This document shows, in pieces, positions 1 to 64,000 of a stretch of DNA of 64,000 nucleotides. Position numbers and translations under genes: made by a program. The first letter of the stretch is position 1; every line of letters starts with the position of its first letter. The stretch comes from Blastocladiella emersonii ATCC 22665 (lineage: Eukaryota > Fungi > Blastocladiomycota), in NCBI GenBank assembly GCA_025594325.1, contig JANHCV010000003.1, positions 1,240,001-1,304,000 of the forward strand. Reading direction: 5' to 3'. The notes under the pieces are model-generated. The model was given only the letters and a program-made list of their open reading frames with translations, made no database searches and had not been told where the DNA came from.

Positions 1-122
1 CGCTTGAGGTTGTACCGGTGCCAGTCGGTGCGGTAGTGCGTGCGCTGCTGCTCGGCCGTCGCGAACGCAACGTGGCACGACAGGCACGTGAAGGCGTAGC
101 CAGCGGGGGCGGCGGCGCTCAT
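1..122 (-). CDS. REI1: 5' end of Rei1/ZNF622-like C2H2 zinc-finger pre-60S factor (partial, runs off the window)
   Basis: Manual translation from ATG at 122: MSAAAPAGYAFTCLSCHVAFATAEQQRTHYRTDWHRYNLKR, matching the family N-terminal signature FTCxxCxxxF...QRxHxxxDWHRYNLKR. Not in the ORF track. Confidence 0.85.
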   Translation of the reverse strand, partial: MSAAAPAGYAFTCLSCHVAFATAEQQRTHYRTDWHRYNLK

Positions 123-904
123 CTTGGTTTCGGGAATCGTGGTGATGGTCGTCGGGGTGTCGGGGTCCAGCTCGCGATAGAGAGGGGACCGTCAAATGTT
201 CTGCTGCGTGAGGAGCGGGTTGCAGGAGGAGGGCGCTTCTTGTACACGCTGAGCGGCTCAGTGACGCGGTTAACCTTGGTCGGCGGGCGTCAGTCAGCAA
301 CCACGGAGCGCCCACAGCGACGGCGGCGGCGCTGACTCAACCGGCACGGTGCCACCCGCGTCACGCCGCATCACCTGCCCCGTCGCCACCCCGGCGCGAT
401 CACGCGTTCGTGGCGCGACGCGTCTCGCACCTCGCCCCGCGCGGGCACCCGCACCGCACGCAACCACGCGAAATGCGCGGTGGGAACCCGCCCGCTTGCT
501 GGGGGACACGCCGCTTTCCTTGCGCAGCCCGCTTGTCCCTCGCCGCGTGGCCCTCGGCCGCCGCCAGCAGGAAGGTGGGTGGCTTTGCTCGGATCGAGGC
601 AGACAGCGCAGATAAGGTCTTTTACTAGCATGCCATGGATGTATCAAAATCGTCCCAGGATGGTTTCCTTGACCACGAGGGCGGCTCCGCAGCGTGCGGA
701 GGTGAGGAAGGGACGAGGGCGCCGCACGCAGCGAGGTCCGGCCAGCGGGACTCGCGCCCCGCTTTCTTGTTCCCCGCGTCAGCGATCAGCATGTCACGGC
801 CGCGGTCTTGGCGATCGCACGGTTCCCTCGCTCGGGCCGTGTCGTGTCACAATGGCGTGTCCTCACGCGCGCGCGTCGCGCCGTCCACGGCCGTCCGCGC
901 CGAG

Positions 905-910
905 TATAAA
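905..910 (+). promoter_or_regulatory. TATA-like box upstream of the LPMO-like gene
   Basis: TATAAA in a GC-rich context, about 230 bp upstream of the ATG at 1142 and followed by a CT/CA-rich leader. Confidence 0.45.
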
Positions 911-1141
911 GCTCTCGCCGCGCCCTCATCCTCCTCCCGCTTCTCTTCCCCCATCAAGACCTCGCACGGCGAAGAGCTATACACGCGCTACATACACACA
1001 CCGACGACTAGCTGGGCTGGCCCGCGTCGTTCTCCTGCACTAGACCACACTCTGCACACGCACCAACTTGCTCGCATTGCGCTCGCGCGTCGCCCCGCAC
1101 CTCGCACATCCACCACCACCTACACCACCACCATCCTCACC

Positions 1142-2029
1142 ATGCTGTCCTCGACCCGCTCGTCCAAGGCTGCCGCGCTGGTCGCGGCCGCCCTCGTCGC
1201 CATGGTCGCGCTCGCGCCCATCGCGGCCGACGCACACTTCACGCTCAACAGCCCCGGCCCGTCGCGCGAGTCGCTCCAGTACCCGGGCAGCAACGAGTAC
1301 GTTTATTTTCTCCCCTCGCGCGCTCGCCGACCTCGACGACCAGATCACTAACACTCCGCGACCCCCACCAGGCGCTTCTTCCCGTACGCCGGCGGTAACA
1401 CGCTGCGCTCGATCCCGGACTGCCTTTCGATGCGCGCGAACCCGAACCCGCCGACGGTGACGGCCGGCACGGCGCAGGTCGTCGGGTTCGAGATCGGCAA
1501 CGGCGCGCACCACGTCGGGCCGTGCACGGCCGAGCTCATCGACCCGGCCACGGGCGCGTCCACGCCGCTCGGGTCCGAGGCCAACTGCGTGTCGCTGCGC
1601 CAGGCCATGACGGTCCAGCTCCCGCCCACCACCACGTGCGTCGACTGCGTCATCAAGGTCAGCGTCAAGGCCACGCACCTCAGCGAGGCGAACCCCGAGT
1701 TCTACTCGAGCTGCCTTGACGTCAAGGTCACGGGCGGCGCCGGCGCGGCTCCGGCCGCCCCGTCGCGCAACGTCCTCGACACGCCCGCGCCCGTCCCCGA
1801 GAACCCCGTGCCCGCGCCATCTGCCCCGGTCCCCGAGAACCCCGCCCCCACACCGCCAGCCCCAGTCCCCGCGGTCCCGACCCCCGACGTTCCTGCGCCC
1901 GCCGATGCCGCGTCCACGACGACGGCACCGCTGCCCGCGTCCGTCCGTGGCGGCCGCAAGAACCCCGTCGGCAAGTGGCGCAACCGCCACGCGCGTCGCC
2001 GGACCACGCGCAACGGCGGCGAGAACTGA
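1142..2029 (+). CDS. Secreted histidine-brace (LPMO-like) protein with Pro/Ala linker and basic tail; 2 exons
   Basis: A 31-aa signal peptide ends ADA, then His (codon 1235). Intron 1297-1371 (GTACGT...ACTAAC...CAG) restores the frame. Motifs GAHHVGPC, ATHL and PEFYSSCLDVKV, then PENP/PAP repeats. Confidence 0.8.
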
Positions 2030-2187
2030 GTCGTCGATCCACCCTTCCTCATTGCACTCGATCCCAACGCACTTGTATTCATCCATCACCCTCACTCGCT
2101 CGCTCCCCCTCAACCCTCAATGCATACCACCTGATTGCGTCAAGGACACTGTTTATTTGTCGTCGTCGCGCGAGCCGATCAATCGCA

Positions 2188-4895
2188 TCAGCGGCGGCTC
2201 GGGAGGTACGACATGTTGTCGGCGCCCGAGTGCGACGCGAGGTTGCCCGTGCGGCGGACCGCCGTCACGCCGCCGCTCTTCGCTACCCCGCCGGCGCCGC
2301 CGTTGGCCTTAGCGCGCTCCTTGGCGGCGGCCGCGGCGTCGTCCTCGAGCACGTCGGTGAGCGACGTGTTCTTGAGCGTGATGAGGAGGTCGCGCTGCTC
2401 GGCGGGCGTCGTGTACTTGAGCCCCGGGTGGGTTTCGATGCCCGCGAGCTTGGTGATCACCTTGAACGCGTACCCCTGGTCGACGAGGAACTGCTGGCGC
2501 CGGTTCGAGTAGTGCATCTCCTCCGTGTCCTTGGACACGAGCGAGTAGAAGAAGGCGTTGAACCCCTCGTCGTTGCGCCGCTTGGCGCGCAGGATGCGGC
2601 CCAGGCGCTGCGCTTCCTGGCGGCGCGAGCCGTAGTGCGACGAGATCTGGATCAGGCACGTCGCCTCGGGCAGGTCGATCGACGTGTCGCCGACCTTGCT
2701 GAGGAAGATGGTGCTGTGCCGCGGGTCGTTCTGGAACGCCTGCAGGACCTCTACAAGTACGAGTCGAACGGGGTCAGTCGAGTGCCGCCGACACGCAGCA
2801 GCGGAGCAAGGAGAAACACGTACGCTCGCGCTCGAGTTGGCCCGTCTTACCGTAAATGTACGGCTTCCCCATGGCGACGGCGTAGGAGCGCAGCGCGTAC
2901 ACGTTGTCGGAGAAGACAATGATCTTGTCCCCTCGGCGCTCGTGGAAGTCGATGAGGAACTGGCACGCCTGGAACTTGTTGGGGTTCATGGCGTACAGGA
3001 CCTGCTTGCGGCGCGGCTCCGTGACCATGTACTCGAGGAAGAACTCGGGCGTCATGTCGCACCACACCTCGGCGCACTGCACGCGCGCAATGTGGCCCTG
3101 CGCCGACAGGTCCATCCAGTTGGCCTCGTACAGCTTGGGCCCGATCAGGTAGTTGAGGTCCTCGATCAGCCCGTCCTCGCGCACCAGCGTCGCCGTGAGC
3201 CCGAGCTTGGTGTGCGACTTGACGTCGCTCACCACGCGGCGGAACATCTTGGCCGGCGTGACGTGCACCTCGTCGAGCAGCAGGAACCCCCACTCGGTGC
3301 GCCGGATCCGGTCCATCATCACCTCCGACTGCTTGGACAGCTTCTTGGAGTGCCCGACCATGTTGTACGTCGAGATCAGGATCCCCGGCGTGTCCTCGCC
3401 GTTGGGCGTGCTCCACTACACGCGCGTACGAACGAGTGAGTCCACAACACCGTCCCAGAAGCGCAGCAGCGCAGCAGCGTACCCATTTCTTGTCGGCCGA
3501 GGTGAACACGGCGATCGGCGGCTCGCCCTGGCCCTTGTTGAGCTCGGACCACATGAGGAACTGGCGCTTCCACTGGTTGACCGACACGGCGGACGTGCAC
3601 AGGACGAGTGTGCTCTTGCGCATGGTGGCAGCGGCCGTGATCCCGACGAGCGTCTTGCCGGCGCCGCACGGCAGCACGATGATCCCGCTGCGCGCGCGCC
3701 CGTTGCCGAACATCTTGGACAGCGCCTTCTCCTGGTACGGGCGGATCTGCGTGGTCGGCTTGAGGCTGATGTCGAGGTTGGGGGTCTTGGAGTCGTTGCG
3801 GAAGTCGTACTCCTCGAGGATCGGGTACCCGATGCCGACGCACCGCTCCTTGACGTTCTCGATGCTCTTCTCGTAGATCTCGAACGAGTGGATCGTCACG
3901 TCGTCGGTCACGTCCGCCTCCTCCTCGCGCTGCATCAGCATGTCGATGAGCCCCGAGTCCTCGGCGCGCGCCGCCGCCGTCGCCGCGTCATCGTCCTCGT
4001 TACCCGCCTCGCCCATGACCTGGTCGCCGTCACCGTCGGTCGCCCCGCGCGCAGCATCGGCGAGCGCCTTGGCCGACGCGGCGGCCGCTGCAGCGGCGGC
4101 AGCTTGCGCGGCAGCCTTGGCCTTGGCCTCGGCGGCCTTGGCGTCGGCGGCCGACGGCGGGATGCGCGCGGCGGCAATGACGGGTTCCTTGAGCAGGCGC
4201 TGCAGCGTGGCAATGTCCTCGGACTCGATGAAGTAGCGGTTCTGCTTGAGCACGAGCTTGACGCGGCCGAACGAGGCCGTCTGGCGGCGAATGTCCTCGA
4301 CCAGCCGCGGCGGGATCTCGGTCTTGGAGAAGCGGTCGAGCACGCTGATGATGTTGTCGACCTCGAGGCCGACCGAGATGGCCGCGTACAGCGAGCTCGA
4401 CGTGAGCTTGTACTCGTGGATAAAGGTCGGGCTAGTTTGTGGCGGCGCGTGAGTCAGCCCTCAGCAACGTCCCACACTGCACCAACCGCTCAGCGGCACG
4501 CACCGACTGATGGGCTCGGCAATCGTGGTGAGAAAGTCCTGCGCCTGCTCGGCAATGGGCGACGAGGCCTCGAGGATGATGGTGTTGGTCATGGGGTTGA
4601 TCCACAGCGGGCGCGAGGCGTGGTCCTTCTTGAGCGTCAGGTCCGTGAAGTCCTGCACGCCGCCCTCCTCGCCGTCGCCGCCTCCCCGCGCGCCGATCAT
4701 GTCGCCGTCGGCGCCCGCGCCGCCGCGGCCCGCAGTCCGCTTGCGCGACTTGCCCGTGGGCTTGCCGCCGAGCTCGTCGTCCGAGTGCAGCTCGAGGCCG
4801 AACTCGTCCTCGAAGTCATCGTCGGGATCGAAGCTGTAGTCGCCGTCGCCGTAGCCGGCGGGCTCCTCGAGACGCGCGCGCTTCGAGGCACTCAT
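2188..4895 (-). CDS. SSL2: TFIIH XPB/Ssl2 DNA helicase; about 3 introns (near 4430-4503, 3410-3480, 2750-2850)
   Basis: [97 protein letters not shown] are all canonical XPB motifs. Confidence 0.97.
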
Positions 4896-5809
4896 TGCAT
4901 CAACTGGCGGCGTGAACGACGGGGTTCACGGGTGCATCCGCTTCGTGGTGGAGGGAGAGCGAGAGCGCGACGCGGCCCGTGATGGTGACTTCGCTGCGCG
5001 GCGCCGTGCCGCGACTGAATCGAGTCAGCGCCTCCCTCTCCCTCTCATACCTTCACAGCGCCGCTCCCATGCACTCAAACTCCATGCAACGTGAACAGTG
5101 ACATCCATGTAACCGATCACCTTGCTATTTTGGATGGAAGCCGCCGTAGGTCGAGCGTGAGCGATCCCGCGGACTCGGCCGACCACTTTACGCGGCCGTC
5201 ACCGGCACATCCCGATGCGCGCTGTTTCGTTGGGAAATGCGGCACGGTCGCGATCCAGCGGCGCGAACGCGAGCGCCTGGCTGGAACTGCGCGGTCGCAT
5301 TGGGTCGACTTGGTCTCGGTCAGAAAGCTCAAGCGGTGCTTTCTGCCATAGTGATGTAACCTCAGTGAAGCGTTTACGATCCCCGTCGTCGACAAATCTG
5401 TGCTCTTGATTGACTGTGGCGCGCTTGAATCGGCGCTGCGCGACGCTGCGGCCGCGGGCGTTCTGCCGTTCTTGGGAGTCGCTCGGCGGACTCCAACGTG
5501 ACGGCATTTACAACCGACGCGTTGGTCCCATCGCTGCACCGCTCTCGCACAAATGGACTTGATCAACGATGACACTCAGAAAGGGGAAACAATCGATCTT
5601 TACATTCGTAACTATAAGAGTCCAGCCTGGGGGCAAAAAAGCGGACTTTCGGGAACTTTGGAGATGATTCGCGCGACGCAATCAGTCAGTTGGCGGCTCC
5701 CTCGGATGAGATATCTTTTGAGGACACGGGCAACGTGGCTGAAGTGGATGTCGAGCCACCCTTGCATCGCCGAAACGGCTCCCAGCTTGAGGGGTCTGGC
5801 GCCGTGCCT

Positions 5810-5940
5810 AACGTCAGGTCCGACGCGAGGGCCGCGACGCGAGGGCTGACGCCAGGTTCGGGCAGGACGGACGTGGCGGTTGGACGTCGGACCTGATGCC
5901 AGGCCTGACGCCGCGGTCGACGCGAGGTTTGACGCGAGGG
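5810..5940. repeat. Cluster of about 7 degenerate GACGC(G/C)AGG 9-mers
   Basis: GACGCGAGG at 5822, 5836, 5919, 5931; GACGCCAGG at 5848; GATGCCAGG at about 5895; on the minus strand it reads LASNLASTAASGLASG. Confidence 0.5.
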
Positions 5941-6833
5941 TCGGGTTCGGTTCGCGGCGCGCTCCCGGATAGCCCACGTGCTCCCCCTAATAGGTATTTC
6001 GATTGGTTTAACAGAATAATATCGATGGATTCCTCATGGTATATGCCGCGACCCTCGACGCGCGCCCAGCCCTCGACCCGCGGCCACCGCCGTGCCCATC
6101 CAGCGCTCGCGGACCGAGCTCTTTCGCGGCCACCGTCACCGCCACTCCTTGATGCGCGGGAACGAGTGCTTGAGCTCGGTCTCGATGCCGCCGACCCGTG
6201 GCCGCCCGCCCACCTTCGACGTGGCAGTCGATCTTGATCGGGTCGAGCGCACGCGCTTGATGGCCGCGCGGTCGCCGGCGCCCTTGATCTCCTTGAGCGA
6301 CTTGATCTCAAACTTGCCGTCGGCGATGGCCACGGTCGCCGGCCGTCGCAGCGAGTCGAGCCTGGACTTCCGCGCCACCGACTGTCGTTGCCCTGGTACG
6401 GAGGGGCGCGGGGTCAGCGAGGCGGAGCGAAGTGGTAGTTGTGCACAAGAGGCGTACCGCGTGGTCATGATGGCCGAGTAAGACTTGTCCGTACACTGCA
6501 GCGAGTCGAGGAACTTGGTCTTTAGAGCTCGGCGTCAGCGACTGGCAGCAGCTTGATCTACAGCGGGGCGTGCGTGTGGGCCAGCGAGAAGCTCGAGGCG
6601 CGCGTCCATGACCGTGGATCAGGTCGAAAACGCACCGTGACCGACCTTGCCCTGGATCTCGCTGTACTCGACCTCAAACGCATTGGCGGGTGCGAGGTTC
6701 AGCACGTCAGAGTCGATGGCCATGGTCGGTGCCGTCGTTGACGTTGTTCGAGGTCTTGATGGCCGTCGTGGAATTCAGCTCATTACATTCAGCACCATCT
6801 ATTTGGACGTTCCGCAACGGAACATCGCGACAC

Positions 6834-8691
6834 TCAGAGCTTGTGCTGGAGCACGCGCGTGTCGAGCGGGTGAGCGTCGAGCCAGGCGGCCGAGTCCATG
6901 CCGGCGCGGTGCAACAGCGCGGCGACCGTGACGTGCGCGACGTTGAAGGCGAGCGCGCGCGCGTTCATCTCAACGACGGACTGCGGCATGGCGAGCAGGG
7001 CCTTGGCGTACGCCGCGAGGTCGGCCACGGTCTTCTCAATGACTGGGTTCCCCGCGGCGAACGCGCGGAGCGTGCGCAGCGTCGTCGCCCAGCACTCGGG
7101 CGAGCGCGCAAACACGCGCAGCAGGTCGAGCGACAGCACGTTGGTCGTGCCCTCCCAGATGGCGAGCACCTGCGCGTCGCGCAGCAGCCGCGGCACGCCC
7201 GTCTCCTCAATGTACCCGTTGCCGCCGATCAGCTCGATGCCCTCGGACACGACCGCGACGGCGCGCTTACCCGTGAACAGCTTGAGGATCGGCGTCAGGA
7301 ACCGCAGCACCTGCGCCGCCTCGCCCGACGTGAGCCCGTCAAACTCGTTGGCTGCGGCGGTGGCGCCCGACTCGGGGTACTCGGCGCGGCCCTGCAGCGA
7401 CGCCACGTAGAAGGCGAACAGCACGTTGCCGCGCGTCTCGACCTCGACCTGCCGAAGCGTCGTGAAGTGCAGCGGCTGGTCCTTGAGCAGTTTCTGTAGG
7501 TAGCACGGCTCGAGTTAGTCTGTGGTTAGTACAGCGAATTCGAGGTGAGAAGAACGTACACCAAACACCTGGCGCTTGCCCGCATAGTCGTGCGCGATGG
7601 CGAGCACGCGTCGCATCGACGAGACCGCGCACACCGAGTTGTACACGCGCGTGACGTTGATCATGCGCGCAATCTCGGGCACGCCGCGGCCGCGCTCGCC
7701 CACGAGGTGCCCGATGCACCCGTCGAGCCGCAGCTCGGCCGTCGGCAGCGCCTTGGTCCCGAGCTTGTTCTTGAGCCGCACAATCTCGATGCCGTTGAGC
7801 TCGCCCGACCCCTCGGGTCGCAGCTCGACAAAGAAGAGCGACAGGGTCGGGTCGTCGTCGACGCGGGCCAGCGCCATGGTCATGTCGCACTCGGTCGCCG
7901 ACGAGAACCACTTGAACCCGCGCAGGGCGTACACGCGCCGGTCCGCGTCGAGCGCCACGGCCTGCGTCTCAGTGCGCGACACGTCGCTCCCGCCCGGCCG
8001 CTCCGTCATCCACTGCCCGCTCGTCCACAGCGCGGCCGGGTCGCGCGTCGTGAGGTTGGCGTACGCTGTGCGCATGCGGTCGGCGAGCGTACGCGGGAGC
8101 ACGCGCGTGCCCGCGTCGTGTGCGGCGAGGGTGGCACGGATCAGCGTCGCGGCGCCGTCGGTCATGGCGAGCGGGCACGAGTAGATGGCCGACGACGGGT
8201 TGAAGAGGTACAGCTTGGCCATCTGGCGCACGCGCTGCGTCCACTGCGGCGTTTGTGCCGGAGCGCGCTCGTACGCTGTGGCGACGATGCCCTCGGTCGC
8301 CGAAACACGGTGCAGCTCCTTCCACCCCTGCGACGTGTGGATGCGGTCGACGCGCTTGCCCCACGCATCGTACTGCTCGAGGCGCGGGTGCTACGTTGCG
8401 GGGAGAGTGTGAGAGCGGTGTGGTATGTTGAAGGCGACCGTCACGCACGTTGGACTCGGCGTCGTTGCCAAGCTGGGTGATATCGCCGTCCGAGGCGACA
8501 CGGGCGCCGAGCGCCGTCAGGTCGTCGGTCCAGTGCTCGAGGACGCCGGCGGGGAGGAGCGCGGCGAGGCACTCGCGCAGGATCGCGTCCTCGGCGAACT
8601 GGTTGCCGAACCGCGGCGGATCCTGCAGGAAATCGACGAACGGCGGGCGCGTCGCGAATGCCGTCTTGGCAGCGTCCTTGTAAGCATTCAT
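6834..8691 (-). CDS. Acyl-CoA dehydrogenase, AidB/ACDH-11-like; 2 introns (near 8392-8446 and 7497-7558)
   Basis: PRLEQYDAWGKRVDRI, SCPLAMTDGAA, TSGQWMTERPGGSDV, GFKWFSSA, RLKNKLGTKALPTAEL, GGNGYIEETGVPRLLRDAQVLAIWEGTTNVLSLD. Confidence 0.92.
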
Positions 8692-9459
8692 GGTTTTCGT
8701 GGGAGTGAGAGAGCGAGGGTTCGGCGAGCGATCTCTGCTGGTGAAAGGTCGCACGCGTCGGCCGGCTGACCGCGTGGCCCACTTCGCCCGCTCCGACTCG
8801 CCGGGACGACGCGTCGCTTACATCACATCACGCCGACCATCACCGCCGACGCCGTGGTAAATTGTCGCAAGCACACTTCATTCTGCACCCTGACACGGCG
8901 GGAGTCGGGGCAATCGACGGACCCACTCGCTGCCGACCAATTTCGCGCTGCGGACGGACGCGGTGCGCCACCGTCTGCGAACAGTTCATGACTCGCCCTG
9001 CGTGCAAGCTGTGGTCGCGAGCTTGCCCGCGCTCCAGCCACGACTCGTCGTTTGGCCACCAGCTTGGACGCGATGCTGCGGGGCGGCTTGAACATGAACG
9101 CTTGCTTGCTTTCGATGCCGCTGCACGATCCTAGGCTGCGCCACCCCACAGCAACGCTTGCAACGCTGCTGCTGCGGTCGCGTTCAGCACGCGTGCAGCG
9201 AACTCTTCGAGAGTCCAGGGACTACAAAACCCGGCCGCGTCCCCTCTCCCATCAAGTCGAACTCATCAACCCAGCCTCCAGCACCAGCAGTCGCTCGCAC
9301 CGGTCGCCCTCCCACCCTGTACACATCCCCCTCGAGAGCGTGGACCGCCCTCTCCCCTGTACCATACACTTCTACAAGACCGCGCGTGCACTGCTGCTGC
9401 TGCCACGCTAGACACCTCCGCCCTTATCCCTACCCCTACACCACACTACAACTACAAAA

Positions 9460-12143
9460 ATGGTCAAGCTCCTCTCGCTCCTCGCCATCGCCGCCGCCGT
9501 CGGCACCTCGGCCGTCGTGGCCACGCCCGTCAGCACCGACGACTTCCTCGTCTTCGACAAGCCCAAGCTCGCGCTCGACGGCAACACGGCCGGCGAGACG
9601 GTGCAGGTCGCGCTCAAGACGGCGCCCGCGTCGCGCGTCGTCGTCTACTTTGACGCGCCCAACACCAAGTTCGACAAGTGCGCGCTCGAGTTCACGCCCG
9701 ACAACTACAACAAGCCGCAGCCGCTCACGGTCGTGTCGCTGCCCTTCCTCTCGATTGCGCCCGCCGAGCGCCAGATGCCCATCACCTTCACGGCCTTCTC
9801 GGACGACTGCACCTACAAGCACTACGGCAAGTCGACGTCGCTGCCCACGGTCCGCGACAAGGAGAAGACGGGCCAGTGCCAGGTCACGGGCGACCCGCAC
9901 TACCGCTCGTTTGACACGACTGCGCTCTACCACTACCAGGGTCCGTATTTCTTCCTCTCACTCGTGTGATGGCGCGTATGATCTCGTTCCGAAGACTAAC
10001 CCACTCCGCTCTCACCATCCCAAAACGAACAGGCGAGGGCGACTTCTACCTGGTCCAGTCCGACTACGTGACGATCCAGGCGCGCCAGGGCCCGTGCTTC
10101 AGCAAGGCGACCTGCATCGTCGCCCTGGCCGTGCGCTACGGCAGCTCGTCCTTCATCATCGACGCCAACCAGGCCGACCCGAACACGTGCGTGCAGCAGA
10201 TCACCAACAAGCTCGACGGCGCGACCGTGTCCAAGACGCGGTCGGGCACGACGACCTCGGTGAACGTGGCCTTCAACGCGGGCTCGAACCTCAAGGTCGA
10301 CATCATCGGCTCGGGCAAGGACCGGTACATGAACGTGTACTTTGACGCGGCCAACCACCTGCGCGGCAAGCTCGGCGGCCTGTGTGGCAAGTTTGACGGC
10401 GACGCGAGCAACGACTTCACGGCGCGCGACGGCACCGTGTTCAAGACGCAGCCCATCATCGACTACGCCGCGGGCGACATGTTCAACAAGAAGCCCGGGT
10501 TCAAGAACACGGACCTGTACAAGTTCGGCGAGTCGTGGCGCGTGCCCGGCGACGACAACCTGTTCAAGTGCCGCGACAAGTGCACGGGCAACTCGGGCGC
10601 CAAGTTCCCGATCGGCACGCCCGTCACCGAGTGCAAGCGCCCCGACGCGGCCAAGGTCGTGTGTAACAAGCCGACGCCTTCCCTCACCACGTCCTCGTCG
10701 CTGACGACGTCGGTCACGGCCACGCCGACCTCGGTCGCCATCGTCACGACGCCCTCGGTTCCCGCTAGTTCCTCGTCGTCGTCGTCGGCTCCGGCTTCGT
10801 CGACCTCGACGCAGGTCTCGTCGGTCATCGGCTCGGCGACCACCGCCAACTCTGGCACCTCGTCCTCGTCCTCGACCACAACGACGGCCTCGACCGCCGC
10901 GACCACCAACCCGGCCGGCGGCGCCAGCACCTCGACCACGGCCACGGGCACGTTCACGGACCCCAACGGCGCTCCCGCGCAGCCCACCGTGACCAGCACC
11001 ACTTCGGCCTCGACCTCATCGGCCGCTACTGGCAGTGCTTCCTCGTCGACCACCGCCGGCGTCAACACCTCGAGTTCCTCGTCGACGACCGCTGCCCAGG
11101 GCACCACGTCGTCGTCGACGACCGCGACCACGAGCTCGTCTTCGACCCAGGTCTCGTCGGTCATCGGCGCGGCCACGAGCATCACCTCGTCGACGACCAC
11201 GTCGGCCTCGGTCCCGGCCGCCGCCAGCACAACCACCACCACCTCGGTCCCCGCCGTGATCACCACGTCGTCGACCTCGGCGGCGGTCCCGACCAAGACG
11301 CAGATCCAGACGTCGACGCGCCCGGGCACCACCTACGTGCCGCTCCCGCCGTCGTGCCCGAAGCCGATCGTCGTGTTCCCGATCCCGCCGGGCTACCGCG
11401 TTCAGCCATCGCTCCCGCGGTACACTGGCCCCGAGCCCAAGCTGCCCGCGTACCGCCCGCTGCCCGCTGCGCCCAAGGACGTGCTCGACGCGGCGGCCGC
11501 GCAGTGCGGCAAGAAGATTGTGTCCGTGGACGCGTGCGACGAGGACGTGCGGCGGTTCGTGGCGGCGTGCGAGGCCGACATTCGCGCGCAGATGAACCCG
11601 GACGCGGCGTACGAGACGCACCGCCTGGCGTACACGCACGTGTGCTCGCGGTGCGTGCTGTCCAAGGCCAAGGAACCGTTCCCGGACGTCGCTCGCGCGG
11701 CGCGCGAGGCGGCCAAGAAGCACTGCTTCGGCAGCAACGCGTGCGACCAGCAGTGCCTGCAGTGCACGGAGCGCGGGTGCCTGCAGTGCCGCGCCAACGA
11801 GCGGTTCGAGGTGGTCGGCGGCAAGTGCGTGCCGCGCACCGTCGTCCAGTACCCGGTCCAGTACTTTGCGCCCAAGCCCGTGTACCGCGCTCTCGCCGAC
11901 GACGAGGTCACGCCCCAGCTCTCGGGCGACGAGGCCGCGCTCGCCGCCGAGGACCCGAGCTACAACCCCGCCGCCAACGTCGCCCAGGACTCGATCATGG
12001 TCGTGTCGTCGGCCGAGGAGGTCAAGGGCGGTGACGACAAGAAGCAGGACGGCGGCGCCGGCGCCGCGGCCTCGTCGGCCGCGCGCATGGCCCTGTCCAC
12101 GGTCGCCGGTCTCGTGGCCGTGGCCGCGTCGCTGCTCATCTAA
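9460..12143 (+). CDS. Secreted/GPI-anchored VWD-domain protein with Ser/Thr-rich mucin-like region and Cys-rich C-terminal part; intron 9941-10032
   Basis: Signal peptide; VWD motifs CQVTGDPHYRSFD...YHYQG/EGDFYLV and GLCGKFDGDASNDF; roughly 200-aa S/T tract; CxxC clusters; hydrophobic C-terminus after small residues. Confidence 0.85.
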
Positions 12144-12231
12144 CTGTCGATTGATGTGGAGTTGTTGGAGCCTGATCATGTACAATTTGCGTATTAAAAC
12201 CCATGATTTATGAATCCTGGCACTCCCGAGG

Positions 12232-15200
12232 TCAGCTTGGTTGATTCGCCGTGAAATGCGCGTGAGCAAAGTTTGGCCTTCCTGGATGGCACGTCTCGAT
12301 GGCCATGAACCACGGGTCCTCCTTGATCTTCTCCATGGTGATTCGGAGCTACAAGTCGTTACGGACGCGGACGGTCAGCTCGTCCATGACGTGTTCATCG
12401 CAGCGACGACAGGCGTACCACCGGACTTGGCTCGAGAATCTTGTAGAGCAGGTCGCGCGGCCCGTGTGGTGACGCGGGCAGGTCGTCAATGTACTCGAAC
12501 TGGTGCGCGGCCTTGGTCTCAATGAAGTGGGCGTAGTGCGGGTCCGAGTTCTGCGCGGCCTTCCACGGGATCGTCTTGTACAGCATCACAAAGTAGATGA
12601 TGCCCGTGGCCCATACATCGACGCGGTCCGGCTCGTACGCGTTGCCGGTCCACTCCTCGGGCGCAATGTACGGGTCCGAGCCGCACACGCCCTTGACGCG
12701 CCGCCGCTCCGTGGCCCATGGCACGCGGAACACCTCGGATGTGCCGAAGTCGGCGATCTTGAGCGTGCGGCCGTCACCGTCGAGGAGTAGGTTCTACGAA
12801 GCGGGCGAGAGGTGAGTTTCAGTCACCATGGCCGCGGCGCAGGAGCCGGCGTACCTCGGGCTTCAGGTCGCGGTGCGCGACGCCGATGCTGTGCAGGTAC
12901 GCGACGCCGTCGATGAGCTGGGCGAACAGGCAGTTGATCTCGGACTCCTCCATGGGCCGGCCGTTGGCGATGCGCGAGAAGAGGTCGCCGCCGGCCATGT
13001 ACTCCATGACCTCGCACCACTCGGACTGCTCGTCCTGGATCAGGTCGACCGTCTCGATGACGTGCGGGTGGTGTAGCGATGACGAGATGCAGAACTCGGC
13101 CGACAGCTTCTTGATGTAGTCGCGCTCCGTCTCGTTCTTGCGCCGCTTGCGGAACTTCTTGATCGCGAACAGCCGCTCCTGCGGGCCGTCGCTCGTGTCG
13201 TAAGGGCCCGTCGCGTGATGGCCGCCGCCAGGCGCGAGCCCGGCGCCGTGGAGCTCGCCGTGGCCGACGGGTCCGTCATGGCCGTCGTGGTGGGCGTGGT
13301 GCGATGGATGGTGGACCTTATGCGCGAGCATGACGGTCGCGTTGGCGCCTTTGCCGAGAAACTCCTTGGCGACGCCGTACTTTTCGTGCAGCGACGTCTC
13401 CGAGTTGCTGCGGCTGAGCCGCGTCGACCCACCAAGCGTGGCGCGCCCGTTATCGCGCATCGCGCTCGCGTCGCTCCGCTTGCGGCTGAGGAAGTTCATG
13501 ACGGGCGACGAGCTGCGCGACGGCTCAGCCAACGCGGGCGGGTGGTAGTCGGGCGCGAGGTGGTCGTCGCGGTCGCGCCGCGACATGTCATGGGCCGACT
13601 CCGAGACGTGCGCGGTGCTGGCGGCCGCGCTCGGCGGATGGTGGTGGTGGTGGTCCGGGTGCACGATCTTGTCGAGCTTCTCCATAAACGAGCTCGACTT
13701 TTTGACGCGCTTGCCGGCCTCGGGCGGGCTGGCCGACCCCTGGAGGCCAGGTCCGGACGGCTGCCCCGGCGGGACGTGCGCCTGCGAGTGCGTGTGCGGG
13801 CCGTGGTGGTTCTCGTGGTGGAAGAAGCGGCCGATGATGGACATGGTCGCGTGCGAGCTCGCGCGCGACGGCGGACTGTACTGGCCCGAGCTGCTTGCGT
13901 GCACGGACGCGTCGGACCCGTTTGGACTGTTGGACTTGACGCTCGTGTTGCGCCGCAGCACCGAGGTCGGCTTGGGCTCGCACCGCTGCGTGTCGAACTT
14001 GGACTTGCGCCGTGGCTCGTCGAGCTCGGGCAACTCCGGCAGGTCGGCGCCCGACTGCGTCAGCGCCGCGCCCTCGAGCGAGGTGCGGCTCGCGGGATCG
14101 AAGTGGATGATGGGCGAGTCGAGTAGCAGCGGCGAGGGCGGCTGCGACATGCTCGACGGCGAGATGATGTCGGCGTAGTCAAACGGGCGGTGCGGGCGGG
14201 TTGGGCTTCCGTCCGGCGGCGTCTCGGAGCCGAGCGGCGACACGCTCCCGCTTCGGCTCGAGTGCGAGGTGCGGGACGGCGGGGTAGTACTGCGGCGGCC
14301 GCGCGCGCCGTCGCCCGGCGGACGGCCCCCAGCCTGCGGGTGCCGGGACTGCTGCGGCGGCGACGCCATGGGTGTTGCGAACAGGTCCTCGTCGTCGTCA
14401 TCGCGGGCGTGGAAGCTGATACTGTCGAACGGGATGAGGTCGTGCAGGATGCTCTGTCTGCGCGACTTGTCGCTCGAGTTGGACGACGTCGACATGCGGC
14501 GCGCGACGAGCTCCTCCTTGGACCGCAGCCCGCCGTCGAGGATGAACCGGCCCGCGTCCGAGCCCTGCCCGCCGGACATGGACTTGCGCCGCCACATCAT
14601 GGCCTGCTCGGCGGCGCTGTTCCCGCTCCCGCTGCTCGTGGCGCTCGACGAGTACCGCATGTCCGACGGCGCATCGCCGTCACCCGACGGCGTGATGAGC
14701 GTCGGTGGCGGGGTCGATGTGGGGTCCGAGGTCACCGGGCCGCCAAGAAGCGCAGCCGCGCCGGGCGACGTGGACGCGGCCGAGGTCACCGACGGCGGTC
14801 CCTTGGACGGGATCGTGAACTTGTACACGAGCGAGGTCCGCGACTGGCGCAGCCGCATCAGGTCGAGGTTGTCGACCGGCGGGCGGATCGACTGTCGGCG
14901 GCCCTTGGAGTCGGGGCCCACGTACGACGGGATGTTGTTGGGCGGGAACGACGAGGCGAGCGAAGGGTCGGCCGACGGGTCGGCGTCACCCTGGCCCGGT
15001 ACGGCGGTCGCGGTAGCGGCAGCGGATCCCACCGGAACGGCCATCGATGTCGTGCCGGCGGCGGCCACGGCGGCTGCGGACCCATGTTCATCGGGCGACA
15101 CTGCGCCGGCGCTCGACGATGACGCGGTGGTGCGACCGTGTTCGTCGGCGAGGTCGAGCGACACGGTAGGCCGGCCCGAGCGGTCATGTGGCGAGTCGTG

Positions 15201-16025
15201 GAGCTTCTCCGAGGTACCTGGCCGGTGCCGCGCGACGAGGTTGACGCGGAAGTGCTTGCCGGCGATCGTCGTCGCGGACTGCTGCTGCGGCGCGCACTTC
15301 TTGGTCGAGACGACAATGATCTCGGTCTCGCCCGAGTCCCAGCGGCTGAGGCCGGCGAGCGCAAGCGTGCTCTTGGTGCTCTGGCGCCGCCCGCCCGCAC
15401 CGTTGGTCGCCGCGGTACTCGCGGTCGGGCTACTTGCCGCGCCGCCGCCGTCGGTCGTGTTGCCCGAGCTGAAGTTGGTCCCGGCGCCGAAACTCACGCC
15501 GCCGCGGGCGTCGAGCGCGGCCTGGATGTCGACCGTCGACGCGGACCCCGGGTCCTGGCCGGGCCGGCTCGCGGGCGGCGCGGGACCGAGCGGGTGCTGG
15601 TTCGAGGCGGGGTCCGCGTGGATGTTGAGCCCGCTCTGCAGGCTCGGCTGGCTGATTGAGATGGCGGATCCCGCAACGAGCCCCGCGCTCGAACCCGCTG
15701 CCGAGGCTGCGGCCCGGCTCGCCGCCCTGGCCGCGGGACGGTCGTCGGCGCTCAGCGTGCGGCGGTGGCCGGCCGACGAGAGCCGGTCGCGCGACGCCAT
15801 GTGCGAGTCGGCGGGGTTGGTGAGCAGCTGGTCCCGCATCTCGGGATCCGGCACCGGTGCGGCGGCAGCGGTCGAGGGAGCGGCTGCCGCGGCGGCGGCG
15901 GCCTCCTGCAGCGCCGCCGTCAGGTTGGACTTGCTGCCCGAGCGGGAGACGGGCGGCGGCGGGGCCTCGGGCGTGACCGCTGCCGCCGGTGGCGGCGCGA
16001 CAGGGTCAGGGTCAGGAACGGGCAT
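12232..16025 (-). CDS. HAL-family (Hrk1/Sat4/Npr1-like) Ser/Thr kinase with long disordered N-terminus; 2 introns near the 3' end
   Basis: LGKGANATV, FAIKKFRKR...YIKKLSAEFCISSSLHHPHVIETVDL, HRDLKPE/NLLL, KIADFG, GSDPYIAPE. The final exon LRITMEKIKEDPWF...NQPS ends at the TGA at 12232-12234. Confidence 0.9.
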
Positions 16026-16733
16026 GATGCACACACAGCGAGGTCCGCTACGAGTCATCGCGGGTGGGTTATTTCTCCGAGGCTCGGAACCCACATGCTT
16101 AGCATCCGTACTCGAAGAGTTCTGCTCGGTTCTCCCGTTGTAGTACAGGTGGCGGTGCCGTCGGCGAAGGTGCGTCCGCCGTGAAGATGGTCTCGCTTTG
16201 CACAGACGAGGTGCCGACAAATGTGTTACATGGGGAGGAGATCCTCGGTGGTGCAAGTTGCCAGGAGTGCGGGGAGCGACCCGCGGCCAGATTGTCTGTT
16301 CTGAAAGATATCGGTGTTCAAGGGAGAGTGCTGAGGCAAACGGTTATCATTGTGAGGTGGGGGACGCGGGATCGAATGGCGGGACATGGGGGACCAGACC
16401 AAAGCAGGGGAAAACGCGTCGCGAAACGCGTCTCCCGCGGCCCACGTGACTGACTCGCAGCCGCCGAAATCTGAAGTGTTTGGCACGCGTTGAGGGCGGG
16501 TCGTGTTCCTCGCGAGTGTGCGGCTGTCGAGGTGCAGCTACTGGCGGTGCGAAACCACGGTCCATCGTTGGTGTGGAGCGCCGGGGGAGCGACGGCGAGG
16601 GACGCGACTCGGCCGATCAGGGATAACGACACGGGAACGAACTTTCAAAGCTATGTAGAGATGACGATGTGGACAGGTGTGGGGGAAAACGAACGAGCTA
16701 GAGAACAAGGCAACAAAACGAGGGACAGTCGCG

Positions 16734-17312
16734 TTACTCCTCCTTGGGCTTGGGAGCGCCGTACTTGGAGCGGGCGTTCATGCGGCCGCGCACGGCCTGC
16801 AGGTCCATGGCGCCGCGGATGAGGTGGTAGCGGACACCGGGAAGATCGGGAACACGGCCGCCACGGACGAGGACGACGCTGTGCTCCTGCAGGTTGTGGC
16901 CCTCGCCGGGGATGTAGGCGATGACCTCCTTGCCGTTGCTGAGGCGGACCTTGGCGACCTTGCGGACGGCCGAGTTGGGCTTCTTGGGCGACGTGGTGTA
17001 GACCTTGATGCACACGCCGCGCTTCTGCGGGCACCCGTCGAGGTGCGGGCACTTGACCTTGCGCACGCGCGGCTTGCGCATGTTGCGCATCACCTGGTTG
17101 AGCGTGGCCTGCTGCAGCGAGCTCGAGTGGAAGCCCATGCGCATGCCGGCGAGGGACTGGCACTGCGCGGCAATCGAGGCGGGGCCGGCGGCCATGGCGG
17201 TCATGGCGGGCACCCGCGGGGCCGCAGCGGTGGCGCGAGCGACTGCTGGTGGCGCGGCGCGCATCGCCGTCGAGAGCACGGCCTGCGATCTCCGGAAGAT
17301 GGAAGCGAGCAT
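16734..17312 (-). CDS. MRPS12: Nuclear-encoded mitochondrial ribosomal protein uS12m
   Basis: Arg/Ala/Ser-rich presequence followed by ATLNQ...CPQKRGVC...[19 protein letters not shown]...[34 protein letters not shown]. Confidence 0.95.
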
Positions 17313-17807
17313 GGTATGGCGAGCGGACTGCGGGCGGATTCGAGGGGCGGTGGATTCGTGGCGCAGGCCTGGACCCCGTCGGACAAAACTAGTTGCAAGA
17401 AGTGATGCGTGTGCTTCGTTGCGGGTCAAGTCCCCTATGCTTCGTCGCTGTAGCAGGCATGGTTGGTGAATGATCGCCGGCAGAAGGCAAACTCGCTGCC
17501 CGACGGGAGTGGCAGGTCGGAGGCAAAACCATCAGGTGATGCGGTGGCGCCACTCGAAACGCGGGTTTTGTCAGCGATGGCGCAACGTGCAACTTGCTGC
17601 AGCGAACGCCGAGCGAGGCGCACCGCCAACGCGTCGATCCGACGCGACTTGACTAAGCGCTTCCGCAATCTTCCTTCCCCGCCGCCGACCGACCATGGTC
17701 TGACCCCGGCCCGATAAATAGCGGGCGCGGCCCCGCCTCCCCGGCCAGCTAGCCAGACCCCATCGCTCACTGCTACGGATCACACACGCACCCACGCATC
17801 GACGACC

Positions 17808-18539
17808 ATGACCGCCTCGACGGCCTTTGCCCCGCTCCGCCTCTTCACCTCCAAGGTGTGCCCGTTCGCGCAGCGCGCCACCATCGCCGCGCACGAGCTC
17901 GGCTTCGTCGACTCGATCGCCGAGGCCAAGTACAGCAACGGCGCCTTCGAGGTGGTCGAGATCGACCTCAAAAACAAGCCCGAGTACTACACGCGCGACA
18001 TCAACCCGCGCGGCAAGGTGCCCGCGCTCGAGATCACCCACGCCGAGTCGGGTACCAAGGAGGTGCTCGTCGAGTCGGCCCTGATCGCCGACTTCCTGCT
18101 GCAGGCCGCCGACTCGCCCGCCACCCTCAACGGCAAGGCCCGCGCCCTCGACCGCTTCCGCGCCAACCTCGTCGTCGACACGTTCAGCAACCAGGTCGTC
18201 GGCGCCTTCTACAACCTGCTGCGCGAGAAGGACGCGGCCAAGCAGCCCGAGGCAACCGAGAAGCTGCTCGAGGGCATCCGCGCCGTCCAGGCCTTCCTCT
18301 CGGCCGACGGGCCCTACGCGCTCGGCGCCGAGTTCACCATCGCCGACATCCTGACCGCGCCCTTCCTCGCCCGCTTCGTCGTCAACGAGCACTACCGCAA
18401 CTTTGTCGTCCCCGACACCCCCGAGTACGCGCGCTTTAACCGGTGGCGCGCCGCCCTCGCTGCCCGCCCCTCGGTCGTCGCCACGACGCCCGACAAGGAG
18501 GTCTTCATCGACGGCTACCGCGGCTACGCGCTGGCGTGA
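17808..18539 (+). CDS. Glutathione S-transferase, omega-like (catalytic Cys)
   Basis: CPFAQR motif, IDLKNKPEYY, INPRGKVPAL, ESALIADFL and GPYALGAEFTIADI; strong codon bias. Confidence 0.92.
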   Translation: MTASTAFAPLRLFTSKVCPFAQRATIAAHELGFVDSIAEAKYSNGAFEVVEIDLKNKPEYYTRDINPRGKVPALEITHAESGTKEVLVESALIADFLLQAADSPATLNGKARALDRFRANLVVDTFSNQVVGAFYNLLREKDAAKQPEATEKLLEGIRAVQAFLSADGPYALGAEFTIADILTAPFLARFVVNEHYRNFVVPDTPEYARFNRWRAALAARPSVVATTPDKEVFIDGYRGYALA

Positions 18540-18796
18540 GCGACTCGTTCCTGTGCGCGCGATTCCCAGTACCACACTTAATAACACATTTTTGTCTCAG
18601 CTAAGCGTCTCCCTTGCGCGATGCGCGAGCACAAGCGAGCGCGTGCTTCATGTGGCTCGACGAGCTGTGAGGATGGTGGCTTAGCCGCGATGGGGTCGGT
18701 CAGTCGCTGCCGGGCTTGCCTGCTGAGACGAACTCAAAGCGGCTCCGCAGACCTCGCTCTCTCCCGCACTACCACAACCACAATACTGGCGTTATC

Positions 18797-20419
18797 ATGA
18801 AGCATCTTGCACCAACAGCTATGAAATCAACGCCACGCGCGGCTTCGCGTCCGCGGCGCCCAAGGCTGCCCCTCTTGCTCATCCTCCTCGCCGCCCTCGC
18901 CCTGCTCTCATCGCGTGTCGTTCGCCCGGTGCGCGCACACGGCGGCGACGAGGACGAGGACGAGCCGCACTTCCACGACGATGAGGACGATGGCGACGAC
19001 GAGCCGTTCGTGTGCTACCGCCCCGAAGACTTTGTCGTGACGCTCAAGCACACGCCCGTCGGGAGCACGACGCACCTCAAGTTCCTCGTGTGGAACGGCC
19101 GCGACAACCGCGCCGTGCGGTGGGACGAGCTCGAGCGCGTCCACGACCGCCGAGCCCACATCGTCGTGTCGTCGTCCGACGGCGAGGTGTTTGGCCACTT
19201 GCACCCCGAGGACTCGATGAACCCGAACACCAATATGCCGCTCAGCCTCGACGCCTTCGAGAACAAGCTCGTCACGGCCTTTGACCTCTCGGCCGCGCGC
19301 CGGTGGAACGTCAAGATCGAGCTCACCATCGGCGTGCCCGCCGTGTGCTCACCCATGATGGGCGTGCTCCCGCACGAGGACCACGTCGTGCACATGCCGC
19401 CCGCCGACGACGACGATGACGGGCATCCCGACGTGCGGCACGACCACAAGGACCGGTTCCGCCACCACCCGGCGAAGCGCGACGACGCCACCGCGCCTAC
19501 GCTGCGCCGCCGCCACTCGGGCGACCATGAGATGGCGATGAACGACGGCGACATTCTCGGCCGCGGTCCGCAGACGCACTACCAGCCCGAGACGACCATT
19601 CCGCTTGGCAAGGAGTTCACCATCGACCTGACGTCCAGCACCGACGCGCTCCCGACGCCCATGCCCGCCGTCGTCGGCTCGGTGCTCCTGCGCAGCCTCT
19701 CGCTCTCCTCGTCCACGGGCTCGTTCAGTCACCCGATCTCGCTCTCGGGCATCCAGCTCAGCCCCGCCGCGTGGAACCGCGACGCGCTGCTCGGGTCCAA
19801 GGCGTGGATCGACCGGTACCTCACGCCCAACACGTACCGCGTCTACGCGCCGCACCTCGCCATGCTCGCGTCGTCGCCACGCGGGTACCAGTCGGCCGTG
19901 CGCGTCGGCCGGTGCCGCACGCTCCTGTTCCGCATCGACGAGTCAGACGCCAACGGCGAAAATCTCCGCGCCGTGTCGGACCTGCGCCCGTGGCTCAGCG
20001 CCGTTGCACACGCGGCGCTCATCCACCCCGAGTCAGGCAAGACGATCCACACGCACGGCGCCGCTGTCGCGGACTCGGACGTCGCAGCCGCGCTCAGCGC
20101 GCAGCTGACGACGGCGTTCGGCGGCCGGCAGTCTGGCTGGCACCTGACGGGCAGCGAGCACACGACTACAACCGGCGCGCGCGTTTCGGGGAGCGGTGCC
20201 GAGACCGAGGACGCGTTCTCGGCTGCCATCGACCAGTGCATGGCGCACACACACGGCAGCGGCGGTCATCATCACGGTGCGGCACCGAAATCCTTCGGTC
20301 CGTGGATCGCGGTCCCCGTCACTGTTTCCGAGCCTGGATGGTGGCGCATTGTGGTGCAGGTCCGCCACGGCGAGTCGCTCCTCACGCCGTCGTTCTGGAT
20401 CAACGCGAAGCGGGGGTGA
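18797..20419 (+). CDS. Secreted His/Asp-rich putative metal-binding protein with two HxH-containing repeats
   Basis: Hydrophobic signal ending VRA, then HGGDEDEDEPHFH. Motifs VHDRRAHIVVSSSDGEVFGHLHPE and LRPWLSAVAHAALIHPESGKTIHTHG...FGPWIAVPVTVSEPGWWRIVVQVRHG. Single long biased ORF. Confidence 0.8.
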   Translation: MKHLAPTAMKSTPRAASRPRRPRLPLLLILLAALALLSSRVVRPVRAHGGDEDEDEPHFHDDEDDGDDEPFVCYRPEDFVVTLKHTPVGSTTHLKFLVWNGRDNRAVRWDELERVHDRRAHIVVSSSDGEVFGHLHPEDSMNPNTNMPLSLDAFENKLVTAFDLSAARRWNVKIELTIGVPAVCSPMMGVLPHEDHVVHMPPADDDDDGHPDVRHDHKDRFRHHPAKRDDATAPTLRRRHSGDHEMAMNDGDILGRGPQTHYQPETTIPLGKEFTIDLTSSTDALPTPMPAVVGSVLLRSLSLSSSTGSFSHPISLSGIQLSPAAWNRDALLGSKAWIDRYLTPNTYRVYAPHLAMLASSPRGYQSAVRVGRCRTLLFRIDESDANGENLRAVSDLRPWLSAVAHAALIHPESGKTIHTHGAAVADSDVAAALSAQLTTAFGGRQSGWHLTGSEHTTTTGARVSGSGAETEDAFSAAIDQCMAHTHGSGGHHHGAAPKSFGPWIAVPVTVSEPGWWRIVVQVRHGESLLTPSFWINAKRG

Positions 20420-20678
20420 GGTCTCAACCACTGCAAGCAGGCCATTGTAAGATCATAACTGTACTATATGTTGTTGCTCCTCAATCCGAACGTAGCGACA
20501 CGCGACGCGCACAGTGCTTGCGCACCGCAACGTTGCCGCGGTGCTCCGACGGAACTCCTGAACCACAGCCGCCGTACAAAGTTATGACGAGCACGTTTTT
20601 CATACTCGGTGAGACGCTAGGAGGCAACAGTCTTAATGCATCACACCCAAAATCAGTCATGCGAATCTCACGTGCAAG

Positions 20679-20709
20679 GTGCGAGACGCGTTGGTCTCGC
20701 GTCTCGCAC
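20679..20709. repeat. Perfect 12-bp stem / 7-nt loop hairpin
   Basis: GTGCGAGACGCG-TTGGTCT-CGCGTCTCGCAC. Confidence 0.75.
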
Positions 20710-21581
20710 ATCGCGACCGCTTTCCGACACCGCTCGCCGTGCAGGGCAACAAAACGCCGGCGTTCCCCCGCCCGCCCAGACTTGTTCCCAGATTCTTCTG
20801 TAAAACTACCATGGCGCTGATTGAAGAGTGTTTGCGACTCCCCCGGACGGCCGTCGGGGCGATGGCGCCTTCGCGGGCACCTCGTCTCGCCTGGCCGGGC
20901 GCGGGGGACAGGATCGTGCGTGGCGCTCCCAACCACCTTGTTTCTCGAGGTCCACGCTACCAAATCTCTGAGCCATCTTCTTACGTTGCTGCTTTACGTC
21001 CGTCTCCTCGCAGTTTTCGTTTTCGTGGTCGAGCTCAAGCCGATGTGCTCTGCTCGACCACTGCGTTGCTACTTTACGTCCTCCAATCGATCATCGCCGC
21101 TCGTGCTCTTCACACGCGCTTGAGCCGCCAAGAAAGCATCAATTATTAGCTTCTGATGCTCGCACGCAGGGGGTCGAGCGCGGCAGCCCGAGACAGCCGC
21201 GATGATGATCCTTCAACCCAGCGTAAGCTCACCCTCGGGTCGGGCTCTGTCGTGCGCACCATGGTGCGGAATCGAGAAAAAGTAACGCTGAGCGTGCGTG
21301 TCCGGGGACGGCAAGGTCAAAAGTAGTGCGGGAGCCGCCGTTCGACGCCAAGAGGATCAGGTTCTCAACAGAGTCTCGCGGCCTTCACACTTCAAGGCGC
21401 CCTTTCATGACGAATTCTCTTTCGAGGCACGATCTGCTTGCGAGGCGAAACTCGCGCTTCTCCTGGTTCAACGGCGGTAAGATAAGAGCAGCGGCAAGCG
21501 AGCGCAGCCTTCCATCGTCGTGTCGCAGCTCTGAGATCAACGCCGTGTCCATGTACGCGTCCGACAAGACAAAGCTGGCGC

Positions 21582-22158
21582 CGAGACACGCAAGACGTCA
21601 TCGAAGCAACACGGCGCGCATGTTCGCCCACGGGTCCAGCGAGTAACAGTCAGAGCAGGGTCACGGTGCACACGCGCTGACCGCCAGGACAAGCGGCGCA
21701 GGGAGCGGCGCGTACGACTCAAGAGCACATACGGCAACCCGACAGAACCGGCTCGCGTGCCGCGCAAGTACGATGTTGACGCCGTCGACGACGTGCGTGG
21801 GCCCACCGACCGTGACCACGGCGGCGATCACGCGCACTGCCACGATCGCTGGGTCCTTGTCCGCGCAATCGAGCCCGAGCAAGAGCATGGTGCCGCGGAA
21901 CTCGTGCATGGCGGGCTGGTGTCGCTCGTGATCGTCGTCGGTGCCTTGGCCAGAACGCGACGGCGCGCCGTATTTCGTGCTTTCAAAGCCGGCGACGAAG
22001 ACGCCCTGGTCGGCCTCGGCCGTCAGCATGCTCTCGTTGCGCACAACCCCGCATGCCGTGCAAACGACCTGCGGGTCGGCTTCCTCGAGGTCGGACGCCG
22101 GTGCGCGGCACGACGGACACCCTGGCGCTCGTGCTGATGCATGGTGTGACGAATTCAT
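21582..22158 (-). pseudogene. Decayed TFIIB-related factor (BRF1-like) relic, left-arm copy
   Basis: Zinc ribbon CPSCRAPASDLEEADPQVVCTACGVVRNESML. An out-of-frame downstream piece FDDVLRVS resembles the BRF1 FSDVLQVN segment. No intact cyclin folds. Confidence 0.5.
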
Positions 22159-22325
22159 GGGTTGGAAGTTGGTCAGCGAGCAGAGGAGGTGAGAAGGGCG
22201 GCGACGAGTCGAGGCCGTTCCGCGCGCTTCTGCGGCCTTCGCCGACCTTCACCGCCCCGTTCACTTCACATCCATGGCCATCCACGGCCACCGCGTCATC
22301 AGAAGCCGTCGCCATGGCCGAGATC

Positions 22326-22331
22326 TATAAA
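22326..22331 (+). promoter_or_regulatory. TATA box of the PB1 gene (mirror at 50932-50937)
   Basis: TATAAA about 100 bp upstream of ATG 22427. Confidence 0.5.
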
Positions 22332-22426
22332 GCGAGGCGGTCCCCCGACCTACCTCGACTGGATCAGAGCTCATCACAGCAACGCAGCGACTGACGACCA
22401 TCACACCGGCCAACAGTACCACCACC

Positions 22427-23581
22427 ATGGCCCCGACCATCCCCTACTCGCCGAGCACTTACGTCGTCAAGCTGCGCGCGCACGGCACCCTGCGCCGCGT
22501 CCGTGTGCCGCACACCGTCGACTGGCCCACGTTCCTCGCCACGGTCCACCGCTTGTTCCCGCACACGCGCGCCTCGACCAGCTCCCTCGAGATCACGTAC
22601 ACGGACGAGGACGGCGACGTCATCTCGCTGTCGACCACGGACGAGCTCCGCGAGGCCTTGCAAACGGCCGAGCAGCTGGGTCGCGCGCCGCTGGTCTTCA
22701 GCGTCGTGGGCGACGACATGAGCGACTCGGACGCGGCCTCGATTGCCAGCTGGCGCGCGCGCGTCGTCTCGGGCCCGTTGCTCGAGGAGGTCGAGGTGCC
22801 GCCGTCGCCCGTGTCCACGACCTCGTCCTCGTCTTCGTCAAGTTTGGAGCCGCGCTCGCCCGTCTCGGCCAACGCCACGGACTCGGACGTCGAGTCGGTC
22901 GCCATTGACGCCAACGCCTATGAGCAGATGAGCCTGCCCGGCAGTGAGGCCGACGACTACGACTCCGTCTCGGACTTGGACGCTTCGAGCAGCGACGACA
23001 ACGACGAATCTGCTGACGAGGACGCCTCGCCCAAGGAGAACCTCGCCGCGCGTCAAGCACCCGCTACCAAGACGCGCAAGTTCTCGTCGCAGCCCAACTC
23101 GCCGACCATGAACGCCTTCGGCATGCTCAGCGCCCTCTTCGGCAGCCCCGACTCGCCCCGCCCGTGCACCTCCCGTGCCGACCGCGATCGCCCTCATCAT
23201 CCCGCAACCACCGCTCAGCGTCAGCACGCTGCCGCCGTGACCGCCGCGCGCGAGCGGGAAGAGATGGAGCGCCGCCGCCGCTGTCGCCAGCGCGCCATGG
23301 AGCTCGCGGCCGCGCAAGAGCGCGAACGCCAGTACGCCGAGTACGTCCGCGAGCTCGAGCGCCAGCGCCGCCGCGAGTTGCAGATCGAGCGGGAGCGCGA
23401 GGAGCGCGAGTACCGCCGTGCCCTGACCGCCGAACGCCAACGTCGCCAGCAGCAGGAGGCCACCGCTATCGAGATGATGATGATGGACCCCTTCACGGCC
23501 ATGTGCCGCGGGAGCAGCCACCGCCGCCAGCGCGCATCGCCAGCTCAGTATATCTCGACGATCCCTGGATGGGCGTGGTAA
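22427..23581 (+). CDS. PB1-domain protein with acidic Ser-rich linker and charged coiled coil, left-arm copy
   Basis: YVVKL (basic Lys) and OPCA motif YTDEDGDVISLSTTDELREAL; E/R/Q-rich helical C-terminal region; strong codon bias; single exon. Confidence 0.88.
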   Translation: MAPTIPYSPSTYVVKLRAHGTLRRVRVPHTVDWPTFLATVHRLFPHTRASTSSLEITYTDEDGDVISLSTTDELREALQTAEQLGRAPLVFSVVGDDMSDSDAASIASWRARVVSGPLLEEVEVPPSPVSTTSSSSSSSLEPRSPVSANATDSDVESVAIDANAYEQMSLPGSEADDYDSVSDLDASSSDDNDESADEDASPKENLAARQAPATKTRKFSSQPNSPTMNAFGMLSALFGSPDSPRPCTSRADRDRPHHPATTAQRQHAAAVTAAREREEMERRRRCRQRAMELAAAQERERQYAEYVRELERQRRRELQIEREREEREYRRALTAERQRRQQQEATAIEMMMMDPFTAMCRGSSHRRQRASPAQYISTIPGWAW

Positions 23582-25969
23582 GCTGAGATGAATACAATTC
23601 CTCCCTTTGACTGAATTGAAGCTCGATCTCGAAAAAAGCCTGCTAGTCTCGATCGAACCAGTCTCCCTCGCCAACCAACTTTGCCGAGTCCCTTGCCCAC
23701 CAGGTTTCCGCTCACGCTCAAGTTCCGAGACTTGTTGCGCTCGCAGCGGTGCTGTCGCATGAGAGAGCAAGCACTGACTCGTCCGCCGACGCTTGGTGCC
23801 AGAGCGTACCCTGCGAAGCGAGGAGGTGCAACCGCGGGACGGACCCACCGCCGGGCCTTGGTCGCTCGTGGCGACGACGGCGTGCAAAGCAGCCGAAAGA
23901 CGAGATGCGGCAAGTGACGGTCGGTTTCCATGCGATTCGTGGGTGGCAGAGCAGCATAGAGGAGAGCAGCGACCGCCGGCTCGACGCGCCGCTCAAACAA
24001 GTCGGCTCGCCTCGAGGAGTCAGTTCACCGCGCATCTGAGCAGCGCTCAGGCATGGTTTGCGAGCAACTCGAGAAGGAGGTGCACGGCGATCGCGTGAGC
24101 CAACGCGCAGTCGGCGTTCGCACAGAGCGCGCGCGACAGAGGGGGCAACAGCGTGCGCGTTGCATCAGGACGCGTCCTCGGACGACATGGCGTTGCAGTT
24201 GAATCGCTCGCTGGGTCTCTCTTTGGCTCGGAATTCATGCAGCAACATGTAAGACGGGCCTCGTTTGAGCCCGCTGGCGACGCAGAGCGGTCGGGTCGCT
24301 GGGCAGGTCGCCCGCGGCGGGTCGAGGAGGACGGGATCTGTGAGATGATTGCCGTGCTCAGTCGGTCGGTCGTGACCAGCATGAAGGTGAATGGGATGAA
24401 GATGCTGGCGGTTCCGTGGAGGACAAGAAGCGGTGGCGAGCGCGCCCGTCGGAACTGCGATAGAGAAGGTTCGCGGCGCTCCCTCGGCGCTAGATCTCCT
24501 CGTTCGGCAGTGCCAGCGCACTCCAGAGCGCGTCGCACTAGGAGACGGCAGCCGATCGAGTGCGGCGCAGCGACTCGAACCGACACTCAGTGTCACGGGC
24601 ACTCCGAGGAGGCAGCAGACCGTCGGTGCCGCCGTGCAAGTGCCGTTGCGGGTAGTCGCGCAAGCTTATGCGGTACATGGTGCCCCTGGGACGCCTGTGA
24701 ACGCGCCGGCGAGACGAAGGCTCGGGGGAGAGGGGACCGCCGTCGCTCGAGGGGGTGGGAGTGCGGTCCGCCACGCTCAGCGCACAGTGATGCCATGTGG
24801 CGCAACGCGTCGGCAGCACGCGCCGAGGTCCAATCCCTCTTCTGCTTTGCACCACGGCGCGAGGGCGTGCGGTAACTCGGGGTTGCCGACCGAATGGAAC
24901 GCATTTGCACTCGCTGCTGGGGTGGCGCGAGGTGAAACTCGTCGCGTCGCGGAATCACGCCATGGTCACGTTTTGTCTCGCAGCCGCGGCCGCGGGAGAC
25001 GCGCGCACGCACACGTCGACCACACTTGCCTCCCGAAACGCGACGCGTCGATGCGTCGATACGTCGGCGCGTCGAACAGCTTGTTCTCTTGCCACATCAT
25101 GCTTTGACTCCTTTTGCGATGCCATCGACCGCCCCGCCTTCCGCCACGTGCTGATGCAATACCGCCCGTAACCGCTCGACGGGCTCGCGCCACGTACCCG
25201 GGTGCACTCGTGCCAACCTGCGCAGGCGGACCGCCGGTTCAGTTTAGCCGGGCTCCGACCCCGGGTCCCGTGTTAACACGGATCGTCTGTCGCGCGACGA
25301 GTGGCACAGGCAGCGCGACGCCGCCGTAACCTCGAGCACTCCAGTCTTGCACACTGCACCGGCTGCTGCGCAACGCCGGCATGCAGTCGTTCAAGGCTGC
25401 CGCTCGGACCTGAACCTGACCCGCGCGTCCGCACGTGTATGCCGACCGGCCGGCCGTCGCGACACACTCTTCAAGCGCCGTTGGGGTTTCAGCCGTGTCC
25501 GTCCAGTACGTCAAGCGCACGCGACGAGATGTCTGCTGACGCAGGGCGTGTCCGTCCAGATGGCGACGACGTCAAGGAGATCCTGGGCATGGCCAGCCGA
25601 GCCGATCCGAGCTGAGCCCACGACTACCTGCAACCGGACTCAGCACGCTTCGTGTCGTGTTCGGTCCCAACATCAGCCGCGCGCGACACGGATCAGCGCG
25701 GTACGTGTTCTCACTCTCGACGCCCTCGCCGCGTATGCGTCGTCGCGGGCGCGCACACGCCCTTGCCGAGTGATCTGTCCGCCAAGCGGCAGGTCAGGCT
25801 CGGCGTGGAGCGCGAAGTGATTGCGAGGAGTTGGGTGCGGGTACGCGGATGCTCGATGCACCTCGCACGAAACGGCCTGTACTGACATGAGCGCGTCGAA
25901 TCTCGTGTAGAAGCGACTCCAATTACCTCTCGGCCGTGCTAACTTTGGCGGTTCCGCATGCGCACGAGC

Positions 25970-26300
25970 TCAAGCTCGAGTCGCTCAACTGCGCTGCTAC
26001 GACGCGTCAAGGCGACCACGCTCACGATCAATCAGCGTACGGCATGTAGCTCGACCCTGACGCGCGAGTTCAAGTCGGCGGGCGGCGTACATTGCCTGAC
26101 ACGGGACGTGTCGTTTCGTCGGTCGCCACGGAACATCACACTGATGATCACTCACCTCTCGACGCTTCCATTCACCAGAACATCGTCGTGCCAGTCGATC
26201 CAACAGCTGGCGTTCGTTCGCGACAACGCACGACGACCGAGAACCTGCACGCACGCGCTCAAGGTCGGCATCGGCGTGGGCCAGATCGCGCTCAAGAAGT
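25970..26300 (+). repeat. Diverged direct repeat copy 1 (relic paralog); mirror about 46963-47293
   Basis: Collinear blocks shared with 27880-28265: CGACGCGTCAAG, CCACGCTCA, CGGCGGGCGGCGTACATTGCC, TCGTCGGTCGCCAC, CACGACGACC-GAGAACC, GTGGGCC...TCGCGCTCA. Confidence 0.75.
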
Positions 26301-27879
26301 AGGTCGGCACTCGTTCGAGAACTCGCTGATCGAGCTCCAGGGCGCGACCATGGCCATGGTCATGGCCATGAACCGGGTCGGTCGCTGGCCGCGGGCCGAT
26401 CGGCAAGCGCCAGTAGGCAGGCAGCTCAAGCTGGTCGCCGCCATCCCCGAGCTCGTGCTCGAGCTCGCGCGCCTGAGTGCAAGCCGAGCGCGAGTGGTGG
26501 CTGATGTACGGTACGCAAAAGGAGTCCATCGCCATCCGCAGACTCACATGACGCGTCACTCGAATCCAGGGCGAGGTTGACGCTACGACTACCGCCGCAA
26601 GACGCGCCTCGGGTCTCGGACCTCGCTCAGTCAACGACCGCCAGCGATTAGCAACAGTGGGCCAGCCTGCAGGACTCGTACCGGAGACACTCGCGCGCAG
26701 TGGCCCTAGCTGCCGTCGAGCATGTCGGACCGGGTCGCGACGCAATCCAGTTCGAGTCGGCGGCGGGCGGCAGTGGCGGGGATGCAGCAGGTCATCGTCA
26801 ACCTGGGACGTGTCGTCGCTCTGGGTCCCTCATCCGCGCGGACACGGATGTTCGCTCACGCTACTTGCTCGCTCGCTCGCCGCGCTACTCTAGAAACCTA
26901 CCGCGTGTCGTGACCGAGCGCTCTCAACAGTCCGGCCATTCTCGACGTTTGGACGGCCATCGCGGCCATGATGACCATCGCGTCTATCCGAGTCGTGCTC
27001 CCGCCTCGCCAGCGCTCCAAATCGATGCACCTCGAAAACTACTCTCTGTCGCAGGAGCAAGCAGCACGGCCCATTACGGTTTTTCGGGTGCCACAACGAA
27101 GGTATGCTACGGATCGGCTACCGCATCACAGGAAATGACGCGTCGCTCGGCTCTAGGAGACAGCCAGCCCGCCATGTATACGGCCTCCCGTGGACATGTT
27201 CGGCGGCGTCTTTGCTACTTCCGGTACGCCAAAGGCACGCTTCCCGACGTCTGCTGACGCGACGCGCATCGTTCCAGACCACCTACAACGACGTCAAGAA
27301 GACTTTTGGCGGCTCCACCTCCTCCTCGAGTCAGAACGGTACGCGTCCCTTCCCTTACTCGCTGCGCTCTCATCGAAAACGCGTCGCTTTGCGCTCGTCA
27401 TCCAGTTGTCCAGTTTATTTCGCGTCACGGCCTCGATTTCTTGACGGACTGTTCGCTCGCCCGGCTCCCAGTCCAGCCGGTCCGCCATGTTGCTCGATGG
27501 CAACGAAAACGCGAACACGCGCTCGCCGAGGCGATCCGGGTGCCGCGATGCAGGTCAAGCTCGACGCGGATCGCGTAGATCCCGGTACGGCAGCAGCAGT
27601 TTGGTGGCGGTAAGCGCGTGTTTGCAAAGGATCCGTCACTCGGCTCAACACTGACCTGGGTCGGCGGCTTCCGCGTAGCAGCAATGACATCAAGCTCGCG
27701 CTCGGGCGTGCTGGCCGCGGCGTCGGCCGGCTGTTCCGCGACCATCAACTGCTCCTCGTGTCTCTTGCCCAGTTCTCGCAGCAAGGTCGCTTCCTCTCAA
27801 CGGTTTGCCTCAAGCAGAGCGACGGTACGAGTTTTCATGGTCTCGTAGTGGTGGTCATGCACTCATTGCTCACGCGCGC

Positions 27880-28265
27880 TCGAGTACTACTGCAGCACGC
27901 TACGCCGACGCGTCAAGTCGGCCACGCTCAAGTTCAACACTCAGCGCTCACGCTCAACGTACGGCACGACGCTCGACTGACCGCGCAGCGCGGCGCGAGT
28001 CCTGGACGGCGGGCGGCGTACATTGCCCTGCATGGATGGTACGTGATATGTGTCGTCGCTTCGTCGTCGGTCGCCACAAAAAGTATCACCAATGACCGAC
28101 CACTCACATCTTGCTGTTGCTGAATTTCTCCAGATCCTCGCCATGACTCTCGATTCCGGCGAGTCGTGCTCCTTGGCAACACACGACGACCCGAGAACCA
28201 GCACGCGCGCATTCAAGGCCAGCGGCAGCATTGAACGTGGGCCGGCTCGCGCTCACCGAGAAGCT
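27880..28265 (+). repeat. Diverged direct repeat copy 2 (relic paralog); mirror about 44998-45383
   Basis: Same blocks as copy 1. Peptide pairs RRVKSATLKFN/RRVKATTLTIN, AGGVHC/AGGVHC, RTSTRAFKA/RTCTHALKV, VGRLALTEK/VGQIALKK. Confidence 0.75.
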
Positions 28266-28968
28266 CAACACGCACACACGCGCGCCCGTACTCGCCTCCA
28301 ACTTCGACGCTGCCGCCGCGACCAGCGGTGCTTCACGACGACAACGACTCGTTTCCGTGATGGTACGCTTTATGTCTTCTGCGCTTAGTGGTTGCGAATA
28401 CGGCGGACTGACGCGCGCGCGAACCATGAACGTTCCTCCAAGTAGGCGCTGCACGCTCAACAAGGGTTGTTGATCGATCGTATCGCCACCGTCGCTCTTC
28501 CTCTTCCTCAAGCGTGTCCGGATCATCTTCCTCGTCGTCGCCCATCTGTTTCGGCAACCTCGCCGCCTCGCCACGCTTCGCTCTCGCGCCATCGCCCAAC
28601 CCATCAGCACGTGTTCGTGGCCTCGCGCTGTGGCCATGGCCGCGGATGGCATCAACTATGGCTCATCACCCGCGACATGATCGAGCTCGGAGCGCGCGAC
28701 ACGAACCGACGACTCACATCCCCAAGCTACCCGCGCGCGCACGTTCGAGTCCAAGCCGTCGTCGTGGTCGTGGTCGTGGTCATGTCGGCGGCGGTGGCGC
28801 AGGTCGTCGTCCAGCATGGGACGTATTTTCCTGGTTGGCCGCGTCAACCCCACCCATTCATCAGCTGATGATCACTCACGCATCGCTTGCTCGCTGCGCT
28901 GCTCTCGTAGAGCTGATGCCCGGTTCATCGTGCTTCGAGTCGAAAGGGTCACAGTGAAAAAGCACCCC

Positions 28969-29331
28969 GGTTAGGAAATCGCCCTAACCCGCTCCTAACC
29001 CATGGTTAGGGTAGGTTAGCACCGCTTAGGTTTTTCGGAACGGTTAAGAAGGGTTAGGAGACCGGTTAGCGCGATCGAATCTCTAACCAGTCATGGTCAG
29101 GTTAGGATCGTGGGTTAGCGACGCAAGGTTAGGTCGTGGGTTAGCAACGACTAGTAGTCGAGCTAGCGTCGCGGTTAGCAGGCGGCTAACAAGTAATGAG
29201 TTTGAAGGCGCTTAGGCGTAGTTTGACGCGCGACGAGGTTAGAGAAGCGCGACTAATCGCGAGACGGATTAGTGCGAAGTTACGTAGATTAGTATCGGAA
29301 GCGATTAGGAGCTGGTTAGCAGCTAATTAGG
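28969..29331. repeat. Left subterminal array of GGTTAG/CTAACC motifs (mirror 43932-44294)
   Basis: 12 GGTTAG and 3 CTAACC exact hexamers plus GATTAG/CTTAGG variants in about 360 bp; includes a near-tandem GGTTAGG(A)TCGTGGGTTAGC duplicate. Confidence 0.85.
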
Positions 29332-32240
29332 CTCGATACAGCTGAATATCATTTACTGACTCATCATGACACGTTTTCGGCAAATCACGTATATTGAGGT
29401 GATTAAAACAGCGGCCACGCCGCTTGCGCTCGCGCACGCGTCCCACGCGTTGCGCCACACTCGCCGCCCGAAATCACGCCGCCCCCGATCGGCCGGTCCC
29501 AGGACACCGCACAGCCCGCGACCGCCACCCGTCACACGCCGCCGCTCCCCCGAGCAGCGACGGCGAACACAACGGCGAATACCGCCGTACTCGTCGGCCG
29601 CGACTCGCGACCGCCGCGTCGAGCCGAAACCAACCGCCTTCGCGATGATGGCCAGGTACAGCTCGAGCAGCAGCGGCAAGCCGCGGCCGCGGACGTGGCG
29701 GCGGTCGCGTCCGCCCAGCACCACCGCCGAGTCGTGATGAGGAGAACACGTACATCGATATGCTTGAGCGATACCGGCTACGATTCACGGCACGCAGGAC
29801 TTCAGTGAACGGTCCGAGGAGCACGAGCGAGGCGCCTTGCGACGGCGGCCCGCAAACGAGGCCCGTGAGGACGGGCTCCGCTCGCCAGCACACTCGTCGA
29901 GATACCACGAGAGGCATTGGTGGAGGCGAAGAGGAGGAGAAACAGCAGCTCACGTACGGATCAGCGACGAGACGAGAACAGGCCGACCATGGCCATCGAC
30001 CTTCACGCTGACCTGGGCCGATTCCGTTAGCCTAGACAATGACGAGCGGACACAGTACAGGTTAGCTATGAGTTAGGTCGGCCGATGAGACACACACGAC
30101 CGTCACGGTCAAACTGGGAGGAGGCGTACCCGTCGCCGTCACGTCGGCCGTGGCGCGCATGCTATACGAGGCGAATATCTTGACGAGGGGCGGCCGCGGG
30201 GGAGAAGAGTGCCTTGCTGAGCAGAGTGCGGGCGCGCGAAGCTTAAATACCGCCGCGGCGGAAGGACCCTCCCGGTCTCAGCAAGAACGCGAGCGAAGGG
30301 GTTCGAAACCTTGTTCGGTCCCCACGACGCGTCACGTGCAGATGACCGCCGCGTCCACAACTGCACGGCTGGCTCGCACGCCGTTGCACGAGTCATGCTA
30401 CCCGTGTCGCAAAATCCTCAAAGGTTTTTTCAACACGACACAGAACTGAATAAGGCACTGCTTGCAACGTATTTAACGGAAGAAATACAATCAAATGCGT
30501 CCAACTGGTGCCCTGGCGCTGTGTCGCGCAACGGCGACGCGGTCGCCCTGTTCACGCACCATCAGAGGGCGGGTAGAACAGCTTGTGCGACGGGTCATCG
30601 GGATGCTCTGCGAGCACCTCGGCCTCGCGAATCCGGTCCTGGCGGTTAGTCTCGATGGTCGAGTCCGCGTGCCGCGCGGCCATGTCGAAGCCGAGGGTCG
30701 CCTGCTCGCTCGCGCGCACGTCAAAAGGGACGAGCATTCCCGCCATAGGCATCTCGGGCGAGGCCGCGAAATGGTCGACTGCGACGACGGCCAGGCGCCG
30801 GTTCCCGCGCGCGTGATGCTGAGGTGAGGGCGTGGATGCGTCATCCTCGCCAATCTCGGCGGGATGGTAGAGCGCAATCGGGCGCACCCGATCGATAAGG
30901 CGCACAATCTACACTCGTCCCTCGCGTGTCAGTCAACCGCGACAAAAAGACGCCCATCACGCGTCCACATACCTTGGCGCTGCGCCACGAGGGGCGACGC
31001 CGCTTGACCTTGGTGACACAGTCGCCGACGACGAGCCTGAACTCAAACTGCAGCAGGTCATGCACCGACTTCTCGCGGTTGGCGGGGACGAGGCTCCCAC
31101 ACTGGCCGAGCTGCGCGACAAACTGATGCACCGGGTGAAACCTGCCCCGCCCTTGGCGCCGACGACGGATGCGTTGAAGTCCACTGTGCGTGGCGCGAGG
31201 CGCGCAGCTGTGCGTAGTAGGGCGCCATCGAGTCGGTATCGCGCGGTGGTCCCTCTAGATGCAGAACCGGTACATGACGCTCCCGACGACTTTGCGTGGG
31301 CGATCTTCGGTCGCCGCCATGGTCGCTCAAGGGTACAGCATGGTAAGGACGTGCGCATGCGCGAGCCCCGCGGCGAGCAGGCACGCGGCGGCGTACAGAC
31401 CCGCGGTGAGCGGCGGGGCGCGAGTATCGGCGCCCGTGGCCAGCTGGGCGTGCAGGACGGCAGCGACGGCGAGGAGCCTTTGGAGTACGTCGCGCAAGAA
31501 CGAGGTGACGCGCAGGGCGGCTCAGCACATAGCGCGGTTGGCGGTGGCCAGGTCCGCCGCGACAAACAGCGCCTGGAGCCAGCACAGGGACGGCGACACG
31601 AGCGGGTACCTGGTGAACGGCGGAACGGGGATATCAAGGACAATCACAACGAAGTGCGGGAGGACCTGATGCAGGTCGCGGTCTCCCGCCGCGCTTTCCG
31701 TGTTGGCGTCCATTCACCTGGCACGCATCGTGATACCGCGCCTGTTACGGGAAACGCTCAGCAACAAGCAAGCGCTCACCGTCTTCTCGCGGCGCTGGAG
31801 CGCGGCCGCGCCAGCAACTCATGGCCTCGAGCTTGTGTCGGCGCTCGCGCGGTGCACGGGTTTCTTCGAGTACGTCGGCCAGGTCTTTGCGCAGGTGACG
31901 CTCGTCAACGAGGTCGACTACTTGCATGACGACCTCGCCGACAACTTCCCCAAGCGGATCGAGATCGCGGGCGTGCGACGGATCGAGGAGCCGTTTGGAC
32001 GCTGGCGACGGCGCTCACCTCGTCCTTCCAGTGCAGGCCATCACGGCGCGCGTGTGCAGCGACCGGCGCTTGACGCGGTCGGAGCGGCGGAGGACGGTCG
32101 AGGCGCCGATCACCACGGTGGACGCCATGACGACGCGGGCAAGCTGGATCGTGTGCGAGATCCCTGTCCCGACGTGGACGAGCACATAGAAGGCGTTGCA
32201 ACTAGTATACATGGTGTATTCATTGAGTAACGGTGGGAGT

Positions 32241-32418
32241 GCTTAGGCCGAGGTTAAGGGAAGGGTTAGCGTGATGGAGTTGCAAACCGGGCCAAACTCT
32301 ATCCTAAGCCGCACGCCGAGCTAAGCTTTCCTAACCGAGGTGCTAGCTCAGGGACTTTGCCGCGTGGCGCCGATCGCGATCGCACCGCAGCTAAGCCCGC
32401 CTAACCGCAGCCCTAGCC
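32241..32418. repeat. Right subterminal array of GGTTAG/CTAACC/CTAAGC motifs (mirror 40845-41022)
   Basis: GCTTAGG, GGTTAAG, GGGTTAGC, 3x CTAAGC, 2x CCTAACC and CCCTAGCC in about 180 bp, mostly opposite in orientation to the left array. Confidence 0.75.
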
Positions 32419-33768
32419 TGGGCGCTTTTTCACTGTGGTGGTCAGCAGTCCGACGATGATCATCCGTTTCTCGAGCATTGTATTGACGCCGTGATCAACA
32501 AGAATGGCGACGCGCGCGTCAAGCTCTTCACCCTCCACGTCGATCTGGTTCCACTTCACTTCTCGCCAGCAAGCTAGCTTGCCGCGCAGCACGGCGACCA
32601 AGATCCGGGTGACGGGCGATACATTGGTGGGTGGGTACGCGACAAGCCGTTCACTCGCTCGATTACTTGCCACGGATACTGACGGTTCGCCCGGGTCTAG
32701 TGAGATTCGACGACACGAGGGCGCGACACGCGACGATCGGCCGGCGCGCTTTTTTCTGCTGCCGCGAGCAAGGCGAGCTGCTTTGACTGCAAATCACTCC
32801 ACTCCAAGATGGGCTCAGCGGCGCGTCGCGTCGCGGCTCGGCGAGGCAAGATCAAGGCTCTCGCTCTGGCGTGGGCCAGCTCTCGCACATTACGGAGCTC
32901 GACACTCGCGCAGGGACTCGCTCCCTGATCGGGACCCAGCGCGCGGCCACGGCCATGGCCATGGTGACTCGGGCCGCGGGTCGTCCAGCAAGGAGCAGCA
33001 GCAGCAGTCCAAGCTGACCATCGTCGTCCATCGCCGAGACCACTCCACGCTTCCGATTTGGCCCTTGACTATGGATTGCCGCGACTCGGCACACCACCGA
33101 TTTCACCTGCTACTTTCTATGGCTTCCGAAGCGCTCGCTCAACGATCAAATCGAGTCCGCTTTCGCTAGTTTTATTGCTTCCTCTCGTATTTTTGCCCGG
33201 TAGTACTTGCAAGCTTGGTCGCCGAGTCCTTGCTTTTCCCGCTCAGTCGGAGTTGGAACGTTGCGCTGCTCATGTTCATGCTCTACGCGGCAACCCGCGC
33301 ATCCCCAAGTTTTTCTCATCAGTGGTAGGCTCTGAGCCAAGGCCCAACAACAAGCTTCCATATTGATTATTCGGCATCACTTGTCATAAACTCAGCAGGC
33401 ACAGGTGCTATGCCCGCGCTCTTCGTCAGCGGTTGAACAAGCTGACGCCGCGAGTAAAGCAAAATGATAGGTAACCCGTCGTAAGACGCAAAATATCATT
33501 GATTTTTTTCATTGATTTTTTTTTCTTCAACCATATTGTGTTCTTCGCTGAATTTAACACTTGTGATGCACGGAGCGCGCAACGCGTGACGCGCTGCGCC
33601 ACAGCTGCGCCACAGCGTGACCACGGCGAGCTCTGAGTGGTCGTGGTCCGCACTGCTCATCTTCGCGTCTCGCATGTCTCGCACTGCGCCTACGGCTCCG
33701 TCAGTCGGTCATGTGCCCCTTCGTTTGCACTCGCGGAGTCCTCGCCGCATGCGTGTCACCTCCGATCG

Positions 33769-33774
33769 TATAAA
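33769..33774 (+). promoter_or_regulatory. TATA box of the Gln/Ala-rich gene (mirror 39489-39494)
   Basis: TATAAA about 85 bp upstream of ATG 33859; AATAAA at 35164-35169 downstream of the stop. Confidence 0.5.
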
Positions 33775-33858
33775 TCCGGGCCGTTCCCCGCTCTCCCCGC
33801 CGCTTCACAACACGCTTGCATACTTTGCTCACGTATCCGACAAACCTACTATCAAAGA

Positions 33859-35088
33859 ATGGGTCGCACTCAGCTCCACTCTGCCCAGCGCCAGGCCGTG
33901 CACCAGCACCAGGCCCAGACCGCCAACACCAAGTCCGCCATCGCGATCAACAACAACGCGCCCGCTGCGAAGCAGCAGCAGCAGGCTCGTGTCCAGTCGC
34001 CGCAGCTCAAGCAGGCTGCCCCCGCCGCCGCCGCTCAGCAGCAGAAGCAGGCCCCGCAGCAGGCCCGCGCGCAGTCGGCTCAGCCCAAGCAGCAGCAGGC
34101 CGCTGCGCCCGTTGCTCCTCAGCAGCAGCTCAAGGCCGCGGCTCCCGCGAAGCAGCAGCAGCAGACTCGCGCTCAGTCGCCCCAGCTCAAGCAGCAGCAG
34201 GCTTCGATCGCCGCTGCTCCCCAGAAGTCGCAGCAGCAGCAGCTTCAGGCCCGCACCCAGACAGCGGCCGCCGCGCAGGTCTACCGCGCCACGCCCGTGC
34301 GCGAGCATCCCGATGACGCGTTCCTCTCGGGCGCGTGGATGTTTGACGAGGCCCGCGTCCCGCAGTGGATGGCGCCGCAGCTGCCCAAGGCCCAGCAGCA
34401 GCAGGCCCGCGCCGCTCAGCCCACCGCCGCCGCTCGCGCTCAGTCGCCTCAGCAGCAGCAGCATCACCTCAAGCAGGCGGCCCCCGCTGCCGCCACGCCC
34501 GTGAAGCAGCAGGCGGCCGCTCGCGCGCAGCCTCAGAAGGTCCAGCTCCCGCGCAACGCCGCTGCTGTGATCCTCGTCGGCGCGGTCCGCGCCAAGAACG
34601 CGTCGGCCGACGACGCCTTCTTCTCGGGCTCGTGGCTCTTTGACTCGGCCGCCGCGCCGCAGTGGCTCCAGTCGCAGCTGCCCGCGCCCAAGGCCCAGCA
34701 GGCGCAGGCTCAGGCTCAGGCTCAGCCTCAGCAGCAGCAGCTCAAGCAGCAGGCCCCCGCTCCTCGCGCGCAGTCGGCCCAGATCAAGCAGGCTGCTGCC
34801 CCGACTCAGCAGCAGCAGGCGCGCGCTCAGTCGCCTCAGCTGAAGCAGGCAGCGCCCGCTCAGCAGGCTGCCGCCGCTCCCCGCGCGCAGTCGGCCCAGC
34901 TCAAGCAGGCCGCTCCTCAGCAGCAGCAGACCCGCGCTCAGTCGCCGCAGCTCAAGCAGGCGCAGCAGCTTCAGAAGCCCCAGCAGCAGCAGATCCAGGT
35001 CCAGGCCCAGGCCCAGAAGCAGCAGGCCCAGAAGCAGCAGGACCAGCGCCGCCCGCAGTCGCCGACCCGCGGCAACAAGCGCGCGTAG
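33859..35088 (+). CDS. 409-aa Gln/Ala-rich basic low-complexity repeat protein, left-arm copy
   Basis: ATG in good context after a TATA box; CAG/GCC-biased codons; 8 R(A/V)QS(P/A) repeats; two DDAF(L/F)SG(A/S)W(M/L)FD...PQW motifs; poly(A) signal. Confidence 0.85.
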   Translation: MGRTQLHSAQRQAVHQHQAQTANTKSAIAINNNAPAAKQQQQARVQSPQLKQAAPAAAAQQQKQAPQQARAQSAQPKQQQAAAPVAPQQQLKAAAPAKQQQQTRAQSPQLKQQQASIAAAPQKSQQQQLQARTQTAAAAQVYRATPVREHPDDAFLSGAWMFDEARVPQWMAPQLPKAQQQQARAAQPTAAARAQSPQQQQHHLKQAAPAAATPVKQQAAARAQPQKVQLPRNAAAVILVGAVRAKNASADDAFFSGSWLFDSAAAPQWLQSQLPAPKAQQAQAQAQAQPQQQQLKQQAPAPRAQSAQIKQAAAPTQQQQARAQSPQLKQAAPAQQAAAAPRAQSAQLKQAAPQQQQTRAQSPQLKQAQQLQKPQQQQIQVQAQAQKQQAQKQQDQRRPQSPTRGNKRA

Positions 35089-35604
35089 CGGCCTCGACGC
35101 GTAACGATACCCTTGACGTGCATCGCGAGGAGCGAAATCGGCTCATGCGATGTTCGACCGATCAATAAAAGACTTCTCCTATCCTTTCGTGTATGAAAGC
35201 ATTAGTGGACGCGTCGCGATATCATGTGGCGACCAAGTGACGCGGCGGAGTCAGCTTCATTTGCGCCGGGAAGCGACCGTCGTCGTTGGCTTCCTTGGCC
35301 GTTCCTCTCACGGCTCACCACCACTCGCCATGAATCTGATGAACGAGTCGATGCAACGACCATGGAATCACGCGATGAACTTGACTTGCTGCATTATGGC
35401 CCTCACGCTTCCAAGTGCTTCTCAGTCGGTCGGCCGAACCGCACTGCACTTCACCCGCTTGAACGAAGCTAGCGGGCGGATCCTCGACCCTCTCTCATGG
35501 TCGACCCGAATAGAATCGACCCGACGGCGATGACTTGCCGTTGATACACCAGACAGACGTGCGTCTCGAGCGGCATTACGACACCGCCCTAAAGATCGAC
35601 GAAT

Positions 35605-37132
35605 TTGCCCGCCGCCTACGATCACACCATGTCGCGGATCTTCGCCGACTTCCGCGGACGCTTCAACAAATCGTGTTTGTACCACGTTCTCGTGTACGGC
35701 CCGGGCTTGGTCCGCGACGAGACGCTCGATGAGCATGGGTACCTTGCTCTCGTCGCCCATGTGCGCATGCACGTCGCGCACTGCTCGACCGTGCTCGATC
35801 CGCTGCTCGCACTCACGCGAGGCAAGAGCAACGCGCCGGGCACGTTGCCGGTTGAGTGGAACGACGCTCCGCGCGCCGCGTTCGCCCGCTTCAAGGCGTG
35901 GATCATGCAGATTCCGGCGCTCCAGGCGGCCGAGCTCGACCATGACGCTGAGCTCGTGATGTACACGGACGCCTCGGACGTCGGCGTGGGCGCGGCGCTC
36001 ATGCGCGTGAATGCGGACGGCAAGGAGTACCCAGTGCGCTTCGAGTCGGCGGTCCTCAACTCGGCGCAGCGCAAATACAGCGCTCCGAAGCGCGAGCTGC
36101 TGAGATGGTCACCGCGCTGCACAAGCTCCTGCCGTACCTCGACAACCGCCGGTCCCGCGTGCGCACCAACTCGTCCGGCGGCGCGCAGATCACCAACAAC
36201 GGCCCCGAACCTTTCGACGCGGCCATTAAGCGGTGGGCGCTCGCCACCCGTGACTACGACATGGTCGTCGAGCACGTCTCGCGGGACAAGAACAAGCTCG
36301 CCGACGCACTGTCGCGCACGGAGTCGGCGCTCGACGACAAGAAGTCGGCCGTCGAAGGGCCCCGAGTTCGACGCCCCTGCGGAAAAGAACCTCGACCGCG
36401 CCACCTCGGCCAAGACGGGCGTCACGCAGGGCGTCGCCGCGGCGATCGGTACTCCGTCACCCGTCGCCTTCGCTCCCGGCCCGCTCACGCTCCAGCACGC
36501 GTCAAGTTTCGAGTACCTGATCACGGACGCCATACCGCCTACGCTGTCCAAGCACACGGCCGCCCAGTTCCCCGCCAAGGTCGGCGGCTACATCGCGTGC
36601 GGCGGGCACCTGTATCGCATGGGCGTACCAGGCAAGCCGCCCCGTCTCGTCGTCGATGATCACGCCACGCAAAAGCGAATCTTCGCGGCGCTCCACGACG
36701 GCATGGGCCACCGCGGCGAGGTCGGCACGCTCGGGCTCGTCACGCACCGCTACTTCTGCCCCAACATGACGCGCTCGATCCGCAAATACCTGCAGTCGTG
36801 CGATTTGTGCCAGCGCTGGTCCGCTCGTCGCTTCGTCGACCCGCTCGGCGGTCGCGCGGTTCTTGCTGGCCCGTTCGACCAGATCACTATCAACCACGTG
36901 CAGTTGCCCTCGAGCAAGGCGTCGACGCAGGTCATAAGCGCAGCTCGTGCGCGTCAACCGGCCCGAACCGCTGCGCGTCGGCGACCTCGTCCTCGCCCTC
37001 GCCCTCGACATCAAGGTTGACGGCTCGCTCTCGGACAAGGAGAAGCCCGCGCGCACCGGCCCGTACATCATTATCGACCAGGCCGCGAGCAAGCACGGCG
37101 AGCCGCTGACGACATACTCGGTGCTGACGTGA
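35605..37132 (+). mobile_element. Decayed Ty3/Gypsy pol fragment (RT end, RNase H, integrase H2C2, GPY/F tail) in the palindrome spacer
   Basis: PAAYDHTMSRIFADF; LVMYTDASDVGVGAAL...PVRFESAVLNSAQRKYSAPKRELL; after a frameshift DYDMVVEHV...NKLADALSR; H-x4-H...C-x2-C (LHDGMGH...SCDLCQ); then RTGPYIII. Domain order RT-RH-IN; DDE core missing; no LTRs seen. Confidence 0.9.
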
Positions 37133-38174
37133 CGACGCTCGCCCAGGGAGGCGCCTGGGCCGGCAAGGCCAAAGGGCTGCGAGTGTTGTGCATGAAGCGC
37201 AGCTCTCACAGGGCGCCAACGCCCAGTGCAACCGCGTCCTTCATTGCACTGCGCTCTCGGCATGCATGAGCCAATATGTAAAATCTCCATTTGTGCAGTC
37301 GACTCGCCCGCTGCTTGGTTGCCCTCTCCTAAAATGAACGAACACGTGTAATGCGTGTCCTTGAGCCCAGATTTCGGCCTGGTCGCGGCCATGGCGTAGC
37401 CAGGTACGTTTAAACATCGATTCCGCGGTGGCAGCCAACCCGCCCATACCTCGGGGATCATCGACAACTTTGCATCAAGAGCGGCGACACCGGCTGATGC
37501 AACAAGCACATCAGCACGGACTGCGCGCTGATCGAAACAGGCCATTAGGTTCTCATCAACCGTGTCAAAACCTTTGCTGCAGTTCGAGTCAAGTAGTTTG
37601 GGAACAACTTCGAGACTAACGAGGGGACATCGGGCAAGATGTACTTGAAAATCGTTCTGGAGCGGCAGCCGCACCGAGCACCAAGTCGGCCGCTCGAGAC
37701 GCACGTCTGTCTGGTGTATCAACGGCAAGTCATCGCCGTCGGGTCGATTCTATTCGGGTCGACCATGAGAGAGGGTCGAGGATCCGCCCGCTAGCTTCGT
37801 TCAAGCGGGTGAAGTGCAGTGCGGTTCGGCCGACCGACTGAGAAGCACTTGGAAGCGTGAGGGCCATAATGCAGCAAGTCAAGTTCATCGCGTGATTCCA
37901 TGGTCGTTGCATCGACTCGTTCATCAGATTCATGGCGAGTGGTGGTGAGCCGTGAGAGGAACGGCCAAGGAAGCCAACGACGACGGTCGCTTCCCGGCGC
38001 AAATGAAGCTGACTCCGCCGCGTCACTTGGTCGCCACATGATATCGCGACGCGTCCACTAATGCTTTCATACACGAAAGGATAGGAGAAGTCTTTTATTG
38101 ATCGGTCGAACATCGCATGAGCCGATTTCGCTCCTCGCGATGCACGTCAAGGGTATCGTTACGCGTCGAGGCCG

Positions 38175-39404
38175 CTACGCGCGCTTGTTGCCGCGGGTCG
38201 GCGACTGCGGGCGGCGCTGGTCCTGCTGCTTCTGGGCCTGCTGCTTCTGGGCCTGGGCCTGGACCTGGATCTGCTGCTGCTGGGGCTTCTGAAGCTGCTG
38301 CGCCTGCTTGAGCTGCGGCGACTGAGCGCGGGTCTGCTGCTGCTGAGGAGCGGCCTGCTTGAGCTGGGCCGACTGCGCGCGGGGAGCGGCGGCAGCCTGC
38401 TGAGCGGGCGCTGCCTGCTTCAGCTGAGGCGACTGAGCGCGCGCCTGCTGCTGCTGAGTCGGGGCAGCAGCCTGCTTGATCTGGGCCGACTGCGCGCGAG
38501 GAGCGGGGGCCTGCTGCTTGAGCTGCTGCTGCTGAGGCTGAGCCTGAGCCTGAGCCTGCGCCTGCTGGGCCTTGGGCGCGGGCAGCTGCGACTGGAGCCA
38601 CTGCGGCGCGGCGGCCGAGTCAAAGAGCCACGAGCCCGAGAAGAAGGCGTCGTCGGCCGACGCGTTCTTGGCGCGGACCGCGCCGACGAGGATCACAGCA
38701 GCGGCGTTGCGCGGGAGCTGGACCTTCTGAGGCTGCGCGCGAGCGGCCGCCTGCTGCTTCACGGGCGTGGCGGCAGCGGGGGCCGCCTGCTTGAGGTGAT
38801 GCTGCTGCTGCTGAGGCGACTGAGCGCGAGCGGCGGCGGTGGGCTGAGCGGCGCGGGCCTGCTGCTGCTGGGCCTTGGGCAGCTGCGGCGCCATCCACTG
38901 CGGGACGCGGGCCTCGTCAAACATCCACGCGCCCGAGAGGAACGCGTCATCGGGATGCTCGCGCACGGGCGTGGCGCGGTAGACCTGCGCGGCGGCCGCT
39001 GTCTGGGTGCGGGCCTGAAGCTGCTGCTGCTGCGACTTCTGGGGAGCAGCGGCGATCGAAGCCTGCTGCTGCTTGAGCTGGGGCGACTGAGCGCGAGTCT
39101 GCTGCTGCTGCTTCGCGGGAGCCGCGGCCTTGAGCTGCTGCTGAGGAGCAACGGGCGCAGCGGCCTGCTGCTGCTTGGGCTGAGCCGACTGCGCGCGGGC
39201 CTGCTGCGGGGCCTGCTTCTGCTGCTGAGCGGCGGCGGCGGGGGCAGCCTGCTTGAGCTGCGGCGACTGGACACGAGCCTGCTGCTGCTGCTTCGCAGCG
39301 GGCGCGTTGTTGTTGATCGCGATGGCGGACTTGGTGTTGGCGGTCTGGGCCTGGTGCTGGTGCACGGCCTGGCGCTGGGCAGAGTGGAGCTGAGTGCGAC
39401 CCAT
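38175..39404 (-). CDS. Gln/Ala-rich repeat protein, right-arm copy
   Basis: Translation identical to 33859-35088. Confidence 0.85.
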   Translation of the reverse strand: MGRTQLHSAQRQAVHQHQAQTANTKSAIAINNNAPAAKQQQQARVQSPQLKQAAPAAAAQQQKQAPQQARAQSAQPKQQQAAAPVAPQQQLKAAAPAKQQQQTRAQSPQLKQQQASIAAAPQKSQQQQLQARTQTAAAAQVYRATPVREHPDDAFLSGAWMFDEARVPQWMAPQLPKAQQQQARAAQPTAAARAQSPQQQQHHLKQAAPAAATPVKQQAAARAQPQKVQLPRNAAAVILVGAVRAKNASADDAFFSGSWLFDSAAAPQWLQSQLPAPKAQQAQAQAQAQPQQQQLKQQAPAPRAQSAQIKQAAAPTQQQQARAQSPQLKQAAPAQQAAAAPRAQSAQLKQAAPQQQQTRAQSPQLKQAQQLQKPQQQQIQVQAQAQKQQAQKQQDQRRPQSPTRGNKRA

Positions 39405-40825
39405 TCTTTGATAGTAGGTTTGTCGGATACGTGAGCAAAGTATGCAAGCGTGTTGTGAAGCGGCGGGGAGAGCGGGGAACGGCCCGGATTTATACGATCG
39501 GAGGTGACACGCATGCGGCGAGGACTCCGCGAGTGCAAACGAAGGGGCACATGACCGACTGACGGAGCCGTAGGCGCAGTGCGAGACATGCGAGACGCGA
39601 AGATGAGCAGTGCGGACCACGACCACTCAGAGCTCGCCGTGGTCACGCTGTGGCGCAGCTGTGGCGCAGCGCGTCACGCGTTGCGCGCTCCGTGCATCAC
39701 AAGTGTTAAATTCAGCGAAGAACACAATATGGTTGAAGAAAAAAAAATCAATGAAAAAAATCAATGATATTTTGCGTCTTACGACGGGTTACCTATCATT
39801 TTGCTTTACTCGCGGCGTCAGCTTGTTCAACCGCTGACGAAGAGCGCGGGCATAGCACCTGTGCCTGCTGAGTTTATGACAAGTGATGCCGAATAATCAA
39901 TATGGAAGCTTGTTGTTGGGCCTTGGCTCAGAGCCTACCACTGATGAGAAAAACTTGGGGATGCGCGGGTTGCCGCGTAGAGCATGAACATGAGCAGCGC
40001 AACGTTCCAACTCCGACTGAGCGGGAAAAGCAAGGACTCGGCGACCAAGCTTGCAAGTACTACCGGGCAAAAATACGAGAGGAAGCAATAAAACTAGCGA
40101 AAGCGGACTCGATTTGATCGTTGAGCGAGCGCTTCGGAAGCCATAGAAAGTAGCAGGTGAAATCGGTGGTGTGCCGAGTCGCGGCAATCCATAGTCAAGG
40201 GCCAAATCGGAAGCGTGGAGTGGTCTCGGCGATGGACGACGATGGTCAGCTTGGACTGCTGCTGCTGCTCCTTGCTGGACGACCCGCGGCCCGAGTCACC
40301 ATGGCCATGGCCGTGGCCGCGCGCTGGGTCCCGATCAGGGAGCGAGTCCCTGCGCGAGTGTCGAGCTCCGTAATGTGCGAGAGCTGGCCCACGCCAGAGC
40401 GAGAGCCTTGATCTTGCCTCGCCGAGCCGCGACGCGACGCGCCGCTGAGCCCATCTTGGAGTGGAGTGATTTGCAGTCAAAGCAGCTCGCCTTGCTCGCG
40501 GCAGCAGAAAAAAGCGCGCCGGCCGATCGTCGCGTGTCGCGCCCTCGTGTCGTCGAATCTCACTAGACCCGGGCGAACCGTCAGTATCCGTGGCAAGTAA
40601 TCGAGCGAGTGAACGGCTTGTCGCGTACCCACCCACCAATGTATCGCCCGTCACCCGGATCTTGGTCGCCGTGCTGCGCGGCAAGCTAGCTTGCTGGCGA
40701 GAAGTGAAGTGGAACCAGATCGACGTGGAGGGTGAAGAGCTTGACGCGCGCGTCGCCATTCTTGTTGATCACGGCGTCAATACAATGCTCGAGAAACGGA
40801 TGATCATCGTCGGACTGCTGACCAC

Positions 40826-43800
40826 CACAGTGAAAAAGCGCCCAGGCTAGGGCTGCGGTTAGGCGGGCTTAGCTGCGGTGCGATCGCGATCGGCGCCACG
40901 CGGCAAAGTCCCTGAGCTAGCACCTCGGTTAGGAAAGCTTAGCTCGGCGTGCGGCTTAGGATAGAGTTTGGCCCGGTTTGCAACTCCATCACGCTAACCC
41001 TTCCCTTAACCTCGGCCTAAGCACTCCCACCGTTACTCAATGAATACACCATGTATACTAGTTGCAACGCCTTCTATGTGCTCGTCCACGTCGGGACAGG
41101 GATCTCGCACACGATCCAGCTTGCCCGCGTCGTCATGGCGTCCACCGTGGTGATCGGCGCCTCGACCGTCCTCCGCCGCTCCGACCGCGTCAAGCGCCGG
41201 TCGCTGCACACGCGCGCCGTGATGGCCTGCACTGGAAGGACGAGGTGAGCGCCGTCGCCAGCGTCCAAACGGCTCCTCGATCCGTCGCACGCCCGCGATC
41301 TCGATCCGCTTGGGGAAGTTGTCGGCGAGGTCGTCATGCAAGTAGTCGACCTCGTTGACGAGCGTCACCTGCGCAAAGACCTGGCCGACGTACTCGAAGA
41401 AACCCGTGCACCGCGCGAGCGCCGACACAAGCTCGAGGCCATGAGTTGCTGGCGCGGCCGCGCTCCAGCGCCGCGAGAAGACGGTGAGCGCTTGCTTGTT
41501 GCTGAGCGTTTCCCGTAACAGGCGCGGTATCACGATGCGTGCCAGGTGAATGGACGCCAACACGGAAAGCGCGGCGGGAGACCGCGACCTGCATCAGGTC
41601 CTCCCGCACTTCGTTGTGATTGTCCTTGATATCCCCGTTCCGCCGTTCACCAGGTACCCGCTCGTGTCGCCGTCCCTGTGCTGGCTCCAGGCGCTGTTTG
41701 TCGCGGCGGACCTGGCCACCGCCAACCGCGCTATGTGCTGAGCCGCCCTGCGCGTCACCTCGTTCTTGCGCGACGTACTCCAAAGGCTCCTCGCCGTCGC
41801 TGCCGTCCTGCACGCCCAGCTGGCCACGGGCGCCGATACTCGCGCCCCGCCGCTCACCGCGGGTCTGTACGCCGCCGCGTGCCTGCTCGCCGCGGGGCTC
41901 GCGCATGCGCACGTCCTTACCATGCTGTACCCTTGAGCGACCATGGCGGCGACCGAAGATCGCCCACGCAAAGTCGTCGGGAGCGTCATGTACCGGTTCT
42001 GCATCTAGAGGGACCACCGCGCGATACCGACTCGATGGCGCCCTACTACGCACAGCTGCGCGCCTCGCGCCACGCACAGTGGACTTCAACGCATCCGTCG
42101 TCGGCGCCAAGGGCGGGGCAGGTTTCACCCGGTGCATCAGTTTGTCGCGCAGCTCGGCCAGTGTGGGAGCCTCGTCCCCGCCAACCGCGAGAAGTCGGTG
42201 CATGACCTGCTGCAGTTTGAGTTCAGGCTCGTCGTCGGCGACTGTGTCACCAAGGTCAAGCGGCGTCGCCCCTCGTGGCGCAGCGCCAAGGTATGTGGAC
42301 GCGTGATGGGCGTCTTTTTGTCGCGGTTGACTGACACGCGAGGGACGAGTGTAGATTGTGCGCCTTATCGATCGGGTGCGCCCGATTGCGCTCTACCATC
42401 CCGCCGAGATTGGCGAGGATGACGCATCCACGCCCTCACCTCAGCATCACGCGCGCGGGAACCGGCGCCTGGCCGTCGTCGCAGTCGACCATTTCGCGGC
42501 CTCGCCCGAGATGCCTATGGCGGGAATGCTCGTCCCTTTTGACGTGCGCGCGAGCGAGCAGGCGACCCTCGGCTTCGACATGGCCGCGCGGCACGCGGAC
42601 TCGACCATCGAGACTAACCGCCAGGACCGGATTCGCGAGGCCGAGGTGCTCGCAGAGCATCCCGATGACCCGTCGCACAAGCTGTTCTACCCGCCCTCTG
42701 ATGGTGCGTGAACAGGGCGACCGCGTCGCCGTTGCGCGACACAGCGCCAGGGCACCAGTTGGACGCATTTGATTGTATTTCTTCCGTTAAATACGTTGCA
42801 AGCAGTGCCTTATTCAGTTCTGTGTCGTGTTGAAAAAACCTTTGAGGATTTTGCGACACGGGTAGCATGACTCGTGCAACGGCGTGCGAGCCAGCCGTGC
42901 AGTTGTGGACGCGGCGGTCATCTGCACGTGACGCGTCGTGGGGACCGAACAAGGTTTCGAACCCCTTCGCTCGCGTTCTTGCTGAGACCGGGAGGGTCCT
43001 TCCGCCGCGGCGGTATTTAAGCTTCGCGCGCCCGCACTCTGCTCAGCAAGGCACTCTTCTCCCCCGCGGCCGCCCCTCGTCAAGATATTCGCCTCGTATA
43101 GCATGCGCGCCACGGCCGACGTGACGGCGACGGGTACGCCTCCTCCCAGTTTGACCGTGACGGTCGTGTGTGTCTCATCGGCCGACCTAACTCATAGCTA
43201 ACCTGTACTGTGTCCGCTCGTCATTGTCTAGGCTAACGGAATCGGCCCAGGTCAGCGTGAAGGTCGATGGCCATGGTCGGCCTGTTCTCGTCTCGTCGCT
43301 GATCCGTACGTGAGCTGCTGTTTCTCCTCCTCTTCGCCTCCACCAATGCCTCTCGTGGTATCTCGACGAGTGTGCTGGCGAGCGGAGCCCGTCCTCACGG
43401 GCCTCGTTTGCGGGCCGCCGTCGCAAGGCGCCTCGCTCGTGCTCCTCGGACCGTTCACTGAAGTCCTGCGTGCCGTGAATCGTAGCCGGTATCGCTCAAG
43501 CATATCGATGTACGTGTTCTCCTCATCACGACTCGGCGGTGGTGCTGGGCGGACGCGACCGCCGCCACGTCCGCGGCCGCGGCTTGCCGCTGCTGCTCGA
43601 GCTGTACCTGGCCATCATCGCGAAGGCGGTTGGTTTCGGCTCGACGCGGCGGTCGCGAGTCGCGGCCGACGAGTACGGCGGTATTCGCCGTTGTGTTCGC
43701 CGTCGCTGCTCGGGGGAGCGGCGGCGTGTGACGGGTGGCGGTCGCGGGCTGTGCGGTGTCCTGGGACCGGCCGATCGGGGGCGGCGTGATTTCGGGCGGC

Positions 43801-44313
43801 GAGTGTGGCGCAACGCGTGGGACGCGTGCGCGAGCGCAAGCGGCGTGGCCGCTGTTTTAATCACCTCAATATACGTGATTTGCCGAAAACGTGTCATGAT
43901 GAGTCAGTAAATGATATTCAGCTGTATCGAGCCTAATTAGCTGCTAACCAGCTCCTAATCGCTTCCGATACTAATCTACGTAACTTCGCACTAATCCGTC
44001 TCGCGATTAGTCGCGCTTCTCTAACCTCGTCGCGCGTCAAACTACGCCTAAGCGCCTTCAAACTCATTACTTGTTAGCCGCCTGCTAACCGCGACGCTAG
44101 CTCGACTACTAGTCGTTGCTAACCCACGACCTAACCTTGCGTCGCTAACCCACGATCCTAACCTGACCATGACTGGTTAGAGATTCGATCGCGCTAACCG
44201 GTCTCCTAACCCTTCTTAACCGTTCCGAAAAACCTAAGCGGTGCTAACCTACCCTAACCATGGGTTAGGAGCGGGTTAGGGCGATTTCCTAACCGGGGTG
44301 CTTTTTCACTGTG
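40826..44313. mobile_element. CMC/EnSpm-like TIR element, right-arm copy
   Basis: CACAGTGAAAAAGCG at 40826 and GCTTTTTCACTGTG ending at 44313, flanked by AC on both sides (mirror of GT). Confidence 0.8.
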
Positions 44314-47300
44314 ACCCTTTCGACTCGAAGCACGATGAACCGGGCATCAGCTCTACGAGAGCAGCGCAGCGAGCAAGCGATGCGTGAGTGATCATCAGCT
44401 GATGAATGGGTGGGGTTGACGCGGCCAACCAGGAAAATACGTCCCATGCTGGACGACGACCTGCGCCACCGCCGCCGACATGACCACGACCACGACCACG
44501 ACGACGGCTTGGACTCGAACGTGCGCGCGCGGGTAGCTTGGGGATGTGAGTCGTCGGTTCGTGTCGCGCGCTCCGAGCTCGATCATGTCGCGGGTGATGA
44601 GCCATAGTTGATGCCATCCGCGGCCATGGCCACAGCGCGAGGCCACGAACACGTGCTGATGGGTTGGGCGATGGCGCGAGAGCGAAGCGTGGCGAGGCGG
44701 CGAGGTTGCCGAAACAGATGGGCGACGACGAGGAAGATGATCCGGACACGCTTGAGGAAGAGGAAGAGCGACGGTGGCGATACGATCGATCAACAACCCT
44801 TGTTGAGCGTGCAGCGCCTACTTGGAGGAACGTTCATGGTTCGCGCGCGCGTCAGTCCGCCGTATTCGCAACCACTAAGCGCAGAAGACATAAAGCGTAC
44901 CATCACGGAAACGAGTCGTTGTCGTCGTGAAGCACCGCTGGTCGCGGCGGCAGCGTCGAAGTTGGAGGCGAGTACGGGCGCGCGTGTGTGCGTGTTGAGC
45001 TTCTCGGTGAGCGCGAGCCGGCCCACGTTCAATGCTGCCGCTGGCCTTGAATGCGCGCGTGCTGGTTCTCGGGTCGTCGTGTGTTGCCAAGGAGCACGAC
45101 TCGCCGGAATCGAGAGTCATGGCGAGGATCTGGAGAAATTCAGCAACAGCAAGATGTGAGTGGTCGGTCATTGGTGATACTTTTTGTGGCGACCGACGAC
45201 GAAGCGACGACACATATCACGTACCATCCATGCAGGGCAATGTACGCCGCCCGCCGTCCAGGACTCGCGCCGCGCTGCGCGGTCAGTCGAGCGTCGTGCC
45301 GTACGTTGAGCGTGAGCGCTGAGTGTTGAACTTGAGCGTGGCCGACTTGACGCGTCGGCGTAGCGTGCTGCAGTAGTACTCGAGCGCGCGTGAGCAATGA
45401 GTGCATGACCACCACTACGAGACCATGAAAACTCGTACCGTCGCTCTGCTTGAGGCAAACCGTTGAGAGGAAGCGACCTTGCTGCGAGAACTGGGCAAGA
45501 GACACGAGGAGCAGTTGATGGTCGCGGAACAGCCGGCCGACGCCGCGGCCAGCACGCCCGAGCGCGAGCTTGATGTCATTGCTGCTACGCGGAAGCCGCC
45601 GACCCAGGTCAGTGTTGAGCCGAGTGACGGATCCTTTGCAAACACGCGCTTACCGCCACCAAACTGCTGCTGCCGTACCGGGATCTACGCGATCCGCGTC
45701 GAGCTTGACCTGCATCGCGGCACCCGGATCGCCTCGGCGAGCGCGTGTTCGCGTTTTCGTTGCCATCGAGCAACATGGCGGACCGGCTGGACTGGGAGCC
45801 GGGCGAGCGAACAGTCCGTCAAGAAATCGAGGCCGTGACGCGAAATAAACTGGACAACTGGATGACGAGCGCAAAGCGACGCGTTTTCGATGAGAGCGCA
45901 GCGAGTAAGGGAAGGGACGCGTACCGTTCTGACTCGAGGAGGAGGTGGAGCCGCCAAAAGTCTTCTTGACGTCGTTGTAGGTGGTCTGGAACGATGCGCG
46001 TCGCGTCAGCAGACGTCGGGAAGCGTGCCTTTGGCGTACCGGAAGTAGCAAAGACGCCGCCGAACATGTCCACGGGAGGCCGTATACATGGCGGGCTGGC
46101 TGTCTCCTAGAGCCGAGCGACGCGTCATTTCCTGTGATGCGGTAGCCGATCCGTAGCATACCTTCGTTGTGGCACCCGAAAAACCGTAATGGGCCGTGCT
46201 GCTTGCTCCTGCGACAGAGAGTAGTTTTCGAGGTGCATCGATTTGGAGCGCTGGCGAGGCGGGAGCACGACTCGGATAGACGCGATGGTCATCATGGCCG
46301 CGATGGCCGTCCAAACGTCGAGAATGGCCGGACTGTTGAGAGCGCTCGGTCACGACACGCGGTAGGTTTCTAGAGTAGCGCGGCGAGCGAGCGAGCAAGT
46401 AGCGTGAGCGAACATCCGTGTCCGCGCGGATGAGGGACCCAGAGCGACGACACGTCCCAGGTTGACGATGACCTGCTGCATCCCCGCCACTGCCGCCCGC
46501 CGCCGACTCGAACTGGATTGCGTCGCGACCCGGTCCGACATGCTCGACGGCAGCTAGGGCCACTGCGCGCGAGTGTCTCCGGTACGAGTCCTGCAGGCTG
46601 GCCCACTGTTGCTAATCGCTGGCGGTCGTTGACTGAGCGAGGTCCGAGACCCGAGGCGCGTCTTGCGGCGGTAGTCGTAGCGTCAACCTCGCCCTGGATT
46701 CGAGTGACGCGTCATGTGAGTCTGCGGATGGCGATGGACTCCTTTTGCGTACCGTACATCAGCCACCACTCGCGCTCGGCTTGCACTCAGGCGCGCGAGC
46801 TCGAGCACGAGCTCGGGGATGGCGGCGACCAGCTTGAGCTGCCTGCCTACTGGCGCTTGCCGATCGGCCCGCGGCCAGCGACCGACCCGGTTCATGGCCA
46901 TGACCATGGCCATGGTCGCGCCCTGGAGCTCGATCAGCGAGTTCTCGAACGAGTGCCGACCTACTTCTTGAGCGCGATCTGGCCCACGCCGATGCCGACC
47001 TTGAGCGCGTGCGTGCAGGTTCTCGGTCGTCGTGCGTTGTCGCGAACGAACGCCAGCTGTTGGATCGACTGGCACGACGATGTTCTGGTGAATGGAAGCG
47101 TCGAGAGGTGAGTGATCATCAGTGTGATGTTCCGTGGCGACCGACGAAACGACACGTCCCGTGTCAGGCAATGTACGCCGCCCGCCGACTTGAACTCGCG
47201 CGTCAGGGTCGAGCTACATGCCGTACGCTGATTGATCGTGAGCGTGGTCGCCTTGACGCGTCGTAGCAGCGCAGTTGAGCGACTCGAGCTTGAGCTCGTG

Positions 47301-49681
47301 CGCATGCGGAACCGCCAAAGTTAGCACGGCCGAGAGGTAATTGGAGTCGCTTCTACACGAGATTCGACGCGCTCATGTCAGTACAGGCCGTTTCGTGCGA
47401 GGTGCATCGAGCATCCGCGTACCCGCACCCAACTCCTCGCAATCACTTCGCGCTCCACGCCGAGCCTGACCTGCCGCTTGGCGGACAGATCACTCGGCAA
47501 GGGCGTGTGCGCGCCCGCGACGACGCATACGCGGCGAGGGCGTCGAGAGTGAGAACACGTACCGCGCTGATCCGTGTCGCGCGCGGCTGATGTTGGGACC
47601 GAACACGACACGAAGCGTGCTGAGTCCGGTTGCAGGTAGTCGTGGGCTCAGCTCGGATCGGCTCGGCTGGCCATGCCCAGGATCTCCTTGACGTCGTCGC
47701 CATCTGGACGGACACGCCCTGCGTCAGCAGACATCTCGTCGCGTGCGCTTGACGTACTGGACGGACACGGCTGAAACCCCAACGGCGCTTGAAGAGTGTG
47801 TCGCGACGGCCGGCCGGTCGGCATACACGTGCGGACGCGCGGGTCAGGTTCAGGTCCGAGCGGCAGCCTTGAACGACTGCATGCCGGCGTTGCGCAGCAG
47901 CCGGTGCAGTGTGCAAGACTGGAGTGCTCGAGGTTACGGCGGCGTCGCGCTGCCTGTGCCACTCGTCGCGCGACAGACGATCCGTGTTAACACGGGACCC
48001 GGGGTCGGAGCCCGGCTAAACTGAACCGGCGGTCCGCCTGCGCAGGTTGGCACGAGTGCACCCGGGTACGTGGCGCGAGCCCGTCGAGCGGTTACGGGCG
48101 GTATTGCATCAGCACGTGGCGGAAGGCGGGGCGGTCGATGGCATCGCAAAAGGAGTCAAAGCATGATGTGGCAAGAGAACAAGCTGTTCGACGCGCCGAC
48201 GTATCGACGCATCGACGCGTCGCGTTTCGGGAGGCAAGTGTGGTCGACGTGTGCGTGCGCGCGTCTCCCGCGGCCGCGGCTGCGAGACAAAACGTGACCA
48301 TGGCGTGATTCCGCGACGCGACGAGTTTCACCTCGCGCCACCCCAGCAGCGAGTGCAAATGCGTTCCATTCGGTCGGCAACCCCGAGTTACCGCACGCCC
48401 TCGCGCCGTGGTGCAAAGCAGAAGAGGGATTGGACCTCGGCGCGTGCTGCCGACGCGTTGCGCCACATGGCATCACTGTGCGCTGAGCGTGGCGGACCGC
48501 ACTCCCACCCCCTCGAGCGACGGCGGTCCCCTCTCCCCCGAGCCTTCGTCTCGCCGGCGCGTTCACAGGCGTCCCAGGGGCACCATGTACCGCATAAGCT
48601 TGCGCGACTACCCGCAACGGCACTTGCACGGCGGCACCGACGGTCTGCTGCCTCCTCGGAGTGCCCGTGACACTGAGTGTCGGTTCGAGTCGCTGCGCCG
48701 CACTCGATCGGCTGCCGTCTCCTAGTGCGACGCGCTCTGGAGTGCGCTGGCACTGCCGAACGAGGAGATCTAGCGCCGAGGGAGCGCCGCGAACCTTCTC
48801 TATCGCAGTTCCGACGGGCGCGCTCGCCACCGCTTCTTGTCCTCCACGGAACCGCCAGCATCTTCATCCCATTCACCTTCATGCTGGTCACGACCGACCG
48901 ACTGAGCACGGCAATCATCTCACAGATCCCGTCCTCCTCGACCCGCCGCGGGCGACCTGCCCAGCGACCCGACCGCTCTGCGTCGCCAGCGGGCTCAAAC
49001 GAGGCCCGTCTTACATGTTGCTGCATGAATTCCGAGCCAAAGAGAGACCCAGCGAGCGATTCAACTGCAACGCCATGTCGTCCGAGGACGCGTCCTGATG
49101 CAACGCGCACGCTGTTGCCCCCTCTGTCGCGCGCGCTCTGTGCGAACGCCGACTGCGCGTTGGCTCACGCGATCGCCGTGCACCTCCTTCTCGAGTTGCT
49201 CGCAAACCATGCCTGAGCGCTGCTCAGATGCGCGGTGAACTGACTCCTCGAGGCGAGCCGACTTGTTTGAGCGGCGCGTCGAGCCGGCGGTCGCTGCTCT
49301 CCTCTATGCTGCTCTGCCACCCACGAATCGCATGGAAACCGACCGTCACTTGCCGCATCTCGTCTTTCGGCTGCTTTGCACGCCGTCGTCGCCACGAGCG
49401 ACCAAGGCCCGGCGGTGGGTCCGTCCCGCGGTTGCACCTCCTCGCTTCGCAGGGTACGCTCTGGCACCAAGCGTCGGCGGACGAGTCAGTGCTTGCTCTC
49501 TCATGCGACAGCACCGCTGCGAGCGCAACAAGTCTCGGAACTTGAGCGTGAGCGGAAACCTGGTGGGCAAGGGACTCGGCAAAGTTGGTTGGCGAGGGAG
49601 ACTGGTTCGATCGAGACTAGCAGGCTTTTTTCGAGATCGAGCTTCAATTCAGTCAAAGGGAGGAATTGTATTCATCTCAGC

Positions 49682-50836
49682 TTACCACGCCCATCCAGGG
49701 ATCGTCGAGATATACTGAGCTGGCGATGCGCGCTGGCGGCGGTGGCTGCTCCCGCGGCACATGGCCGTGAAGGGGTCCATCATCATCATCTCGATAGCGG
49801 TGGCCTCCTGCTGCTGGCGACGTTGGCGTTCGGCGGTCAGGGCACGGCGGTACTCGCGCTCCTCGCGCTCCCGCTCGATCTGCAACTCGCGGCGGCGCTG
49901 GCGCTCGAGCTCGCGGACGTACTCGGCGTACTGGCGTTCGCGCTCTTGCGCGGCCGCGAGCTCCATGGCGCGCTGGCGACAGCGGCGGCGGCGCTCCATC
50001 TCTTCCCGCTCGCGCGCGGCGGTCACGGCGGCAGCGTGCTGACGCTGAGCGGTGGTTGCGGGATGATGAGGGCGATCGCGGTCGGCACGGGAGGTGCACG
50101 GGCGGGGCGAGTCGGGGCTGCCGAAGAGGGCGCTGAGCATGCCGAAGGCGTTCATGGTCGGCGAGTTGGGCTGCGACGAGAACTTGCGCGTCTTGGTAGC
50201 GGGTGCTTGACGCGCGGCGAGGTTCTCCTTGGGCGAGGCGTCCTCGTCAGCAGATTCGTCGTTGTCGTCGCTGCTCGAAGCGTCCAAGTCCGAGACGGAG
50301 TCGTAGTCGTCGGCCTCACTGCCGGGCAGGCTCATCTGCTCATAGGCGTTGGCGTCAATGGCGACCGACTCGACGTCCGAGTCCGTGGCGTTGGCCGAGA
50401 CGGGCGAGCGCGGCTCCAAACTTGACGAAGACGAGGACGAGGTCGTGGACACGGGCGACGGCGGCACCTCGACCTCCTCGAGCAACGGGCCCGAGACGAC
50501 GCGCGCGCGCCAGCTGGCAATCGAGGCCGCGTCCGAGTCGCTCATGTCGTCGCCCACGACGCTGAAGACCAGCGGCGCGCGACCCAGCTGCTCGGCCGTT
50601 TGCAAGGCCTCGCGGAGCTCGTCCGTGGTCGACAGCGAGATGACGTCGCCGTCCTCGTCCGTGTACGTGATCTCGAGGGAGCTGGTCGAGGCGCGCGTGT
50701 GCGGGAACAAGCGGTGGACCGTGGCGAGGAACGTGGGCCAGTCGACGGTGTGCGGCACACGGACGCGGCGCAGGGTGCCGTGCGCGCGCAGCTTGACGAC
50801 GTAAGTGCTCGGCGAGTAGGGGATGGTCGGGGCCAT
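49682..50836 (-). CDS. PB1-domain protein, right-arm copy
   Basis: Translation identical to 22427-23581. Confidence 0.88.
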   Translation of the reverse strand: MAPTIPYSPSTYVVKLRAHGTLRRVRVPHTVDWPTFLATVHRLFPHTRASTSSLEITYTDEDGDVISLSTTDELREALQTAEQLGRAPLVFSVVGDDMSDSDAASIASWRARVVSGPLLEEVEVPPSPVSTTSSSSSSSLEPRSPVSANATDSDVESVAIDANAYEQMSLPGSEADDYDSVSDLDASSSDDNDESADEDASPKENLAARQAPATKTRKFSSQPNSPTMNAFGMLSALFGSPDSPRPCTSRADRDRPHHPATTAQRQHAAAVTAAREREEMERRRRCRQRAMELAAAQERERQYAEYVRELERQRRRELQIEREREEREYRRALTAERQRRQQQEATAIEMMMMDPFTAMCRGSSHRRQRASPAQYISTIPGWAW

Positions 50837-51104
50837 GGTGGTGGTACTGTTGGCCGGTGTGATGGTCGTCAGTCGCTGCGTTGCTGTGATGAGCTCTGAT
50901 CCAGTCGAGGTAGGTCGGGGGACCGCCTCGCTTTATAGATCTCGGCCATGGCGACGGCTTCTGATGACGCGGTGGCCGTGGATGGCCATGGATGTGAAGT
51001 GAACGGGGCGGTGAAGGTCGGCGAAGGCCGCAGAAGCGCGCGGAACGGCCTCGACTCGTCGCCGCCCTTCTCACCTCCTCTGCTCGCTGACCAACTTCCA
51101 ACCC

Positions 51105-51681
51105 ATGAATTCGTCACACCATGCATCAGCACGAGCGCCAGGGTGTCCGTCGTGCCGCGCACCGGCGTCCGACCTCGAGGAAGCCGACCCGCAGGTCGTT
51201 TGCACGGCATGCGGGGTTGTGCGCAACGAGAGCATGCTGACGGCCGAGGCCGACCAGGGCGTCTTCGTCGCCGGCTTTGAAAGCACGAAATACGGCGCGC
51301 CGTCGCGTTCTGGCCAAGGCACCGACGACGATCACGAGCGACACCAGCCCGCCATGCACGAGTTCCGCGGCACCATGCTCTTGCTCGGGCTCGATTGCGC
51401 GGACAAGGACCCAGCGATCGTGGCAGTGCGCGTGATCGCCGCCGTGGTCACGGTCGGTGGGCCCACGCACGTCGTCGACGGCGTCAACATCGTACTTGCG
51501 CGGCACGCGAGCCGGTTCTGTCGGGTTGCCGTATGTGCTCTTGAGTCGTACGCGCCGCTCCCTGCGCCGCTTGTCCTGGCGGTCAGCGCGTGTGCACCGT
51601 GACCCTGCTCTGACTGTTACTCGCTGGACCCGTGGGCGAACATGCGCGCCGTGTTGCTTCGATGACGTCTTGCGTGTCTCG
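51105..51681 (+). pseudogene. BRF1/TFIIB-like relic, right-arm copy
   Basis: Mirror of 21582-22158. Confidence 0.5.
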
Positions 51682-52723
51682 GCGCCAGCTTTGTCTTGTC
51701 GGACGCGTACATGGACACGGCGTTGATCTCAGAGCTGCGACACGACGATGGAAGGCTGCGCTCGCTTGCCGCTGCTCTTATCTTACCGCCGTTGAACCAG
51801 GAGAAGCGCGAGTTTCGCCTCGCAAGCAGATCGTGCCTCGAAAGAGAATTCGTCATGAAAGGGCGCCTTGAAGTGTGAAGGCCGCGAGACTCTGTTGAGA
51901 ACCTGATCCTCTTGGCGTCGAACGGCGGCTCCCGCACTACTTTTGACCTTGCCGTCCCCGGACACGCACGCTCAGCGTTACTTTTTCTCGATTCCGCACC
52001 ATGGTGCGCACGACAGAGCCCGACCCGAGGGTGAGCTTACGCTGGGTTGAAGGATCATCATCGCGGCTGTCTCGGGCTGCCGCGCTCGACCCCCTGCGTG
52101 CGAGCATCAGAAGCTAATAATTGATGCTTTCTTGGCGGCTCAAGCGCGTGTGAAGAGCACGAGCGGCGATGATCGATTGGAGGACGTAAAGTAGCAACGC
52201 AGTGGTCGAGCAGAGCACATCGGCTTGAGCTCGACCACGAAAACGAAAACTGCGAGGAGACGGACGTAAAGCAGCAACGTAAGAAGATGGCTCAGAGATT
52301 TGGTAGCGTGGACCTCGAGAAACAAGGTGGTTGGGAGCGCCACGCACGATCCTGTCCCCCGCGCCCGGCCAGGCGAGACGAGGTGCCCGCGAAGGCGCCA
52401 TCGCCCCGACGGCCGTCCGGGGGAGTCGCAAACACTCTTCAATCAGCGCCATGGTAGTTTTACAGAAGAATCTGGGAACAAGTCTGGGCGGGCGGGGGAA
52501 CGCCGGCGTTTTGTTGCCCTGCACGGTGGGCAGGAAGTGGCGCGTGTTGACTCAGTCATCCGGTATCACGCCCACCGCTGCCACGGCGCCGTGGGACTCA
52601 CCGCCTGCTTCACGTCGCGGCCCGCGTGCCCGATGCTCCTCGACCCGCGAGACATCCTATGCATCGCTGAATGAAACCGTCACCAACTTCTTGCATTCTG
52701 TAAACCTCTCAGCGTCTCCAACC

Positions 52724-54896
52724 ATGTCTGGCCATCTTCGGCCAAAAGGCTTTCTCAAGCGGATCCAGATGGAAATCCAGCGTCTCACGGACGAGCCCGC
52801 CGAGGGTGTCGTGTGCTGGCCTCGCGATGAAGACAGCATGGATTCGGTTGCGAACGGGGATACACCCTCTGGCTTTTGGTTTGACGCTGGTACTCGGGGA
52901 ACGCCTACGTCACGCTTGCGGGCCACCCGCTAACTATGCGATGGATCGCGTAGTTATCACCCCGCCCAACGACACGCCGTACAGCGGAGGCCAGTTCAAG
53001 CTCGAGTGCTGCCTGAACCGAGAGTACGCTTGTTTTGCACCTGTTGCACTACGCACACCCGCGCTGACCTCAACCTACCATTCTCGTAGCTACCCTTTCA
53101 GCCCGCCGTTCGTCAAGTTTATCACGCGCGTCTACCACCCGAACATCGATGCCAACGGCCGCATCTGCATCGAGATCCTCAAGGAGGGCTCTGAATTCGG
53201 TCGCTGGCGTTCAACGAGCAATCTTCGCATGGCCCTCTCTCAAATCCGGCAGCTTCTCGCCGAGCCGAACCCGAGCGATCCGCTTGAGTCGCAGATTGTA
53301 CGCCTTGGTCGCATCGATCTCTTAAGCGGTCATTTACCTTTCTTTTTTGTGTAGGCGAGCGAGCTCCTGAACAATCCGGCCCGTTTCGCCGAGAAGGCGC
53401 GCGAGATGACTCTCATGCATGCGCGTTTGGCCTCTTCTACGGCGGACGCGCTGCCAGCAACTCGCTCGACGGCCTCCACTTCGCGTGCGGCATCGAGTGC
53501 ATCACCGAATATCGCAGCCTCGGCTCTGGCCGGCTCCTCTGCCGTCCCGGCGTCTTCTACGACATCCGCTGGATCCCCACCCCCTTCCATTGCTTCCGCT
53601 TCCAAATCGCCGAGCTCTCTATCGCTTGCGCCAACGTCCGCTCCCCTTCTCGCCAGGCCTTCGACCTCGCTCCTTGGCACGAGCTCGAGCGGACTTGGTC
53701 GCCCTGCTGCTGCGGTTCGCCCACTCGGCCAAGGTCTCGGTCTCGGCCAGAGCCGACCAGGACTTGGTGGGATCGGGTCGTCCACGTTTGGCGCGGGTTC
53801 TCTCGGCATCGGCAATCGTTCAATTAACTCTGGTTTTGGCGCATCATCGTCAGTCGCACGTCCGACTGCGCCCGCGTCTCTCCTTCCCGCCCGCACTGCT
53901 TCCCCGTCCGTGTCCACTCCGAAACCATCGCCGTCCACCGCCGCAAAACCTTCGCCTGCTCTCGAACCCGCTTCAGCTGCTTCCCCAGCAGCAACCCCGA
54001 ATCCCGAACCTGCTGCCCCAGCGGATCCCGCGCCCCGGCCGTCCAAGAAGCGTGCCGCAGTCGATCTTCCCCCTGCTCCTGCGCCCGCATCCAAGGTCGC
54101 CAAGACCGCCGACGCACCTGCTCCCCTCCTCGACGCTCGTATCGAGTCCGCAATTTCGGTCCCCGCGCCGGCGCCCGTCCTCGCTCCCGCGGCAGCTCAA
54201 ACCGTGGCATCGGCACCGGCTCGTCGTCCCGCTTCCGTCTCTGCCTCGACCGACCCCGCCAAGAAGCCCGCGTCCGCAACCGCTCCCGGCTCTGCGCGTT
54301 CGTCAGTGCCCGCCCCTCCTTCGCTCACCGCCTCGACGGCAAAGCTTCCCCCTCGCTCGCAGACGGCTCCTTCCGGGTCGCTTTCCGCGACCGCTTCGCT
54401 TCCCGCAGCGCCACTGTCGGTCGCTCCAAGCAGCCCGCCGCCCGCCGCGTCGAACGCGTCGCCGTCCGCGTCCGTCAAGGCGGCGGATCCGTCCGCACCC
54501 GCCGCCAAGCCCGCCGGGCCCGCCAAGATGCCCTCGCTGGGTATCGGTCGGAGTCTCGGTCTCGGCGGCGGAGCTGGCGGCAGTGGCATTGGTCTCGGAC
54601 GGTCCGGGTTCACGTCAGCCATGCCCTCGCTCTCAGGATCGCGCCACGGTAGTCTCGGCGGGATCGGAGGCCTTCGGCCGGGCGGGTTGCCGGTGCTCGG
54701 GCAGGGCGGCGGCATTGGCGGGATCGGGCAGCGCAACCCGCTGCAGAGTCTCGGCAGCGGGGTCTTGGGCGCGAACCGGGCGGGCTCGCTGCTCTCGGGT
54801 ATCACCAACAGCAGCAGCGGGAGCGCGGGGTCGAGCGGCTCCGGGTCGAGCATCTTTGGCGGCAAGGGCGGCCTGTTCACGAAGAAGTCGTCGTAA
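52724..54896 (+). CDS. UBE2T: UBE2T-like ubiquitin-conjugating enzyme with long Ser/Pro/Ala/Gly-rich tail; 3 introns (first 52890-52953)
   Basis: KRIQMEIQRLTDEPAEGVVCWP; spliced WFDA/VITPPNDTPYSGGQFKL; YPFSPPFVKFITRVYHPNIDANGRICIEILK; LLAEPNPSDPL; ELLNNPARFAEKAREMT. E2 family secure; UBE2T subfamily by resemblance. Confidence 0.8.
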
Positions 54897-54935
54897 GCGA
54901 TGAGCAATACATGCAATAGTTTGACCATTCGGTGC

Positions 54936-54962
54936 GACGCGACGCGACGCAACGCGACGCGT
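54936..54962. promoter_or_regulatory. (GACGC)x5 array ending in ACGCGT (MCB-like) upstream of NUP205
   Basis: GACGC GACGC GACGC AACGC GACGC GT in the intergenic region. Confidence 0.35.
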
Positions 54963-55480
54963 CTCATGTCTCGCAGGCCGTGAATAGGCATGGCAGGTGG
55001 GTCCGCGTGACCACGAAAACGAGGCGAAAATCGGCTCGTCGCGCGAGTTCGCATCGTGGCCAAGTCACTCGGCCGGCCATTCCCCCCTCCATCGCCGCTG
55101 CCGCGACGACCATCCCCACCTCTGCCCGCCGACTCGGTGCATCCGCCAGCGACGCACCAGCGCGAGAGGTACGCTCGGTCTCGGCCCGGTTGGACGAGCT
55201 CGCGCATGGCTGATCCGCTCACTCCTGCGTCACTCGGCAACTAGTTCTGCTCTGCCCTCTCCCTGCAAGCGGCACTTCTCACCATCCTCGGCTTGATCCT
55301 CTCGTCAAGCGGTCAGTCTGGGTACGTCGCCCTGCTCGGCCACCCGGATTCATCAGTCGCTCACGTTGATCGTCATCCCCGTGCAGATCTGCGCCAGCTT
55401 GAGCTCGTCCTCCTTGCTCGCTGTGCGTTTCCGGTCCTCTGTCGCTGCTGCCGCCTCCGCCTACCGTGACCGCTGCCGCC

Positions 55481-58400
55481 ATGTCGAGCCGTGCCATGTA
55501 CAGCCGCTTCGCCGAGGCGCAGGGCCGCATCCTGTCGTTCCTCGACGCCTCGAGCGAAACGTTTGCCGACGATGCTGTCGCCATCCGCGGTGCCCTGACC
55601 ACCAGCGTGCAGTACCTCGCCGGGACCGCCGCGCCGGCCGTGCCAACGGGCACCGCGCCCGAGGCCGACGAGGACGTGTCCAACCACTGCGCCGCGCGCG
55701 AGCAGGCCGTCGAGGTCTTCCACACTCTCTTCGAGGTGTACGAGCGCGTCGCCGGGGCCGGCCAGCCGTCGCCCGCGCTCGACGAGCTCCGCACCCTGAC
55801 CCTCGAGATCTTCCAGGGCGGCGTCGTCGAGCAGGCGCTCGCCGGCATCAAGAACGCCGCTGCGCACCACGCTACCATCGCCAAGGCCCTGCAGGACGAC
55901 AACGCCAAGCCCACGCCGGCAACCGACGACGAGAAGCGCAACCTCGCCGCCCTCACCCGCCGCCGCAAGCAGCTCCTCGTCGCCCTCACCAAGGAGCGCG
56001 TCGCCCTCGCCTCGCTCGTCCACGCCGCCCTGCGCTTCCGCGTGCCCAAGCTCGACGTCATCCAGGGCCTCGTCCAGACCCTCGCCCAGCTGCAGACCGG
56101 CGACTCGGTCACCGTCCCGCTCACCCTCGTCGCCCTCGCCGCGATCCGCGTCAGCGACCTGCCGTCGCTCCCCGCCGTCGCCACCGCGCGCCTCGCCCCC
56201 GCGACCCAGGCTGCGGCGTCGTCTAGCCGCGGCGAGCTCGCGGCCGCGAGTCTCGAGCAGCTCCGCGCGACCGTCGCGAACGCCACCTTCCAGCAGTCGG
56301 GCCTCAAGTACGCCCTGCTGCTCGCCGTCGCCGTCGCCGAGGCCGCGTACCGCCCGCACAACAGCAACGACGAGGCCGCGCGCAAGCGCGAGTCGGACGC
56401 GCTCAAGTCGGACGCGGTCCCATGGCTTGTCACCCAGCTCGCCGCCAACCTGCCGCACGACAACGACCCGCTCTCGCTCGGTTTCCAGACCCTCTACCAG
56501 TCGATCCGCAAGGAGGATTTCGCCGTGACCCGCTTCGTCCTCGACGAGCGCCTCCAGGACGCCACGCGCCGCGAGCTCGTCCTGCTCGTCGCCCACGCCA
56601 TCACCCGCTGCACCAAGACCCTCGCCGTGGTCCGCGACGAGGACCAGCGCGAGCTGTACGACGCCGAGAACCGCCGCGCCCCCGCCCCCGCCGGATCGCC
56701 CGTCCTCGGTGCCACCGACGCCCAGCAGCGCGCGGCGGCGTCGCCCCGCCCCGCCGCCAACGCGGCCGCGCCCCGCATCCGGTGCAACTTCGAGATTTTC
56801 TCGATCCTCGTCTCGCTCGTCTTCGAGGGCCACCCCGAGGACAGCCAGCAGTTCTGGTCCGGCGGCCTCACCATGGCCCGGTTCCTCTCGCTCGCCACCG
56901 AGACGTCCGACCACCGCCTCCTGTCGAGCGCCTACCACATGATCGCCTCCGTCGTCAACGACCAGGCCACGGCGGCGCGCGCCTTCGAGGTGATCCTCAA
57001 CCGCCAGCTCGGCACCTGGACGTGGGAGGTGCAGCTCTCGGGCCTGCACCACTACCTGTCCGAGTTCCAGCGGCTCAGCGCGCAGGGCCAGCACGCCGAC
57101 CTCGCGGCCAGCACCGTCGACCTCCTCGTCGCGCTGCTGCGCGTCCTGCGCCAGGTGTGCCGGTTCGACGCGCGCGCCCGTCGCGAGATCATCATGCCCT
57201 CGTCCATGGGCAACTTCGACGCGCTCAACCTCCTGTTCAACCTCCTCACGTGCGTCGTCCCGCTCCGTCTCAAGGCCGCGCTCATGCACGCGATCGGCGC
57301 CATCGTCGCGCCCAAGTCGGGCGTGCCGCTCGAGGAGGAGCAGCACATCGTGCAGCGCGTGTGGAGCTACATGGAGAGCATCGCCGTCGTCCCGCAGGTG
57401 TCGCGCGCCATGGGCACGCCGCGGCCCGGCATTTCCGAGGAGCTCGAGGTCCGCGAGGTCCCGCTCAAGCACTACCCGCTCACGTTCGCGTACCTGTACG
57501 CGCTCGAGAACCTGACGCCCGCCGCGTCGGCCGCCGTCGCCGCCGCGGGTACGCCCCGCGTCTCGGGCCAGTCGTTTGCCCTCGTCGACAACCTCGGCGC
57601 CCCGCACCGCGCACCCGGCGTCATGCCCTACTACGAGTACATGCTCAGCGACGTGTTCCTCAAGGCCATGGACCGCGAGTACGTCGACCAGGGCGAGAAG
57701 TGGGCCATCCTCCGCTCGTGCCTCAACGTCGTGTGCCGGTGCCTCGTCGATTTCGACGGCGCCATGGACGCCGCGCTCGCCCAGCGCCGCACCGCCGCGG
57801 CCGCCGCCGGCCAGGCCCAGTCCGCGCACGTTGCGATCCGCCTGCTCCTCAGCCACCCGGCCTTCACCATGCTCGGCGAGATCCTCGACGGCAAGCCCCT
57901 GCTCGACGCCATCCTCCGCGTCATCAGCACCGGCCGCGCCACGTACTCGGCCGACGCCGCCGTGGTCGAGGAGCTGAGCCTCGCGCTCGCCGTGCCCACC
58001 CCCGCTGCCGTCGCCGCTGCTGCCGCTGCTTCCGCGACCCCCATGTTCGGCCTCGGCTCGACTGTCGCCGCGCCCGCCGCTCCTGCTGCTGCTGTCGCCG
58101 AGCCCACCAAGAAGGTCAAGTTCCCCGAGGCGACGCGCAGCGCCGAGTTCGGCGCGGCGCAGCTGCTCGCGCTCAAGATCATCCAGCAGGTGCTGCAGAT
58201 GCAGTCCAAGTTCCTGCACGAGCTCCAGCCGCGCATGACGCAGCTTGGCATGATCGGCGTGTTCGGGTCGTCGAAGCGCGAGCTCGACCGCCTCCTCGCC
58301 ACGCGCCAGCAGGCCCTCGTCGACCTCGTGTCGCTCATCCAGACGTCGGGCGACGACGTGTACGATCTCGGCCTCCACTCGGTCAAGATCCTGACGGCGC

Positions 58401-61400
58401 TCTCGGTCGCGCCCACGTTCGCGCAGGCCGGCCGCGGCTCGCCGCTCGTCTCGGTGCTCTCGGCGTCGAACCAGTCGGCGTTCATCAAAGACGCGTACCG
58501 CGAGCGCTTCAACGCCGCGGGCGCCGAGCCCGAGCCCGTCAAGCTCCTGCCGCACGACCAGTCGGTGGTCCAGTCGCTCCGCCTCGCCACGCTGCAGCTG
58601 CTCACGCACAACCTGCGCGGCGGCCAGCTCCCGTCGCTCGCGCACTTCCTCCTCGGCCTGACCAAGGACAGCCAGCTCTACATCACCGACCGCGTGACGT
58701 CGGACGGCACTCTGCTGAGCGCCATCGTTGAGGCGGCCCAGGCCGCGACCGCCGCCCACGGCGCGCTGCCCAAGGTCATCGCCGAGCCGATCCAGGAGGT
58801 CATCTACCGCCTCATCTCGAACCCGGCCACGTTCCCCGTCTCGGCCATGCTCAAGTCGCGGAACTTCTTCAAGAAGCAGACCGAGTACTGGTTCCGCCCC
58901 GACCGCCTCGTCACGGCCCGCGCGGCCAACCTCTCGTCGGCCTTCATGATCCCCGCCGCTGACTCGGCTGACATGGCGCGCCCGGACTTCCGCGCGTCCA
59001 CCATGTCCGCGACACCGTCCAAGGCCTTCTTCACCGGCCCGCGGTCCGCCGTGACCCCCGCGACGCCCGCCGGCATGCGCGCCGGTGCCCGCGGCGGCGC
59101 CGCTGCGTTCCTCCTCGGCCCCGAGGCGTCGTACGAGCTCGCCCGCGCCACCCAGGACACGACGGCCACGCTCGGCATCTGGACGTGGCTCCTCCGCACG
59201 CTCGCGGTGCAGGTCAAGGCGCACCACAACCAGACCCGGTTCGCGCAGGAGCTCATTGCGAGCCTGTTCGCCAAGGAGACGGACCGCATGACCAAGGTCC
59301 TCCAGGCGACCATGGGCGTGTCGGTCCCCGGCGGCGAGCTCCCCGTTTCCGAGGCCGCTGTCAAGCTGTACGAGCACGTCAACAACGCGGTGCCCGACGG
59401 CTGGCCCACCTTTGTGAGCGCCGACGGGTGCATCGAGTACGACATTGCGCAGTGCGAGCGGCTCGCCAAGCAGGCGGCCGGCGCCGCGGCCGATCGCGTC
59501 ACCGTCGAGGGCCTGCTGCAGCACCTCACGCACGAGAACCGCAAGCGCCGCATCTACTCGGCGCAGTACCAGACGGTCAAGGCGTGGGTCGACCTCGTCG
59601 GCGTGTGCCTGCTCACCAACGTCGAGGCGTTCGGCACGCCCGAGGAGCTCAGCGAGACGCTCGTGTCGCTCATCTCGGTCGTCACGGAGCAGCTGCGCGC
59701 GAGCCCGACCGAGTCGCGCGAGCATTTTGCCAAGCTCGTCCTCCTGCTCCTCCGCATCCTCGACCACACCACCGTGTCGTCCAAGAACGCGGACGCGACG
59801 CTTCGCCAGATTCTGAACTCGATCCTCGAGGTGTGCAAGTCGACCGAGTCCAACCTCGTCGTCCGCGGCAACATGTACGCGGCGCTGCTCGTGTATCTCG
59901 GGTTCACGGTCACCGAGCCCGGCCAGGTCGATCTCTCCTCGTCGGTCCTGCACCGGTCGCTGTTCTCCAAGTCGGCCGCGGCCACCGTCTCGCGCTTCGA
60001 CCGCAGCATCTTCGGCATGTCTACGGCCGCGCCTCGTGACGGCGCTGACGGGTTCCTCCGCTCCTCGGGCAGCGACTCGATCCTCACCGCGGTCCAGAGC
60101 AACGGCGGCGAGCGGCTGCTCGACATCCTCACGGGCGACGCCCTCAACAAGGGCCTGTGGCAGACCGTGTCGCTCGCGCTCCTCGACGTGCTGTGCCAGT
60201 GGTCCCTGCAGGGCGCCACGGGCACGTGGGTCCTCGAGTACCTCGACAAGCGTGGGTTCGTGCAGCGCCTCGTCAGCATGCTCCGCACGCTCGACAACGA
60301 GCTCGCGCGGCTGTGCTCGTCCGAAGACCCCGCGGCCACGGCCGACCTTGCGTCGCTGTTCATCTACGAGTCGCTCATGGCGCTGTTCCTCCGCCTGTCG
60401 ATGCACCGCGCCACGCGCGCCAAGCTCATCGAATCGGCGCTCGTCTCGGTCCTCGCCGAGAGCTCGTGCTTCACGTACCTCGTCGGCAACCCCGCCGCCG
60501 CGTCGGCCACAGCCGCGGGCGCCGCCAAGTCCGGGTCCGACTTCATGGATGTGGACGCGTCGGCGGCGTCCAAGCAGGCCGACCCGTACCTGTACTTTTC
60601 GGGCACGCTCGCCGAGGACCGCGTGTCCGAGACGCTGCGCCGGTACAACCAGGTGCTGCAGCCGGCGCTCAACCTGCTGGTCACGCTGACCAGCCTGCAC
60701 CTCGCGCAGACGGCGAGCAGCACGGTCCCCGACTCGTCGTTCCTGGTCAAGTCCGTGACGCAGTTTGTCGGGCTTCACGCCGCGTCCCTCCAGCGCGTCG
60801 TGCGCGCGTGCGCCGCGCTCGTCAACGACCACGTCCCGCTCGACGACAACGACCTTGAGATGGCTGTCCTCTGCCAGGCCGAGCAGATCGCGAGCCTCGC
60901 CCGGTTCCTCGCCCGCCAGCGCGTCCCCGTGCCCGCCGAGCTCGCCGAGAGCCTCCTCGTCCTCTTCGTCCGCGCCACGCGCGCCGAGCTCAACTCGGCG
61001 ACCGCCGGCGTCAAGCGGTCCGCCGCCGCCGAGGTGCACCTCCTCCGCACCTCGTCGCACATCATCGGGTACTGCTTCGCCCTCGCCGGCGACAAGCGCG
61101 CCGAGACCGAGCCCGTCCCGCAGCTCCTCGCCAACGGCGCCGGCGGCCAGAACGCGCCGAACGGCGGCGAGCAGGGCCGTTTCGACTCGCGCGCCGCCCT
61201 CAACGCGGCGATCGCCGCATCCGCGCCGCTGTCCCGCGCGGGCGTCCGGTTCATGTTCGACCCCGACCTCGCGGCGGCCAAGGACCGGTACTACTCGACG
61301 TCGAACCGGCTGACGCTCGGCCTCCTGGTGCTGTACATCCAGCAGGTGATTGCGCGGCTGCGCGTGGCGCGCGTCGAGGCCGATGAGGTCGCCACCAAGC

Positions 61401-62023
61401 TCCAGCAGCAGCGCGGCGCCGGCGCCGGCGTGTCGCAGGCCGACTGGAACAAGTACATTCTGGAGCGCGCCGTGCTCACGTCGGACGTTGCGTCGCACGT
61501 CGCGTACGAGGTGATCCCCGCCGACAAGCGCGCCGAGCTGTTTGTCCGCAAGCTTGCGCAGCGCGCGCGCGACCTCGCGCTCGAGTCGGTCTCGCACATC
61601 CGCGTCCTCGAAATGTCCCTCGCGCTCCTGTTCGTGCACATCCAGCACTACACGACGGGCACCGACAGCCGGCTCGGCAAGCCCGCGGCGGCCGGTGGCG
61701 CGACCCGCGGCGGGGTGATGGTCGGCGGGTTCGGCATCGAGGACCCCAACGACGTGTTCGCGTCCCGCGCGTCGCAGCGGTTCATCATCACGCTCAACAA
61801 CATCAAGATCGACGCCGCGTCCGTGTTCCCCGAGCTCAAGAAGGCGCTGTCGGCTGTCGCATGGGTACGTCGCTTCACTTTTCGATCGTTTGCGGGACCT
61901 GGTACTGACCTTTGCGTGCGCGCCCATTCGTAGACGGACGAGCAGCGGCCGAACCTGGCCTTCCTCAGCCAGCTGTGCGACAAGTCGCTCGCCCTGATCA
62001 GCGAGTACAACGCCTCGTCGTAA
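55481..62023 (+). CDS. NUP192: Nucleoporin Nup205/Nup192; last intron 61865-61933
   Basis: About 2,150-aa helical solenoid with LKAALMHAIGA...VWSYME...GISEELEVRE...YPLTFAY and NLGAPHRAPGVMPY...VFLK...REY...EKW, matching Nup205 signatures. Confidence 0.9.
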
Positions 62024-62113
62024 GCTGTCCCACCCTCACCCTTTTGCTCTGCTTCTGTATCCTTGTTTTTGCCCACCATAATGCACGCTTGTTTCTATTC
62101 ATCACCATCACCA

Positions 62114-64000
62114 TCACCCCCGCGTCTCTGCCGCCGCGCTCTCAAAGAACCCGTTGAAGTCGAGCCGCACCAGCAGCGCATCGAGCCCAGCCCCCTCCTC
62201 CTTGGCGGCCGCATACACGCCCGCGGCGCCGCCGCTCTTGGCCTCGAGGGACCGCAGGATCCGCGCCGTCGATCCGGCGTACTGGCGGAACGTCGTCGCG
62301 AGCTCGTCGATCTGCGCGTGCACGTCCGCGAGCCGGGCGGCCATCCCCTCGAGTCCCGGCACGAGATCTTCCGCGACGCGCACCGCGGCGTGCCCCTGCC
62401 GCGCGAGGGCGCCCGGGAGGAGCGAGGTCAGGTACTTTGCGCGCAGGTGCGCGTACTGCTGCGCGACGTGCTGGACGGTGAGTGCGGTGCGCAGCTGCGC
62501 GTTGAAGGCGGCCTGCAGGTTCGCCTGGCGCCGGCGCAGGAAGCACCGGAACAGGATCCCGTCGAGGGCGCGGTCGTGCAGGTCGTGCAGGGCGCGGACC
62601 GAGGCGAGCGGCGCCGCGGCGAGGCGGTCGGCGAGGGTCTCGTCGGTGTCGGCGGTCGCGACGCCCGCGACGCCGTTGGCCGCATCCCGCAATACGGCCT
62701 GCATGGCGCGCCACGACTCGCCGACGGCCGCATCGGCGGCGTACCCCCAGTAGGCCGCGGCCGTGTGCTGGGCCTCGATGCGGAACGCGCCGAGGCGCGC
62801 GTCGATGGCGGCGATGTGCGCGTGGATCGCGGTGAGTGTCGCGGCGACGGTGGACGGGAGCGGCGTGATGGCGGGCGGCGGGCGGTGCTGCTGGCGCAAG
62901 TCGCGCGTGAAGCGGAACAGCGACTTGGCCGTGGCCTCGAGGTACAGCACGCGCAGGAGGAACTGGAACACGCGGTTGTACTTGGCCAGGACCGTGGGTG
63001 TCACCAGCATCCCGTGCTGCGGCGACCGCGCGGGCATGTCGAGCGAGATCAGGTCGAAGAACTTGGGGTCTACACACGGGACGGAGGTCAGTATTAGGTC
63101 CGCGTCGTCAGCGCAAGACTCAGCGCGTACCGTGCACGTCGCTCGACACGGCGTCGTAGTTGACCGCAAACGAGAGCGCGGGCACGTCGTCGAGGACGCG
63201 CGCGAGGAGGATCCCGAGGTCCTGCCCGCGCTTCGCCGGGTCGAACAGCGCGTCGACGACGTTGGCGCGGAATCCGGCGTCGTCGAGGAGAAAGTACCCG
63301 CGCAGGAGGGCAAACTGCTCGCCGAGCGCCGGGTCCGCGAGGTAGTGCGCGAGCAGCGCGTACTCGGTCAGCTTCAGGTTGGCGGCAAGCGTGCGCCGGA
63401 AGACCTGGTGCGCGAGGGCGAACGGCATCGTCGTGGGCGAGATGGTCGACAGGAGGTCTTCGTCTTCGTCGTCGGCGGCCGACTGTTTGGTCGTATCCGC
63501 TGCAGTCTCGCTGGTACTGGTGGTCGGCGGCGCGTCGGAGCGGAACGAGATCAGCCCAGACGGCTCGGCGCCGCCGTTCCACGCAAACTGGCTCGCGGCC
63601 GCGCTGAGTTCCGAGGCGCCCATGGGGTCGAGGCCGAGCGAGCTGGCCGAGATGTCGATGAACGTGTCGCTTGTGGCGGCGGGTTCGGGTGCAGGAGCGG
63701 GAGCGGGAGCGGATGCGTCTGCATCGACGTCCATGGGCGCAACGGAGGACCGGCCGTCGTCGCTGGCCGCCGCCACGGTGTCCACGTCCATGACCTCGGA
63801 CTCCGTTTCCGCCGCAGGTTCGAGGACACCGACTGGCGACGGACGGACGCTCGGCGAGGGCGGCATCGGCACAGCTGGCGAAGCAATCGACATGGCCGAC
63901 ATCGCCGCCTCGACCGCGTCCTCCGCCTCCTCCGCAGCACCGTCGACGGACATGACCGACGGCGACGACGGCGCGTCCTCGACCCCCGCCACCACGCCCT
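62114..64000 (-). CDS. Gamma-tubulin complex component (GCP6-like), 3' part; gene continues beyond the window; intron near 63070-63128
   Basis: GRIP2-type segment LRGYFLLDDAGFRANVVDALF...VTPTVLAKYNRVFQFLLRV...LHDLHDRALDGILFRCFL, preceded by an acidic disordered insert typical of GCP5/6. Confidence 0.82.

Follow-up and report, generated by a model that had tools for sequence, protein, structure and literature searches.

An interstitial 31.8-kb palindrome with identical gene-bearing arms in Blastocladiella emersonii, and a diverged third copy that marks its ancestral junction

The chromosome of Blastocladiella emersonii ATCC 22665 carries a palindrome of 31,790 bp, in which two letter-identical inverted arms (B and B') flank a spacer (S) of 2,114 bp and are themselves flanked by unrelated sequence (A and C). 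It lies in contig JANHCV010000003.1, within the 64,000-nucleotide stretch from 1,240,001 to 1,304,000 (the window, to which all positions below refer). The palindrome is a known kind of structure; what is new is a diverged third copy of the arm, locus T, ~200 kb downstream of it. On balance, we favour the reading that the right arm served as template for a genuine inverted segmental duplication in the interior of the chromosome, neither an artefact nor a mobile element, whose arms are identical since the event was recent, with conversion probably helping.

Comparison of the arms with each other revealed that 20737–35574 is the exact reverse complement of 37689–52526, with 0 mismatches and 0 indels in 14,838 bp and a coordinate sum of 73263 kept throughout; a separate repeat search of the window returned the identical arm pair. 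These results bear out the initial annotation, which had described a 31.8-kb palindrome of apparently identical 14.8-kb arms around a 2.1-kb loop, mirrored with a constant coordinate sum and no net indel, and had called for the exact mismatch count. It had also held that all mirrored open reading frames are identical, pseudogene debris included; the identity holds, and the supposed debris consists in part of exons and transposon remains of a eukaryotic genome. The features are collected in the table.

Table. Features of the palindrome, with positions in the window
Feature	Position	Strand	Remarks
Left outer junction A/B	20736/20737		No microhomology, target-site duplication or annotated gene across it
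Left arm (B)	20737–35574		14,838 bp; exact reverse complement of right arm; inner end abuts breakpoint in Ty3 relic
Decayed 5' fragment of TFIIB-zinc-ribbon gene	21654–22158	-	Mirror 51105–51609 (+); intact (624 aa) only in T
Conversion tract	22135–25723		Mirror 47540–51128; 1 difference to T in 3,589 bp; flanked by 15.6% and 6.2% divergence
PB1-domain protein gene, 384 aa	22427–23581	+	Mirror 49682–50836 (-); annotated; Pfam PB1 2.5e-13; identical to NCBI H9P43_003347
3.5-kb DNA transposon, 14-bp terminal inverted repeats	28950–32437		Mirror 40826–44313; absent from T, which has an empty site
Gln/Ala-rich repeat protein gene, 409 aa	33859–35088	+	Mirror 38175–39404 (-); annotated pair; T paralog 394 aa
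Inner 339 bp of left arm	35236–35574		Mirror 37689–38027; Z and 37689–38027 form one 844-bp unit
Spacer (S)	35575–37688	+	2,114 bp; no annotated gene
Ty3/gypsy pol relic	35605–37020	+	RNase H and integrase zinc domain; no RT, no integrase core; 5' side cut by left inner junction
Segment Z	37184–37688		Right 505 bp of spacer; 97% to paralog T, where contiguous with arm inner end
Right arm (B')	37689–52526		Collinear with right end of spacer, as in paralog T
Right outer junction B'/C	52526/52527		Loose end of 1x contig in X1 is exact reverse complement of 52527–52556

Mirror symmetry ends abruptly on both sides, with outward and inward matches at chance level. Searches with blastn (word size 7) and tblastx found no homology shared by flanks A and C beyond compositional noise, no internal inverted homology in the spacer and no diverged homology beyond the arm ends, so there is no sign of older, longer arms. 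The layout A-B-S-B'-C with unique flanks, which had been proposed from the outset, stands: A and C are unrelated and single copy. Ampliconic-type palindromes have inverted arms of ~8 kb or more at >99% identity, with a unique spacer and unique flanks; here the arms measure 14,838 bp with 0 differences, positions 35547–37243 are present at ~1x, the last 505 bp of the spacer are common only to T, and the flanks are 1x and unrelated. A foldback-type transposon of giant size, or insertion of the entire B-S-B' unit by a transposon, would supply long terminal inverted arms with transposon remains inside, but we regard it as extremely improbable: inspection of the outer ends at 20737 and 52526 revealed neither a target-site duplication nor anything recognisable as the end of an element, as the initial annotation had also reported, there are exactly two copies besides a single old, diverged paralog whose ends differ, and what the arms contain is host genes of an ordinary kind that came from locus T.

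Mammalian sex chromosomes and tumour amplicons provide the best-known examples of large perfect palindromes, which are difficult to assemble and often dismissed as artefacts. We took depth and junctions from contigs and unitigs of separate runs (X1, X2 and X3), all from one sample. The B. emersonii genome was built from HiFi and GAIIx libraries, so platforms differ (PMC9730499), and one Illumina-like and one HiFi-like run type lie behind the words sampled at the junctions. Arm depth exceeded flank depth by a factor of 1.95 in X2, 2.5 in X1 and 2.4 in X3; for flank, arm and the tract common with T, depths were 145, 283 and 423 in X2 and 28.6, 72.4 and 76–88 in X1. Other long contigs of these runs, unrelated to the locus, had flank-like depths (126–145 and 20–28), indicating that the flanks are single copy. 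The depth check that had been proposed for the arm thus came out at ~2x, with the flanks at 1x.

The junctions were located in the same data. The arm unitig starts exactly at 20737, where depth steps from the 1x flank to ~2x, and a second 1x contig joins the same 30 letters at the arm start, its loose end being the reverse complement of 52527–52556. The left inner junction, 35574/35575, is crossed by a 517-bp 1x contig, and in three runs a ~1x unitig chain spans 35547–37243, including this junction and the Ty3 part of the spacer, which is ~1x, unique and connects two arm ends. At the right inner junction, 37688/37689, two of the three sampled words were present in three runs, and T could supply some of these words. 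Among the four junctions that had been listed for checking, both outer junctions and the left inner one are therefore found in reads, and the right inner one in part. Arm identity was confirmed in reads for ~3 kb (20737–23700), the remainder coming from the HiFi assembly. A read joint 35396->37184, a candidate for a spacer deletion variant, was rejected as the structure of locus T, and apparent multi-copy depth at the inner ends of the arms was accounted for by T together with summed double placement.

Taken with the depths, these junctions confirm that both arms exist in the DNA and are, as far as these data go, not an assembly artefact. Such an artefact (a chimeric fold-back HiFi read, head-to-head haplotigs, or dispersed copies joined through a spacer repeat) might be suspected from an assembly that rests on HiFi reads with a mean length of 10.5 kb, less than that of an arm, and that was purged of duplicates and polished with Pilon (PMC9730499), from the single sample behind all runs, and from the two of three words, some possibly from T, at the right inner junction. 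We consider it very unlikely, since arms at 2x and flanks at 1x recur in Illumina-like and HiFi-like runs alike, three of the junctions are present, and the Ty3 part of the spacer is a unique ~1x link between two arm ends; moreover, a haplotig join would give 1x arms, and a chimeric read is unable to produce 2x depth in another library. Physical linkage of A-B-S and the orientation of the spacer we infer from graph logic rather than from an arm-spanning read. Three origins had been offered for the identical arms: consensus collapse is contradicted by the 2x arm, the 1x flanks and Ty3 spacer, and the junction words, while recent duplication and arm-to-arm conversion are both compatible with the data.

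Locus T serves as a rare internal outgroup: it marks the ancestral junction and shows a sharp conversion tract. T (L001, L002, L004) is collinear with arm positions 21654–35574 and then with the reverse complement of 37688–37184; collinearity thus extends through 37688/37689 and breaks at 35574/35575, the junction that cuts the Ty3 pol relic. Because the inner end of the arm runs straight into Z in T, the ancestral junction is the right inner one, and 35574/35575 marks a break within the Ty3/gypsy relic. One side of the centre is thus ancestral and the other a novel breakpoint, as in fold-back or template-switch duplication, and this asymmetry suggests that the right arm was the template and the left arm the derived copy. 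The arms reach ~0.9 kb past their homology with T, which suggests that the inverted copy was made at this site. Two differences between T and the arms bear on timing and polarity, respectively: firstly, the transposon at 28950–32437 is in both arms and absent from T; secondly, T has an intact 624-aa TFIIB-like gene of which the arms keep only a decayed 5' piece, with residues 1–102 matching at 72% and residues 171–240 at 46%. A search for a remnant of this gene extending into flank A or C, which could polarise the outer junctions, gave no significant match, and a look-up of an open reading frame in flank C returned no record.

The centre of the palindrome is built on retroelement remains. The Ty3 relic matches Pfam RT_RNaseH_2 (9e-15) and Integrase_H2C2 (2.5e-14), and no LTR-like direct repeats flank it within the window. 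Positions 37184–38027 have features of an LTR, in that they start with TG, have a purine-rich run upstream and end where the inverted piece of T stops, at 38027; as copy number is fully accounted for by the arms and T, we leave this unit as LTR-like, unproven. T has an extra inverted 163-bp copy of 35236–35398 adjoining Z; if the ancestor of this locus had one too, it would be a candidate priming repeat at the centre. Small open reading frames at the junctions, in the spacer and in the arm transposon had no Pfam match; a kinase domain appeared alongside the PB1 and Ty3 domains, and these domains, with the NCBI match, told against a bacterial genome with pseudogenes.

Each arm carries three annotated genes, which the palindrome doubles, and the two copies of the Gln/Ala-rich gene converge on the spacer with its retroelement relic. 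Inverted-repeat centromeres, such as those of Schizosaccharomyces pombe (imr/cnt), Candida tropicalis and Komagataella phaffii, likewise have identical inverted arms around a unique core with retroelement remains. A functional inverted-repeat unit (a centromere of the fission-yeast or C. tropicalis type, a flip-flop segment, or a hairpin-RNA locus silencing the Ty3 family) would suit this retroelement-derived core between identical inverted arms, its position 48% along the 2.64-Mb contig and the convergent gene copies directed into the spacer. However, the arms here, unlike those of inverted-repeat centromeres, hold annotated genes, and the GC content of the palindrome is barely below that of its surroundings; there is accordingly little chance, in our estimation, that the structure is such a unit.

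Divergence between T and the arm is patchy, at 2–16%, as against 0 differences in 14,838 bp between the arms, so that, relative to the parent duplication, the arms would be younger, or else more homogenised, by a factor of at least ~100. Within this mosaic, the unitig break at 22135–22164 and a step in X2 depth from 2x to 3x agree with the boundary of the conversion tract, where HiFi depth is 3x. The tract, with its 1 difference in 3.6 kb, is direct evidence that ectopic gene conversion acts on this sequence, in exchange between T and the arm, and is no proof of exchange between the arms. The identity of the arms may stem from youth, from arm-to-arm conversion or from both, and the data fit either.

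We can therefore sketch how the favoured duplication may have arisen. An older segmental duplication of at least 13.9 kb would have carried sequence from parent locus T, with its intact TFIIB-like gene, to this site, bringing the remnant of a Ty3/gypsy element and, probably, a small inverted piece next to it. The two loci would then have diverged, each gaining its own transposon, while patches were still exchanged by ectopic gene conversion. Finally, the right arm would have been copied in inverted orientation for 14.8 kb through repair by replication, whether fold-back or break-induced synthesis, with the small inverted piece as a possible priming site, and the copy rejoined to flank A without homology, creating junctions 35574/35575 and 20736/20737 and the layout A-B-S-B'-C. 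The last step would be recent on the scale of divergence from T, and arm-to-arm conversion probably helps to maintain identity. The structure, its copy number and junctions, the ancestral state of the right inner junction and the conversion tract with T are shown by the data; the sequence in which things happened, the mode of repair and the reason why the arms are identical are our reconstruction.

Several observations count against this account. Neither novel junction, A/B or B/S, shares a single base with its alternative neighbours; this absence of the microhomology expected of template switching is a better fit to end joining than to microhomology-mediated template switching. Recency and homogenisation look alike here, conversion is demonstrably active, and at site 35365 the contigs of three runs lack the base of the assembly. 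In addition, the inverted 163-bp piece by Z in T suggests an inverted repeat older than the split of T from this locus. An old palindrome could accordingly have been kept identical by frequent arm-to-arm conversion, like the sex-chromosome palindromes of primates and mouse, with an inverted repeat that predates the split and with later changes, the 3.5-kb transposon included, spread to both arms. Active ectopic conversion (1 difference in 3,589 bp amid 6–16% divergence), the mosaic divergence between T and the arm, and the inverted copy of the arm's inner end adjoining Z, expected if the centre was already an inverted repeat, all speak for it. Yet the arms show no GC excess at the sites where they differ from T (83 vs 106, p=0.11), homology stops sharply at the arm ends without fading out beyond, a young duplication gives 0 differences in 14.8 kb equally well, conversion could have transferred a 3.5-kb insertion but only as an additional step, and the inverted piece in T is just 163 bp and could have another origin. 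We hold this older origin to be a serious possibility, though one we would not back over a recent copy of the right arm.

Known systems offer partial parallels to the palindrome. In mammalian sex-chromosome palindromes (human Y P1–P8, human and mouse X), arm identity is maintained by arm-to-arm gene conversion (PMC8600007, PMC8327919, bioRxiv 10.1101/800185); as far as the cited extracts describe them, they share with the present structure gene-bearing inverted arms of >10 kb and >99.9% identity around a unique spacer of a few kb. Unlike them, the palindrome described here sits on an ordinary chromosome of an early-diverging fungus, has genes without known germline role and no GC-biased signature, and arm-to-arm conversion in it is only putative. 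In yeast and mammalian cells, palindromes and inverted duplications form from short inverted repeats near a break by fold-back priming, single-strand annealing or hairpin-capped breaks (PMC6103520, PMC10164571, PMC7999016). The passages cited suggest a likeness in the possible short inverted repeat of transposon origin at the centre, in one inner junction being ancestral and the other a breakpoint, and in a new arm that is a reversed copy of its neighbour; the products they describe are usually terminal duplications, dicentrics or amplification, whereas here copying ends after 14.8 kb and the new arm is joined back to the chromosome without microhomology. ODIRA, in the excerpts drawn on, is similar in that the rearrangement is interstitial, depends on replication and has its inverted junctions placed at short inverted repeats (PMC4689423, PMC10766183), but gives inverted triplications, whereas depth here is 2x, not 3x, outside the tract common with T. 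The word 'inverted' is absent from the B. emersonii genome paper (PMC9730499), and a literature search for Blastocladiella and palindrome, judged by title and abstract, apparently returned nothing on chromosomal palindromes.

Users of the assembly can treat the PB1 and Gln/Ala-rich genes as true duplicates and should take the orientation of the spacer as provisional. More broadly, depth in separate libraries shows a large perfect palindrome to be real in an early-diverging fungus, providing a microbial system in which the origin of palindromes and the upkeep of their identity can readily be studied. As a speculation that we rate as rather doubtful, short inverted repeats born of transposons may, throughout the genome of B. 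emersonii, be extended time and again into large palindromes that bear genes, with very frequent conversion within the chromosome then keeping the arms letter-identical. If so, the fungus would have an autosomal counterpart to the ampliconic palindromes of sex chromosomes, perhaps as a means of copy-correction in a lineage that propagates clonally, and this locus, with its diverged T, would be a natural place to measure it.

When the window was compared with itself, 20737-35574 read in reverse complement proved identical to 37689-52526: both segments are 14,838 bp long and pair with 0 mismatches, 0 indels and a coordinate sum of 73263; a repeat search gives the same pair. Chance cannot produce an exact mirror of this length. 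The initial annotation had proposed inverted arms with a constant coordinate sum and no target-site duplication at the outer junctions, and both statements hold: the arms agree to the base, and no target-site duplication was found at the outer ends of the palindrome. Outward and inward, the mirror match stops abruptly, the next 60 positions agreeing at chance level, with no faded homology past the sharp arm ends. The arms are separated by a spacer of 2,114 bp, and no microhomology was found at the novel junctions 35574/35575 and 20736/20737.

PacBio HiFi reads with a mean of 10.5 kb were assembled by the La Jolla Assembler, duplicates were removed by purge_dups and by hand, and Pilon polished the result using 65-bp Illumina data (PMC9730499). 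The sequence is present in four public runs (X1-X4), all of which stem from the sample behind the assembly; we compared them as k=31 contigs, reading depth and the outer junctions over 17800-23700 and the inner junctions and spacer over 33700-39560. From year, depth and contig size, we take X2 to be the HiFi run and X1 a GAIIx run; the loose ends of X4 contigs are loxP linker sequences, indicating a Cre-lox mate-pair library.

The left-flank contig reaches 20766 at depths of 145 (X2), 28.6 (X1) and ~4.8 (X3), and the arm contig begins exactly at 20737 at depths of 283, 72.4 and 11.5, respectively. Unrelated long contigs have similar depths (20-28 in X1, 126-145 in X2), which makes the flank a single-copy sequence and gives the arm two copies; the X2 ratio of 1 : 1.95 bears out the roughly twofold depth that the initial annotation anticipated on a single-arm reference. 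Over 20737-23700, the reads confirm arm identity; for the remainder of the arm it comes from the HiFi assembly. A second single-copy contig shares only 20737-20766, and its loose end equals the reverse complement of 52527-52556 letter for letter; the reads thus contain both outer junctions. The left inner junction is crossed by a ~1x contig of 517 bp in X1 and X2 (35547-36063) and one of 413 bp in X3 (35547-35959), and overlapping ~1x contigs follow one another through the spacer as far as 37243. Of the four junctions delimited in the initial annotation, the right inner one is seen in part: 2 of 3 sampled spanning 31-mers are present in X1, X2 and X3, and since about a quarter of its words could also derive from T, a diverged third copy of the arm, its support is less firm than that of the others. 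An assembly artefact is highly improbable, as joined haplotigs or a chimeric HiFi read cannot double the arm depth in short reads from a separate library; consensus collapse, also considered initially, fails on this depth and on the junctions in the reads. As far as these data go, the palindrome is real in the DNA, with a provisional orientation for the spacer between its flanks.

Two small discrepancies were noted. At 35365 (mirror 37898), contigs of three runs have thymine in place of the G that both assembled arms carry; thymine is also the base in a small inverted piece of T, and the X3 contig resembles the arm past that piece. One arm may differ here, or the cause may be an assembly base error or an effect of contig simplification. 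Across 37125-37149, at the end of the Ty3 relic, X2 (HiFi-like) and X3 have an extra C and two substitutions relative to the assembly, with which X1 (Illumina-like) agrees; this may be a Pilon mis-polish.

The window has a GC content of 63-70%, and its Pfam matches (Ty3/gypsy RNase H, integrase zinc domain, PB1 and protein kinase) mark it as GC-rich eukaryotic DNA; a GST gene anchors it, in plus orientation, at 1,240,001-1,304,000 of the 2.64-Mb contig JANHCV010000003.1. The arm transposon holds one annotated gene (177 aa), the two Gln/Ala-rich gene copies converge toward the spacer, and the spacer has no annotated gene. Outside the palindrome, 55373-61933 (70% GC) contains a pair of ORFs, each above 2,150 codons, that overlap on opposite strands; at most one of them is likely to be genuine.

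Features of arms and spacer, and divergence between arm and third copy T (window coordinates)
Feature	Position	Location	Detail
Outermost part of arm		each arm	~0.9 kb; no recognisable content
TFIIB-zinc-ribbon gene	21654-22158	each arm	decayed 5' fragment
PB1-domain gene	22427-23581	each arm	intact
Interval between PB1 gene and transposon		each arm	~5 kb; no annotated genes
DNA transposon	28950-32437 (mirror 40826-44313)	each arm	3.5 kb; 14-bp terminal inverted repeats; termini CACAGTGAAAAAGC / GCTTTTTCACTGTG
Gln/Ala-rich repeat gene	33859-35088	each arm	
Ty3/gypsy pol relic	35605-37020	spacer	RNase H and integrase zinc domain; no RT, no integrase core
Further spacer segment (Z)	37184-37688	spacer	505 bp
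Arm-T divergence	21869-22150	arm	15.6%
Arm-T divergence	22151-25620	arm	0.03%, 1 difference; almost difference-free run spans 22135-25723
Arm-T divergence	25621-27187	arm	6.2%
Arm-T divergence	27192-28279	arm	2.8%
Arm-T divergence	28281-28949	arm	6.7%
Arm-T divergence	farther inward than 28949	arm	1.4-3.2%

The PB1 ORF of the arm is 100% identical to a B. emersonii ATCC 22665 protein whose record sits not in the window but in T (contig JANHCV010000003.1, 1,453,241-1,493,340), ~200 kb downstream and direct relative to the left arm. T matches the arm over 21654-28949 and 32437-35574. It lacks the 3.5-kb arm transposon, the empty site lying at L001:18425-18470 (L001, L002 and L004 are sequence pieces of T) with an apparent 2-bp (GT) target duplication. 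T also has an insertion of its own, likely a DNA transposon, at arm position 35270-35278: a 7.3-kb element (L002:11376-18714; contig ~1,474,366-1,481,704) whose 17-bp terminal inverted repeats (TAGTCTCGGTGCCAGAC) match perfectly. It is flanked by a 9-bp target-site duplication (GAAGCGACC) and contains one 605-aa ORF with a helicase C-terminal domain, although no gene is annotated there. Because the TFIIB-like gene is intact in T (624 aa) and the arms retain only its start, T is the locus of origin, and the arm is a copy of it that started inside this gene. The Gln/Ala-rich protein differs in repeat number, being 409 aa long in the arms against 394 aa in T (L004:215-1399). Adjoining T, L004:10033-10567 holds an older partial paralog of the 3' half of the PB1 gene (85% identity; annotated as a 187-aa gene), so the PB1 segment was duplicated more than once.

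T also gives the junctions a polarity. There, the arm's inner end (35574) runs directly into the reverse complement of 37688-37184, as in the right arm plus Z; since T is contiguous at this point, 37688/37689 is the ancestral junction. The other inner junction, 35574/35575, where the arm meets truncated Ty3 pol, is a breakpoint of the rearrangement. About 0.9 kb of each arm lies outside the homology with T; the inverted copying hence took place at the window site, after the older duplication. Beyond Z, and abutting it, T has an inverted 163-bp copy of 35236-35398; this arrangement accounts for a joint from 35396 to 37184 in the reads. The sequences suggest that a short inverted repeat at the centre predates the separation of both loci, in which case T would have lost 35399-37183 through one deletion. 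At the 10 sites distinguishing T's two small repeat copies, the window arms side 5:5 with one or the other, a sample too small to settle the matter.

Divergence between arm and T is patchy, and the sharp-edged, near-identical tract at 22135-25723 bears the mark of ectopic gene conversion. Independent support comes from the reads: contigs break at 22135-22164, right by the last arm-T difference (22134), and X2 depth climbs from 283 to 423/412 in the tract (flank : arm : tract = 1 : 1.95 : 2.9).

The order of events best supported by these observations is as follows: an old segmental duplication would have copied sequence from T, Ty3 remnant included, to the window site; the loci would then have diverged, with transposon insertions and recurrent ectopic conversion; finally, the right arm would have been copied in inverted orientation through replication-based repair, creating 35574/35575 and 20736/20737. 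Given the lack of microhomology and target-site duplication, end joining seems a better fit for the rejoining than transposition or a microhomology-mediated switch. ODIRA, which gives triplications, is unlikely. Between the recent duplication and the conversion-maintained palindrome offered initially, we lean towards a young inverted copy with conversion as a helper: the arms have 0 differences from each other against 2-16% to T, their ends are sharp, the transposon is in both, and there is no GC bias at arm sites differing from T. An old palindrome held identical by conversion, which we consider possible yet less likely, has in its favour a demonstrated conversion tract with T and a possibly ancient central inverted repeat.

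In form, the structure belongs with the large near-identical palindromes of mammalian sex chromosomes; in origin it resembles inverted duplications that start from a break close to short inverted repeats. It does not qualify as a foldback transposon, and an inverted-repeat centromere seems unlikely, since genes sit in the arms. The word 'inverted' is absent from the B. emersonii genome paper (PMC9730499), and none of the papers in the library searched connects Blastocladiella with chromosomal palindromes. The palindrome belongs to an already known class of structure; the particular value of this locus is its internal outgroup, T.
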